Of a DNA stretch of 64,000 bases, positions 1 through 64,000 are shown piece by piece. The DNA comes from Catajapyx aquilonaris. Taxonomy: Eukaryota. Within the stretch, counting starts at the first letter, position 1. Each line of letters opens with the position of its first letter. The stretch spans positions 1 through 64,000 of the forward strand of contig KZ538389.1 in assembly GCA_000934665.2 (NCBI GenBank), read 5' to 3'. Position numbers and translations under genes: made by a program. A model generated the notes under the pieces. It had not been told where the DNA came from. It ran no database searches and worked only from the letters and a program-made list of their open reading frames with translations.

Positions 1-759
1 AATCCCCCCCTCTCTCCCCCCCCTCTCTCTCTCTCTCTCGAGGTCGAACCTTTTGCTGACTTTCCCAAGGCCTGTTTATGCCCTCGCGAAGTGAGCCCAG
101 TTCGCGCGACCAGGGTGCTTTGGCAACGATAACGGTGCCCACCAAAGATAATGTCGGAACGAATCGAGAGCATGCGACCGTTTTTCTCCCAAGGAGTCTT
201 TTCCGCAACCTCTGCTTCTCCTCCATCCCACATCTACCCACTCCCTCTGCTTATATTGGTCTGGTCACCCTGCTGAGAATTTTAAATATGACCAATCAGG
301 GTCCGGGTGGAGCCTCCCCCCTTGCAACTCTCCGTGTTCATCTGGCCACTCCACACTACGTCTCTGTCGAGACTATTTGCCAACTACCATTCTATTTCCT
401 TTTTACGCAGCTGTAAAGGTAATTGTGAATGCATATTTTGGGTTTTCTTTGTTTCAGGGCAAAGGCGAAGGGACTCAGCCAGAGAAAACCGACATGCAGC
501 ACAACCATGTCCCATAGTAGCGGAAATTAATGTAAAAATTGCAATTTATTGACATTTTTTGTAATCATTGTGCCAAAATTATAAAATGAGCATTTTTTGC
601 CATGAATGCCATGCATTTCCTCTAAAACACTGTTAGTCATCCCATTAGACAGTGTCTATTTAGATAACTCTGTTCATGGATCATTCTGGGACTGATTAGG
701 GCCTATATTTGGCCCCATTGCGTACTTTCAAGGCGCACATGCGTTCCTTCAAATGCAAT

Positions 760-1207
760 TATTTTCCTTAAATCAAAAAAGTCCTCCTGAGATTTTTTTC
801 TATGTGAGGGAAAGGGTCTGAGCTACAACATTATTTAAAAATCGGATTTTTAAATTAGGCGGATTTAAAAAAAAAAATTGAAATTTTGAAAATGGGACAA
901 AATTTTCAAAAAAGTCAAAATACGAATTTTCAATCCTTAGTGAGATTGGGCTCTCGAATCTCTTCAAAGGGAGCGGTCTACGACGTCTGTAGCTCAATTG
1001 GTTCACGAGATATGACCGATTTCTGAAACCCTACCTTCCGAAAATGACGTTTTTTTCGGTGGGCCTATCTCCGGGGAGGGGGGGTAAATCTCAAAACCGC
1101 GCAAATGGTATTTTTGAAAGACGTAATTAAAGCGATTCGCCGATTTTCGTCAAAATCTGACAACCCAAGGGTCAGGGGGCTCGGTGAATTGACATGGAAT
1201 GACCCCC
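760..1207. mobile_element. Probable one-ended DNA-transposon remnant
   Basis: Ends in gaattgacatggaatgacccc, a TIR-like terminus. Partner TIR not found and left boundary approximate. Confidence 0.3.
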
Positions 1208-2303
1208 ATATAATTTTTATGTTCAAAATTGATGATAACGGCATGTCACGCAGTATTTTAAAAGGTTAGGTTTAGCCCCTCCAGCGCTCCTGGCTGGTGT
1301 GGTGCAGCTCCAGTTAATCTATTTAGGCGTAAGCGTTAGAATCAACACAGCCACTTCAACGCTAACACGTGTAAATATTTTTTAAACGCCTTCCTTTTTT
1401 GCCTGCCAATAAACCTGTTGCTATATATTTCGGGGCTAAGCGTAATAATTTTAATATAATCAATACATCCAAATCTGAGTTTTGCTTCATGAAACAGTCG
1501 AATCTAGTATCTCATGGTTCACCGCTCCATTTTCGAGAAAGAGCACTCAACTGTGCAGGCTTAACAATTGCGCACTTTATCAGTATCATGGAATCCCCTA
1601 CTACTACGTTCTTGACACTCTCCTGATCTGCTGCAGGGTAGATAGTCGTTATACTGTATATGGCCTAGATATATACGGGTGCGCTAATTGTCAAAGCGAC
1701 AGTGGAAAATTTTCACAGCGTCCACTGCTGAATTCAATTACTACTGTCGCGCCATTCGTAAGGAAGACTGCACAGACTCTGCCTAACGTTACTGATTTAT
1801 TTCGAATCATGTTTCACTCTCTTTATAAAGTGGACCACTGGGTATAAATGGATCTGTGCCAGGAGGACCTGCTAATGCTTCATCAAAATTTATAGGAAAA
1901 GTAAGCAGGAAGATTAAATTATGTTTTCAAAACTACTGAATATTAATTTCACCTGGAATAAAATGTCAAAGATACCATATACACATGCATTTTGTAGTAG
2001 AAATTTTTATGCCTCAATTTTTTGTACGGACCAATAAAAATAGTATACATAGTTGAGATAGTCTAGCTCAGCGTTTCTCAACCTTTTTACTCGTGCGGAA
2101 CCCTTGAAATTATATTCATGTCTCAGGGAACCCCTACATAAAAATTAAGATATTAAATAATTATGTTATGCTCAAACACAGAAAACGCTCACTGAGCAAA
2201 AAAAAACGACCATGTCGCAAAATGGTTGGTTTGAAAACAACCATTTCGCGAAATTAATGTGTTTTTTTCTCTCTCGATGAGAGTTTTCGTCGTTTGAGCC
2301 TAA

Positions 2304-3439
2304 CAGAGGTTGGACAAAATAATAGGGACACATGCTAAATGCTGAGGTTGAAAGTTCGTGTCTGTTTTATTCTAAAACCAGAACTGTAAAAGTTACAAAG
2401 GTGAATTTTACTGAGTTTTGAAGCTCTGTTGATGTAGTACATATTATTTTGTCAAGGTATGCAAATTTTTAAAAGTCTAAAGGGGGGGGCGGGGGAGGAA
2501 CAAAATGCGAACAACACCCCCCAGCTGCCATTTTCGACCAGTCCCACCTTTTCGTTTGAAAATGAAAGTACTTACAGTAATTTACTTTACTGGGTATTGA
2601 AGTTCTATTTATGTAAATGTGTGGCGTGGGTTGGATAATGGAAACCCCTGTTACAGTTAGTGTACACTATAATTTTTTAATTACTTGGTGTTTGACCACC
2701 TTTGCCTTCAATACAGCCCCAACCCTTTTTGGAATGGACGCATTCAAGTTTTGAACAGTCTATATAGCTGCATTCGATATAGTGCTGGAGGGGAGGGGTG
2801 TCGTTTCTCTTTTCCCCCTAATCCTCTCTCGTAGCTTTTTGGCCCATCTGTATACCACACCAAGTGACATTGATAGAGCTTAAAACACAGTAATTTTCAT
2901 ATCTGTAACTGTTTTCGTTTTCAAATGAATAGGGCAGGACACGCTGGTCAAAAACTGTGGTCAGACATTGCTAACCTTGTGAGGATATTTTTCGCAAGTT
3001 TCCTATCCTTGTGAGGACCGAAAACCTTACGAGGACTTTTTTCAGGCCCTCATAACGTACACAGTCCTCACAAGGATGGCGGAAAATCAAACCAAGACCT
3101 CCTTTTTACTGTGAAAAAATAGGTCACTAAAATTTCGTGTGTATTTTGTAGGTTAGGTTAGGTTAGGTTAGTTTTGGTTAGTTTTAAATTTTTATTTTTG
3201 CCAGACCCTCACAAGGATAGCACATTATAACATGCGTGGCTGAGAAGGTGTCGTTCGACTTTCGTTTCCCCCCTCCTCTTGTGATTTTTGCGCCATCTGC
3301 AGACCGCGACAAATGAACATCGTCATAGCTTCAAAACTACGTAAAAGTTACCTTTGTAACATTCCCAGTTTTCGAATAAAACCGACGCGAAATTTCAATC
3401 GCTTTTCGCAAGTGTCCCTATGATTTTGTCCAAGCCCCG
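2304..3439. mobile_element. Tc1/mariner-like MITE with long diverged TIRs, nested in the hAT MITE
   Basis: CAGAGGTTGGACAAAATAATAGGGACAC vs GTGTCCCTATGATTTTGTCCAAGCCCCG-TA; inverted similarity continues for over 100 bp. Confidence 0.7.
2970..3221. mobile_element. Small TIR element containing (TTAGG)n, 5-bp TSD
   Basis: TIRs GCTAACCTTGTGAGG / CCTCACAAGGATAGC, ACATT on both flanks, internal repeats of ccttgtgagga. Confidence 0.7.
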
Positions 3440-4029
3440 TAAATAAATATCAATTTATGACTCAAAAATACCTTTCCACAATATGATTAGTCTATTCGTC
3501 ACTATTTCTCGCGGAACCCCTGGCGGTTGCTCGCGGAACCCCGGTTGAGAAACGCTGCTCTATAGCTCAACGATTAACTGACCTGCTTCTCAGGTAGTTT
3601 ATAATCGGTGGAGGTGTTCCAAAGTTTCCACATTTAAGCCATTTTTATCATTAGTAGTGGTATTACTATGAAGGCTATTATTGATATCGATAGTGTGTGG
3701 TCATTTTGGTTTGCTTACCTTAATTATTTTGCAGCATCATTGGGATTTTCCATAAGACTGTTTTCCACCATACTATTGTCTGGTGTGAAGTCAGAGTGAA
3801 ACCCATCCATATAGAGAGTCGTGTATAATATAGGCCACATGCGGTAACGAAACGCCTTTTTAAAGTCTTTCCCATATTTTCCCGTATTTTGTACTCGGAA
3901 AATAGCTATTGTTTGCATTTTTAAAATTGCACTATTATCGATGCCAGAACTAACAGCCTCTAATATTGCGGAACATGTTTCCAAATCGCGGAGTACTCAA
4001 TGTCTGTTCCACCTCATTTTCGGCCTATA

Positions 4030-4952
4030 CCCGTCAAACGGAGTGAGATTGTGTCAAGTGGGGTGAGATCGTGCTAGCGCGTTTTTTTGGGGGGGACAGC
4101 AACGCACCCTACCGGCAGCAGGCGCAAACTAGCGAATTTAGGCATATTCCATTACATTGATAAATGTTCAATGTTGACAATCACGAAGAGAATTCGCGAT
4201 TTGTTGCGAAGGGCCGTAATGTTTTTTTAAGTTTTGATTTTCGTCAAGTTTTGCATTTGGTGGTATATAGTAGTGATTGTCGTAAGTGGACGGTTGCTTC
4301 TCGTTGCCAAGTAAGTTCATCTTCGATAACTATGTCATTGAAGGTAATAAGTACAACTGGACGTTTTTAAAATCTGTATTTGTTCTAGAGCTATGACGCA
4401 ATATGTAAAAAAAGGGCACTTGACGGGGTGAGATTGGGCTACTGTTTTTTTCTAATTATTTCACTGACTTTGTGTGACAGTGACGGGAAACGTTTACGTG
4501 AAGAAGATCGGTCGGACGCTTTGGCAGAAACCATGATTAAAAGGTGGAAAATTCGATAGTGAAATAATGGGGGAAACTGGGAAAAACAATGGCACAATCT
4601 CACCTCGTCAAATGCTATTTTTAACTAATAGCGCCATGTTTCAAAAATGATTTACTTCGCATATTGAAGATGCTCATTTTTACAGACAAAATACCCATGA
4701 CACGTTTCCTATTCATTTCAAGCATTTAAATAGGCTGGCCCAATATCACCCCACTCGACGGGGTGAAATTGTGGCACGGAAAATAATATACATCTCCCCT
4801 TCCTTAGCATATAAAAATTATTTTCACATATGATCTGAAAGGTGAGATGTGCAGCAATGGTGTATATCAAATTCGTTCAAATATATCAATTACTCTGGTT
4901 TGCTCATAAGAAAAACTTCAAAACGTGGCACAATCTCACCCCGTTTGACGGG
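4030..4952. mobile_element. TA-flanked MITE (pogo/Tc1-like)
   Basis: TA-CCCGTCAAACGGAGTGAGATTGTG ... CACAATCTCACCCCGTTTGACGGG-TA; internal copies of gggtgagatt. Confidence 0.85.
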
Positions 4953-5012
4953 TACGTCACAGTGTACCTTGCCGGAGGGTACAGATGTGACAACTGTCCC
5001 AACCCCCTTCAG

Positions 5013-5487
5013 GAGAAGAAGGCCCCCCGATGATGTTAGGCGGCGGCGTGTGCCTGATCCCTACCAGGCGCCCCCCTGCCCCTGGCACACCCCGACTGGA
5101 GAGACAACAGGCCTTCTTTAGCCCCGAATGGGAGCTACCATCTTCTGGTTCTGGCCCTCCGTCCAGAGACACCTCGCAAGAGACCTCACTGGATGCCCCC
5201 AGCTCGCCCCTGGGCATGCTGGGCTCCAGCTCCGAATGTGGGGACGAGCCAGCTGTGGTGACAGAGATATACCTGCAGGTTCCTCAGCTGAGTAGGAGGG
5301 ACCGGGCAGCCTCAGTGGATTCCTCTTTTGCCAAGATGGCACGCGATGACTCGACCGTGCACGCCACGCTGGGACGCAGCAACTCCATGGAGCCAAACTG
5401 TTGCAACAGCCCCAGGTCAAGATCAGTCGACATCGTCCTGCCCACCGCGGATGACACTGGGTACAAGGTGGCTCCGCAGAGGCCCAA
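5013..5487 (+). CDS. rdgA: DGK 5' exon (Ser/Pro-rich N-terminal region of a long isoform)
   Basis: Open frame (...LQVPQLSRRDRAASVDSSF...RSRSVDIVLPT...), acceptor cccccttcag ending at 5012, donor CAA|GTATGT at 5488 in phase 2, which joins in frame to 29968 (AA|G = Lys). The motifs resemble what I recall of arthropod rdgA N-termini; not checked by search. Confidence 0.75.
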
Positions 5488-8391
5488 GTATGTGCAAGTT
5501 GGTGTTTTTGATGGGTGGGAGCATGCACAGCCTAAAGCGCGCTCAGTCCTCTATGATCTGGCAGGCAAATCAAGAGACCCATACACTTAGCTGGTTGACT
5601 GAGCGAGAACACTACCATTACAGCTGCGTTGTGGCAGAGTATCTGTTACGGATTTTGCTGCACTCAATCGACCTTTGCACAGGTAGAAACCCCGCGAATA
5701 TATCCTAGGCCATGACCCATTTCTGTCACCTGCATATTCTCTAACTGCTTTGGTTTTTATACTCTAAACGAAATGCAGAACAACCGCAAAAATGTTGCCC
5801 AAACTAGTGGACGCGTCCCTTATTATTCCTGGCAAATTGCTTCGCGGCAAGTCATGTTGCGCCTGAAAGTTGGTTTGCCTGCATGACAGGAGTGCCGTTT
5901 TGGTAGCCTGCACTACAGGATGACAGATGGGGTCTACCCATGTTCGCGGATTACACCATTCACTTGGCGGTTATGCTTATCTATTAATTCCTATTAATCC
6001 CACAATATTTGAACAGATATTGTTAACAATAGCATGCACTAATATGATTGCTTTTCAAGGTCAAACCAGTCCTTTGAATTTCGAGTTCATCAGGTGCGAT
6101 TGGCAGGCGATTCAGAGTGTCTAAAGACAAGCTCTGCGATTAGCGGCAGGATATTATACTGTATTGTACTCTTTAAAAATAAAGCCAATTATCTCAGAAA
6201 TAATGAGGCTCCGGGAGACTGAGGGCCGGTTGTATGAAATCCAATTAGGGAAAGATCTACCTTTGTAGGTACTAAAGATAATCCGACGTAATCGAAGATT
6301 TCCGCCTTAATTTGCGTTCAGATATAACCGGCCCTGACTTCTGAATATACCAGGAACATTTTAGTCATCACCGTGGAAGGTTACCGATATGGCCTATGAT
6401 AATGATGAGTTTTTTTTACTGTTATAGACTTGACACTGCAAGCTAACAATGTGTGATAAAATGATTGCATAACAATATATCATACTGTATATAACTTGGA
6501 CTCAAAATAGGGTGGTTTTGTGGCGGACTGCAATGGTGTCTTCAACACATGCGCCCAATGACACCATTCGGCCGAAACGAGCAAGAGAACGGGCAACATA
6601 AGCCTGGCTAAGTGGATTAGAAGTGTTGTACTGATTAGTTGAACCCTCTATCCGCCATGTTGTCCACTGGCCTTGACCTTTCTCTGTGCTGGAGGGGGGA
6701 AATATACAGAGGTTGGTGACTTGACAGGCCGCAGAAACCGGATTCACTCTGCAGGGATGCTGTTCGATCCGGGGCCTGCTGCTGGGCATGGCTATGGTGT
6801 TGTGTAGGCTATGAATGACGTTAACGCGCTATTGCACTGTGGCTTGTCTGTAGATATACGCCACGATTAATATCCGCAGGTTATTTTTTTTCATTATAGG
6901 AAGCTGCGATAATGAGTTATGAATTTTACACGAGGCAGCGGTGTTAGTTTTATTTATATTTAAAAAAAAAATCCGTCCCGCGTACTTTCCGCAACTAATA
7001 AAATTGCTGTTTTGTGTTTCGGGTACCTTTCGTATACGCTGCTGTAATTGATTCGTCTATACAGTAGATATAGTGTAGCCTACTCCTAGTTGGATCATGA
7101 CTCAGGCATGCCTTTCGGTCGAATACGTGACGCTAATTCACGCCAAAGAGGAGCTAATTAGTACACATAAACCACCTTAGCGATGAATTTTCATCCACCT
7201 TAAATGTTGCTAGGCTGCTTATTGAATCAGCATATATATACAGACTCCGTAACACGATGTGGACGGGAAGGCACCTTTCGTCAAGAATAGCGTGTATAAC
7301 GGTGTGGCTAATTGTTTCTGCTAAAAGCGCTGACTCGAACGTCAAGTCCAAATTCTTGTCTGTATCAAAACAGTCCGATTCCACTCGGATAATCACGTTT
7401 CTGCTCGAGAGCACGTCCTCTCTCCTTCACTTCCCATTTGCCCCGTCGGTTGACAATTGGAGGGTGGTGAAGGTGGGGTGGGATTCTATCATGGTTGAAG
7501 GAGAGCTTGCGGAGAATTCTATTAGACGACACAAACTCCTTCCAATCCCCGCCTCAGCTGATCCTCTCCTTCTCTCAGCCTCTGTCGCCACCCCATGTAG
7601 ATTCTTTAGAAAGTTGTCAGAGTGCAAGAATGCAATCGTTCCGCCCTGAAGAAGACCTGCACTCGCTGGGTCGTGAAATACTCGGGGACCAGGAATTTTG
7701 CGCACGTCGGTTGACTTCAAAGTCCTGATTGGCCCAAGACTGCGTGGCCGACCACAGTTATGCGCTGAGGACATTCAAATCAACCGGGATGATCAAGTGG
7801 CCTGGGCGGTGGATTCAAGGTTACCCTCTAGCCCTGGTTGGCTGGGATCAACACGTGGCCTAGATGGAATCGCGTTGATTGGTTGGGAAGTTTGGGCCCA
7901 TAATTAGGTTTTCTGGTATGCATACGGCAATCAGGTTCCATGCATACGCTCATAATTGCCGGAACGAAGCGGGAATAGTCTAAAAAGTCATTCCAAATGG
8001 GAAAGCCATGTAACCACGTAATATTTTAACCGGGTGATATTTCCCTACGGGATTTTCTTGCATGAATTCCCCGTTTCAAGTTAGGCGCTAAATAGCTCAT
8101 CCTGTGCAGAACCTGACAACAATAAATATTCCCAGCACTCGCAACTCCCCGGTATAAAACCGGCTGACAACAGAAGACACACACACAAAAGCATGTCAAC
8201 CCCATCGTCACCGGGCCCTGGGCAATATTCATGTGACGGTCGATGTTCACCCCTCTCCCCCCTCCACCTGTTATTTTTGGCGACACTTCCGAAGTCCATC
8301 CAATTATCGGATTGGTTGCATGCAAATTTATGTGGAGTGCCTCACCACAGCCCGCCTATGTAGTTTTGCGCAGACCAGTCTATATACTATA

Positions 8392-8468
8392 CAGGGTGAG
8401 TCCGCTCCCAACTCCGATTTAAGAGCTGAAATGTACATCAATCGCGAGTAAATCCCTGACTCACCCTG
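8392..8468. mobile_element. Minimal 77-bp Tc1/mariner-type MITE
   Basis: TA-CAGGGTGAGTC ... GACTCACCCTG-TA. Confidence 0.7.
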
Positions 8469-10365
8469 TATGGGAAGCAAGCCCTCGATTCCCGCTGCTT
8501 TAATGGCTCGTTAAAAAGGCGGTGTATGCCGAATGAGAAGGATGCCGAGTTCGTGTGCAAAAAAATGGCCAACCCCAGAGCTAGCTAATGAAGTGCGGCT
8601 CACTCTCAGATGTTTGCCATTTTACGACCCTGCTCTTGTCAGCTAAGTGCTAAAACGGAGGATCCAGGTAACAATCCGGAGCTGTATTTGAAAATGGGTG
8701 GGCCTCGCCCCTTTTTATCTGGCAAACCTGTGCGCGATCTTTCCCGGGGAGAAAAGGTTGCGAAATATTTGCGCCGACCTGATATTATCGTCATCTGAAT
8801 TCTGAAACCTAAATTGCATGGCGGGGCAAAGTGTCCTGTGATATAAATGGTTGATGCAACCACAACTATTTGGCGTAGAAAAAACTTTCATCCAAATATT
8901 TAGTTGACGGGTTTTTTAAACCAAATATTTAGTCAGCACAACCAAAACATGTATCATGACAACCAAATATTTGTAGAATATTGAATATCTACCGGACTTA
9001 TTATTTCAACCTATTTGGTTGAATGAAACATTATTTTGGTTCGTTCTACTTTTTTGAGGAAATGTAGTTTTATACAGACTGCTCCTGTCGACACACACAT
9101 TCCTTACTGTTATGCCTCTTTTTTATTTGGTTTCTCTCAGGCACTTTACTCGGCTATAAGCCTACAAGGTGATCCATTTTCTCGGCCTGCGTTTATATAT
9201 ACGTGAGTGGAACATCTCCCGAGAATAAGGGTGGAAAAAAGCTTCATCGCTGCAGCAATCTGCGATGTGATGGTTGACTTGTCTTCTCCAGGAACTTCCT
9301 TTTATTCCAGATTTATGACCCGAGAGCTATTTATGAGATCTGTATGTTACCCCGCCCCAGTTACGGGGTTTAACGAGAAACAGAGTGATTTATGGGCGAT
9401 ATTTGCCCAAGGTGGAGAATGTTGTCGGAACAAAATGACGTCCCCGCCGCGTTTTAACAGCCGCCCATAAAAATCGCGTCACATCATTTCGGGGATATTA
9501 ACCCCATTGGTGGCTAATAAGAGAATGTGAGGGAGTTTCAGAACCCCGATTGTGTGCCTATTACCTGCCGCACCTAATTGCGTCATCGATAGCACCCTTG
9601 CCAAGCATTGTCTTAAAACCGTATATTAAATGGTCGGCAATTCGGTACCGTCACAGTTCGCCCGATGCACATTCGCCCGCCATACCAAATCGCCCGCCAT
9701 GCATATTTTCCGTACATTATGTTTCAGTTATCGGTTCTACCTGTATATCAATAACATAAAAATAGCAGTTTGTAATAATATCGGACGAAGGGGCATCCGT
9801 GAACGGTGACCATTGAACCATGCAAATGTACGGCGAGTATGCACGGGGAGCGAATGTGCATCTGGATAATTGTTATGATACTGCCAATGCAGCCCAATAT
9901 TTTGGATCTGTGGTTTTACAGTTAGTGTGCGTGTTATGTTTCAGAGTGAAATATTTGGACTGTTGTCTTCCATCGTGAGAGACTTTAATTGGGCTGGTGA
10001 ACGTCGTGGCCCGGAATAAGTAGACTCGGAATTGTTTGTTATTTCGGCCTCTTCCCACTCAAAGGGAGCGTGTAAGAGGATTTTTCTCGGTCTTTCTAAC
10101 GTCTCCATTTCCATCGATTCCTTCCCAGCCATAATCTTCTCCTACTAAGCCGGTATTATCCGCCAGCTTTCTCAGTAAGTTTAGTCGCATTGACCAAGAT
10201 CGGAGAAAAGTACAGGAACTTGACGAGGATGTTCAAGCGATAGTCATTATGAGACAATAAAGCAACGCGTGTGTGATATAGAAATAGATGCTACAGGCTT
10301 TGCTCCTATAGGCTGTTTTGATCATGTCCACCAGCCCACGTTGTACAGTGGGAGACCAATATATT

Positions 10366-11040
10366 AAGGGAACAGTAGGTGTTGTCAATGGAGTTGCTGA
10401 ATGAAACTTGGCACAATAATATAGACAGGTAAGTTATTAAACATAATGCAAACCGTTTCTGCGGAGCGCTACAAGGTCAAAAGTTATGACCTCTCGATGT
10501 CAGCCCGGACAGCTTACCTTACGAGCGAAGTTTCAGATAGCGCACTCAAAAAAGCAGACATTTTATTAGAGCACTGGAAAGGGATAATTACTCGGATTAC
10601 AACGAGCCAAATTGCTAGATCGAAGAGAAAGCAGGGAAACTGTTTTTAAATATATTTTTGTCGGCTCGGTAGAAGGCCCATTGCATATACAAAAGTTTTA
10701 GTAGTATAATCGTGAGGCGGTAAGGAAATTGATTAATCGCAGTCGTAGACTAATCGAGGGTTTTTAAAGAGACTTTTTCAAATATGCTGCGATCTGGCAA
10801 TTTAGTAATCAGAGTAATTATCCTTTTCCAGTGATGTAATAAAAGGTCTGCTTTTTAAAAAATGTGAGATCTGAAACTTCGTTCATAAGGTAAGCTGTAC
10901 GGGCTGACATTGAGAGGTCATAACTTTTGGCCTTCTAGTGCTCCAAAAAATGGTTTGCATTTTGCTTAATAACTTACCTGCCTATATTATTGTGCCAAGT
11001 TTCATTCAGCAACTCCATTGACAACACTTACTGTTCCCTT
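10366..11040. mobile_element. Foldback MITE, AGGGAAC family, copy 1
   Basis: Near-complete palindrome AAGGGAACAGTAGGTGTTGTCAATGG ... CCATTGACAACACTTACTGTTCCCTT; related copy at 46240. Confidence 0.88.
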
Positions 11041-12159
11041 GTGAGCAACCGAAATACTGACGTCAATACTGTAGATCGGAACGAAGTAGAACATCTCTGT
11101 GCGCTGGAAAAACAGAACTGGTTGAATATATGTTACCTCAACCAAATATTCGGCCAATTTAGTTGAATTTGGCACATTCGATATATTTTTCTGAGTCTGT
11201 ATAAATTTTGCAGCCCACACTCTGCTTCCTACAGAGGTATATATCAATCTGGTTCACCCGCAACATTTTGCGTTTGGGGCAATAACTGGCACAATATACA
11301 CTATTACATTTGACAAGGCCGGCGAGTGTTTCTGACAGGTAGTGACGTCACACCGGGAGGCAATTGTCATCGGGCCGTTGAGCGAGCGCACTTTTCAGCA
11401 CGGAATAAATGCCTGGGTCCTAACCTGTGCTCAGCGCAAAATCTGATACCTTTGAAGAATATGAAGCCGTAATTAGCCGTTGTTGTGGCGAAACGTAATC
11501 ACGTTAGACGACGTCCCGCAGCTTTGATTGGCCTCCACCACTTTGTGCACTTTGTGGAGCAAGGAGGGCCCTTCTTTTGTCTGAAAACCTTATCGTGTTC
11601 ACGAGGGGATGCACTTCAGTCATCCACAAAATTACGCCTGCAGAGAAGAGGCCAAAAAGAAAGATTTGAAAATATTTTTTTGTTGTTGCGAAGCAGCCCC
11701 CGCTAATAAGGCCATTTCGTAGGTCTTATTCCGCAAGCAGACCTCATTAGTCTCTGCTTATGAGGAACGGGACACAATTATTTCTTTTTACCCAGCCGCA
11801 ATTACTCGCTCCATTTTGTGCTCAGGCCGTTGTTTTCGACCTGTTTTGAAATCTGGACGGGAATAGGCCATAACTTTTTATTGGATAATGGGCCCTGGCA
11901 TTGTTCGGTTCTCACGACGTTGCTGAGGTGTGGTGCCAAAAGCGGCAATCCGAATTTACGATCGCTTTGGACTGCAATTATCACTAAGAGTTTTTCCGCG
12001 TGAAGGTGCATTTGCGATAGCTCGGGGTGCCTCACGACACGTTCTGACCCCATTGCCAGCTTTTGGATGTGGTCACGAGGCGGTATGAGTGGGTTGTAAA
12101 ATCTTGTAACTGTCCATTGTCGGTTCCAGTCCGAATTGAAAGTGAAAAACCATCCATAA

Positions 12160-12599
12160 CTTGGTTCAGAAATTTAACCTACCGTCGCGTCGCGTCGCTT
12201 TGGGAAATGATAGAGAGGTTCTAGACGATCACTTTGAGTATATGTAACATGGGTCTCCGACGCATAGTTACCGAGATAATTATCATTAAATAAATTATCC
12301 CAGCTTATAGGTTTCGGATACTGCTTCCGATACTTCCATCGCCTAGGTAATTCCCTGCTACACCTAAAAGGATCGTAAATTTCTATTAAATTACATGGTA
12401 ACATCTTGAATTTAAATGAAAAAGGTAAGGTCGCGTGGAGGGATGCCTACGTGCCAGGATATTTAATACCTTGTGTTTGAAGCACATTACCCAGGTAACT
12501 ATGCGTCGGAAACCCATGTTGCATAATATGCTCAAAGTGATCGCCTAGAACCCCTATATCATTTCCCAAAGCGACGGTAGGTTAAATTTCCGAACCCTG
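12160..12599. mobile_element. Foldback MITE
   Basis: Arms ggttcagaaatttaacctaccgtcgc... / ...gcgacggtaggttaaatttccgaaccctg-ta, over 100 bp of inverted similarity. Confidence 0.8.
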
Positions 12600-12746
12600 T
12601 ACTTTGCCCATTTCGTCCTATCCTGATTCTCGTAGTAGTAGATATTCGTATGTAGTAAACTCTGCCAAGAAATTCATTTTACCATTTGAAAGTCATTAAC
12701 CATTTTTGTATTACAAAACTGAGCAACGGTATTAATAACAGCCTAC

Positions 12747-12832
<86 letters not shown>
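12747..12832. repeat. (ATT)n directly followed by (AAT)n, self-complementary microsatellite
   Basis: About 14 ATT units then about 14 AAT units with no spacer. Confidence 0.95.
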
Positions 12833-12834
<2 letters not shown>

Positions 12835-14693
12835 AGTAGCCTATACAGCACTATATGTTTGAATTTTGGGTGTCCTCTCTTGCGTATTCAGCATAGATTT
12901 GTTCATAAAACGGGGTGAGTGGCATTTGATATCTGGACTGGATTTAGACGGGTACTAGTAAAAGCCATTATCACTGCGAGGTAGTGATTGATTTTATTGC
13001 TGGTTCCGTATTCCGGGTGAGATTGGACGAGCTTTTATTGAGGGCAATTTGGTAGTTATTTTCAAAATACTTAGCTTCCTAAAGCCGGGCTCTCCACATT
13101 TATGAAGTTATGAATCTGGAAGTAGTTAGCAGGAGACATTTAAGGGCTTTCGCAGCGTTTCCCCCACCTTCTCCTACATGCTGTACCGCCAAATTTACGC
13201 AAATGACAGCAATAAAAGGCGCGATGGGCCTATACATAGAGTGCATGTGTGACAGTATACGGGACACTGCAGGTGTTGGATAAATCTAAATATTGAGCTG
13301 CCTCCTTCTGCACCCTGCCGCACGTGCCATGTACAGTTGCATGCACATTATGGCTGCTGGAAGAAATAGAAGTGCAGGTGGTTTCGATAGTTAATGTAGC
13401 ATGAACTGTGTAAAAAATGCGCAAAATTGAGTTACACGCTGTATAATGGTAATGTACAGGGAGATTCTGCAACCTCCTCAAAAATGTTATATAGAACCCT
13501 TCAACTTTGCAGATATTTAGTGAAGTACGCTAACATTAACATGCAGACTACTTATCTCCATAACGACGCCCAATCAACTGGCGTAGATTCTAGAATTTTA
13601 TCGCAACATAAATCCGAAAGGAAATGCGCATCGCCTTTTGCTCCAAGCTGCCCTGTACATATTATCCGTTGGGTTTACCTGTAATACAGTATATCCAGCT
13701 ATTGAGCTTGCAACTGTATTATTTGCATATTTGATTTAAAAACCTAATGAAATACTACAGAATCCATTACAATGGATTCACATTTGTCGGGGGGGCTTGA
13801 TTAGTTATCGACCAATAACATCGACGAGCTTTAAAATATTCCGCATCTGACACTCCCTCATTAATTAAAATCACTTTCCCATTATTTCAGGGGGCACTTA
13901 TTATACTTGCTCCTCATAGCTCATTCATAGATAATCGATACAGCATTTCCACTGGGATCAGAACGCGTGAATTTACGGGATATTTAATTTTGAAAATACG
14001 CATCATACAATAGGCGCGATTAGCTCGAAGTTTGAGATAGAGATCATACCTATACATGAGTATAAATTGCTGCTGCCTGTGATACGGCATGGCTACATTG
14101 CTATATGGCACAGATTGACCGGAATGATTTGCCTAATTCAGGACGGAATCAAAATTTCACAACCTTGAATCTGCTCATCAAAACAGCAAGATAATGGTCA
14201 ACAAAGCACGTTATTTTCCTTCCCTTTTGTCATGTTCCATCTCTAATGCAGTTCTTGCCCGATATTCAAGTGCAGGAAAAACGGAAAAAAGGGAGCCAGT
14301 GTGCCATATTGGTCTAGACTCTAGAGGTAAACAACTAGACCCTTTGGTGCATGCCAGGTGTAATGGATTAGAGAGCATTAAAGGCAGATTCAATAGAATT
14401 TAAAGTGAATGCAGTGTCCGTGGGAATTTAAGACAAATGTTTTCAGACGGTCTGGTAAAACATAGCTTACATTTGACGACATTTGATCCTTTGGAACTAG
14501 AATTGAAATATTGTGGATTCTAACAGACGCAATATTTGTTCCGAAACTGAAAACTGGGGACAATTACTCGGGAATGAACACAGGTGGGTATAGGCGGCCG
14601 GGAGTGCATGCACTTAGTCAACATCCATGTGGCTGGAGGGGCTCACGTTGCTGTTTGCTCACTTTGGCGCTTGCACTGTACATAGAGATTGGA

Positions 14694-14821
14694 ATGAGCC
14701 CTTCCAAATGCGAAACATGGCCAGAACCAGATGAAGGCGAGAGACATGCTGTGGCCGCAGATTGGTCGCAGATGTGGGTCAATGGACCAATCCGGCTTCG
14801 ACGACTACTCACAATGTCTGG
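14694..14821 (+). CDS. Candidate alternative first coding exon (MSPSKCETW...RLRRLLTMSG)
   Basis: ORF ends at donor TGG|GTGAGA in phase 2, in frame with the acceptor at 29968. Start codon uncertain because the frame is open further upstream. Confidence 0.45.
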
Positions 14822-15841
14822 GTGAGAAACGGCAGGAGTTTTCAGCTAAAAAGCTTTCGCCGGGGGAATAATTCATGCTAGGAAATCCGGGGCTCAAGTG
14901 CGGAGGAGTTTGTGCATGTGGCCTACAAGTACTGAGGTGCATGTGCAAATCCATTCATTATGGAACGAACTGGCCATTACCCTGGCTGGTTTCATATTGC
15001 TGGCGGCCGCCTACAGGTGGCGGAAACAACGTCCGGTGTATATACATATATGTAGCATATGTCGAGCAAGCGCTTTGGACGGATTGTGCTTCGACAGGGG
15101 GCTCTGGAGGAACGCCGCCTCTACTGCTGCTTTGAATAACACATCAACCCCCCCTAGCTTTCTCGGTATTCTTTTGTCTATCTCGCGAACAAAGCGTCGT
15201 TTTGCAGGCAGTTGCCAGCGGGAACCGTACCCTGCTTTGCACTTTGATGGGGGACGTCAGCCAGGAATGAGAACTGCTGCCCAGGTACTAGGCCTTTTTT
15301 TTTTTTTTTCAAGGGGGGCCACAGGTATTTTGGGGCCGTGCCGGAATGACGTCACGAAGTTTTGGGCCTTGTCACGTACGACCTTCAGCCACCAGACGTG
15401 CCTCTGACACCAGTACACTATTAGCCCGCTAATCTGCAATTATCGGACATATGACTAGGAACAAAGGACAGCTGACAGCAAAGTGTCTACAATGCGAGAC
15501 AATTTCAGTCGTGAGCGCCGTTCACTCATTTTGCACGTGAATGTGAATAATTTGACAGTCAGCTCTTTTCGGTGACGTTATATCTGAACGGCCCCTGTTG
15601 CCTACAGCCACATTCATTATTGTTTATGTAACCCGCAGGCAATTGGAAAGCAAATGCAAGGAAACGACGTGGATGGTCCTCTCGACAGGCTAATATGTGG
15701 GTGATGAAAGCAGGTGTTGGCAGCTGTGTGCCACATGCCCAGCTATGTAATGTAACCGACCAGTTGTGTGCCGCTCTGCTCGAAATAGGGCGGCAGGCAG
15801 ACAGGCACGTCGTCCCGAAAGAATTGTTATAAATTGTCCGG

Positions 15842-15927
15842 ATGGATTTGTACGTTTGGGACAGGCTGGACCACCCCTGGGCTCTGATGACTTTCACGGA
15901 ATGGGACACCTTGTTCCTGAGCCGCCG
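15842..15927 (+). CDS. Candidate alternative first coding exon (MDLYVWDRLDHPWALMTFTEWDTLFLSR-R)
   Basis: Upstream in-frame TAA at 15830, ATG at 15842, consensus donor CCG|GTAAGT in phase 2. Splicing gives ...SRRKAIA, similar to the RKAI junction of DGK-zeta. Confidence 0.6.
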
Positions 15928-18435
15928 GTAAGTTCCGGAAGAGGGATCAAGGTCCTCCCCATCCTATACAGCCACCACACCCTATCCATACAGATGAATT
16001 ACACCAGGCGGTATATACACAGGAAGGACAATGCACTGTTTATTTTCTCTGCTGCACGAGGCAATATTGCCAAGGTTTCCCACCCGGTGACGTATCTGGA
16101 TCGGATCCAAGCTATCAGCCACGCGAAACCCAGAATAAAACTGTTCCGCCGCGTGTTGGATGTTGCTATAATACAAGGTGTCCACGAAGGCACGCAGCGT
16201 AGTTCGTGTTATTCCTGGTATATACTCGCGGAATTATAATTCAGACAAAATTCCATTTTGATTTTCGTATCTCCGGAGCCAGTGACACATGGATCAATGG
16301 TCAACAACAACTGGTGTAAATCGCTAATAATAATAATATTAGCAGGGTAAAGTTTCAAATTACAGTGTATTAAATTATGCGGTTTTAAAGGCTGTGGGCA
16401 ACGTGAATTGATCCACATTAGAGCAAAAGTTTTGGCAAGCGGGTTAGCGTGGGAGGATGAGGGTCGGGCAGGGAGGAACCCAATTTCCAGAGTTTCCTAA
16501 CCTTGGGCCCGTGGTATGAGCGGTTCTAGTGTCCTGCATATGACCAGCGTTGCGGGCTTTTACGAGACAGCGCAGGCTGCCACCGTGTCACTTACAGATC
16601 GGATTAACGGTTGGCTCTTCAGACAAATTAGAAACCGATCCTTCAAGTCGAATTGATTTGAACGTGTAATTAAACGCAATGACCTATCGTTCCGGGCCAG
16701 CTGCTTCCTTGATTGTGTCCATTTGGAGCAGCCGCAGCATCATTACAGGGGGAATTGTGGCCAAGTGGGCGGTGTGGAAGAGGAGAGGGCAACTTCAAAA
16801 CAGGCTTCCTGATAGCCCCATGCCCAGCACTTCTTGTGTCCGGTCTTAATGCGGAACCCAGCCTGCTTCATTCAACTAGTCCAACCATTGAGTATTAAAC
16901 GGTCCGACTATTTATGGCCCACTATTTATATTTGGAAGCAAAATTGCTTGAAAAAGCGGCATATTTTTTCCCCGGGTATCCAACATCGGGGGACGCCTTC
17001 CCCGATAATGCCAGTTGGTATTCTGGTTTTAGCGCCCAAATGATGGATGGCGCTTGGGAAGCGACTATAGCTTCCCTAGGGCAACCAATGGCCCCCTGCT
17101 ATAAATAGGCCCGAAGCTCCGACGCTTTTTATTTCATAACTACGGGCGGTATCTGACAATATTTCTATGGGAGCTAAAGGGTTGCATAGACGTCAGGATG
17201 ACCTTTATGGCGTGTGGGAGGGTGCTTGGAATAGCTTGTGACGGGGGCAACGATATTGATGCAGCAGTCAAGTGCATCGCGTGGTATACCCAGTGGGCGG
17301 AGGAACGGTATTAATCCCCGTCCTATTTGGAAGAAACTTAGCATTCAGTCCAATAAAGCCCCGATGTGAAACCGGGAAACAATGAACTCCCGCCGGATTC
17401 TTTTCCAACCGGTTTTCCCAAAGGGAAAATTCGTTGAAAAATTCAGCTTCTATTTTGTGATACTTCCTGAACGGTATATTGCTATAGCATTGCCTGGGAA
17501 CCTAAATCGACCGGTAATAGTTGCTGCGATATGTCTGGATATGTAATGAACTTTTAGGCGTTGCTCCTGTGCTAGATTGTGATTGTGACATTTTGCTTCA
17601 TATCCACCTATAGAGGAGCCAGGATCATCTCACAGGCTGAGCCAATATTGATGCAGGTATCAATAGGATTTTCCGATTTGCAGGCTATTTTGGAAGTAGT
17701 TTTGGCGAGATTGGAGGTATAGTAGGAGCGGAAGGTGGAGCCAAGGTGAGACGTTAGGGACACGAAGCAATTTTTTAGTGTGGGGGGTTGCCCCGTCCTG
17801 GAGTCACTCAGCATTCATGAGCCGGCGCCCTTGGGGGGATTCCGACCTCCTTCAAAATTCATTGGTGCAGATGAGAGCGGGCCATTGTGACGGAAGCCGA
17901 GCGTAATTCGCGACTAAGCCATCTCTTTCTAACCTTGTCGCGAACCCGCACTTCCGGACGACACGACGTGAGCTCGCGGAGGAAAGGAGTCTGGTGTGCC
18001 CTGCGGCGATCAAAATTCATTTCGGCAGGTGGTAACCGAAACCGTGTCGACTCCCGACTCAGATAATGGAGTTAACATAATCTCAGCTCTTTCAGAATTT
18101 TGATAACGACTGGAAAGAGAGCTGCCTAGCTGCGGGGTGTCCACATAACAACTTGTCTGTCCTGGACACTAACTGTCGGGAAGAATATTTTGACGCCCCT
18201 CACTAGATGGCAGTGGCGTCTGGGTATGGACCTGGCTGGGGCGGTGGGCTCTTTTGTAGAGTGAGTCATGAGACGGCCCGGCTGCAGGCTCATCGCAATC
18301 AATGGGCTGCTCCAAACCTGTGTATTTTTGGACCGCGACCACAACCCTGAATGGCCTCGCGGGGTCAGGAGGGATGACCTGTGGAGGTCACCCCTCACAC
18401 TATACGGTATGTCGCGACTCGCGTGTCATATTGTA

Positions 18436-19389
18436 AGGGAGATCGGGGTCGGTTATAATAGGGTACGGTTGTAACATCGCCAATAATAAATTATACGTTT
18501 GGAACTGAGGACCTGAAGCTGAAACTCACACAATACGTGTGCCAGTATGGCCTCTAAGCCACGCCAAACTTTGGCTACTCGTTTTTGTTTTTTGTTTTTT
18601 GTTCTTCCATATGCAAAAAACCAAAATCAAGGTGTGTTCCCAACTTTCGTGAGTGGCAGTAATCAAGTGATTATGCGGAGGGTAGCGGTGTTATTTAAAT
18701 GCCCTTGGTATAATGAGAAAAGTTCTTGTAGAGGGGTCACACTGACGCGACGGTAGGGATGACGAAATCATATGCACAGTTAAAAAGTAGGAAGCATATC
18801 TACAAGACAACACACAATGGGGACGGTTGTAACAGTTTCCTTGGGGTCAGTTGTAACATGGTAAAATCATGAGAGAGGTAAAGTCTGTTTTCAGATGTTA
18901 CAGCTACATATTTGTTTGGATATTGAGAGTAGAAACAAATATTATTTTGTGCAATAAAGCCTCATAATCAGTTTGTCGAAGATTTATATCAATAAAAAAT
19001 CCATTTTCTTGTAATACTTATCTGCTGATTAAATTCCTGTGTATCGAGAGATAAATATAGTAATCCAGGTGGACCAAGTAGGCTATAAGACAATTGTCTA
19101 AGATGAGTGGGTATAAACCGTTCTCGATATTACATTTTTCCCTTAAGACATAGTGTTACAGTCGACCCCGTCCTCTATGATGGGGTCGGTTGTAACACTC
19201 CGCCTTGCCTTGGAAAAATATTTATACCCATAAATCTATCAGTTTTTAATCTTAATATTTGATCATGTTAATTTTACAAGGATGAACGTTGCCTTATTTC
19301 CACCATGTCATAAATCTTTGCCTTAATGCATGTGTAACTGAATTTAAAAATCCGGACTAAAAAGTGTTACAGCCGACCCCGATCTCCCT
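18436..19389. mobile_element. TA-flanked MITE (pogo-like)
   Basis: TA-AGGGAGATCGGGGTCGG ... CCGACCCCGATCTCCCT-TA; internal repeats ggggtcggttgtaac. Confidence 0.85.
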
Positions 19390-19396
19390 TACTATA

Positions 19397-19930
19397 CAGG
19401 ATGTTCCCTGTAATATGGGACAGACTTGTAGGGGTAATAGAGGGGACCAAGACAAGTATTTTTCACATAGGAACCCGTGTCCGGAAACGCCATCTGGAGG
19501 GGGTAAATAGAAGCGGAACGGGTGCGTTCACACGCGTCAGGGAGGAGGCGTTAGGCGAGCGGACCGTTTAGTTGCTAGGTGGCCCGCAGATAGTAAACAA
19601 CGGCGCAATTACCAATAACCTGGCAATAACAGAGCCGTTGTTTACTATCCGCAGGCTACCTAGCAAGCGGGGCTTTAGTTGCTAGGTGGATCTGTTGTTG
19701 CCAGGTTATTGCGAATTGCGACGTTGACTATCTGCCCGCCAGCGCCACCTAGCAACTAAACTGTCTTCTTGCCTAGCGCTTCCCTCCTGACACGTCTGAG
19801 CGCACCCGTTCCTCGTCTATTGACCCCATCTAGATGGCGTTTCCTGACACGGGTTCCTATGTGAAAAATACTTGTATTGGTCCCCACTATTACCCATACA
19901 AGTCTGTCCCGAATGACAGGAAACACCTTG
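19397..19930. mobile_element. Foldback Tc1/mariner-type MITE, copy 1
   Basis: TA-CAGGATGTTCCCTGT ... ACAGGAAACACCTTG-TA, palindromic throughout; second copy at 49846. Confidence 0.88.
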
Positions 19931-19932
19931 TA

Positions 19933-20147
19933 AGGTGAAGTGGGGTAAGTGCATACACGGGGTAAGTGCATACACGGGCCGCCATATTGGAATGAAAATG
20001 GCTGACGACACCAAAACGCGCCAGGCACTCTTTGTCTAGCTGCACACAACATCCCCGGACGCGTTTTGGTGTCGTCAGCCATTTTCATTCCAATATGGCG
20101 GCCCGTGTTTGCACTTACCCCGTGTATGCACTTACCCCACTTCACCT
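19933..20147. mobile_element. 215-bp near-perfect palindromic MITE
   Basis: TA-AGGTGAAGTGGGGTAAGTGCATACACGG ... CCGTGTATGCACTTACCCCACTTCACCT-TA. Confidence 0.9.
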
Positions 20148-22889
20148 TATATGATTTTGCACTGAAACTAAATGCAAAATCGTCGCCATCTTTTTCAGCG
20201 ATAGTACACCCAATGTTGTCTCCCCCTGTATTAAAATAGAAATTACTGTGGGCGGGGTGCTTTTGTGCGCACAGAGATTGATGTGCTGAATACAGAATCG
20301 CACATGCCTGCTTCTCACGCTCTTTTCAACCCATTTTTTGAAGGCTTAAAATAATGCCTATAATACTGCTGTGCTTGAGCTCCGTATTCACTTTGAGTTC
20401 CACTCCTTGACGTTATTGATAAAGCTCTCGACTGTTTCTCTACAACCTTTGAAATCCCCGGCTGAGTATATGGGACTTGGAATCAATACAGTTTCCTGGA
20501 AGATGGTCATGAATGCTTATGGTTTTGGTTTGCTTGGCTGGGGGTTGCCCCTAGGCAGCCCAGCCTATAGCAGATGGTGTCAAAATTGCGGAGAATCCCA
20601 GTCCCAACTTTCCCGCCATTAGATTTACGGGGCCAATCCGAGCGAGGAACTGCTCCGTCTAGTCCTGAGGCAGTCCTTGGTTACAGTTGTCTGACGATTG
20701 ACCTGGCTCACCAAAGTGGAAACGGCGTTGAAGGCGACAGAGAGCACACCCCACAAGTCGACCGTTAAATCAGCGACGATGGCTTGACTGAACATGGCTT
20801 GATCAGGAGGAGTATCCCTCCTCAAATTTCGGCAAATAGTTGAGTATGTATGAGGAGTAATTCAGCGAATCTTATCCGATTAAATGGCAGGAAAGCAATT
20901 TGTGCCGTTCAAGCCTTACAAGTTGTGATGTAGACCTTTGCGCTATTCAGCCGATCCGTCTTGTAGGAGCTTTCAACAATTTCATCGAGTGTATACATGC
21001 GCCTATTCCGCATGATTCACTTCATCGTTACTGACGTGCCTGCTTGCTTGTTGTAAACGTATAAAGCGGAACTAATCTGGATCGTTGAAAATGCGGCAGA
21101 TGTAAGATTTTCAGCCCGGTTTTTTTGCAATTTCCAAAAGAAAAGCTTAGGCTGTGTAGTTGTGGATTCGAAGAGCGTCTGCCAAAGAGATTGTGTCTGT
21201 CGGGTGCGCTTATCAGACACAATAAAACTCTTTTGCGGGATTTCTGAAACATGCCTACTATTATTGGCAAGCCGCGGAGAAAATCTTCTGCAGAAAAAGA
21301 AGGCTTGTGACACACCTTTCAGCCGTTTGTTCGTTTTTTTAAACTGCATTTTTGCATTATTGCGCCACTCCATCCCTGCATGCAGGGTTATTACACGCGT
21401 GCATTGTTATTCATGTTGTACGAAATAAGTTTGTCACAATCGCATAATTGATTAGCCAAGTCCATTCAAATTTCCATAACGTGATGAAATTTATTTGCCA
21501 TTGAATAGTCACTGTCAGTTTTCACTATCTAATCACTGCTCTCTAAAACCGAAACACGGTTTAGCTTTTTTATGGTGTCATTTCCAAATTGGACAGGGTT
21601 TTATCATTTCTGTGTTGTATGCAATAATGTGGTGATTATTAAACAGTTGGCAGGCTGCATGACGTAACTCGTATTTTCATTACACGAACCATTATTTTTG
21701 TGCAGGATAACGTTCTCGTGGCACTGACAAAGCTCTTGTAGAAAAAAATACTGGTTTTGTCTTGTTCCTAGAACCACAACCACCCAGACCTGTTTCTCAT
21801 ACGAAATAACAAACTTGATAGAATAGACTCGGTTATAGCAAATTCTGTACCTTCCCAGAATCTCCTGAAGGATCTAGTGACCTTCGTTATATTCCATGTA
21901 AACAAACCATATTTCATGACAATTCAAAGAAGTGAATGGACCATATGTCAAACTAACGTAATTCCACGAGTCTGAAAAAAGCTCGCCTTTTCTAACGGCA
22001 TGTATTGCGTCACAAGTAAATTGCAACATCTAAAAGTGCCAGGCAGCAAGAAAAAAGCGCCATACCGTTGGTTTTTATATCTCAGAAATCGAAAGAAGCA
22101 TCTGTTCTCAAGTTGCTTCAATTTGTGGCACATCTGGAGATTTCTCCAAAGATTGGATCTGGAAGGTGAGAGGATGGGCGGAAGAGCGGTCGTCAAATGT
22201 AAATCTATCCGGAATATTTCACATTTTCCCAACCTGCGTTAATAAAATCTGAAGGTACAGTACGACAAATTTTTGTGTCTCTGTCGTTGTGGTTGGGGTC
22301 AATTATTAACAGGGACAAAAAAATCAGTTTTCCCCGTATCCCAACATGAATTACAGTGCAGGATTCGTGTGTTTTTAATGCTAAAATGGCCACTGTTGTG
22401 GGTCATCAGCATTCCCTGCACAACCTGTAAGGTGCCCTATCAATTATGGAGATGTGTAACTGGTGAGTCTGAGTCGTTAAAATTACACGAGACCCCAATG
22501 ATCCGTTCAAACCTTTTATGTAAATCGGTTTTTTGTTTCACCTGAAAACGGTTTTTTTAACACACTAAATCCGGTCCCCGTTGCATTCACGCATTCAATT
22601 TGATCCAAGTGCACTCAGACTCAATTCGCACAGCTCACATAAAATCGCTTCCAAACTGGTTTTATAAAAATGAGGACAACATAGGCGTCGGGCAGCCATT
22701 TGTCAAAATTACCCTCGTTTGCATTTAAATTCCATTTTTGTGCCCTTGTAATCCCAGTTGAAAGCGCCCTTGGTGAGCGTTTTCAGAGTGAAAAGTTACT
22801 TGTAAACAGGCCTGCTTTAAAGCGATGGTAGGCATACACACCGGGTAAACCAGAAAGTCCGTTTGAAAATTTTGATTATTTATACTGGA

Positions 22890-23172
22890 ACCGAAGCAAG
22901 TTGGTGTAGGGGTTAAGGAGCCAGACTGCTAATTGGGAGGTCCTGGGATCAAATCCCTGGGCCGGCAACTCTGACCGTGGTTTTCTGTGGTTTCCCAGGG
23001 TCCTTCCAGGAAAATTCCGGAGTTGCTTACGTAATTAATAGGCCACAGCCGCTTCCTTCCGTCCCTATCCTATCCCAAAGCCCAGTAAAATGAAAAAGCA
23101 AAGAGTTCCAGGCAAAACAAACTTCCCCCCTACAGAGCCGAAAATGGCTGATAACGGGGTATGAATTATTAT

Positions 23173-23220
<48 letters not shown>
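22890..23220 (+). mobile_element. tRNA-derived SINE family A, copy 1, (TAC)n tail
   Basis: A/B-box-like head (tggtgtagggg ... gggatcaaatccc), shared body ggttttctgtggtttccc...aggccacagccgcttccttcc, short flanking repeat tactgga; near-identical copies at 50679 and 59349. Confidence 0.9.
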
Positions 23221-23221
<1 letters not shown>

Positions 23222-25527
23222 GGATATATAGGTCGATTTGTGCTCATTTGTATATACGATGTGGCAATAGGGGTAAGTTGGTGCATCTTGTTGTGGAGCG
23301 GCATCGGTTGCCGTTCAGAATGTTTTGTGCCTGCGGAACAAAAGCGCCGCTGCTCATTAGCAATTTAATCGAGTAAAAGTTTTGTGCAGTTAGTGAGTCG
23401 AGAGGATGGATCGCCTGAATGAGCACGGGAGCTGCTCATTTCCTTGCATCCACTCCCATTTTGCCAAGGATGAATTCGGGTAAATAGCGACCAAAATCTG
23501 GTCACATGGATCAAGAAGGCAAAACCAGCGTCATCTTCCGCCGTGATTTGTGACTTTGTGGACTGGTGGCGAGGAGCGAACCAACTCCAGTTGGCTCAAG
23601 CTACCCCACATGGCCAAAGTACCCCCTTGGTAGCTTTTTTCATTGCCCTCTGCGCTCTCCCAACTCCGATAACACAACGGGACAAAACGACAACATTCTG
23701 CGGGGTGTAGTGGTAGCGTACATTTACACGGCGGGAGAGCAGTTTTCAGGTGGGAGTTTGGGCTCGGCATCACCTAGATACATACACCTTCATCCTCCCA
23801 CGCCCCTTTGTCCCCGCAGCATGCGCCGAGGATCAATATCTGGCGACAAACTCTTAAAGAGAGCGACGGGCTTCATGTTGCCATTGATGGCGGATGGAAT
23901 GGAGGTCGTCGGTGAAACGAACAGCCGGCTGGACAATCGCCAGAAAAGGGGAGGGGGAAGCGTACTATGTGTATGATGGTGTTTTTTCTGGAGGGGGAAG
24001 TTGGCCCAAAACGTGCTTCCGGTAAAGGTTATTGTGTCAAGGGAAGGCCCAAGATGTACTCTGCGGTTAACCTTCAGAGGAAGATGCCTAAATTGACCTC
24101 GTGCTGAGGAGTCAGCCAGATTTCAGGGACGGGAGTTACGTCACGTGGAATAAGTGCAAGGGATGCCATTACCATAGTGCACACCTAACGGTAAAGGATT
24201 GACCGCATTTCACAGGCTGTGTTGGGTTACAAGTATGACTCCGGTACCGTCCACAATAGTTTTTTGCAGGCTGTAGCTATAGGATCTTAGTCGCAATTTT
24301 TTTGGAAAATAAAACAAATTCATTATCATAAAGTCATTAATTTTTATTATTGTATATATTATCCGTTACATTATTTGAGGGGTGTTGTGGAAGACGTGAT
24401 AGGCTAACCCACATTTTTGTCGTTTTTGACCTGAACAGCTAGCAACTATGTAAAAGACATGACAACCAGTTTGGTATATTCCAAGTTCACGTATCATGCA
24501 CGAGGCGGCCACACGGACTATATAGATCAAAACCCGCATTCGCTGGAAAATTACACTTTTGTGGGTTGTCACGTTTTTCCACCACACCCCTTATTTTTAT
24601 TTAAGTTTTTTGGTTTCCCAAAATTAAGGAAAGGGGGCCTTTGGCTCATCCTGGCTACGCCCATGGAAATAGCGCTTTAAAAAAATTAATGAACCATGTG
24701 TTTCGATCCACAAAGTATCGTCCGGCTCGTACATTTGAGTTTTAATACTCTAATAATGTGTGCAAATGTAACGTGAAGTTATTACACTGTGCGTTGGGGC
24801 ACCTCCGGGTGCTAGTTGTATGCATCGCAAACACAAGTCGGCCATGTTTCACCGAATAATTAGTCGGAAAGTCATTTTGGCGCAGCTTAAATCATGGTTA
24901 ATGCCTCGATTTAGAGGATGTGAACCGATTGGCCGGTGTTGATATTGGCCCCTAGTAATTCGGTTTATGCGGATCTTTTTGGCATACATCCGGGATTTTA
25001 TTTCAATTTGGCCCATAAACCTTTTTGGGCCTGAACTAGGCCTAGTCGCCATGTTTAATGCATGCTCGTGGTATCGTGACATCCGCTCGAATTAGTCTTT
25101 CCTACGGGCCATCCCGGTAGATTAAGGCGGGCAAATGGCGAATTGAAACCCCACGGAACTGCCGGTTTCCTGAGTGGGGAGAGGAGGGGAAGTGGGGAGG
25201 CATGGGAAGAAAGGGGTCCTTCGTTTGATGGGCGTGTCCATGGCCCCATCCCGGGGATATGATGAAGATTGAAGCTGGAAAAGTGGTTGGAATTCCGGCG
25301 GCCGAGCTGCAAAAGATGAAGTGCGATCTCTTGGGGGGTGTGGATGTCTACTAAGTCGAGCTCAAATTGCGGGAGGGAAGCGGGAGGGATGCGGGAGGGG
25401 AATGAAAAGATGACTCTCCCCACCCCACTCCACACTATGGGGACAGCTCGTGTCACATGTGCCTAGAAGCCTTTCAATTCCATGTCCACTTTTCAGGACC
25501 AACAAATAGGGTCCACAAACGCCAGGC

Positions 25528-25528
<1 letters not shown>

Positions 25529-25591
<63 letters not shown>

Positions 25592-25595
25592 TAAT
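25529..25595. repeat. (AAT)n microsatellite
   Basis: Direct reading. Confidence 0.95.
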
Positions 25596-27833
25596 AGCGA
25601 AATTGGACTAACTTGTATGTGAGCAACCACCGACATTTCACGATTTTGTGAAACTGTGTTGCGTTTGTTTTACGAGTGTCGTCACCGGTACTTATACCCA
25701 CATTGAACAAACCTTCCCGTTCCTCTTTCCCAGTTGCGAGAAGTACTCTAGTGCCATCAGGCTAGTGAAAGTACATGGACTGAATCTTTTATACACCATC
25801 ACGATGGCACTAGAGTGTCTCTTTCACCAATTTGGGGCCCAAGTTTTCCCATAGGGTCTTTATGTGAAAGGTTTCACGTGATGCTATCTCTCCATTAGCA
25901 CTTTGGACCCTCCCCAAAAAATAGCGAATGGAACTCCCTCCCCTTTCGTATTCCCTCCAGGCGGAATTCCCCGTCATTTTTTTTTTTTTGCCATCTTCGG
26001 CGTCCTTTTGTGAATATGGGGCTACCGATGCTGAAGGAGGTTGCTCGTACACAGTATATGCGACGAGAAGGTAGATAAAAGGGCGTAAAAAGGGTGGTAG
26101 GACCCGTTTTGCGGTGATGAAACCGTCTTCTTAATAACCGCCTGTAGGCTTTCTTCATTCATTTTTTTTCTTTCACTTGGTCGTAATATGGACGTGGCCC
26201 TTTGATGTGTGCTCTATAAGCTATGGCTAGAGGATTATTCATGTTTTGATGCCAGATAGGGCGAGAGTTGAGGGTTTTCACCGCGCGGTGAATCATTAGC
26301 TCTAATTAGCAGGCCTTTATGGTGGCGCTATACATGATAGAAACAATCCTGTTTACAAGAAGTCTACTTTAGTCGCAATCATCTGAAGGTAGCGTGACTC
26401 ATTGGTTACAGAATTTTACGTAACCATGGGTGACCTCAGCCTTGAACAGTTTTTCATTTTTGGCTAGGTCAAGGCCGCCTATCTCGTTTCCAAGCAAGAT
26501 TTTTGACTCCTCAATGCCACAGGCTATCTGCCATATTGCTACGCTAATTAGCCTAATTAACTGACATGTATTTACATGAGAGAATATTACAAAATCACTC
26601 GTGACATTTATTGTCTCTTTTTAATAGAAAAAAAGTTAAGCTAATAATGAGGAAAGGTTTGGATGTCTACATCGACCATTAAAAGAAACAGGCCGTAATT
26701 ATTTTATATCTTGGGAACCGCCCTGATTAGTGCGAATTTTGTTGCCGTTTAATTACGAGTTATAACCGGATTTTCAGCGCAGTGATATGCACATCACGAA
26801 ACTGGGGGGTTGTTGGGATGGGTTCTCACAACATGCAAAGCGTGTGTCTTCGGCGTTATCGGCGAATTCCATACCTGGTTTTTGCAGTTATGCCAGGAAG
26901 TCAGATTGATGACGTCGATGAATTGACGTGGAAGGGTGATGGTTGTTCATTTACGAAACATTCTTGGTTGGAAAAAATATATGCCAGCAATAGGTCACGT
27001 ACTCAAAGCATGACGTGATTTGAAAGTGCGCCTTTCATATCGGTACGTGCATTTTCTGTGCTTCACACCTTTTTATAAGTGGGAACAGAATTTGATTTAC
27101 GCTAAATCCCTATGCAAACTAACCCAGCATAACTTTAACATTAGTCAGCCTTATATAGCTGCATATATACCTACCGAAATGTCCAGGATATGCCTGGCCG
27201 AAACTTTTTTTGGCAGCTAGTAACAATTTTGTACCGCTGAACTTTGCATTTTTACTAATCCAGGTAATATCAGTGTTTAATCAACAATAAGGTCAGGTGC
27301 GCACTAAAAGGTATGCACCGGCTTGGTGTATAATAGAGAAAGAAAGATTACGCGATGATCCCAGTTGGTGATGCCCCAATTCTAAAATGCTCAGGCACAC
27401 ACTGTGTCGTCACATACGAGATAAACTCCCACCTGATACCAGTTCAACATCCTCGGAATTACATACCACTGGTGATTGGGGCCTCATCAGCGGTAGTCGC
27501 TGCAAGACTACCACGCGTGAATTTTTTTTAAAAAAACCGGGCGCCTTAATATATTTTTTTACATATATATCGGTTGGTTAAATACTTTCTCAAGGATATC
27601 CAGTGTGTGCAGGCAGGCCTATCTGGATCGCAGGTACCAAGGTCAGGCTGTGGTGTTGTGTTTGAAGTCGGGTTGCGTACACAGCGAGCGATTCGTGTGT
27701 CCAGCGGCGGTGTGCATAGGGTTAGCCCTTTTGTGGCGGTGCATCCGGATAATTGTTGTTGTAGAGATGTGGATCGCAGTGGACAGGCTGGGTTGGTGAT
27801 GTTGGGCAGATGGGAGTTGTGGAGGTGGTCAGC

Positions 27834-27880
27834 ATGGGGCAGACCATCTGCTGCTTCACCTATGGGGCCATCTCTGGAAA
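27834..27880 (+). CDS. Candidate alternative first coding exon (MGQTICCFTYGAISGK)
   Basis: Donor AAA|GTGAGT at 27881 in phase 2, in-frame ATGs at 27810 and 27834, upstream in-frame TAG at 27762. Confidence 0.55.
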
Positions 27881-29967
27881 GTGAGTAACTGTATAGGTCA
27901 GGACTTTCATTATTGTGAAAGTTTATGGGCAATCTATGCAGGAATTCTGCAATTAGCAGTATTGTCACGAAGTGTGTTTAATTCAAACGTGCGGGTGTCA
28001 ACCGCAATGATGTAGTTTTTTTTAAATATACATTTCATAGTAGGGTATTAATATCCGATGCCTTTTTGCATGGGGTATGCGTAAATTTTTCGGTTTAATA
28101 AAACATTGAGCGCAGTGATTAACTCGGTGTATTTATAGTCGCGGAAGTTTTTATACACAGTGGAGTATTTCGCAGCATTATGCATAGGACGTCGGTAATT
28201 ACATCTGGGATGAGGCCATTTCAAATGCATTTACATGACATAATTATATATGAGCAGATTGCAAGAAGTTTTTTTTGCATATGTATATGGGCCGACGTGT
28301 TTGCCCCAAGGAAGTGTCATTTTTTCCTTAACAAGGAAATGTCGCATGCGGGGCCTTTAAATAATCCATTTGCATCGCACTTGCGTCGCAATCCTTTTTG
28401 CAACCAGCAGACGACGTCATATTAACACCATTTATTGACAAGTTACGAAACAGACTGGCGGTGATTTCATTGAAGAGTCTGTCGCTCGGGTGACATCCAA
28501 GACTTAACATTTGCACTGATGCATCCTTGGCGACCCAATGGACATCGCACCTTCATAAGGTGCTCGGCTTAATTGAGATGTCAGGTGCGCCTAATTATCC
28601 CTGGCATACTTCCGACACCATCGGGTGCTTATCGTGTCACATCATGCTGGGCGTGGTGGGCTACTTCTCACATTTACATTTAGGCAGACATTTTTCCCCG
28701 TAGCTTTTAATGTGGGTGAGAGTATGGGACGGGGTGAGTGTCATGTCAGTAACGAGCCCATCCCCCTCCCCCCACCCCCTGGAGAGACTGCACGTCGGCA
28801 TTAATTAGGCCAAGAGATGTAGGTACCGCCGTACTAGGGTACCCAGCTTTTGATGCAGCCTCTAACTGTGCTTGCAGTCGTCCCTTCAAGTGGTGCTGAT
28901 GACACTTCATTAAATGTGAATCACCAAGAAGTGGGCTTTGATTGAAATGGTACGCCTTCAACAAGGTGGACTCGGATTGTTTGCCTCCGTTTTATCACGT
29001 GTCTTGATGGAGATAACTGCGCAACTGCATAAGATAAATTGTGCGCTGTTTATTGAGGGTGAAGATAGACTAGGATTTCCCTGACAAGGCCCTATTACTA
29101 TGGGCGGGGGTAGCAGGGGGGCTAACGAACTTTGCGGAGGAGAATTTATGGCCCATGAAAGGAAACAAGGGATGACACCGTCTGTAATACCCTGTCGGAT
29201 AGCGTTAATATTTTCTTAAATATGTTTTGAAAGCGGTTAGAAGTGATACCCTACCACCTCTTTTGGCTCAAAATGTGTTCTGCCATTTTTTGCCCAATAT
29301 TTGAGAGCATTCGGCACACGTTTACCTTGGGCAAAATCCGTGGAAAATTGATGCAGCCTGATGTTACATTAGAGTACAATATTACTCAAGAGGCCCTAAT
29401 ATCCTGGTTTTGAGGACGGTATCAATGGCTGTGAAAAATAAATCTATATAGTGTCGGACAGGACGCAACTGCATAAACGTCATGTTCCAAAATTAGAGCT
29501 CGTTTTTAATGCACTGGTTGGGAGTGACTGGTTAAGCGTTATCATTTTAAATGACGCCTGGCGACAGAGGCTGATGTATTACAATGAATATTTTAGGCCT
29601 GTAGAGAGTATATTTGACTGTGTAGACCCCCAACCCAGACTCTCATCCTGTTTTACTATCGATCCAAATTGCAAAAGTTGCGTAAATACAGAGAGTGCAG
29701 ACATATTTTAATCGATATACGCGGGCGCAGAATTGGGAGAAGACCAAAGAAATATAGAGAGGAAGCGCGTTACAAATAGTACTTTCTTCCCTGTATGTCA
29801 TCTCTCGTCCTGTCACATCACAGCTCGACATTCAACGGATCCGGACTGGCAGTCACGGTACTTAAGTGTGTGTGTGTATATATATGTGTGTGTCAATATT
29901 GTATGTGGCTGTATGTTTGTGAGATAATCGGGCAAAGGATAACGTGGTTTTTTTAAAATGGTTTCAG

Positions 29968-30130
29968 GAAGGCGATAGCGTCGGAAGTTCAGATCTGCGG
30001 CGAGAACGGCGAACCTCGAACCCTTCGAAGCACTGTGGAATGGAGCGAAAGCGTCGTGAATGGCGACCACCTCTGGGTGCCCACGTCGGCTTCCGGTGAC
30101 CTCTGCTACGTGGGAGACGCCGATTGCTGC
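29968..30130 (+). CDS. rdgA: DGK first constant exon, start of C1a domain
   Basis: tttcag|G...TGC|gtaagt; translates KAIASEV...LRSTVEWSESVVNGDHLWVPTSASGDLCYVGDADCC. Confidence 0.92.
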
Positions 30131-33100
30131 GTAAGTCTTATTGTTGCGACACGTGACATTTTCCACGGCACGGATGAGCACCATCCCCCCCCCCCCCCCA
30201 AAAAAAAAAACCCTGGCCTCATTTCTCAGCGGTTGTGACCTTTGGCCTGAGGTTTGTCATTTGAAGGTGGGCCTGAATTGGTCACGGTCACCTGTTTACA
30301 GCCATGATAAGTTGCGCTAAACCCCATCCTTTACCAAATAGGTGCACTGTAGGGTCTTAATTTGCGCGCAGTCTGTACCGCCATGCTAATTAGGTGTAAG
30401 TGACGCTTAGTCCTGAATGACACTCCAGTCGCCAAATATATAGTGAAACAGGTTATGCAGTTAGCTTCAGACATAATTGTCGCTCAACCGGCTCCAAGCC
30501 TTGGTATTATTCTAGAAATTTGTCAAAAGAATGATTTAATGCCTCCAAATTGTGTTTTAACGGGCGTTACGCGTAGCACTTTGATTGTTATTTAGCACGT
30601 TATTGCAGGTCACGGTTCAGTAGGCGGTTGCAATATTTTTCACGCTGGTGTAACACTGATCGAATTCGTATCATGCTGAAGGTCATTCCAAGGGAATTTT
30701 CTTTCCGACCTCCAAATGGAGGAGGATTTCCTTTTTTGTGCGTGTCTGTGCATTTTCAAGTAATATGAGATTATTTTCTACTCTTTTTTCTATTTAATGC
30801 TTTCTTCGTGGCAAGACGAAGCTGAAAGATCTATACTGGAATATCGACAGAAATATCGGTATATTTAGCATCCTTTCTCGTCGCTATACTTCCACGCATC
30901 TAATTTCCTATGGATGTTTTACTAAGCTCGGGGCGAGAGAGAAGTAGAAAGGCATAATTTGAGAAATAAGGTTTTGCAGTGGTCCGCTCTCATTTTTAGT
31001 GGAGGTTGGTACCGACAATTAATATAGTTTAATTATAGTTGAAAAATGAAACTAAATTATTATTTGTTGCGGATAGCTCAAGTTGTGAAAGTCCGAGCGT
31101 TAAAATAACGATTTGACAATAATTTGTCCTATATTTCCGTGCACCACGAACGCTATAAAAATAGTTCATTGCATTCAATTCATAAGTGGGAGGACATTTG
31201 CGTGTTTTCACCAATTTTAAGCTAGTCATATGATCACGCTTGCATGCACTTTTTTGTATTTCATCCTGCGACTAAGCAGTCGAGGTAAAATAATTTATTG
31301 CAATTGTAATTTTAATAGACAGCTTGAAATTTTTGCACACTGGTATAATGGTTTGTGACAATATTAAACTGCAAAATTGCAACTTTCAATTTTATCCTGA
31401 TTGTCACTTCTCATATGGTCAGTAGAAAAGAAACTGAGTTTTACTTAGGCGATGTATATTAGCAACAATCTCCACTAAAATTGAAGCTGGGCACTGGATA
31501 ACCAAGACTTTCTCTCTGAGTCATTCCATGGAGCTGCTATTGTTGCAGCCCAACAACGGATGAACGCACGCGTTTTCAAACAGAAATTAGACCGGGTGAG
31601 GAGGCAATATGTATTAGAATCTGTGAACGTAGACACGTAGTATAGAGAAGATGGCTCACCACCGAAAGCCCTTGGTATGTGCAGCAGAACGGATATTGCC
31701 AGGAAGTACAGGAGGAGTTTCTAGGTGCGAAAATAGTATAGCCTAAGGGGCCTTTCTGAATCAGTCGGAATTCCAACATTTGGACGTTAATTTGTTCATG
31801 TTCAGTTCACTTGCCAAATAACTCGTAGTTATAATGAAAATTGACGACGAGCCACCAGGCCGAGGCATTACACACTGCCACCTACGAAATTGCTTATTTA
31901 CTATCGTTTGTTGTGACAGCTTTAAGGAGCTATTTGGCCTAAAGCACTCCCCTTACTTAGCAAAGGCTCGACTCAGAATAATCAGGCGTATCATTGTCAG
32001 TGTTGCCTCACCCTGCAGTCCAGCTCTCGTACTACATTATTGCGGCAACTGCCTACCATATAAGCTGACGGTTGTTGCTGCAATGGGCCATTACAAGGTC
32101 GGGAAGCCGGTTACGTCATTGTAAATTACGCCCCCGTGAGAAAGTAAATAAAAATAACAATTGTTGGGAACCATCTTCCGGCGGCCTTGCTGACGCTAAC
32201 TCACGCGTGCAGGGTACCTATCTCTAATAGTACAGTGTTCCGTAACCTGAGGGGCGGGCATACCTTTCCCCGGTACATCCGTAGCACAAAGAGCTGGTCC
32301 ATTATGTGCAGAATCCTGGCAACAAAGTGGTCCAATCTCGATAAAATGTTCAGCTTTTTGGGTCCCAAGCAATGTAATTGCATCGGGACGTGAAGTAACA
32401 GCGGCGTAATTGATTAAAAGTTTTACAGTAAAGCGTACCTCCGATATTGAAAGCATGGGGAATGCCAGTTTTTTATTTTTTTATTTTTTTTATAAAGGCG
32501 AGCTCTCTGTTCCACTTCTCTTGAGCAGGGCATGAATGGAAGAGCTTTTGAATGAAGGAACACGGAGGAATTTAAAGGCAGCTTTCCCAGCTTCACTTAT
32601 ATGAGATGCTGGGAAATTCAAAAATTCCACGCGGGCGTGCTTTAACCTGGGGGAGAAGACACGACCAAAAAAAAAAACCTTGAAATCACCTCTCATACCT
32701 GGCCGGTTGCACAATCGAATGGTCGGCATGTGCGAACATGGCCAAAGCAGAGAGTCAACTTGAAAACAAGGTTCATATGTGATGGCAATATTTCCGTATC
32801 GGTGAGCAAGGTCACACAAGTTTAGGTGAATGTAGCTGACAAAGTACAGTGGAATCTACGAATCTTCCTATACTGTAAGCACATCGGATAAAGTCGGTCC
32901 CTATTCATATTTACAGCAGCGCCAAGCGGAGACATGTTACATAATTTTACTTATTTCTCGTGGCCTCAGCCCCCCCCCCCTCCCCGATTGCCGGGGGAGC
33001 CCCCCATGTAAAGGCCTATCGGGGTATACAATAAAACTAAACGAAACTATTAACCTGCGGAACCGAATAATTTTAGCGCCATCAATTTCAAAAAAGTTAT

Positions 33101-34240
33101 CCGATTTGCCTTGTCAACATTGAAATTTTTTTCCCGATCATATTTGACTTGTGCATTAATAGCGCATATTTGAAGATGATTAAATTGTGGATATTGCCAA
33201 ATGTACGCACGTGGAGACTCTTGCATTTGCATCACACCACAGAGAGCCTATAACACGGTACTGTATGCGGCATGCACTGTAGCATATTCCACTGCACAAC
33301 TGCGTGTCACTTTAGAGCGTTAGATGCTTATACTGCGTGTTAGTCCACCTAGTTATCCACTGCGTTGAAACTGCGTAATTTAATGAATTAGTTTCATACC
33401 CCGAAATGAGGCAGTTCCAGTACTGGGATTAAATAGGCACTCATTGTGTTTCCCGTGAACTCTAGTACTGTACCGCTCGCTTGAAATAAGTGCCCTACTG
33501 AACGTGTGGTACTGCACATAGACCGATTGTAAGATGTAATCGAAATGATTTGGCAACGGCGCCGTGCCTACAGTGCGTGTACGTGCCCAAAGTCTGGCAA
33601 TTTGTAAACTGCCATCATGCAATTTAAAGCCGATTTGTCATTCTTGCGCACTTGGCCTTTTTGTGACAAGGAAGGTCACCCGCAGTGAGTCGCTAAATAA
33701 GTGGCGGGATTTTGGGTCATTAAAAAAAAACTATTACTAATAAAAAGGGCGGTATGCCAGGGAGGGGTTGACTTGTTACAATAAATTCATCATGCAAGCC
33801 AGGCTGGCATGCGAGTATAATGCACCAGGGACTAAAATTGCGACATATTCCTTAATTAATTAATTATATTTGACAACTGATAGTATGGAATATAGTGAAT
33901 TAAAATGTGAATGCCCGTACCCCCGGTGTGGGTCAGCAGCAGGCAGGGTAGTCCCACCTGGCAGCTAATGACGTCCTTCTCGAGATGAGTGTTGCTTGGC
34001 AACGGAGCCGCAGCAGCATCCGGATTCACATCAAATAGGCAGGCCATACCTGCCGCCGCAGTTGCTGCACCCCTATGATTTTCCCTGGCCTGAGGCACCT
34101 TTTGTCATATCCGTAACATTCCCCCCACCCATCTTGCACATCCTCCAAACCACCAGAATGTACCTTGTTTCGCTTTGATCAAGGGGCTTATGTTGTCTAC
34201 CGGATGATGGTGCATGGTCTCTTTTTTATTGTTGTTGCAG

Positions 34241-34444
34241 AAGCAGGGAGCCAGGCTGAAGTGCTCGGCCTGCAAAATCATTGCTCACACTGGTTGCATC
34301 AACCATCTCATGGACAAAATGAAGTTTACGTGCAAGCCAACATTCCGAGACGTGGGGATTCGGCAGTACCGGGAGCAGACGGTCATCAACCACCATTGGG
34401 TCCATCGACGTAGCCAGAAAGGGAAATGCAAGCAGTGCGGAAAG
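34241..34444 (+). CDS. rdgA: DGK exon, end of C1a and start of C1b
   Basis: ttgcag|AAG...AAG|gtacgc; KQGARLKCSACKIIAHTGC...CKPTFRD...HHWVHRRSQKGKCKQCGK. Confidence 0.95.
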
Positions 34445-34948
34445 GTACGCGCAATTGGTCAACTTATCTGCCAGATGAAAATGAAAACCAAAATGACATC
34501 GGCCGGTTGCGATTTCAAATTGTAAACGAAGATTAAAATCGGATTTTTGCAATGCCAAAATACAGGGTGTTGTATAGTGTCACTTTTTCAACTGACATTT
34601 TAGAAACAACTTCCGTTAAAAATTGTGGCGGTTCGATGCACAATTTAACCTGGAACATATCTTTCGAAAAGTTGGCACCACACTTTCCCTGAGCTCATGA
34701 AAAATGAAGGGAATAATTATTGAAGCCTGTGAAAGTGGGGAAAAATTTATGGCGCAGTTTTTGGAACTTGGATAGATGTAATACCGGAATTATTAAATTG
34801 ATCATTGATCCTGGTGCGTTAGAAGTGTTGTGTTAAAATGAAATGCAAAATACCTGTGTACATAATTACATCATTATAGGGAGTATCAAAATATGGAGTG
34901 CCCAATTATGTGCAAAAACTACGCGGATATTATTTTTTAATTGGCCTT

Positions 34949-34951
<3 letters not shown>

Positions 34952-35018
<67 letters not shown>
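34952..35018. repeat. (GA)n microsatellite
   Basis: Direct reading; explains the RERERE ORFs. Confidence 0.95.
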
Positions 35019-35022
<4 letters not shown>

Positions 35023-35744
35023 ATATATACTGTATAGATACTATAACATAAAAATGTTTTTTGTTGTTGTTTACAGAGGGTGAATTCTGTTCACCTGTAA
35101 AGGCTAAATCCCTGATTATCTCAAACTGGTTTTAGCCACACAGCATTGCACAAGGTATTCTAGATTCTCACATTGTAGGCCCCAGGTAAATACACCAGAC
35201 GCATTAAGTGAACCATAATATAAGCGAAGGCAACAGAGGTGCATTAATATTCCAAGCGATTGCACTCGTTAGACTGTTTACCAAGCAATTAACAATTAGC
35301 AGAATGTGCTGACTATGCCTTATGTACAGTACCTGCATCATTGACTCATGTCAAGTACACAATTAATTGTTATACAAATTAATAGAACATTTTAATTTTT
35401 GTGGGCTGCAAGGAGTTTTTTTTTTTTACAAAGTGGGACATTAGTGTGGAAGTAGTGATTAACTGACTGAGCCAATAACATTTTGCAGTCAATTCTTGTC
35501 CATTACTTTAAAAGTTAGTCAAGAGAAATTAGTGTGAGAATGGTTGAACATAAAGCATTTTGCATTTTGGCATTGCTTGAATTGTCCTTTGGTGCAGTAA
35601 TTATGGGTTTTTAAGGGTGTAAAAATTCATGCCCATATAGAATTGTGTTGTACTCAGGATTATTGATAAATGAATATGGCACAGTAGGGAGGGAAAGAAT
35701 TCATGATGGGCACCATCATGAATCTAATTGCTTTTTGAAATCAG

Positions 35745-35874
35745 TCTTTTCAGTCCAAGCTCTCCTTCTCATCAAAAGAAATCGTCGCAATCAGCTGCTC
35801 TTGGTGTAAAACGTCATATCATAACAAGGATACCTGCTTTAATATTCAGAGGATTGAGGAGGAATGTACATTAG
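35745..35874 (+). CDS. rdgA: DGK exon, C1b domain (too short for the ORF track)
   Basis: atcag|TCT...TTAG|gtatgt; [44 protein letters not shown]. Confidence 0.92.
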
Positions 35875-35938
35875 GTATGTATGACAGGATCGTTACATTC
35901 CATTGAAATAATTTACTGACCTTGAATTTTCTTGGCAG

Positions 35939-36066
35939 GTAATCATTGTAACATTGTAGTTCCACCAACATGGATTGTAAAATTACCAAAGCGAGGTAGC
36001 TTCAAGTCTAGTATAAGGAAATCTCCAAAGAAGAAATCAAGCAGTAAAAAGAGAAGCAAAGAAAAG
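35939..36066 (+). CDS. rdgA: DGK exon, MARCKS-like basic region / putative NLS
   Basis: ggcag|GT...AAG|gtacgc after a 64-bp intron; NHCNIVVPPTWIVKLPKRGSFKSSIRKSPKKKSSSKKRSKEK. Confidence 0.92.
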
Positions 36067-36144
36067 GTACGCATTTTCGTTTTAATGCTATAATATTAAT
36101 GCAAATGTTGAAATTTATGCCTTTTCTTTCTGCTTGTTCGTCAG

Positions 36145-36326
36145 AGCGAGAAGGACCAAAAAACTTTTGTGATCAAGCCCATTCCCTCAACTTCAATGAA
36201 GCCATTACTGGTGTTCATTAATCCCAAGTCTGGGGGCAATCAAGGTGCCAAGCTCATGCAAAAATTCCAGTGGCTCTTGAACCCTAGGCAGGTGTTTGAT
36301 CTTACTCAGGGTGGACCCAGAGCAGG
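36145..36326 (+). CDS. rdgA: DGK exon, start of catalytic domain
   Basis: gtcag|AGC...GG|gtgagc; [54 protein letters not shown]. Confidence 0.95.
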
Positions 36327-37339
36327 GTGAGCATATTAGCATAATTTATTCTCTAATTGAATTTTTAAAAACATCCTTCATTTCGCTTGAGGGAAAATGC
36401 CATGCAAGGGTACTGCTTTGATTTTTCATTTTTTAAGAAGTGCATTTACAAGTAAAATAATTAATTAAAGATACTTTTGCGAAATGAGATTTGTAATAAA
36501 TTTGATATATTGTATTTAATCAGGCTTTCTAGTTGCTGTATTTAATTATAATCTAGCGAGCAATTTATGAATAAATATCCTGCTAGGAGTACCACATGCT
36601 CAGGCTGTTTGTGATACTTCTTGGTAGTTGTAATTGTAACTGCTAGATTTTGATTAGGTTAATGTAAATATGACAAGGTGAGATGATGTGTTCATCCCGG
36701 CCACACCTAGTGATCAGCTCAGGCTGAGTTAGTTGACTGCACTGAAGTCCCAGTGCATCATAATTTTAGTAAGTCCATCTTGTACATCATGGTTGGATCA
36801 GGTGGATCAGTATCTTAAAGGGACACTCCACTCAAAATACACGTTGGTGTCTAAAAATCAGGCAAAAAATCCTGATTCCGAGAATGCGATCCGTTTTTCT
36901 CTGCGGCGAACGGTAATCCGAAAAATATATCTCAAAGTAGGCCTGCTGCAAACACAAACGTCTCCCCACAGCCGGAACCCAGACCCGAGGCAGGGCCACC
37001 TAGAGACAAGGCCCGGGCGCCGGAATCATGACGTCACGCTAGGGGGCGAGCTCCTCCGTAAGCGGACTATGGCGGGAGCACATTTTTGTACACGTTTTCT
37101 CTATTATTTTCATGCCAATGCATCGGAGGATCATAACACCCTCTAATTGATATCTGGGCAATGATTTGGTGATTACAACGATGTGAAAAAATCGCACATG
37201 TTTTTGTTTGACAGTAGTCAATGGTGGGGGAGAACCCAGCTGTCCTTCGTCCAGATGTCAATCACTTATTCCCTCGAAATTATCCACTCTGATTTAGATA
37301 ACACTGGTCTACAAAATTGTTGTATAATTGGTCTACAAG

Positions 37340-37482
37340 TGTTGGGTATGTACTGTATGTAATTATCAAGAGCTAAATGGTATTATGTTGGGTATGTACT
37401 GTATGTAATTATCAAGAGCTAAATGGTATTATGTTGGGTATGTACTGTATGTAATTATCAAGAGCTAAATGGTATTATGTTG
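37340..37482. repeat. 46-bp minisatellite, 3 identical copies
   Basis: tgttgggtatgtactgtatgtaattatcaagagctaaatggtatta starting at 37340, 37386, 37432. Confidence 0.95.
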
Positions 37483-37945
37483 TGTAATGTGCTAATTTTG
37501 GTTCAATGCTTATGAGTATAACTTGCATGTTACGTTTGGACTCTTTCCGCAAAATAGGAAATATGAAACAATATTAAAATTAATACTTTATAATTTAAAA
37601 CCCCATTGTTATTAATTATTCCTGCACTTCTTCCTCGTGCCTGACATCCTTCGTCTTATATATCGCCGAATATGCAGACACATTGCACACATACTAAATC
37701 GAATTTGGTGCCGTTGGAATCCCCACATTCTTTCCCTGACATCAATTAGAGGGTGTCATGGGCCTCCGATGCATTGGTATGACGAAATTCGCTGAAATGT
37801 GTACAAAAACGTGCTCCCGCCATAGCCCTCTTATGGAAAAGCTAGCCCCCTAGCGTGACGTCACAGCGATCCACCCGTTCCCGCGCCCCGGCCTTGTCTC
37901 TAGGTGCCCGAGGACACCCAGCACTAGGCCCACTACCCAGCACTA

Positions 37946-40900
37946 CTAGAGGGTGGCCAACTTGGAGGATGTTTTTTATTGGCTACGGCCGTCACGTGGG
38001 TTATGGACGCCATGTTTTGTCGTCTCGGACCGCGGGAATAGGCGGCCTTATGAATATTTTCCCCAGTAGCAGTTCTCATATTGCCATTTTGAAATCATAT
38101 GTAGCGCAATTTTACAGCCCGAACTCTTACTGCTTGATGTAAATTCATGGCTGACGGTTTTTGGGCCGGAATATGCAAAACAAGGCCAATATTTTATCAT
38201 TGCTGTATATTTCAATGGTAAACTGCACGATAATAATGCCAAGTATATGTTTTGAAATGTCTCCCATTTTACACAGTGAAACCTGTGTGTAGCGGAATTG
38301 CGCGGGACCTTAAGACTTTCCGTAATGGACAAGTAGCTTCCGCTATATGTAGTATGACATGTAGACTACTGTATACAGTGGAATGTGTATATCGGAATTG
38401 CACGAGACCCTAAAATTTTCCGTAATGGACAAGTTTCTACTATATTAGACATACAGACTGTACAGTGAAACCTGTCCATAACGGGCCCTCTGTATACCGG
38501 AAAACTGTCTATTGCAGAATTATTCTGGGATCGGGCGTATGTATGCATAGGACATGAATTCAGTGTCTAATACAGTAAAACATGTGCATAGCGGAATCGC
38601 ACGGGACCTCAAAATTTTCCGTAATGAACACGTTTACCCTATATACTATATTCGACGCGGAATTTGTCCTATGCATACGCCCGTTCCCGCAATAGACAGG
38701 TTTCCGCTATACAAAGGGTCCGTTATACACAGGTTTCACTACAGTCTACCTAAGGTCCGACATGCGTACAAATTTTACAGTACATATCTAATATAGCGGA
38801 AACTTGTCCATTACGGAGAATTTTAGGGTCCTGTGGCTATGCACAGGTTTCACTCTATTAGAACGGAATTCATGTCCTATGCATATCATATACTATAGCC
38901 TACCCCCGTTCCCAGAAAAATCCTGCAATAGACAGTTTTCCGGTATACAAAGGGCCCGTTATGGACAGGTTTCACTGTACAGTCTGCATGTCTAATATGG
39001 TAGAAACTTGTCCATTACGGAAAATTTTAGGGTCTCGTGCAATTCCGATATACACATTTCACTGTACGCGTATACAGTATACAGTATAGCAAGAGCTAAT
39101 ACAGTAGTCTACATGTCATACTACATATAGCGGAAACTACTTGTCCATTACGGAAAATCTTAAGGTCCCGCGCAATTCCGCTACACACAGGTTTCACTGT
39201 GTAAAATGGGAGACATTTCAAAACATATGCTTGGCATTATTATCGTGCAGTTTACCAAATACAGCAATGATAAAATATTGGCCTTGCTTTGCATATTCCG
39301 GCCCAAAAACCGTCAGCCATGAATTTACATCAAGCAGTAAGAGTTCCGGCTGTAAAACTGCACCACATATGATTTCAAAATGGCAATTTGAGAAGTGCTA
39401 CTGGGGAAAACATTATATGGTTTCACCATAAGGCCGCCTATTCCCGCGCTCCGAGACGACAAAACATGGCGGCCAAAACGAAGTTGGCCACCCTCTAGGT
39501 ATGAAGGCCCACTACCCAGCACCTCGCCTGCGCGCCATCGTGCGGGAGGGCCGGGAAGCTCAGAGCATGCGCCGTTCTGTTCATCGCNACTCAGCAGCCG
39601 CTACAGCTATTGCGCTATTCTGCGACTCGGTATCACTGCATTTTCGCTCTAAAATGACGCGTGACTGACAATACTTCCTGCAGGCTTGCTGCAGGGTACT
39701 GTACGGTACTAAATAAAATCCTGTATAAAAATAAGGAGGAACGGAGTGAAAAAAAAGACACAGAAGAAAAGACGACGAAAAAAAGAGTGAGGGGAAAAAA
39801 GGAAGCCTCACCCGGACGCGAACCTGCAGCCTTCTGATTTATAGGCCAGCGCGCTAACCATTACGCTACGGCAGCCATCGCTGAGATTGCTCCTTCCGAT
39901 GGGGATTCTTATACTGCGCAGAGGTCAGGACGCCGTTAAATGACTAATGACGTGGAGGGGGCGAGCGTGTTGATATTTTCAGTGCTGGAATATTAATTTT
40001 CACTACTTGATGTGATGTGGGCAGGGGGTAGGGGTACGATGTACTAACCCAACCCAACCTAACCTAACCTTCACTCGTTGTGGATACAGCCCTATCTTCA
40101 GCGGATACAGCCCTACGGACGGATGTGACTACATCCGTATATGATAGCAGGATAGCGATAGCGGAATCGCAGGAGCTGCTACGGAGTAGCAGTTATCCGA
40201 TGGAGTGATCGGATCGGCGATGAACAGAACGGCGCATGCGCTGCGCTTCCCGGCCCTCCCGCACGATGGCGCGCAGGCGAGGTGCTGGGTAGTGGGCCTT
40301 CATACCTAGAGGGTGGCCAACTTCGTTTTGGCCGCCATGTTTTGTCGTCTCGGAGCGCGGGAATAGGCGGCCTTATGGTGAAACCATATAATGTTTTCCG
40401 CAGTAGCACTTCTGAAATTGCCATTTTGAAATCATATGTGGTGCAGTTTTACAGCCCGAACTCTTACTGCTTGATGTAAATTCATGGTGACGGTTTTTGG
40501 GCCGGAATATGCAAAACAAGGCCAATATTTTATCATTGCTGTATTTGGTAAACTGTACGATAATAATGCCAAGCATATGTTTTGAAATGTCTCCCATTTT
40601 ACACAGTGAAACCTGTGTGTAGCGGAATTGCGCGGGACCTTAAGATTTTCCGTAATGGACAAGTATTTTCCGCTATATTATGTAGTATGACATGTAGACT
40701 ACTGTATACTGTATACAGTGAAATGTGTATATCGGAATTGCACGAGACCCTAAAATTTTCCGTAATGGACAAGTTTCTACCATATGAGACATGCAGACTG
40801 TACAGGGAGACCTGTCCATAACGGAACCTTTGTATACCGGAAAACTGTCTATTGCAGGATTTTTCTGGGAACGGGGGTAGGCTATAGTATATGATATGCA

Positions 40901-41698
40901 TAGGACATGAATTCCGTGTCTAATAGAGTGAAACCTGTGCGTAGCTAAATTGCACAGGACCCTAAAATTCTCCGTAATGGACAAGTTTCCGCTATATTAG
41001 ATATGTACTGTACATACACGAGTATATCGTACTGTAAAATTTGTACTCATGTCGGACAGGTAGACTGTAGTGAAACCTGTCTATAACGGACCCTTTGTAT
41101 AGCGGGAACCTGTTTATTGCGGGAACGGGCGTATGCATAGGACATAAATTCCGCGTCGAATATAGTATATAGGGTAAACGTGTTCATTACGGAAAATTTT
41201 GAGGTCCCGTGCGATTCCGCTATGCACATGTTTTACTGTATTAGACACTGAATTCATGTCCTATGCATACATACGCCCGATCCCAGAATAATTCTGCAAT
41301 AGAGAGTTTTCCGGTATACAAAGGTTCCGTTATGGACAGGTACAGTACACACAGGTTTCACTGTGTAAAATGGGAGACATTTCAAAACATATGCTTGGCA
41401 TTATTATCGTGCAGTTTACCAAAATATGCAGCAATGATAAAATATTGGCCTTGTTTTGCATATTCCGGTCCAAAAACCGCCAGCCACGAATTTACATCAA
41501 TCAGTGAGAGTTCTGGCTGTAAAATTGCGCTACATATGATTTCAAAATGGCAATATGAGAACTGCTACTGGGGAAAACCCGGGGAAAACATTCATAAGGC
41601 CGCCTATTCCCGCGGTCCGAGACGACAAAACATGGCGTCCATAACCCACGTGATGGCCGTAGCCAATAAAAAACATCCTCCAAGTTGGCCACCCTCTA
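37946..41698. repeat. Palindrome of palindromes: unit A (37946-39587) and inverted copy A' (40217-41698)
   Basis: Four recognisable copies of the same arm in alternating orientation; the ORF track repeats MSITENLKVPRNSATHRF on both strands. Confidence 0.9.
39805..39876 (-). pseudogene. Degenerate tRNA-like / Pol III promoter segment
   Basis: Reverse complement has A box TAGCGTAATGG, imperfect B box GGTTCGCGTCC and a downstream T6 run. Acceptor stem and anticodon loop are non-canonical. Confidence 0.55.
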
Positions 41699-43172
41699 GG
41701 TATGAAGGCCCACTAGTGCTGGGTAATGCTCCCTGGCAGGGTCCCCTACATGGTTGCCTCCCCCACCCTAACCAGGGTATTGTCTCCACGTAGTCCTTAT
41801 GGGGCGTCCATATTGGATCTAGATTGCATGCTGGAGGATAGGAAATTGGCAAGCGTCCAATTTTTTTTTTCAAGGACATTTTTTTCACTGCATGCAGATC
41901 CAATCTGATTTAGGTCCCAATATGTCGGAGAGACAATACCCTCTCTAGGTGGGGGAGGCACTCATGGAGGTTACCCTGCTCCCTGGGGTCCTTGGGTCCT
42001 AGCCAGCCCACGGACACTTATAATACGTTCTGGCGTCATCACCTGCCGAGGCATTTTGCAGCGGGTGCTCACCTGAGACCGCCATGAGACATTTCGGAGG
42101 CCAGGATCAGTGGCGACCCTACCGGATTAGGCTGAACTTTATAGGTACGAAAGGGGAGGGCTACATGATGGCCCAACATGGCCGCCGAATGTAGCCCTCC
42201 CCTTTCGTACCTATAAAGTTCAGCCTAATCCGGTAGGGTCGCCACTTATCCTGGCCTCCTAAATGTCTCCTGGCGGTCTCAGGTGAGCACCCGCTGCAAA
42301 ACTCCTCGGCAGGGGGTGGGTGGGAGTGACCAGACCTTACTTACGAGATGACCGTGGTCCTAGCCACGGCTGTAGAAGACAGGTTAGGTCACTCCCCACC
42401 CACCCCCTGCCGAAGGATTACGCACCGACTGCTCACTTGAGACCTCCACGAGACATTTCCCAGAGCATTTATGTGGCGACCCTACCGGACTAAGGCTGAA
42501 CTTTATAGGTACGAAAGGAAAGGGCTTGTGGGGTCCAACATGGCCGCCGGCGGCCATGTTGGGCCAGCATGTAGCGCTTCCCTCTAGTACCTATAAAGTT
42601 CAGCCTTAGTCCGGTAGGGTCGCCACATAAATGCTCTGGGAAATGTCTCGTGGAGGTCTCACGTGAGCAGTCGGTGCGTAATCCCTCGGCAGGTGATAAG
42701 CCCAGAAGATAGGGGTAGTGTCCGTGGGCTGGTCCTAGCTGTGTAGAGACGTTTTTCTGCAAACCCCCTGCCCCTCCAGTCTCGGCGACACCTCCCCCCG
42801 GCCACCTGGCGGCTGCCTGAGGAAGTTGGATACCCGTCACCAGCAGCGCGAGTTTGAAATGCAGTTCGGGGTCGGATATTGCTGGCTGCTGCCAATGCAT
42901 ATGTTGTCACCGAGGTATTACTTTCCGGACCTCGCCTTTGCTTGGCCCCTAATTGTTTACCGGTGGCCTACATCTGTTGCTCCCGTATACACCAATTTAG
43001 TCGCAGTAGTGCTTCATATTGGAATTAAGTCATTGAAACAGAACCATTAGCAAAATGTTCGGTCCAAACACATTTTAGCTGCTATTCTCAAACTGATGTG
43101 CACTGGGGAAAAGGGGTGCATCAGGAGATATGTCAAACATAGTCATTGGGCTCGATGGCTGAGGAAACATTA

Positions 43173-43611
43173 GGGGTCGTCCATATACCACGTGACCGTT
43201 TTGTGGGGAGGGGGGGGGGGGTCTGCTGATATACCACGGTTGGTCACTGGGGGNNNNNNNNNNNNNNNNNNNNNNNNNNNNNNNNNNNNNNNNNNNNNNN
43301 NNNNNNNNNNNNNNNNNNNNNNNNNNNNNNNNNNNNNNNNNNNNNNNNNNNNNNNNNNNNNNNNNNNNNNNNNNNNNNNNNNNNNNNNNNNNNNNNNNNN
43401 NNNNNNNNNNNNNNNNNNNNNNNNNNNNNNNNNNNNNNNNNNNNNNNNNNNNNNNNNNNNNNNNNNNNNNNNNNNNNNNNNNNNNNNNNNNNNNNNNNNN
43501 NNNNNNNNNNNNNNNNNNNNNNNNNNNNNNNNNNNNNNNNNNNNNNNNNNNNNNNNNNNCGACCCCCCCCCCCCGACCCCCCGTCACCAACCGTGGTATT
43601 TGCACGACCCC
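43173..43611. mobile_element. PIF/Harbinger-like MITE spanning an assembly gap (N run 43254-43559)
   Basis: TIRs GGGGTCGTCCATATACCACG / CGTGGTATTTGCACGACCCC, flanks TTA / TTT. Confidence 0.65.
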
Positions 43612-43743
43612 TTTATACCTGTGCATCAGTATTGGACACATCAACAACAGTGGATGTTCCGGTGCTGGTTTCCATGTCTGATGTGCACTGGGGGAGGGGG
43701 GTGCAATAAAATATACGCACATTGACGCTGTGCCACATTATTC

Positions 43744-44029
43744 CTATCTCCAGGGCTCCAGTGTTGGAACAGCATTAGGCTTTAGTTTCCGCCTCTTCTG
43801 TTCCGGTCTGTAGGGAAATAGCGACTGCCTGTGAAAGTGATCCATGCACACCTGATGACCTGACACGGGTGTATACGTTGGTGGCAAATTCAAGGCTTCT
43901 CGCCATTGCCGCATCAAATCCTGACGTTCGCAAGGAAATACGAAATACGTCACTCGCTCCAACCGTTTCCTATGGCGCTTACAAATAAACTACACAGAAC
44001 GGGACACCACCCTTGCCTTTCTTGCCCAT
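43744..44029 (-). pseudogene. THAP zinc-finger domain coding sequence with one frameshift
   Basis: MGKKGKGGVPFCVVY-[frameshift]-CKRHRKRLERVTYFVFP...RQWREAL...VCMDHF...RKLKPNAVPTL: the C2CH residues, conserved P, W and F and the AVPT box are all present. Confidence 0.85.
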
Positions 44030-45125
44030 GATGCTACTTGCGTCCAAGCCCGCCTCGATATGCCGGACTGGAAGGCCAGAAATGATAATCCCCCCTGCCG
44101 AAGTGCTAAACATACACATGTGTCGCCTTCCAGTCGTTCCCTCCGGGCGTTTAGTCATGGGGATCTGATGCGGGAGCAACAGATGTAGTCCACCCGTAAA
44201 CAATCAGGGACCTCGGTGACAACATAATTATGCATTGGCAGCATCCAGTAATATCCGACCCCGAACTGCATTTCAAACTCGCGCTGCTGGTGACGGGTAT
44301 CCAACTTCCTCAGGCAGCCGCCAGGTGGCCGGTATCCAACTTCGCCCGGTGGCCGCGGGTGAGGTGGGCGTCTCCACGGTCGATCAGAAGTCGAATTTAT
44401 TCCGACTTTCGTATCTGAGTCCCCTGTCATTACCGATCGCCTCAGAGATAAACAGATCGCATTCTCGCTCGGAATGAGGATTTTCTGCCTGATTTTTAGA
44501 GGCCAACTTGTATTTTGAGTGGAGTGTCCCTTTAAACCTAGTTCTTCATGTGTCAAGAGGACCATGGACGATGCTGAGGCTAAGATTGTGTGTTTGGATA
44601 GGTGTAAATGGCATAGGTTGATTAATGGGGGTGAGAAATGGAGGAGGAGCGAGGTACACAGGAGATGACAGGAGCATTCATGCAGACAATTACACACACC
44701 AGGCAGCCACAGGATGGACAGGCGGGGAGAGCCCCAACACTTGGTACGCCGCAGAGTAGGGCCTGCATGCCTTAACTTAGGGTGGGAGTGCAATCGACTG
44801 GGCGGCCAGGGTGTCAGAGTGGCCAGAGAGGATCCTGCTGGCCGGCACATGGTGCTCGGGGTACCTGCCACCCTGTCCGTCATCTGAGATGGGCAATTGG
44901 GCAGGGTTGGGGGGTGGGACAGGTTGCTTATAGTTTTATTTTTACAAGTTTATGCGGGGTTAACTTGCGTCTCCCTTCATCGCTGACTACCCATTATAGG
45001 GAAATGTCGTGTTGTTGTTGTTGTTGTACATCAACAGGAAACCAAAATCTCACTATCTATCCTACTTCTTCCATCTTATGGTGAATTCTATTGGCTCAAT
45101 AATCATGTTTTGCTTGATCATCTAG

Positions 45126-45300
45126 GTTGGAGCTTTACCGCAAGGTTCCAAACCTGCGAGTGCTGGCCTGTGGAGGTGATGGTACAGTTGGCTGGGTCTT
45201 GTCAGTATTAGACCAGATTGGAATCACTCCTCCTCCAGCAGTAGGAGTATTGCCACTTGGTACTGGAAATGACCTGGCCAGGTCCCTTGGATGGGGTGGG
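45126..45300 (+). CDS. rdgA: DGK exon, ATP-binding GGDG motif
   Basis: tctag|G...GGG|gtgagt; [29 protein letters not shown]...[17 protein letters not shown]. Confidence 0.96.
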
Positions 45301-46239
45301 GTGAGTTGGAGTACCCTGGAAGAAGTTGATTCAACTGTGGCACAGTTTGACTGTCCCGCAGTGGTGTTTGGGATAGATGGGGTTGTGTTTGCTCTCTTTT
45401 AGATAATAATCCAATATGAAAAACAGCTTCACATTATTTACTCTAATTTTTAACTGTATTGCATAATTTAGTTGACTAATTCCCTGCTCACACCAAAAAC
45501 TATTCTCCATAGATCTTTCAAGTTTGCCTTTCATTGGGAGGTGCTTATGAGAATCAAAATTTCTCAATATCCTATGATATAAATGCTATGTGCTTAGTGT
45601 TATGGGCAGGTTACATGTTACAGCAGTTCAAATGATAACACAGTGACTTGTTTCTAGTCTGTGCATCATTTTTACAGGGTTTGTCAAAACTATTTTCACA
45701 AACTCTGCAGGCATGTACTACAGTAACTACACCATACAACCTGATACAACTAACAAAGAAGTCCTAATACATGTGTGTTGTGCAGTACCAGTAACCCATA
45801 TTGTACTTGTAGTTGCCTTATACACACTATAATTCTACAAGAAACAGGAGCACTGGTAGTGATGTTGAACAATGGTACCTCACAAGAATGTGTGAAACAT
45901 ATTTAACTTCAGAGAGCATAGCAAAATAGCCTACTGATTCACTCCTACCTTCCTGCCTGGTTTGTGAAGGCAGTGCATGCATTATGTTCATTGCACTACT
46001 GATTTCTAACAGCTCGAAAAATGAACATTCGCAGGACTTAGGTGATGGCAACTACAAGGCTTGTGTTTCGGAAACATTGTTTCTGGACTCATGTATATTG
46101 GGATTAATTTTTCTAGTTCTGAGATGTAGAATGAACCTGCAAATTAGTACAATAGATTTGAGAACACCAGCATGTGCCCCCAGCTATTAATATTGTTCTG
46201 AGAGTTCCTGAACATTTTCCTATAAATACAGTATCTCAA

Positions 46240-47031
46240 AAGGGAACTTCACGAATGTGTAGATGGGTTTGCTGAATGAAACTTAGCACAATAATAGAGG
46301 CAGGCAAGTCATTCACCAAAATGCAAACCTTGACCTTGTAGCGCTCAGCTGAAACTGCTGAGCACTACCAGGTCAAAATTTATGACCTCTCGAAGTCATC
46401 CCAGACAGCTTACCTTACAAGTGAAGTTTCAGATATTGCGCTTAAAAAAGCATACATTTTATTACATCATTGGAAAGGGATAATTACTCTGATCAGCAGA
46501 GCTCTAAATTGCAACAGTGCACGGGTTTGGGCAGTCCACTGAGGGAGGCAGATACGAAAGACCACATTCCTCATCTACCCGCCTGGGGCTTATAGCGGGT
46601 AGGGAAGTGGACCTTCTAAAATAATCCGGGAACTTTTTAATTCATACCAGGCATATCACAAACAGGCCCACAGAAACCTATGTGTATGTAAAGAAAAATT
46701 TGTCATCATGTTAGAGCTACTTGTCACATACTTGCACAAATTGCGTATGAAAATATAGGTTTTCGACACCTTAGAATTCATATTTGCTTATTTTGTTTTG
46801 AACACTTAATTTAAAACATGCATAAATGCTAATTTGCAATGCTTCTTTTCATCTGCCAGTGCTTGAACCTTCCCACTTAGGCCACTGTCTGGGATGGCTT
46901 CGAGAGGTCATAACTTTTGACCTTGTATTGCTCAGCCAAAATGGTTTGCATTTCGGTGAATGACTTACCTGCCTATATTATTGTGCCAAGTTTCATTCAG
47001 CAAATCCATCTATAATGCGTGAAGTTCCCTT
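46240..47031. mobile_element. Foldback MITE, AGGGAAC family, copy 2
   Basis: AAGGGAACTTCACG ... CGTGAAGTTCCCTT; shares gctgaatgaaactt(a/g)gcacaataat with the element at 10366. Confidence 0.82.
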
Positions 47032-47523
47032 GTTAGATCCACTAAAATGAAAGGAAATTATTCTTCACTATCATGTTTCTCAACATGAATAGAAATGCAG
47101 GCAAGTCAATTTGGGTGTGTGATTGCCTCAACTCTGTATTCAGATAATGGGCCCCATTATCTGCAATTTCAGTTACAGTTATTTGTGGTTTGAAAGTATT
47201 AAGTAAAGATTAAATAAAATTATTCAATTTTTAAAATCTGTCATGTATTTTTTTTTACAGTACACTAATGTCTTGTTATAACAATCTTCTTTTATTGTTA
47301 GTTGTTTTTGTTGAAGTCTTAATATGGATAATTCGTAAATTAAACTATCATAGGTACCAGTATGTCCACTTCACTCCTGATTATTTGTGATAATTAATGC
47401 ATGGGTGTGCCTGGATAATAAAAAAATATTGATAATCCTTAAGTGGTCCTAGATATATAAAGATTAACTATTCAAAGGTTTAAAATTAACTACTCTTCTG
47501 TATATAGTGTATGCTGCTTTATG

Positions 47524-48289
47524 CAAGGTGACTCGAAAGTCTGGATACATCGCTACAGTAAAACTTCTATAAGTCTAATCTCCATGGGACCGGGGAAAAC
47601 TTCGAGTTATAGAAGATTCGAGTTAGAGAAGTTTAGAATTTTTAAAGCACATAACTCTATAAGGAAGCCTACCTTTATATCCAGCTACGAAAGGTTTTCA
47701 AAACTTAAAAATAACTCACTATCACACTACAAACTACAATATTCCTCATTGTTTTGTTGTTAAAAAAAACTATGATATTAATCAAACCCAGATGAGAATG
47801 TCTGGGCCCATGGGACCCGTTGTGGATGGCGTGAGTCATTACTGGTAGATGAAGATCAGGAAATTGAGCCTTTATATACATGTGGCCTACTCTCGACCCT
47901 TTGGCTGGGCAATTAGAAAATTTTCCGTACTCACCAACATGATCTTGGACTTACAGAGACTGAAAATGTATCAATATCCCATCATAAGGCCCTGCCTGCA
48001 CTTCGAGTTATAGAAATTCGAGTTCGGGAATTTTATTTCCTATTATTTTACATTGTTACCAACCAAGCTCATCATTTTCTTCGACTTATAGAGAACTTCG
48101 ACTTAGGGAAGTTCGACATGGAAGTTTTACTGTAATTTGATTGTATTGTTGATTTCCAGTTGTGCCAACTAGCAGGTTGTTAACACTCAATACAGGATGA
48201 GTTGGCACAGCTGGCACTTGAAGTTGGTGCAACTGAAAACCAACAATTCAATCCAATTACCTATGTATCCTGACTTTAGAGTCACCCTG
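47524..48289. mobile_element. Tc1/mariner-type MITE hosting a nested element
   Basis: CAAGGTGACTCGAAAGTCTGGATACAT ... ATGTATCCTGACTTTAGAGTCACCCTG. Confidence 0.75.
47556..48132. mobile_element. pogo/Tigger-like MITE nested in the previous element
   Basis: TA-CAGTAAAACTTC ... GAAGTTTTACTG-TA with repeated ttcgagtta / ttcgactta motifs. Confidence 0.78.
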
Positions 48290-48803
48290 CATAAGGTTCA
48301 ATCAAAATAATTAGCATGACATCTGGAAAAAGCTTATTATATTTATTTGTTTGCAAGGCATATCATTGACATTCTTTCAGACTTTCATTTCTTTTTTCTC
48401 TGACGCACGGATAATCGGCAGTAAGGATAATCCTCACCTGGATACTCAGGAGTCCAGTGTATATTTTATCACAATGCAGTATGTACTGTAATAAATATAC
48501 AATTTGGATTTTTAAAATTAAATTATTACAGTTTATATCTATTTAATTTTTCATACTACAGATAATGAACCCATGGGGGGGGGGGGGGGNGGGGGGGCAT
48601 TGTATTTGACAAGACAATAAGTCATTTAAATTAACATGACCTTCGTCAATAATTAGTCAATCTTTAAGTCTGTCATGTAAGTTGAATATTTCAGATTTCA
48701 TTTGAACAGCTGTCATAATTTACAAGAATTTTCTTGTCACCTAAGCTAGAGTAGGTGAGGCTCATCAACATACCACACTTGAACTTCTTATTGACTTCAC
48801 CAG

Positions 48804-49014
48804 GGCTACACAGATGAGCCAGTGTCCAAAATCCTGAGCAACACTGAGGCTGGAGACATTGTCGAGCTAGATCGGTGGGAGCTGAAGGTGGAGAGCAACC
48901 CAGATGCAGATCCCAATGAGGAAGGAAAGGATTGCCTCCCACTCAATGTTGTCAACAATTACTTTTCCCTTGGGGTTGATGCTCACATTGCACTCGAGTT
49001 TCATGAAGCAAGAG
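48804..49014 (+). CDS. rdgA: DGK exon, catalytic/accessory junction
   Basis: accag|GGC...AGAG|gtttgt; [11 protein letters not shown]...LDRW...[22 protein letters not shown]. Confidence 0.95.
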
Positions 49015-49349
49015 GTTTGTAGCAACAACACACTTTTTAAATGTGAGGACAGAGAGTGACATTCTGCCTGGTTATTATTATAGGGTTAGGGAAGGTGTTA
49101 AATCCTATTTGTTTGGTGATGTTAGTTGACAGGGATGTTTCAGAAGCATGTAATGGGGCACTTGGGTAGATACGGAAAAAAAAAACTTCGAGCAAATTTC
49201 CTATAACTAAAGTGACCTGCATACTTGGAACACCCTATGTAAAGTGTAATCATGTTGTAGGTAATCATAATTTTGATTGACCTAAGTGGGGAAGAACATG
49301 GCATTTGGTAACTTCTGACACGTATCTAGCCAAAAAATTTGGTAACTTC

Positions 49350-49688
49350 TGTCATACCCACAACAATGGGTATGACCCAACTAGCTCAGTTTGGGGAACG
49401 CAGGTTCGGATGGGAAAGACACCAGATTGGAGTTCAAACCAGATATATTTCCTTAGACTGAACCTTACAAATGCCCAAGAGCGAGAGAGAGGCACCAAGC
49501 AGCACCCCTGCTTTTATAATGTTGCATCCCCCCCCCCCCCCCCCCCCCCNNCCCCCCCCCCCCCACAATGACGTCAGGACTGAAGGGGGGAGGAGAGTGG
49601 GAGCATGAGTTGGGGGTACAAACTGGGCACGTGCCTCACAGGGCGGGAAGGGGTTGGAAATAACATGTCAGGGACAAGGTTCCTGACA
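49350..49688 (-). mobile_element. Solo LTR (Gypsy-like, 4-bp TSD)
   Basis: TGTCA...TGACA termini, CTTC duplicated on both sides, TATAAAA followed by a CT-rich tract on the minus strand. Confidence 0.72.
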
Positions 49689-49845
49689 CTTCTAACACGT
49701 ATCTAGGCAAAATAATTCCTGCGGCACCCCTCATAGTTGATCTCAGTCATAGATCAGGCTGCTGCCTGGTGTAGTTCAGTCATGTTTGTGAAGTACTCTA
49801 AACAATGTGACACATGAGCTTACAAGCAAAAAAATGCTCAATATA

Positions 49846-50372
49846 CAGGGTGTTCCCTGTAACTCTGTCAAGACTTGCAGAGGTAATAGAGGGGACCAAG
49901 ACAAGTATTTTTCACATAGGAACCCGTGTTCGGAAACGTCATCTAGAGGGTGTTCATAGACAAGGAACAGATGCGCTCAGACGTGCCACGCGGGAGGCAC
50001 TAGGTGAGCGGACTGTTTTGTTGATAGATAGCAGTCGAATAGTAAACAACGATGCGATGTGCCATATCCTGGCAACAACAGACCCACCTAGCAACTAAAG
50101 TCCGCCTCCTAGGAGACGCGGATAGTAAATAACGGTTATGTTGTTGCCAGGTTATGGCACATTGCATTGTTGTTTACTATTCGAGCGCCATCTATCAACA
50201 AAACAGTCTGCTCGCCTAGCGCCTCCTGCGTGATGCGTCTGAGCTCGCCCGTTCCTCGTCTGTGAACCCCCTCTAGCTGGCGTTTCCAGACACGGGTTCC
50301 TATTGAAAAATACTTGTCTTGGTCCCCTCAATTACCCCTGAAAGTCTTGGCAGAGTTACAATAAACACCCTG
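49846..50372. mobile_element. Foldback Tc1/mariner-type MITE, copy 2 (family of 19397)
   Basis: TA-CAGGGTGTTCCCTGTAAC ... AAACACCCTG-TA; shares gaggggaccaagacaagtatttttcacataggaacccgtgt. Confidence 0.88.
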
Positions 50373-50678
50373 TATTGTTGATCATACTTCATTAGGGTCC
50401 CTTAATGTGGTTGCCAAGATTGTGCTCAAAGATACTCAAACACCTCCATATTTTCCTGACCTTGTGATTTTGACCGCTTTCCACAAATTGAAGAGCCAGT
50501 GCACATGGAGCACTTTAAAAGTGTGTCTGAAACTCTGCAACAACTGTCAGCACCATGATCTGTGGCTGATATCAGCTACCATCCAAGACAAATGGGTTTC
50601 CCTCATAGGTGGAGTAAGGTCATGCACAACCTTGGTGACCATGCGCTGGGGGTGTCTAATGACATAAGATCGACAATT

Positions 50679-50972
50679 ACCGAAGCAGTTTGGAGTAGGG
50701 GATACGGTGTCCGACTGCTAATCGGGAGGTCCTGGGATCAAATCCCGGGGCCGGCAACTCTGACCGGGGTTTTCTGTGGTTTCCCACGGTCCTTCCAGGA
50801 AAATTCCGGAGTTGCTTCCGTAATTAATAGGCCACAGCTGCTTCCTTCCGTCCCTATCCCATCCCAAAAAGTGCAGTAAAATGAAAGCAAAGAGTTCCAG
50901 GCAAAAGAAAACTTCCCCCCTAAAGAGCCGAAAAAGGCTGATAACGGGGTATGAATTATTATTATTATTATT
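50679..50972 (+). mobile_element. SINE family A, copy 2, (ATT)n tail
   Basis: 15-bp TSD ATAAGATCGACAATT at 50664-50678 and 50973-50987. Confidence 0.92.
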
Positions 50973-51378
50973 ATAAGATCGACAATTGAGCTCATTTTTT
51001 GCCTCTTGTATTCTCCAACATACTTTTTAAATTTCTGTGAAGTTTAATTTTGTTAAACTCTGCATAATCTTTTTATCGCATCAGATGGAACTCAAGCAGT
51101 GCTCCAAATTTACATGCATTTAATCACTGCAAAGTCAGAGGTATTTTAATTTTAAGATGCATACAATGATTTAAATGTGGAAATGTTCCAACCACTGTTG
51201 TTGATGTTGACGGTCATAATCAGGTTCTCTGGCATGAAACTTGCCATATTGCAGCCAAGTGAGCATGAACAGCATCCATATCCAACCTTGGTGCCACAAT
51301 AAATGTAACTGTTGTAACGTAACTCCTGAATAATGAGTGTCTTGCTGCAAAAAAAATTGCATTTCAACTGGAACACAC

Positions 51379-51514
51379 ATTTCCGCTAGACTAATCCACC
51401 CGGGGGAGTTCACAAAATGACCAAGCTACGACATTGCACTCGCACTTTGCACATCCCCTCCTACCTACCCTAATCGTCGACCAACGGAGTATCTAATTAA
51501 TTCATTCATTCATT
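51379..51514 (+). mobile_element. SINE family B, 5'-truncated copy with (TTCA)n tail
   Basis: Shares tagactaatccacccgggggagttcacaaaatg with copies at 52041 and 59890. Confidence 0.7.
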
Positions 51515-51661
51515 TTAAAAAAAAACGTAACACACTACACAAAATGTTTCAATAATAATTGTTAATTACAAATAAATAATACACTGCATGAATTATTGTT
51601 CGTGATTGTGGGATGCCTATTACTTACTGCTTGTATACTACTTTCCCTTTTGAAATTGCAG

Positions 51662-51854
51662 AGGCACATCCAGAAAAGTTCAGCTCCCGGCTGAGGAATA
51701 AGATGTTTTATGGGCAGGCTGGAGGGAAAGACTTGCTTCAGCGGAAGTGGAAGGACCTGTCCGAATTCATCACTGTGGAGTGTGACGGAAAGGATATCAC
51801 CCCAAAGCTCAAGGAGAACAAGTTCCATGCCCTACTCTTCCTCAATATTCCAAG
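51662..51854 (+). CDS. rdgA: DGK exon, accessory domain
   Basis: ttgcag|AG...AAG|gtgaga; EAHPEKFSSRLRNKMFY...LLFLNIPS. Confidence 0.95.
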
Positions 51855-52040
51855 GTGAGATTTTAGATATATTGAGAAGGACCTGGAGCAAAATGTATTA
51901 CAGTAAAACTGCTAAAACTCGTACATTCCTAAGTCAAAGATCTCTGTAAATCAAAGAAAATTATGGCATTGGTATGTCACAATGTAACATTAGGAATAAA
52001 CTTTCCTGTAATTTCTATATTTCTGTAACTTGAACTACTT

Positions 52041-52262
52041 AGGGAGACGAAGTGGCTCTGCTGTAACGCCCAAGGTTGTTAAGGTCCTGGGATCAAATCC
52101 CGCCCTGGGTTCCCCCTTTCATCTCGTGCAGAGTTGGGCCATCTCTGGCTTCGTCTCGGGTGGAAATTTCCGTTAGACTAATCCACCCGGGGGAGTTCAC
52201 AAAATGGCCAATATATATGACATTGCACTTGCACTTTTCACATCCCCTCCTACTTTCCCTTG
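52041..52262 (+). mobile_element. tRNA-derived SINE family B
   Basis: Head with tggctctgctgtaa ... gggatcaaatccc plus the shared body. Confidence 0.75.
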
Positions 52263-52367
52263 GAACAATTAACATATATAATATATATACACATTATATG
52301 GTTCCAAAATATGGTGGTATTCCACTCCCGTAAGAGGGCCCAGGGCCCTAGCACGCGGTACAATTTA

Positions 52368-52390
52368 AAATAATAATAATAATAATAATA

Positions 52391-52423
<33 letters not shown>
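52368..52423. repeat. (AAT)n microsatellite
   Basis: Direct reading. Confidence 0.95.
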
Positions 52424-52944
52424 TTTGAAAAACTTGAACTACTTGTGCTAACATGCCATGGAACTAATGCATTATTTAGTCTGCACAAGTCAGAGTTTTT
52501 GCCAAAATTGAGTAAATTGACCACTGCACTTCCTAATGGTTAAAGCCAGGTGAAAACTTGTGGATGTAATAACAAATAGGAGTACCAAGTGACTTTTTTG
52601 CATTGCTAGTGACTATAATGATTCATTGATTCAGAACAAGAATTGCTTTACAAGTCTTCAATTTATATCATGGATTGGTTTGTCAAACAATTAAATTATG
52701 TCACATTATGGAGACCACATTTTGTTTACTGATGTGGAAACAGTGTGGAAATAAATATAATCCTAGAGTTTATACTGAAATCTTTGATAACATTTTTCTA
52801 ACTTAAATATTCCATAACTCAGAATATAATATGGTCCCTTTGGAGATTTCTGGTATAGAACTTACGCTGTAAAATACTAGTGTTGTGCTGGTTATGAGAA
52901 TCACCCAAAGTCTGAGTATCAAAATTCCCTGTGTTTTTCTTTAG

Positions 52945-53044
52945 CTATGGCGGAGGCACTCACCCTTGGAACAGAGCTGGTGGAATACACCAGTCAACTG
53001 CTGACGGGCTCATAGAAGTGCTCGGGCTGACCACCTATCAGCTT
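52945..53044 (+). CDS. rdgA: DGK exon, accessory domain
   Basis: tttag|C...CTT|gtgagt; YGGGTHPW...DGLIEVLGLTTYQL. Confidence 0.93.
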
Positions 53045-53401
53045 GTGAGTAAGTCCGACTATTCTCTTGGCATGCGGTTTCTTTTCAGATCTCTTCTTTC
53101 CAACTCTTACTCTTTCCCCCCGCCCCCCACTGATGCCATTTATAAATCTAACAAACTGAATGAATTAATAGCTCATAAATTACACAGTGGAATAATAATT
53201 TTTCATTCATACCTTATAACTGATTACTGCTGCCTGTAATTAACACTTTTAGACATTGAGAGTATTTGTTATACATGTGGCTGCAGATTTTTGTCCACAA
53301 CTTACCTAAATTCCTACCTAAGTTCCTAAATTGGTGAATTAAAAGTACAGAGTTCTTAAAATTCTGCATCCTTATTGTTTTCTTAAACCGTTGCTCTAGT
53401 G

Positions 53402-53574
53402 CAGGGGTTCTTAACCTTTTGGGGAGCCTCCCCACCCCTTTGAAGACAGTTGGTCCTTGTCGCACCCTCTATACCAGGGATGATTGATTAAGTTCATAGT
53501 TAGACTAAGTCCAGAGATGCACCTTGCTCACACCCCCAGGGGAACCACCTCGCACCCCAGGTTAAGAACTGCCG
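53402..53574. mobile_element. Short hAT-like MITE
   Basis: CAGGGGTTCTTAACCT ... AGGTTAAGAAC, preceded by ctctagtg; right end degenerate. Confidence 0.6.
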
Positions 53575-53664
53575 CTTTCTTTCCAGTTTTGGGCTCATTT
53601 CATCTACACCACACCAGAGAATTTCAATCAAAAATTTTTGTGTGTGCATGTCCATTTTTTGCAG

Positions 53665-53855
53665 CCTCTTCTGCAGGCAGGTGGCCATGGCACATGCATA
53701 GGTCAATACAAAGCAGCCACCATTGTAACTACCAAGACCATCCCAATGCAGGTTGACGGGGAAGCCTGCAAGCTCAACCCATCTATCATTCAGATCTGCC
53801 ATCTCAATAAGGCGCACATGCTGGCCAAGAGGAAGGGAGGAAGGCCCAGCATACA
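53665..53855 (+). CDS. rdgA: DGK exon, end of accessory domain
   Basis: ttgcag|CCT...CA|gtaagt; PLLQAGGHGTCIGQ...IPMQVDGEACKL...MLAKRK. Confidence 0.95.
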
Positions 53856-54867
53856 GTAAGTCATATACAAGTACAAATGGGGAAACTCCTAACCCTTCCC
53901 TGTTTATGCTACTGTAATTTTGAGTGGGCATTTTTGCGGTAACGAACCAAGGTTCGGACGATTTTTTAAAACTTTGATTGCGATTTTCCATCCTTGTGGA
54001 AAACCTTTGGGGATTCTGTTTTTTCTGTCGAGTTCCAGGTACACAGGACTGACAAATTTGACACAAATATATCATTCGATAGCGCCAGAGGAGCGAGAAC
54101 AAACACGGTAACAAACCAAAGTTTTGAGGACACGCATTTCAGCACCGGGTTACATTGCGTAATAACTCTGTGAATTCTAAGTGGTTGTGATGGCAATATA
54201 GAAATGTTCTATAGAAGAAAAGTGTGAGGAATCCATTGGTCACTTGCCGTACCGGTATCTGCTTTTCTTTGCATTGTAGCGCAACAAAACTCTCGGTAAT
54301 GAACCAAGAAAAAATGTAACGACACAATGTAACACACAATGTTGTATATCGCGAGGTTTTATGAAAGCTTTTCTCATGTCCGATTCAGGATGTGTACAGT
54401 ATGACCATTGATTCAATGCCACTCAATTTTTCAACCCCATATATTACGACCAGCTATACGCGAGCCCTCTAATTCAATTTTTTCCTTGCCATTGTCTTCC
54501 TCATTGCAGGTTTTGCCAAATTTTGGCTAAGGGTGCACTAGTTATACTGTATATTTTCCAAACATGGCCAGAAGCTTTCTTTGCATGGTATTTCAAATGT
54601 AACATGAGCAAATTGAGATGACAGTATGATTATTTTGTTTTCCGTATTAATAACTATGTTGCATAAAATATAATGATGACTGAATATTGTTCTCGTGAGT
54701 CGCAAGTTATGCGAAAATATTCACCTGCGTGACTAATTCTTTTGGACAATCCAGTCAACTTCATCCTATGCATTTCAATACCCAAACTTAGCCCATGCTG
54801 CCATAAGTGGTCGTCATGACCCTAGGAAGGGACTGTCACAGACCATAAATGTAATCTTTCTTTCCAG

Positions 54868-55163
54868 GCAACCAGCCCTGGAGCAACTCCACATGGCGGT
54901 TTGCTACATAGGAATGGAGGACTATGAGAAACATCATTATGACAAGGACCACCTCAAATCTATTGCCCTGCCATTAGGGGTCATCAAGGTGGACCATGAT
55001 GCTGACTTGGAACAAGTCAGGCATCATGTGGTGAAGCTTCAGGAGGAGGCTGCCTTTGGGGAGGAAGGGAAGGAGAGCAAGGAAGTACGGGAGGAAGGAG
55101 GAATTGTGGAAGAGACATCTCCAATACCACACAAGCTATCTGGTGACTGGTGCTTCGTGGACT
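54868..55163 (+). CDS. rdgA: DGK exon, post-catalytic region
   Basis: ttccag|G...GACT|gtgagt; MEDYEKHHYDKDHLK...DADLEQVR...LSGDWCFVD. Confidence 0.92.
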
Positions 55164-55506
55164 GTGAGTTGTAATTAATGGAATTCTTTCAGTTTGATTT
55201 TGAGACTCTATACGGGGATGCATGGGACTGAAATTAAATTAGGACCTGCTTGATTTTTAGTACCTATTTAATTTTAACTGTTTTCAGGACCTAAAGGCCT
55301 ACCTATTTGAGGGTTTTTTAGAATCTAGAAATTCGTTCTTTGCTAATTAGTATTAGTTTGTGTGAAAAGAAAATCAGGAGCACAATATTCAAAGAAAATG
55401 AGGTCTTTTTTCATGTTTTTACACCTCTGATGACAACCTTGATTTTTACTCATTGTAGCCAAGGTTATATTTTATGCAGCTATGCATCTTCTACCTTATT
55501 TCCCAG

Positions 55507-55850
55507 CATGCACAGCAGAGCGCTTCTTTCGTATCGACCGTGCCCAGGAGCATCTGTATTACCTGACTGACATCTGCAACGAAACACTGTACATCCTAGA
55601 CTCCAGTACTGCTGCCAGGGATGGAGGGATGGAGAGGAAAGAAGGGGGCGGTGGAGGAGATGGTGACTCCCCACTCTGTTCTTCCCAATCCCCATCCCAA
55701 AGGGAGGGGGATTCTTCTCATAGGGGGTCACTCTCTCCCTGTGCCAGCTTGGGAGGAGGGCCTACTTCCAGGTCAGAGTCACCAGAAGGTAACACTGTGG
55801 CACATCAGGATGGAATTCTTGGGGCTGCAAGGGATGGTGATCTGAAAACT
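55507..55850 (+). CDS. rdgA: DGK exon, RFFRIDRAQE motif, Ser/Pro linker, start of ankyrin region
   Basis: tcccag|CA...ACT|gtgagt; SCTAERFFRIDRAQEHLYYLTDI...ILGAARDGDLKT. Confidence 0.92.
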
Positions 55851-55909
55851 GTGAGTGACATAGACATGCTTCTAAGAACTGTGCTTATCCCTATCTCGTT
55901 AACTTTCAG

Positions 55910-56073
55910 TTGCGTGAGTTCCACTCACAGGGCTGCTCTCTCGCAACCAAGGATGAGCAAGGACTGACTGCCCTTCACCTGAGTGCTCAAAATGGACACA
56001 AAGATGTAGTCAAGTTCCTGCTGTCCTACTCTCCTACTTCCAGCCAATTATTGGATGCCACTGACCATGACAG
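55910..56073 (+). CDS. rdgA: DGK exon, ankyrin repeat
   Basis: tttcag|TTG...AG|gtcagt after a 59-bp intron; GLTALHLSAQNGHKDVVKFLL. Confidence 0.93.
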
Positions 56074-56249
56074 GTCAGTTTTTCTTCAGTTGGATGAAGG
56101 CTGAAACACTGTGTCCCATGAAAATGAATTTATTTTTTCTTTATACTGCATTACACATCCCACAGGGCAAATGCTTATGTTTTTAAATAACGTTTAAGGC
56201 ACTTTCTATATTAACTTGGAATGGAGAGCCGTATTTGCACAATATAGAA

Positions 56250-58228
56250 TCTTAATCTATATTTGTGTTTGTTGGTGAGTTTGTTTGTTTGTCCCTTACG
56301 GAAATTCAGGGGAATGCCCCTACAGCGCCTTAAACTAGCACACAGGGTGTTACTTTTTTCAAGGAATTTAATGCCGCATGTTTCAGCTCCTGAAAGTCAT
56401 CCTAACTCCCACAACACGCATATTCCTGAATCTTCTCACTACTCGGGCAACAACAATAACCAACTTAACAATATTAACATACTGGTATATCAACATCAAT
56501 AACAATTTCAACCATTTCTCTTTTTCCAAGTTTGCAATCCCATGGAAATGCCCTTATGCAACAATGCGCAGCAAATTAAACGGCTTATGTCAAGTATATG
56601 GGACATTCGCCGAATCAATTAGGAAACAGTACCTGCGGCTTGCTGACCCTTTGATTTGTTGTTTTGCTTCTGGGTGGGAAGTCCGGGAAGTGACCAGGGA
56701 CCCGGGAATTAATTCCTCAAGTTGGACCAGAATACAGATGGTGTCATTGTTTCTCTCAGTTCGAATCGTAAGTTGCTAGGTTACGGAGAAACATTCCAGC
56801 TCAAGAAAGCGTTAGGCAACAATGAAAATCTGGAAAGTTTATCATTTATCTGCATCTAGAGACGCGGCGCGGCGGGGTTGGGAGTGCTGGACAGGAGGTG
56901 GCAAATTTAAATGCTACGAGGGTTGCTGCAGAACGACATAAGGTCACACCAGCCGTGTTTTCTGAGCATGAGCAGTAGTATGTCTGCAGAGTGAGTCGTG
57001 GACATGATTGGAGGGGAGAGTAGGGTGGATGCGGGCGGATTGTGACGTCGCTTGTCATTAGTTGGTTTAACAGACTCTGTGGAGGTAAATTTCGCGCTTG
57101 ACAAAGCCACAATAACATTCGTTGGCCTGCGGCGCACAATGAGGACCGCATTGTAGGCGGATACAGAAACCCACAATAAGCGCCCAGCTCCGCTATCGCT
57201 CCGCAAAAACTAAAAATATCACGCACAGGCGACGTACCGTGCCTGGCAGGGCCACAACAATGTACAGTACTGTTGCGGTTACAAAAAGCCACACAGCATC
57301 ACCCAGACAAATAGGGCTATTCCATGCTATAATCACCTCAAAATTTGTACCGATCTGTATTAATTTAGAAGAGGCTATTCGTAACCTAGCAACTTACGAT
57401 TCGAACTGAGACATAACAATTAGGATGACAATGATTCCATGTGTATTCTGGTCCAACTTGAGGAATTAATTCCGGGGTCCCTGGTCACTTCCCGGACTCC
57501 ACACCCAGAAGCAAAACAACGAATCAAAGGGTCGGCAAGCCGCATGTACTGTTTCCTAATTGATTCGGCGAATGTCCCGTATACTTGACTTCAGCCAATT
57601 AAACCATCACGGATTTTTCCTTTGCATCGATGTTTCGCGCTTCTCTTTTTTTTACACGTCCTATCACCGTAAATTCAAGGCAAATCAAGGCAAGACGGCT
57701 ACCTCATGTGAGTTCGTATGGTATGGTCATTCCAGCATTTTGTGGGTTATTTGTGTGTGTGTGGAAGTAGACTTCCAGACACAAAAATATCTCGACATAC
57801 AACATTACTCACAATGTTGAAAACAATCTTTCCCACCAGACATCTGTGTGTACATTTCTAAAGTTCTTCAGGGCAAACATATGGAATAAGGTGAGGGTGT
57901 GAGGTGGGTTGGCAGGTGAAGGGGTCAAAAATTCTGGGGGAGAAGTAACACATGGCTGTACAGAATTTTCCTGGGCTAACTCGATCCGCATCCCTCTTTT
58001 TACACATCCAATCAGCATATCTGTGTCAACTACGCTATAACTGAAGGAGGTAATCTATCACAAACAGTGACAAACTTTGGCTAATTGTAACTTATAAGGC
58101 CTGTTTTAAGACATATCGAGTTTCAAATTGATGGAACACAAACTTTACAAACAAACTTCCTAAAATATATGTATCCCTACCTTTACTAGCACCCCAACTT
58201 ACCAGGGCAACGCCAGGTAACCTGCTAG
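56250..58228 (+). mobile_element. Probable non-autonomous Helitron
   Basis: 5' A|TC start followed by (TGTT)n; 3' end cagggcaacgccaggtaacctgCTAG|T. Linking the two ends into one element is inference. Confidence 0.5.
56582..57596. mobile_element. MITE with about 200-bp TIRs, GG...CC termini and 8-bp TSD (Merlin- or MULE-like)
   Basis: AATTAAAC at 56574-56581 and 57597-57604; arms gtcaagtatatgggacattcgccgaatcaattagg / cctaattgattcggcgaatgtcccgtatacttgac. Confidence 0.85.
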
Positions 58229-58246
58229 TGTCTTATAATAATGGTA

Positions 58247-58917
58247 TGAGGGCCAGTCAGAAAATAAGTTTTGCAATGCTAACAGCGATGCCATGCGACG
58301 AACAGGGTAAAGACGAGCATGAGCAGAGACGTCAATCCTTCTGGTACTTGATAGGATGGGTAGGTGCCATTTTGCAGCATATGCGAAGGCTTGGCAGCCA
58401 TCAGACAACGTGTGGCGAGCACAGCATGCATGCCCACATTCCGCCAGGAGAAATCAAGTAAGACTGACGTGTGTTGGTCACATGGACTAAGACAGGGCAG
58501 TTGTTCTCTATTATGAGCACCAACATTCATCGCCGGCTGGTAAAGTTGTATGGTCCATGCGTCATGTCTGAGCAAATGGTGCAGCGGGGGTGCCAGCAAT
58601 TCCACAATTGGCACCCGAAAGTGAAGGACATCCAGATACCTGGACGACCAGCCATACTGTCCACTACCGACATATGACCATATGACCAACACATGTCAGT
58701 CTGTCATGATTTCTCCTGGCGGAATGTGGGCATGCTCTGCTCAGCATTAGGTTTTATCCGACGACTGCTGTGCTTGCACATAAGCTGCAAGATGGCACCT
58801 ACCCATCCTAAAAAGTACCAGAAGGATCAATAGCTCTGCTCATGCTCATCTTTGCCCTGTTCGTTGCATGGCATCGAAACTGCAGCATCACAAAACTTAT
58901 TTTTTGACTGGCCCTTG
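58247..58917 (+). mobile_element. mariner-derived MITE with degenerate transposase N-terminal HTH fragment
   Basis: TA-TGAGGGCCAGTCAGAAAATAAG ... CTTATTTTTTGACTGGCCCTTG-TA, about 200-bp arms; central frame IHRRLVKLYGPCVMSEQMVQRGCQQF...PGRP matches the mariner HTH/GRP pattern. Confidence 0.85.
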
Positions 58918-59003
58918 TAGTGTTACCATATACGGGTATCAAATGAGGTAATGTTGCTGACCATTCATTTCTTCACTTAAGGGCATATGAATATCACAAA
59001 TCA

Positions 59004-59335
59004 GAGGGGCCACGGTGGTCTAGTGACTATAGACAGGCAGCCAACCTGGCCAGCCAAGCAGGAGGTCCCCAAGTTTAAATCCCGTCCCCAAGTTTAAATC
59101 CTGTCCCCACCACCTTTGCACTTCCTCCTGTACCCAGGGCCAAGATGAATGTCTGGCTTTAGGACAGTCCAAAATGACAGAAAGCTTTAAGAGCACCCCC
59201 CTCCACGCTTGTGGACCCAGGCTTTACAACAAAACAAAGGGCTTGTATGTATTGACTGTAAATACAAGTGCAAAATAAATGAAAGTCCATGCAATACCTC
59301 AGAGGAGATCATACTACCCAAATTTAAAAATATAT
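59004..59335 (+). mobile_element. Degenerate tRNA-headed SINE (family C)
   Basis: A-box-like ggtggtctagtga, duplicated B-box-like gtttaaatcc, flanked by the direct repeat ATATCACAAATCA. Confidence 0.55.
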
Positions 59336-59348
59336 ATATCACAAATCA

Positions 59349-59647
59349 CCGAAGCAGGTTGGCATAGTGGATAAGGCGTCCAACTGCTAATCGGGAGGTC
59401 CTGGGTTCAAATCCCGGGGCCGGCAACTCTGACCGTGGTTTTCTGTGGTTTCCCACGGTCCTTCCAGGGAAATTCCGGAGTTGCTTCCGTAATTAATAGG
59501 CCACAGCCGCTTCCTTCCGTCCCTATCCTATCCCAATGAGCATAGTAAAATGAAAGCAAAGAGTTCCAGCCAAAACAAACTTCCCCCCTAAAGAGCCGAT
59601 GACTGATAACGGGGTATGAATTTAATTTATTTATTTATTTTATTTAT
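59349..59647 (+). mobile_element. SINE family A, copy 3, (ATTT)n tail
   Basis: Best-preserved head (tggcatagtgg ... ggttcaaatccc), TSD TATATATCACAAATCA. Confidence 0.92.
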
Positions 59648-59889
59648 ATATCACAAATCAATACATTTCTGTCAGCAAGCATCAAAGTTCATCTTTCAAG
59701 ACAGTGGTGTAGACTTGTCCCACTTCCCCTTAATTTTTTCAATTCATTGCTCACGTGGTACTGTACCCATTCAAATTCATTTAAATAATAATTGGGTGAT
59801 AGGCGTACCCCTAGAGGTTTTCAGCCAGACCTTTATTATTAACGATGGTACAATTTTTGGGGATCCTATTTTTGAAGCGCCCGGGCCCA

Positions 59890-60117
59890 CGGGCAAGATG
59901 ACAGGAGGGGATGTGCAAGTGCAGTGCCTTGTCTGAAATGTGGTCGTTTTGTGAGCTCCCCCGGGTGGATTAGTCTAAGGAAATTCCACCCGAGACGAAG
60001 TCAGAGACGACTCATGAACTCTGCACGAGATGAAGGGGTGTCCCCGGGTTGGGATCGAACCCGGGACCTTAACATCCGTGGGCGCATACGTTACCGCAGC
60101 ACCACTCCGCCTCCCGC
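59890..60117 (-). mobile_element. tRNA-derived SINE family B, reverse copy
   Basis: Reverse complement begins GCGGGAGGCGGAGTGGTGCTGCGGTAA...GGTTCGATCCC, then the shared body. Confidence 0.78.
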
Positions 60118-60370
60118 AAATTCATATATATTGAACTTTCATTATTTTGAGATTTGGCTGCCATCATTCTATTTTAATTTATAATGTACGTTAACTTTAA
60201 GTATTGTTACTTCATGAATTAATTCAGTTTGGAAATGAAAGCTACCTGCCTCCCTGCAGATGGCCAACTAGAGGTGCTGCATTTCCCAAATAGGTTTTTC
60301 ACCTACCCTAGTTACTTAATTTACATGTCAAAATGGAGGTACAAACTAAGATATTATTCTTTCTGAGCAG

Positions 60371-60534
60371 TGGTCAGACTGCCCTGCATAAGGCTGCATG
60401 GGAAAAACGACGCAGTATATGCTGTATGCTGGTGGCAGCAGGTGCCTGCCTGAGCATCCAGGACGCACATGGACTTACTGCACAACAGCTGGCCTTAAGG
60501 GCTGATGACCAGCATCTTGCTGACTACCTTGAGA
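60371..60534 (+). CDS. rdgA: DGK exon, ankyrin repeats
   Basis: agcag|T...GAGA|gtatgt; GQTALHKAAWEKRRSICCMLVAAGACL...LADYLE. Confidence 0.93.
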
Positions 60535-60847
60535 GTATGTGTTTTGCATGCATTTTGCGTAATATTTGCTAAGGATGTATTTTTAAATCTATGATCGTTA
60601 TTGCTTTACAATGTAAATCATAGACTATTGCACAATTTTGACCAGGAAATGGTGCATGATGAATTGAGGAGATAAAATAATGCCATACAGTTTTGCAGAC
60701 TGCCATTAATTCCACAAGTCACTACTACATTCCTTGCAGAGAGAGAGAAGAATATCAAAGTCTATCAATTAGTGTTGCAAGCATTTTGATGTCCAGTGTT
60801 AGATGTTATTGTTTGGAACTTAAGACACTGGCTGCTTTGTCCATATA

Positions 60848-61244
60848 CAGGGTGGTCCAACTTCAAGTGTCGTTTTATAACGGCTATTAATAGAAGCGCT
60901 TAACGATTGACGTAGCAGCGTCGTGTAAAATGCCCACTTCGGCGCCATCGGAAATATTAGCTGTGTTTCGTTTGCAGCCTTCCCCCTTGCATTACAGGTC
61001 CATCTGGTGCCTTGGGCGTCACCCATTTCACCCAGGCGCATCTCAGGTCATGTGTGCACCTCAAGGTGCACCTACTTTTTCCAGGTCAACCCAGCATCAG
61101 GGTTGATTACATGTGTGCTGCTATTGGCAGCTAATATTTTCGATGGCGCCAAAGTGGGCCGTTTTACACGTCGCTGCTGCGTCATTGCAGAATCACTGCT
61201 ATTAATCGCCGTTATAAAACGACACTTGAAGTTGGACCACCCTG
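60848..61244. mobile_element. Foldback Tc1/mariner-type MITE
   Basis: TA-CAGGGTGGTCCAACTTCAAGTGTCGTTTTATAACGGC ... GCCGTTATAAAACGACACTTGAAGTTGGACCACCCTG. Confidence 0.9.
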
Positions 61245-61287
61245 TGTACATATATATAACAACTGATATATGCATTTACTATTGCAG

Positions 61288-61340
61288 GTCAAGAGCAGCT
61301 CCAGAAGGTGGTATCTGAAGATCTTGAGACAGAAGTGTGA
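61288..61340 (+). CDS. rdgA: DGK terminal coding exon with class I PDZ-binding motif
   Basis: ttgcag|GT...GTG TGA; SQEQLQKVVSEDLETEV*, comparable to the ETAV end of DGK-zeta/iota. Confidence 0.9.
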
Positions 61341-62283
61341 GAGAATTGGCAGAGCAAATAATGGGCACTGGTACAAAAAATGAAGATAAACATTATTATA
61401 TCACAAACATGAAGATTACGAATGATAAGGAACCAAATGAAAGTTTTCTCTGAGGTTGTGAATAGGTGCAAAGAAGTGAGGAGCCAAAAGCGTTATTTTG
61501 TAGCAATCCAAGGTTATGTTGTGTTAGCCCAAACTTAAACACAGAACTTTTTTCTCCCCTTATTCTCTTCAGTAGGTCAATTTTTGCCTTACATTTAAAA
61601 GTAACGGCTTGTACAGCAATAGTTACATAATGAAAGAGGTAGAAAACTTGAAAGAGCAATCCCCTCTCCAATGGAACAATATGTTATATAAATGTGTAAT
61701 CTGTATGCTTAAAATTCTGTGTGACATTTTGCCAATTGTTTCCTTCCTTCCAAAACGAAAGCCATTTAGTCTCAAATGCCGTGCAAGTAACTTGTTTGAA
61801 GGAAAAGAAAAACTCTGTGGCCTTGGTCAAAGAAAATCAAATCTTGAGCATGTGTCATTTTCGCCTGGGCAGAAAAAAAATCACTGTACAGTATATTTTA
61901 AACCGAGATGGGGTCTTTATGAAGGAAAAGGAAGAGCATTTAATGAAGACTTGCCAGCGTCACCCTTTTCCCTAACTGCACCAGTGGTGCCAACCGCTGC
62001 CTTCCACACACATTCCTCAAAACTTTGTCTTGGCAAAGCGGCATGTCAAAGAGAGCACATACGTGGCTGAAAGTAAGAAAATCTAAACATGTATGTGTTT
62101 CAACATGACTTCGCTTTTCCTTGTTACTATGTAATAGAGTTAATGGGTATTCCCATTGTGTTTAGTAGTTTCTTTGAAACCAAGTTTTTTGGAGAATGTA
62201 CAATGAATATAATATCTATAACTATTTCTTAATGACTGCCTCTCTAGACTGTCTGATGACTTTTCAGGGAACTCTTATTTAAA

Positions 62284-62306
62284 AAATAAATAAATAAATA
62301 AATAAA
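62284..62306 (+). promoter_or_regulatory. Cluster of AATAAA hexamers, candidate poly(A) signal
   Basis: Overlapping aataaa repeats about 950 bp after the stop codon; could also be a simple (AAAT)n repeat. Confidence 0.35.
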
Positions 62307-63069
62307 GATATATATAGTATATTGTACATAATTATGTACTTGGGATTAAGGGAGATGAATAAGTAAGAGCCTGTCTTACTTTGAAAACGATACTGTTGTA
62401 GTAAAGTTGTACTTCCCTTTGCCTTAATGAGAGAATTGTAAGAGTCATTACAGGAATGCTCAATATGTCACAGGTTAGTTGAAGAATATTGGGTGTGGAG
62501 GTACATATATGTTTACATAACTAATATATTAAAATTTCCTGTTTCACAATATGTAGCAATACTTTTTGTTAAACCACTTGAGTTGACATTGAACGTCCCC
62601 AGTCTTTCATTATTTATATTACATTGATATCTGTCCTAAATTTTTGTGCTTTGGCCCTGGTGCCTATGTTTCATCAGTAAATGTCCAGTGAATGCAGGCC
62701 ATGTTATGTTAATATTTATGTCAAGTACATTATTTGTCCTGATTTAGCTAGTAACATCTGTTGCAAATGGTGTTCCCACTTGTTTATTGCTTGGACTATT
62801 ATCTGTATGATTTTTATAAGCAGTAAAGCATATGCTGGAAGAAGCATACTGGATTAGTTTTACTTTAATTGATGTCAGACACAAAGAGTGTGCATTCAAA
62901 TTTATGAATTTCTTGCAAATGTTGGCAAATAAATGGTTAAACAACAGCTGTCAAAGACGTTGCCTTGCAGTTATGCCATCCCATACACAACGTTGAATCA
63001 AATTGAAGCTGATCAGGTATTATAGAGGGATGTGAAGAAAATGAGATGGAGGATAGAATGGGTCTTGAA

Positions 63070-63124
63070 TGTCTTGAGGGGAGGCAGACAAGTGAGAGCC
63101 ACTTGTCTGCCTCCCCTCAAGACA
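63070..63124. repeat. Perfect 25-bp inverted repeat with 5-nt loop
   Basis: TGTCTTGAGGGGAGGCAGACAAGTG-agagc-CACTTGTCTGCCTCCCCTCAAGACA. Confidence 0.95.
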
Positions 63125-64000
63125 GAAAACCTCGGTCACCCTTAAGAATATATTGTTCTGATGTTACAAGCATTTGTTTATTGTAGTGTCAGCGGTATTT
63201 GTAACCCATGTGATGCCAGCACCGAGGGGGTACTCACTTGACTGTAAAGTGTACACCGGAGTACCAAATTCAAGGAGTACCAAGCAGTACCAAACAGTAC
63301 CTGGGAGTACCAAGGAGTAGACCTACGCGGAAGCATTACTGAACACCTTAGGGCACTTTCAGTTTATATTCAGCTACGTATATGCATTAGCATACCGAAT
63401 ATCAGTACTGTACAAGTTGCACACTGTGGTGGTGAAAAGCTGTCGGCCAAAGGGGGCGCACTGCCTACTTCCCTTACGTGACGTCATTAGATGCACCAGG
63501 CAGGCGCGGGGAATATGAATTTACAGGCAGTTGAATGGAGTGTTGGCAGAAACACAGGCTATAATAATTATTATGTGGAAGGGTGCCGGGACCTGCCTTT
63601 AGAGTCTGCTATTATCGAGATCTGTTATAGACGAGGTTGTTATATCCGTCCAGATTCAACCGTATCATCATCATCGATCATATCAATTTATTATTGTCTC
63701 TCGCAGCAATCCACAAGTAGAGTATTTTTTTCAATAGAGCAGGATTTTAGCTATGACAAGTTTTAAGCGCTCTAAAAACAATGTGTATGCATGGTACACA
63801 GCGTTGTGCTAAAAACATGCAAATTGTGTATTGCATTGTACTAACTAATGTACATAATGCAGTACACAATTTGCTTTTTTTTATCGCAATGCTGTGTACC
63901 ATGGATACACGTTACTGTTGAGAGAGTGCCCCTTGAAGTATCAGTTCGAGAGTAACATCTTGTGATGATGGTGGTGGTGTACTGCAGACGGAATAATTTG

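Follow-up and report, generated by a model that had tools for sequence, protein, structure and literature searches.

One credible candidate alternative first exon in the 24.5-kb intron of an invertebrate type IV diacylglycerol kinase gene

Alternative N-termini of diacylglycerol kinases (DGKs) set the site of action of the enzyme and hence determine which diacylglycerol pool is removed. The mammalian forms DGK zeta1 and zeta2 differ at the N-terminus before a common body, and these variable N-termini are not known to be lipidated. The two forms are described as splice products of one gene, with sizes of 104 kDa (zeta1) and 130 kDa (zeta2) (PMC5614480, citing Ding et al. 1997, PNAS 94:5519). 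Arthropod genes named rdgA, "eye-specific diacylglycerol kinase" or DGK zeta have the domain order and exon-encoded segments of the gene described here. The arthropod isoforms compared included Penaeus vannamei X3 and X14, Neocloeon triangulifer X2, X6, X7 and X8, and proteins of Daphnia magna and D. carinata. In four of the five species for which two or more proteins are listed, alternative N-termini are annotated that meet the body immediately ahead of the residues of the first constant exon (three N-termini in P. vannamei, two each in D. magna and D. carinata, and four in N. triangulifer); both Schistocerca americana proteins are listed with a single N-terminus. In this family, the big intron would be the place of alternative promoters and short first exons, with each N-terminus entering the body through the same acceptor.

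The window, i.e., the whole stretch of 64,000 nucleotides that was analyzed, carries on its + strand a type IV DGK gene of the zeta/iota/rdgA type from an invertebrate animal. This identity, already proposed in a preliminary description made from the sequence, follows from the colinearity of the exons with type IV DGKs of arthropods and from the Pfam domains present. The gene was divided as follows.

5013 to 5487, + strand: exon coding for part of the long N-terminal extension; acceptor cccttcag/G at 5012/5013, donor AA/GTATGT, phase 2
5488 to 29967, + strand: intron, 24,480 nt long, separating the long-form exon from the first constant exon
29968 to 30130, + strand: first constant exon, with its frame set by homology with DGK proteins of arthropods; ends TGC/GTAAGT
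34238 to 60536, + strand: constant kinase body of at least 13 further exons, delineated by colinear tblastn high-scoring segment pairs (HSPs) and Pfam

Along the body, pieces of the C1 domains are followed by a basic MARCKS-like stretch, the catalytic domain (DAGK_cat), the accessory domain (DAGK_acc), the DGKI domain and ankyrin repeats. Single exon translations matched PF00781 (DAGK catalytic; 65.9 and 29.0 bits, cutoff 23.6) and PF00609 (DAGK accessory; 49.4 and 31.0 bits, cutoff 27); PF23578 (DGK iota-like domain; 49 bits, cutoff 27) and PF00023 (ankyrin repeats; 31.2 and 24.0 bits, cutoff 21.1) were also detected. Two exon pieces scored 23.5 and 21.9 bits against PF00130 (C1), below the cutoff of 26.5, because each exon carries just part of a C1 domain. 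These exons are 73 to 78% identical to the matching segments of proteins P0023 and P0003, for both of which the precomputed Pfam assignments include PF00130. The Lys/Ser-rich stretch of exon 35938-36063 aligns with the same stretch in both proteins; such a basic stretch is named "MARCKS homology" in passages of PMC7555651 and PMC12574262. The proteins of relatives end in a PDZ-binding tail (ETTV, ETSV or ETVV), and the last exon of the gene lies past the 3' end of the window. The protein collections held no close relative, the best identities being 72% for the constant exon and 40 to 49% for the N-terminal exon.

The acceptor at 29967/29968 (tttcag/G AAG GCG) splits a codon: the first base of the constant exon, G, completes this codon as its third base, and AAG GCG ATA follow. 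The exon is 70.9% identical to Penaeus protein P0003 over 55 residues (tblastn, E = 6.5e-19), and a search with it returned 33 type IV DGK matches. The N-termini of the relatives diverge exactly at the position that corresponds to this acceptor. The constant phase-2 acceptor that had been read from the letters is confirmed both by the sequence and by the homology-fixed frame. In Penaeus, the junction is preceded by K, R or V, residues that can each be encoded by a codon with a final G; as judged from the protein alone, this fits the same split-codon phase.

Upstream, exon 5013-5487 ends in CCC AA/GTATGT and is open in frame from its acceptor. Its first ATG is at 5030, and the 458 nt from there to the donor give phase 2. 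The HSPs on the two exons are colinear, with residues 207 to 372 of P0003 on 5087-5488 and residues 375 to 429 on 29966-30130, so that two query residues are unaccounted for; this homology shows a phase-2 junction joining 5487 to 29968 across the 24.5-kb intron. The preliminary description had treated the exon ending at 5487 as a first exon, a view that the alignments do not support. With E values from 1e-13 to 2e-10, tblastn places the exon on residues ~146 to 385 in 11 long isoforms from arthropods, and in a search without an index its matches fell mostly at protein positions 180 to 550. Judged by these alignments, its counterparts are the central and terminal parts of the long N-terminal extension in arthropods, and it encodes the last ~150 residues of this extension; it is therefore probably not a first exon but an internal one in the long isoform. 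The shared blocks RDRAASVDS.F and RSRSVDIVLPT..YK also occur in the arthropod extensions. In beetle contigs the whole extension is one open reading frame (ORF), whereas here the acceptor at 5012/5013 breaks it. The window lacks the conserved head present in 93 of the 185 fetched proteins: the best hmmsearch hit had an E value of 0.17 and fell inside the ORF of exon 5013-5487 itself, and tblastn with the proteins of relatives located no such head in the window. Further coding exons outside the window would then probably precede the exon. It could also be the first coding exon after all, since ATG 5030 stands 17 nt past the acceptor and the homology begins ~14 residues further on. For annotation, we treat the exon ending at 5487 as part of a long form that starts outside the window.

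The preliminary description had additionally proposed that the intron holds an array of alternative first exons, all in phase 2 and all feeding the acceptor at 29968. Beyond the exon ending at 5487, the array comprised five candidates.

14574 to 14821, + strand: candidate, probably due to chance; 82 codons plus GG, donor TGG/GTGAGA, 7.0 bits
15842 to 15927, + strand: candidate, probably due to chance; 28 codons plus CG, donor CCG/GTAAGT, 10.5 bits
22446 to 22462, + strand: candidate, probably due to chance; 5 codons plus TG, donor CTG/GTGAGT, 10.5 bits
25259 to 25320, + strand: weakest candidate, probably due to chance; 20 codons plus AA, donor GAA/GTGCGA, 3.4 bits
27834 to 27880, + strand: coding part of the best candidate alternative first exon; 15 codons plus AA, donor AAA/GTGAGT

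All of the coordinates and motifs quoted for these candidates are present in the sequence. The pattern they form, however, is no more than chance yields in an intron of 24.5 kb. We scored donors with a generic matrix of approximate frequencies against a second-order Markov null. The + strand of 5488-29967 contains 38 GTRAG sites, for which ATG-open frames numbered 12, 10 and 14 in phases 0, 1 and 2. At 6.3 bits or more there were 52 sites (12, 17 and 12 by phase, with 12.3 ± 3.0 expected in phase 2 under the null), and a further matrix-based count gave 5, 8 and 4, again with no enrichment of phase 2. Lowering the threshold to the 3.4 bits of the weakest candidate admitted 219 sites, 63 of which were phase 2 and ATG-open (null, 55.6 ± 7.3). 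The five candidates were picked from at least 12 to 14 equally qualified sites. At least seven unlisted sites qualify, including 6093, 18260, 18752, 19934, 23479 and 26070, and 4 of the 12 phase-2 ATG-open sites with 6.3 bits or more were on the list. Twelve donors of the DGK gene inferred to be real scored 4.0 to 10.8 bits, and five of them are not GTRAG (GTATGT twice, GTACGC twice and GTTTGT once).

Consensus donors are overrepresented on the sense strand of the intron. The consensus GTRAGT occurs 15 times there (7.9 ± 2.7 expected, a count reached by 1 of 100 nulls), compared with 8 times on the minus strand (7.4 expected, no excess), and 16 matrix donors scored at least 9 bits (null, 6.5 ± 2.3). 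Among 22 stop-to-stop ORFs scanned between 60 and 28425 on both strands, none of the 19 of at least 100 amino acids that lie in the intron matched a Pfam family. Position 10428 lies inside a MITE-like repeat, and 19934 lies inside another repeat.

Four of the candidates offer little that is specific. Donor 14821 is reached in frame from ATGs at 14574, 14694, 14772 and 14814. The resulting 82-amino-acid peptide, the sole one long enough to search, had no match with an E value of ≤1 among 172 candidate proteins sharing words with it; it matched no Pfam family, and its codon score was 0.015 per codon, compared with 0.06 to 0.44 in real exons. Candidate 15842-15927, with ATGs at 15842 and 15887, matched no Pfam family and no protein of relatives by tblastn, and its codon score was just in the top 7% of the null. 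Donor 25320 scores below all 12 inferred real donors, and 219 sites in the intron score as high as it or higher. A copy of a tRNA-derived SINE lies ~430 nt downstream of 22446-22462. For each of these four candidates, we consider a real first exon improbable at best. Comparisons of the candidates with relatives had been suggested along with the array, and tblastn with 148 proteins of relatives gave no match on any candidate first exon. A duplicated variable-exon array was also considered and was rejected because the candidates do not resemble one another. Among unlisted sites, 23406-23479 has a good start context and a codon score in the top 8% of the null, and negative codon scores were obtained for 5927-6091, 18547-18750 and 25928-26068.

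Of the five, 27834-27880 alone stands out from chance, with independent support: its donor is strong, its start context is good, and it has the sole myristoylation/palmitoylation-like start on the + strand. Its GTGAGT donor at 27880 scores 9.0 bits, inside the range of the real donors. The ATG at 27834 has A at -3 and G at +4, and a second in-frame ATG lies at 27810. The coding part ends in AA as exon 5013-5487 does, so the junction codon is again Lys. The predicted peptide opens with Met-Gly-Gln-Thr-Ile-Cys-Cys, a targeting-like signal that no other candidate has. Using the N-myristoylation pattern G-{EDRKHPFYW}-x(2)-[STAGCN]-{P} plus a nearby Cys, we found a match at 1 of 1,246 ATGs on the + strand, namely, 27834, and at 3 of 2,473 on both strands. 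For 20 candidate ATGs, 0.024 lipidation-like starts are expected by chance. The p value is post hoc, since the motif was chosen after the peptide had been seen. At 0.30 per codon, the codon score of 27834-27878 lies in the top 2% of the null, and the other two frames score 0.21 and 0.27; it is not frame specific, therefore reflects local composition and lends no support to an exon. Two ATGs lie close upstream, one at 27767 that begins a short ORF and one at 27799 whose out-of-frame reading stays open as far as the donor; they would hinder translation from 27834 unless transcription begins downstream of both. Taken together, 27834-27880 may be a real alternative first exon, with the balance tilted modestly against it.

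Our preferred reading, which we hold to be moderately probable, is that the window contains the 5' part of a type IV DGK gene in which 5013-5487 belongs to the long extension and is spliced in phase 2 to 29968-30130, and that the five extra candidates are at chance level with 27834-27880 as one credible member. That most of 14821, 15927, 22462, 25320 and 27880 end real first exons with their own promoters, yielding differently targeted kinases, seems very improbable. Such an array would accord with relatives that have up to four annotated N-termini at the junction and with the excess of consensus and high-scoring donors confined to the sense strand of the intron. It is opposed by the absence of phase-2 enrichment in all three counts, by the lack of any feature beyond an ATG, an open frame and a GT in four of the five candidates, by the 82-amino-acid peptide without a relative, by a donor at 25320 weaker than every inferred real one, and by at least seven unlisted sites that qualify equally well. 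What stands of the preliminary proposal is the layout itself: because relatives have several N-termini at the same junction, a variable N-terminus on a constant body is plausible here and is already known for the DGK family. The specific array, without phase-2 enrichment, peptide relatives or mutual likeness, is not supported.

The intron may instead hold no alternative first exon, with the long N-terminal form the only one and all candidates, including 27834-27880, coincidences of ORF and donor. We regard this as rather doubtful. A candidate count equal to the null expectation, the codon score of 27834 that is not frame specific, the out-of-frame ATGs upstream of it and relatives listed with one N-terminus, such as S. 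americana, all fit this explanation; two or more N-termini at the junction in four of the five relatives with several listed proteins, the coincidence of a lipidation-like start with a strong in-phase donor and the sense-strand excess of consensus donors argue against it. It is less likely still that first exons exist in the intron at places other than those listed, with non-GTRAG donors or at unlisted sites such as 23406-23479 and 6044-6093. The non-GTRAG share of the inferred real donors, the eight strong phase-2 ATG-open sites left off the list and the start context and codon score of 23406-23479 speak for such exons. No feature marks out any one of these sites, however; three have negative codon scores, and 10428 and 19934 fall in the repeats mentioned above.

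Under the preferred reading, 27834-27880, if transcribed from its own promoter, would join a Met-Gly...Cys-Cys start to the constant body. Such a start resembles a signal for N-myristoylation and palmitoylation and would give a short isoform that is constitutively membrane anchored; we infer both the use of the internal first exon and the lipidation. Extending this tentatively, and with more doubt than conviction, a promoter ~2.1 kb upstream of the constant exon might drive a short isoform whose 16-residue N-terminus is myristoylated on Gly2 and palmitoylated on Cys6 and Cys7, a natively and permanently membrane-anchored type IV DGK beside the long rdgA-type form. The excess sense-strand donors might then mark further first exons that are partly noncoding, or sites at which U1 binding protects the long 5' intron. 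One literature search gave no natively myristoylated type IV DGK; the four papers listed, of five containing the terms, dealt with MARCKS or other topics. If real, a type IV isoform with a lipid anchor would keep the kinase at the membrane by simple natural means. Beyond that possibility the result matters chiefly for annotation: many arthropods already have this layout annotated, and short ATG-plus-donor frames in a long intron call for RNA support first.

The putative N-terminus can be compared with the dual-acylation (SH4-type) N-termini of Src-family kinases and G-alpha proteins, to which it is similar in Met-Gly, a small or uncharged position 3, Cys at position 6 and an adjoining Cys; unlike them, it has no basic residues at positions 7 and 8, and the motif match is on a hypothetical N-terminus. 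No relative in the fetched set opens with Met-Gly...Cys-Cys; closest to it come Neocloeon X8, which has a Met-Gly start, and the short N-terminus of Schistocerca, which contains Cys-Cys pairs.

The + strand of the window carries what homology indicates is an ordinary type IV diacylglycerol kinase (DGK) gene. When exons between 34238 and 60536 were translated one by one, the products matched DAGK_cat, DAGK_acc, ankyrin repeats, and a DGK iota-like domain with scores exceeding the Pfam cutoffs, and two further exon pieces matched C1 just under the cutoff. In tblastn searches against the window, two arthropod proteins (P0003, from Penaeus, and P0023) were colinear over 15 exon segments at 42 to 86% identity. 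The nearest proteins found were crustacean and insect sequences annotated as DGK zeta, eye-specific DGK, or rdgA. A protein search with the first constant exon (29968 to 30130) gave 33 matches among 49 candidates, with a top identity of 72%. The initial base of this exon, G, completes a split codon in a frame set by homology (G/AAG GCG ATA), and the exon at 5013 to 5487 ends in a phase 2 donor (AA/GTATGT). Residues 207 to 372 of P0003 were placed by tblastn at 5087 to 5488 and residues 375 to 429 at 29966 to 30130, leaving two residues unplaced. Since the joined product is colinear with the Penaeus protein, the predicted junction from 5487 to 29968 is well supported by homology.

Alternative N-termini joined to a constant body are established, and already annotated, in this kinase family. 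In mammals, DGK zeta1 (104 kDa) and zeta2 (130 kDa) are described as alternative splicing products in a passage of PMC5614480 that cites Ding et al. 1997. Among the arthropod relatives, N-termini diverged exactly at the junction in four of the five species having at least two listed proteins, as follows.

Penaeus vannamei: three distinct N-termini at the junction
Daphnia magna: two distinct N-termini at the junction
Daphnia carinata: two distinct N-termini at the junction
Neocloeon triangulifer: four distinct N-termini at the junction, one of just 7 residues
Schistocerca americana: one N-terminus at the junction

The residue preceding the shared part in Penaeus was K, R, or V, each of which has a codon ending in G; judged from the proteins, the Penaeus N-termini would fit the same split-codon phase. 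The family-wide layout makes an internal first exon within the 24.5-kb intron (5488 to 29967) plausible a priori, and at least one such exon is probably present. The preliminary description went further and proposed a specific array of alternative first exons with phase 2 donors in this intron. The candidates are as follows.

14574 to 14821, + strand: no relative, no Pfam family, and a flat codon score; very unlikely to be real
15842 to 15927, + strand: strong donor, no other feature; unlikely to be real
22446 to 22462, + strand: very short (5 codons); a highly improbable exon
25259 to 25320, + strand: donor below every real donor; the least probable of these, with hardly any prospect of being real
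27834 to 27880, + strand: the sole candidate with independent features

Every sequence detail quoted for these candidates was correct when checked, but the array as a nonchance pattern did not hold up, as phase 2 was not enriched among either GTRAG sites or sites scored with a donor matrix. The + strand of the intron contains 38 GTRAG sites; for phases 2, 0, and 1, those with an ATG-open frame number 14, 12, and 10, respectively. The matrix was generic, with approximate frequencies, and scored 11 of the gene's 12 inferred real donors at 4.4 to 10.8 bits and one at 4.0 bits; its calibration is somewhat circular, because the real donors were taken as the top-scoring GT beside each homology end. 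At 6.3 bits or more there were 52 intron sites (ATG-open frames by phase, 12/17/12), and the 12 phase 2 frames compare with 12.3 ± 3.0 under a second-order Markov null. At 3.4 bits or more, the score of the weakest proposed donor, 63 of 219 sites were phase 2 and ATG open, versus 55.6 ± 7.3 under the null. Potential donors are numerous, since 5 of the gene's 12 real donors depart from the GTRAG form (GTATGT and GTACGC, twice each, and GTTTGT). The proposed candidates are a selection from at least 12 sites that qualify equally well; two unlisted sites lie inside repeats, one at 19934 and the other at 10428 (CAG/GTAAGT), the latter in a MITE-like element and, at 12.7 bits, the best-scoring donor-like site of the intron. 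No sequence is shared among the candidates; they do not form a duplicated variable-exon array like those of protocadherin and UGT1. The candidate pattern was thus read correctly and is statistically unremarkable.

The candidate at 27834 to 27880 has a GTGAGT donor (9.0 bits) and an ATG with A at -3 and G at +4. Its peptide begins Met-Gly-Gln-Thr-Ile-Cys-Cys, which matches the N-myristoylation pattern and offers cysteines for putative palmitoylation. This pattern with Cys occurred at 1 of 1,246 + strand ATGs and at 3 of 2,473 on both strands; for the 20 ATGs in the candidate set, 0.024 such starts are expected by chance, a figure that overstates the significance because the lipidation motif was chosen post hoc. 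Two ATGs farther upstream, at 27767 and 27799, would hinder use of the one at 27834 if transcription started more than about 35 nt before it. The codon score of the frame is good but was equaled by the other two frames, so it is compositional, and codon-usage likelihood does not discriminate for frames this short. We regard 27834 to 27880 as a tentative alternative first exon, with a somewhat less than even prospect of being real. If used, it would give a putative lipid-anchored short isoform, which makes it worth examining in RNA data. In the locust (Schistocerca) proteins P0014 to P0016, the short alternative N-terminus has two Cys-Cys pairs; these may be a counterpart of the Cys-Cys in the peptide of 27834 to 27880 and may point to palmitoylation of short type IV DGK isoforms.

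Searches with proteins of relatives (33 and then 148 fetched proteins, by tblastn) gave no significant match in positions 1 to 5012 or in the intron. The 82-aa peptide of 14574 to 14821 matched no protein at an E value of ≤1 among 172 candidates (weak evidence). A recurring match at 22267 to 22416 (18 hits; E, 0.17 to 1.6; 21 to 25% identity; Cys rich) was judged to be noise, as was a 21-residue match of 14727 to 14786 to the constant-exon region of P0017, one of the fetched proteins (E, 0.36). A promoter search by CpG observed/expected ratio revealed no clear islands, with values of 0.5 to 1.3 scattered over the region.

Consensus GTRAGT sites occurred at about twice the expected number on the sense strand of the big intron only. 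The + strand of 5488 to 29967 had 15 (null, 7.9 ± 2.7; reached in 1 of 100 nulls), versus 8 on the minus strand (expected, 7.4); downstream, the + strand had 17, five of them real donors, versus 12.0 expected. Sites of at least 9 bits numbered 16 versus 6.5 ± 2.3 on the + strand of the intron and 6 versus 5.8 on the minus strand. Among these 16, two form a tandem duplicate and another falls within a MITE; strong sites were not enriched in phase 2 (5/8/4). Recursive splice sites were rejected as the cause, as none of the 16 had an upstream pyrimidine tract. The excess speaks for some of the donors being functional and could reflect additional first exons, some of them noncoding, or U1-binding sites, which have been proposed for long 5' introns. 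Alternatively, the choice of threshold could account for it, since it vanishes with a cutoff of 6.3 bits (52 versus 45.1 ± 6.6).

Whether the exon at 5013 to 5487 is internal or first was assessed from the long isoforms (i.e., those with a long N-terminal extension). Its peptide aligned to residues ~146 to 385 of 11 long arthropod isoforms (E, 1e-13 to 2e-10), with the shared blocks ..RQ.AFF.., ..RDRAASVDS.F.., and ..RSRSVDIVLPT..YK... A word-indexed search gave an E value of ≤1e-3 for 126 of 985 candidates, with ~40% identity for the best E values and ~50% reached by shorter partial alignments. An index-free search gave 40 representatives at ≤1e-3 and none at 1e-10, mostly matching at protein positions 180 to 550. 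A conserved head upstream of this region was present in 93 of 185 fetched proteins of relatives; a profile of it found nothing in the window, the best E value (0.17) falling within the ORF of the exon itself. The reading frame is open from a strong acceptor (5012/5013) through an ATG at 5030. The exon is, on balance, likely to be internal and preceded by other coding exons that lie outside the window. That it is the first coding exon after a 5' untranslated exon is possible but doubtful.

The window is eukaryotic DNA with a GC content of ~0.43, long introns, and 310 N, and its SINE and MITE copies and other features are as follows.

22890 to 23183, 50679 to 50973, and 59348 to 59599: tRNA-derived SINE of ~250 to 290 nt, three copies 84 to 89% identical, with a trinucleotide repeat tail
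10359 to 11045 and 46258 to 47038: MITE-like element with inverted terminal arms
19388 to 19932 and 49837 to 50374: MITE-like element with inverted terminal arms
37946 to 41699: densely packed repeats, both direct and inverted (arms, 150 to 270 nt, 95 to 98% complementary), in the 36334 to 45120 intron
~43250 to 43560: assembly gap (run of N), in the same intron

The arms of both MITE-like elements are 93 to 189 nt and 86 to 95% complementary, and each element lies in two introns of the gene. The repeats at 37946 to 41699 resemble a cluster of recent origin that is palindromic or rearranged. Isolated single N's occur near 39600 and 49550. Rfam and tRNA scans of the window found only the tRNA-like head of one SINE copy (59354 to 59425; Rfam, 32.5 bits; ARAGORN, tRNA-Ser gct). 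The CpG observed/expected ratio was mostly 0.8 to 1.2 in the 5' half (1 to 31000); as the whole-window mean was 0.73, the 3' gene body (31000 to 64000) must be more CpG depleted, which may reflect gene-body methylation.

Follow-up and report, generated by a model that had tools for sequence, protein, structure and literature searches.

The first 64,000 nucleotides of contig KZ538389.1 of Catajapyx aquilonaris, referred to here as the window, contain a 7.7-kb block in an intron of a diacylglycerol kinase (DGK) gene whose interior is made up almost wholly of inverted repeats, and the question it raises is how such a structure came about. The earlier note read it as one large non-autonomous Kolobok-like element with a chain of consecutive inverted-repeat modules inside. 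The seven modules that it listed all proved to be real inverted repeats. They are arranged as a tree of nested elements instead of a chain, and two of them, 37946-39498 and 40217-41698, are mirror copies of a single foldback, X, around a 629-nt loop (Table 1). The block is quite likely a transposon nest, in which non-autonomous DNA transposons able to form hairpins entered one another, for the most part by one cut-and-paste insertion after another, in an intron of an arthropod rdgA/zeta-type DGK gene.

Table 1. Positions in the window of the DGK exons, of the outer element O and of the features nested within it.
Feature	Position	Strand	Description
Upstream DGK exon, end	36202..36326	+	DAGK_cat profile positions 1-38; GT donor at ~36327
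O	36815..44535 (element proper 36819-44531)	.	Outer TTAA-flanked non-autonomous element; TIR and AGGGA terminus
F	36954..42756	.	5.8-kb foldback inserted in O; exact 8-bp TSD CTGCAAAC
A	36994..37909	.	Hairpin MITE, F left arm; 32-nt terminal IR; 152-nt IR at 82%
X1e	37944..39514	.	1.57-kb foldback, F left arm; flanked by CCCAGCAC, exact 8 bp
Loop of F	39588..40216	.	629 nt; part of high-depth repeat family
X2e	40290..41715	.	Mirror copy of X, F right arm; termini TAGTGGGCC...GGCCCACTA; exact 8-bp TSD GTGCTGGG
H	41737..41978	.	242-bp hairpin MITE, F right arm; termini CAGGGT...ACCCTG
C	42003..42732	.	730-bp second-order palindrome: shell stem, hairpin C1, spacer hairpin, hairpin C2
D	42798..44332	.	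Core with 119/123-nt IR (42798-42916 / 44210-44332, 95%)
M	43172..43612	.	Hairpin MITE inside D; termini AGGGGTCG
THAP-domain ORF remnant	43744-43989	minus	81 aa; Pfam PF05485, E 2.1e-12
Downstream DGK exon	45127..45345	+	DAGK_cat profile positions 46-119; AG acceptor 45125-45126

The claim that the element lies within DGK pre-mRNA was borne out, as exons encoding DAGK_cat flank it on the + strand. The downstream exon shares 88-97% identity with eye-specific DGK of arthropods, and the host gene belongs to the rdgA/zeta-like DGKs of arthropod type. Its catalytic domain is divided by an 8.8-kb intron, of which the element takes up 88%.

We confirmed the TTAA TSD and the TIRs of about 100 bp that had been claimed for the outer element. 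TTAA stands at 36815-36818 and 44532-44535, immediately outside AGGGACACTCC... and ...GGAGTGTCCCT, with AGGGACACTCC as the terminus on either side, and the TIRs (36815-36917 and 44429-44535, 103 and 107 nt) align over 107 columns at 87.85% identity (E 4.6e-29). The 24-nt terminus occurs at just two places in the window, the ends of O, with 0 occurrences expected from 100 shuffles. At the right end, 47 and 40 public contigs in the respective runs match O as far as 44535 and then run into differing flanks (agreement 0.36), while the left flank-to-TIR junction is covered with zero differences by a public contig of 1846 nt. The bin holding the left terminus has a summed depth of 7035-11,944 in public contigs. 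In metagenome contigs, the 20-nt terminus has TTAA outside it at 116 of 135 termini, and 13 of the 15 complete copies that carry it (118-614 bp) have TTAA at both ends.

Since TTAA is palindromic and flanks O's family invariably, finding it on both sides of O is in itself no proof of a single insertion; indeed, both TTAA and the CTAG at the core of X are indistinguishable, being palindromic, from part of an inverted repeat. The two ends of O might then stem from two independent insertions of members of one TTAA-MITE family, or each from a truncated copy, and 36815-44535 might never have been a single mobile unit. This would fit the flanks seen in public contigs, unique on the left and a high-depth repeat on the right, and also the stretches between the O TIR and the D inverted repeat, which do not pair (score 13, shuffle mean 13.1). 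We nevertheless hold separate ends to be very unlikely: the two arms stay alike in a subterminal part specific to the subfamily (36883-36917 with 44429-44467), farther in than where most copies of the family diverge, a limit marked by loose contig ends at 36879-36882 and 44468, and in paralogous contigs the left arm runs on into 42757 and beyond.

The Kolobok assignment stood in part. It is favored by the TTAA flanks, the purine-rich AGGGA terminus and a THAP remnant; a transposase was not seen in the ORFs scanned. The THAP ORF, antisense to the DGK gene, scores 48.1 bits against a PF05485 cut-off of 23.9, and a stop codon removes its first Cys region. Its best relatives are 32-35% identical, the nearest of them host multi-THAP proteins, and no close relative was found among 1.84 billion representatives. 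The remnant may come from D as an insert in its own right. The earlier note, which had overlooked this remnant, saw no DDE transposase, and our scan of 12 of the element's 38 ORFs of at least 70 aa likewise found no DDE or H2CH domain, the THAP ORF being the sole family match. Of 76 ORFs beside related termini, 30 were scanned and none matched a transposase family at E <= 1e-4; an autonomous partner with the TIRs of O was not found among THAP relatives or ORFs beside related termini. In both respects, a DDE/H2CH domain and a partner sharing its TIRs, O is unlike the Kolobok superfamily as far as was scanned. MITEs of the piggyBac type share the TTAA target of O. Their termini are CCC...GGG, and we rejected a piggyBac identity for O, whose termini are AGGG...CCCT. 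Passages of PMC6004289 give AGGRR as the terminal motif of Kolobok-type T2-MITEs, which the AGGGA terminus fits; T2-MITEs described there, such as Xmix of Xenopus, are like O in TTAA target, AG/AGGRR terminus and high copy number, and the Kolobok transposases described there typically carry a THAP domain, which is also present inside O. From these likenesses we infer that O is Kolobok/T2-MITE-like.

The foldback F sits inside O. Its TSD, at 36946-36953 and 42757-42764, has no other + strand occurrence in the 64 kb. The outer arms run inward from 36954 on the left and from 42756 on the right, and the inner arms are 39515-39587 and 40217-40289. When H and C were cut out in silico, each with one TSD copy, the right arm of F came to match left-arm positions 36956-36993 at 31 of 38 nucleotides (82%), with a pairing score of 34 against a mean of 14.2 (sd 2.3, maximum 25) in 300 shuffles. 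A joint in public contigs, 36944->42756, skips 5811 nt, which is F plus one TSD copy, and a second joint, 36880->42757, also skips F; on both, the shorter side is just 31-32 nt and the intervening letters are not known. The loop of F has a summed depth of 701-6674, with values of 1196-6674 set against about 28 for unique flank, and contigs from the independent sample span 39520-39657 and 40044-40282. One contig joins 36973 to 39520 without A or X. There, 13 other letters intervene, where about 32 would be expected from the right arm.

The smaller inserts have boundaries of their own. H has the exact 8-bp TSD CTCCCTGG at 41729-41736 and 41979-41986, and two runs each have 12 contigs that stop at its end, 41978, before unlike sequence. 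C is flanked by TCCTAG (6-8 bp) at 41997-42002 and 42733-42738, and one independent-sample contig stops at 42731. Two of the listed modules, C1 (42042-42313) and C2 (42406-42693), lie inside this larger palindrome, and no TSDs of their own were found for them. C matches its own reverse complement at 590 positions over 730 nt, making it mostly inverted repeat; its predicted fold of -638.4 kcal/mol compares with -271 +/- 8 for shuffles (z -44), and it is the region of highest summed depth in public contigs, with values of 17,925-26,524 within a wider range of 10,156-26,524. A, with a summed depth of 403-1803, contains a tandem array with a 46-bp unit repeated 3.2 times (37340-37486), which has two fewer units in paralogous contigs (joint 37339->37432). 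It is flanked by a 7-nt direct repeat, CCCGAGG, at 36984-36990 and 37907-37913, out of register with the ends of its inverted repeat. A nested member with an internal tandem array has a parallel in Xstir inside Xmix, a Kolobok T2-MITE, in the passages of PMC6004289 on these elements. No recognizable TSD was found at the ends of D, which represents the body of O itself or else an earlier insert. Contigs also join 43170->43616 and pass over 445 nt, at a depth of 165-224 and with a side of up to 160 nt, which indicates that there are D paralogues without M.

Terminal sequences of hAT elements follow the rule YARNG. H and X resemble hAT-type MITEs in their exact 8-bp TSDs and CAGGG... and TAGTG... 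termini; F is alike in its 8-bp TSD, with a terminus, ACAAACG, that falls outside the rule. None of the 12 ORFs scanned, out of 38, showed a transposase, and in this the inserts are unlike hAT-type MITEs.

These results bear directly on the proposal that one Kolobok-like element enlarged its interior by repeated fold-back duplication of its own sequence, which we now regard as highly improbable. Such growth would suit the X1/X2 pair with the F inner arms, a true inverted duplication at 97.8%, as well as C, a palindrome of two hairpins lacking their own TSDs, and the homologous positions of A and H in the two arms of F. It is at odds with the exact TSDs that F, H, X1e/X2e and C each possess. 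For any one module, an identical 8-mer would be met at the two junctions by chance with a probability of about 0.0012, offsets of +/-4 being allowed on either side. The modules are also unrelated in sequence: among 45 pairs compared, just the two expected inverted-repeat pairs were strongly alike and three were weakly alike, and no copy of any of the seven was found elsewhere in the 64-kb window. Their summed depth in public contigs, which is not equivalent to copy number, runs from about single-copy (25-33 in unique flank) to about 900 times that, with abundances up to roughly 1000-fold apart, and some contigs skip F or M. Moreover, fold-back growth does not account for an older inverted repeat that is regained once H and C are excised. 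The earlier note would give up fold-back growth if the modules were independent MITEs with TSDs of their own, and on that condition the proposal fails, save for the mirrored X; public contigs already supply part of the evidence for solitary copies of the modules. The restored arm pairing, the lack of common sequence among modules, and the unequal abundance with paralogues that lack F or M together point to nesting.

MITEs nested in MITEs are well documented in passages of PMC5172404, in which nested multimers are attributed to independent insertions, each with its own TSD (Jiang and Wessler 2001, cited in PMC5172404). The inserts in our block, with TSDs of their own, are alike. Compared with the multimers described in those passages, the block differs in having at least 3 nesting levels and at least 6 families, in lying in an animal intron, and in having one insert that occurs in each arm of the inverted repeat hosting it.

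We also considered that part of the block might be an assembly artefact, with high-copy repeats wrongly joined or collapsed in a short-read scaffold, likeliest at the 3.8-kb palindrome and at the 306-N gap. A single N at 39588 falls exactly on the arm/loop boundary of F, and the gap (43254-43559) is the center of the M hairpin; most modules are high-depth repeats; the public runs, from 2014, exist as short contigs, none of which spans the whole stretch, and no public contig or long read spans any internal junction of the element. A mis-join would not, though, set matching exact 8-bp TSDs around F, H, X1e and X2e, nor would excision of inserts then regain arm pairing. In addition, contigs of the X2 version show 0-1 differences at a depth of 46-71, and a second version has 16 differences and 7 gaps at a depth of 31.6, so two distinct copies of X exist in the reads. 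An artefact is on this evidence very improbable.

Within the nest, the X pair is the sole part that looks like true arm-to-arm copying. X1e with its inner arm, compared with the reverse complement of the other inner arm and X2e, gave 1405 matches in 1437 positions (32 mismatches, 97.8%), and GTGCTGGG is the reverse complement of the TSD of X1e. The left end of X1e is short of 14 nt, and an 11-nt X remnant and a third copy of CCCAGCAC lie at 37917-37935. The arms of X1e are 92.9% identical to each other (90-93% overall for X's own arms), and X1e matches its own reverse complement at 1304 positions over 1571 nt, again mostly inverted repeat. The identity of X plus inner arm exceeds that of the F outer arms (31/38; Fisher p 3.6e-5), and inner arms plus X at 97.8% with outer arms at 82% are what would be expected if the tract had been copied between the arms of F. 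Sex-chromosome palindromes kept alike by arm-to-arm gene conversion, in PMC8600007 and PMC8981503, offer a parallel to this difference between inner and outer identity; those palindromes extend over tens of kb with genes, whereas the copied tract is about 1.6 kb within a transposon. X and C, almost wholly inverted repeat, are also like Foldback (FB-like) transposons such as Tetris of Drosophila virilis, as sketched in PMC4079207. X is unlike Tetris as described there in lacking tandem subrepeat arrays and being low-copy here (summed depth of X bins 19-423 in public contigs). Dispersed subrepeats of about 60 nt with 80-90% identity are present in X, and Tandem Repeats Finder found no tandem subrepeat arrays in X or C.

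From the nesting we infer an order of events and that the composite would be immobile. The TTAA-specific O, of a very abundant MITE family with the AGGGA terminus, would have entered the intron first, perhaps already carrying the THAP-bearing core D. F, then a foldback MITE of about 0.9 kb, would have entered O and duplicated CTGCAAAC. A, X, H and C would have followed into the arms of F, and M into D. Last, X and the adjoining inner arm of F would have been copied from arm to arm, giving the 3.8-kb palindrome, probably by snap-back (fold-back templated) repair or by arm-to-arm gene conversion from the loop.

The claim that the element would form a multi-branched structure was supported as a predicted fold: 78% of bases in the whole element are predicted to pair, and the predicted MFE fold reproduces the nesting. 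The + strand DGK pre-mRNA would, by this model, carry long double-stranded stems, from which no function is implied. The X palindrome, whose arms of about 1.5-1.65 kb are 97.8% identical, is sense-oriented within the rdgA-type intron. We tentatively suggest that X, having inserted in one arm of F, was copied with the adjacent inner arm into the other by snap-back templated repair from the loop, and that the palindrome could supply hairpin RNA for siRNAs directed at X, or could itself undergo RNA editing.

The nest is ordinary genome clutter with one instructive mirror-image duplication. It is a worked example of how a "chain of hairpins" turns out to be nested MITEs once the TSDs are read and the inserts removed in silico, and annotators gain six repeat families with exact boundaries for the Catajapyx aquilonaris genome. 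The 20-nt O terminus, with its TTAA, is common to a MITE family of an unrelated animal in metagenome contigs, and as a conserved recognition end it can be used to hunt for the autonomous transposase. The mirrored copy of X is a small, clean case for studying homogenization or extension of the inverted repeats of foldbacks; if snap-back copying is the true mechanism, the way in which foldback elements extend their arms could be read from it directly. For the host gene, 88% of a DGK intron is derived from transposons and is predicted to be able to form long dsRNA.

The block at 36815-44535 is architecturally a nest, not a chain. The earlier note had mapped seven inverted-repeat modules in this outer TTAA-flanked element, O, and had explained them by repeated fold-back duplication. 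All seven exist, and none is copied elsewhere in the 64 kb, but the map overlooked a THAP-domain open reading frame and two runs of N in the window, 306 N at 43254-43559 and a single N at 39588. The growth model we reject for every module save the mirrored pair X1e and X2e, because the modules are unrelated and F, H, X and C have target-site duplications (TSDs) of their own. In 45 pairwise comparisons, strong scores were confined to two expected inverted-repeat pairs, with weak scores in A-H, A-R and H-D2 (15 shuffles each). The idea that A and H go back to a single insert and have since diverged was set aside on their weak score (27 versus 19.9 +/- 1.4, 15 shuffles).

Inside O lies F, a 5.8-kb foldback at 36954-42756 whose inverted termini read A(C/A)AAACGTCTC. 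F is bounded by the exact 8-mer CTGCAAAC at 36946-36953 and 42757-42764, the only two occurrences on the + strand of the window. For an exact 8-mer at both junctions, with offsets of +/-4 on each side, the chance is about 0.0012 per module. Once H and C had been excised in silico, each along with a single copy of its TSD, F's right arm paired with the left arm at 36956-36993 (31/38 positions) (score 34; 300 shuffles gave a mean of 14.2, sd 2.3 and maximum 25). The inner arms, 39480-39587 and 40217-40324 as aligned, match at 106/108 positions around a 629-nt loop, and the single N stands at the exact border of palindrome arm and loop. Several contigs backtrack within this loop at 39988-40115 (40100->39988, 40115->40034 and 40115->40006) with a few extra letters, which suggests a tandem repeat in paralogous F loops, its unit being about 80-110 nt long.

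A clean TSD for A was sought and rejected, as only the 7-mer CCCGAGG lies near both junctions, out of register. A also holds a 46-bp tandem array (37340-37486, 3.2 copies, 99% identity), which is two units shorter in the commoner paralogous contigs (joint 37339->37432, depth 550-726). Module C contains two hairpins, C1 and C2, which have no TSDs of their own and are each 95% self-complementary, with a mutual likeness of just 87-88%. The 92-nt spacer between them (42314-42405) is palindromic as well, GGGTGGGTGGGAGTGACC... pairing with ...GGTCACTCCCCACCCACCC, so that C folds as a stem with three hairpins.

Features of the nested block and its host gene. Summed contig depth, from three main-sample runs unless stated, is a rough proxy that gives no copy number; it differs greatly between modules.
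Feature	Position	Strand	Description	Summed depth
O terminus			AGGGACACTCCACTC	
Bin with O left terminus				7035-11,944
Bin with O right terminus				23,785-39,788
A	36994-37909		breaks F left arm at position homologous to H site in right arm	403-1803
X1e	37944-39514		in F; flanks CCCAGCAC, reverse complement of X2e TSD	
X2e	40290-41715		in F; termini TAGTGGGCC...GGCCCACTA; exact TSD GTGCTGGG	
X bins				19-423
F loop				701-6674
H	41737-41978		in F; termini CAGGGT...ACCCTG; exact 8-bp TSD CTCCCTGG	
C	42003-42732		in F; TSD TCCTAG, 6-8 bp	10,156-26,524 (C region)
D	42798-44332		119/123-nt inverted repeat, 95% identity	336-4910 (one run)
M	43172-43612		inside D; hairpin MITE, AGGGGTCG termini, encloses N gap	
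THAP-domain ORF	43744-43989	-	Pfam PF05485, E 2.1e-12	
C1 domain	34208-34522	+	just under cut-off	
DAGK_cat positions 1-38	in 36112-36327	+		
DAGK_cat positions 46-119	in 45118-45399	+		
DAGK_acc	two ORFs	+		
DGKI	two ORFs	+		
Ankyrin	two ORFs	+		

Parts of the stretch occur in five public runs, none of them recorded as RNA; four derive from a single sample and the fifth from another study. Contigs of four runs were placed on it at 85% likeness or more. Loose ends occur at H, C and O: at least 12 contigs stop at the H end, 41978, in each of two runs, and one independent-sample contig, among those listed, stops at the C end, 42731. Other contigs join across F and M. The joint 36944->42756 (depth 318) bypasses 5811 nt, that is F plus its TSD, and a second runs 36880->42757 (depth 266); in these joints across F the shorter side is only 31-32 nt and the letters between are not known. 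The joint bypassing M, 43170->43616, has a depth of 165-224 and a shorter side of up to 160 nt. One contig connects 36973 with 39520 via 13 other letters, lacking A and X. Among the contigs listed from the four runs, none spans any internal junction of this locus.

In the block, the X pair alone looks like a true fold-back duplication. X1e with its inner arm, aligned to the reverse-complemented inner arm and X2e, matched at 1405 positions and differed at 32 (97.8%), with 14 indels; between the arms of X itself the likeness is 92.9% and 90.0%. Starting at the edge of the loop, the high-identity tract extends outward across X and ends two bases past the TSD; the outer arms of F, at 31/38, differ from the X tract (Fisher p 3.6e-5). 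In independent-sample contigs both inner arms are contiguous with the loop, which indicates that the inverted repeat of F is native to its family, and X is near single-copy judged by depth. On the simplest reading, X would have inserted a single time and later been copied to the opposite arm; the copying may have gone by snap-back synthesis or gene conversion. The reads hold two distinct X versions, one whose contigs fit 41137-41323 with 0-1 differences (depth 46-71) and one with 16 differences and 7 gaps (depth 31.6).

The left end of X1e lacks 14 nt of its terminus. Here, at 37917-37945, an 11-nt remnant (TAG plus GCCCACTA), equal to the first 3 and last 8 bases of X, lies between two more copies of CCCAGCAC. 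Such an arrangement would be expected after two insertions into the same target, as PMC5932611 describes, and, as a lead, the left end of X1e looks like such a double insertion followed by a deletion.

The frame that the earlier note had described for O held up. TTAA stands at 36815-36818 and 44532-44535, immediately outside AGGGACACTCC... and its reverse complement, and the terminal inverted repeats (TIRs) of about 100 bp (36815-36917 versus 44429-44535) align over 107 columns at 87.85% identity (E 4.6e-29). The 24-nt terminus has no other occurrence in the window, where 100 shuffles gave 0 expected matches. The left flank is unique (summed depth 25-33), and a 1846-nt contig joins it to the first 25 nt of the TIR with zero differences. 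At 44535, at least 47 contigs of one run and at least 40 of another leave this copy and pass into unlike sequence (agreement 0.36). Among the contigs listed, most O-family copies part from this copy past 36879-36882 and, mirror-wise, before 44468; the large O family extends over the first ~65 nt only.

Abutting the right TTAA is a very high-depth repeat, 44536-45030 (summed depth ~16,700-20,800 in bin 44739-45000), which ends in (GTT)n at ~45012-45030, just upstream of the 3' splice site; it is possibly a retroposon or resembles a SINE. A TTAA-bounded reading of this repeat, with TTAA at 44960, was discarded as contigs continue across 44960. Given this repeat on the right, the two ends of O might not stem from a single insertion event.

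Right of F lies module D, with hairpin MITE M inside it. D may be the native core of O, its repeat then being a long inverted repeat that belongs to O, or an older insert. The stretches that separate the D repeat from the O TIR do not pair (score 13, shuffle mean 13.1), and no TSD was found at the ends of D.

We compared O with the Kolobok superfamily. PMC6004289 gives Kolobok elements a TTAA target and RR termini, has T2-MITEs ending in AGGRR, and describes transposases that unite DDE, THAP and H2CH domains; PMC6327564 reports Kolobok in every arthropod surveyed. O resembles these elements in its TTAA, AGGRR-type terminus and THAP remnant, but differs in that the THAP domain has no close relative and in that DDE and H2CH were not found in the 12 ORFs scanned of the 38 (>=70 aa) overlapping the element, of which the THAP ORF alone had a family match. 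A Kolobok-like label for the outer shell is reasonable but unproven. A stop codon cuts away the first Cys region of the THAP ORF. A word search with it among longer proteins gave zero matches, and an exhaustive search gave 54 at E <=0.001, all distant, the best being multi-THAP proteins 32-35% identical. All 17 of these that were scanned are THAP proteins, one with DDE_Tnp_4 (Harbinger-type DDE), and the Atlas gave small THAP clusters only, arthropod or chordate. These results allow no superfamily assignment. The best matches in the 1.84-billion-protein library (P0001-P0004, P0006, P0009) are giants of 3700-5700 aa with 10-21 matched THAP stretches apiece.

Scanning metagenome contigs with the 20-nt TIR terminus yielded at least 120 loci, adjoined by animal genes. 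Their likeness to the window ends after the terminal ~24 nt, so they are uninformative on module order in this species. TTAA lies outside 116/135 termini, and at both ends in 13 of the 15 complete copies of 118-614 bp, so that the terminus marks a TTAA-specific MITE lineage reaching beyond this genome. In 30 of the 76 ORFs from these loci, those scanned, there was no THAP or known transposase family at E <=1e-4. At one locus (L040:1396-4188, +) an open frame of 931 aa, whose N-terminal part has C2H2-like fingers, stops exactly at the TTAA of an O-family MITE terminus (TIR 4191-4210). It bears a weak likeness to Transposase_21 (E 0.05) and to DUF4218 (E 0.22), and may be a transposase gene broken by the MITE.

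Outside the element, all 299 ORFs of >=60 aa were scanned, and 9 carry DGK-type domains, all on the + strand. A GT at ~36327 follows the upstream exon and an AG at 45125-45126 precedes the downstream exon, which places the element in an intron of ~8.8 kb, 88% of it occupied by the element. Eye-specific (rdgA-type) DGKs of arthropods share 88-97% identity with the downstream exon, which marks the host as an arthropod. Rfam found no family within the element and ARAGORN no tRNA in 36000-46000. The sole Rfam match in the window, tRNA-like at 59354-59425 (+; 32.5 bits, gathering score 29), sits between two ankyrin-repeat matches of the DGK gene; it could represent a tRNA gene or else the head of a SINE derived from a tRNA.

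Folded in full as + strand RNA, the element has a predicted energy of -4956.6 kcal/mol, and 78% of its bases pair. The predicted stems match the nesting: an O stem would enclose the F stem, and D would surround M. Within the F stem the prediction places A, an X1-loop-X2 stem that continues for over 1400 pairs, H, and C with two hairpins. C, the only z-scored module, gave -638.4 kcal/mol alone versus -271 +/- 8 in 20 shuffles (z -44).

H and X resemble hAT-type MITEs in their 8-bp TSDs and, by the terminal rule as well, are candidates for this type. Nested MITEs from independent insertions have long been known, according to PMC5172404.
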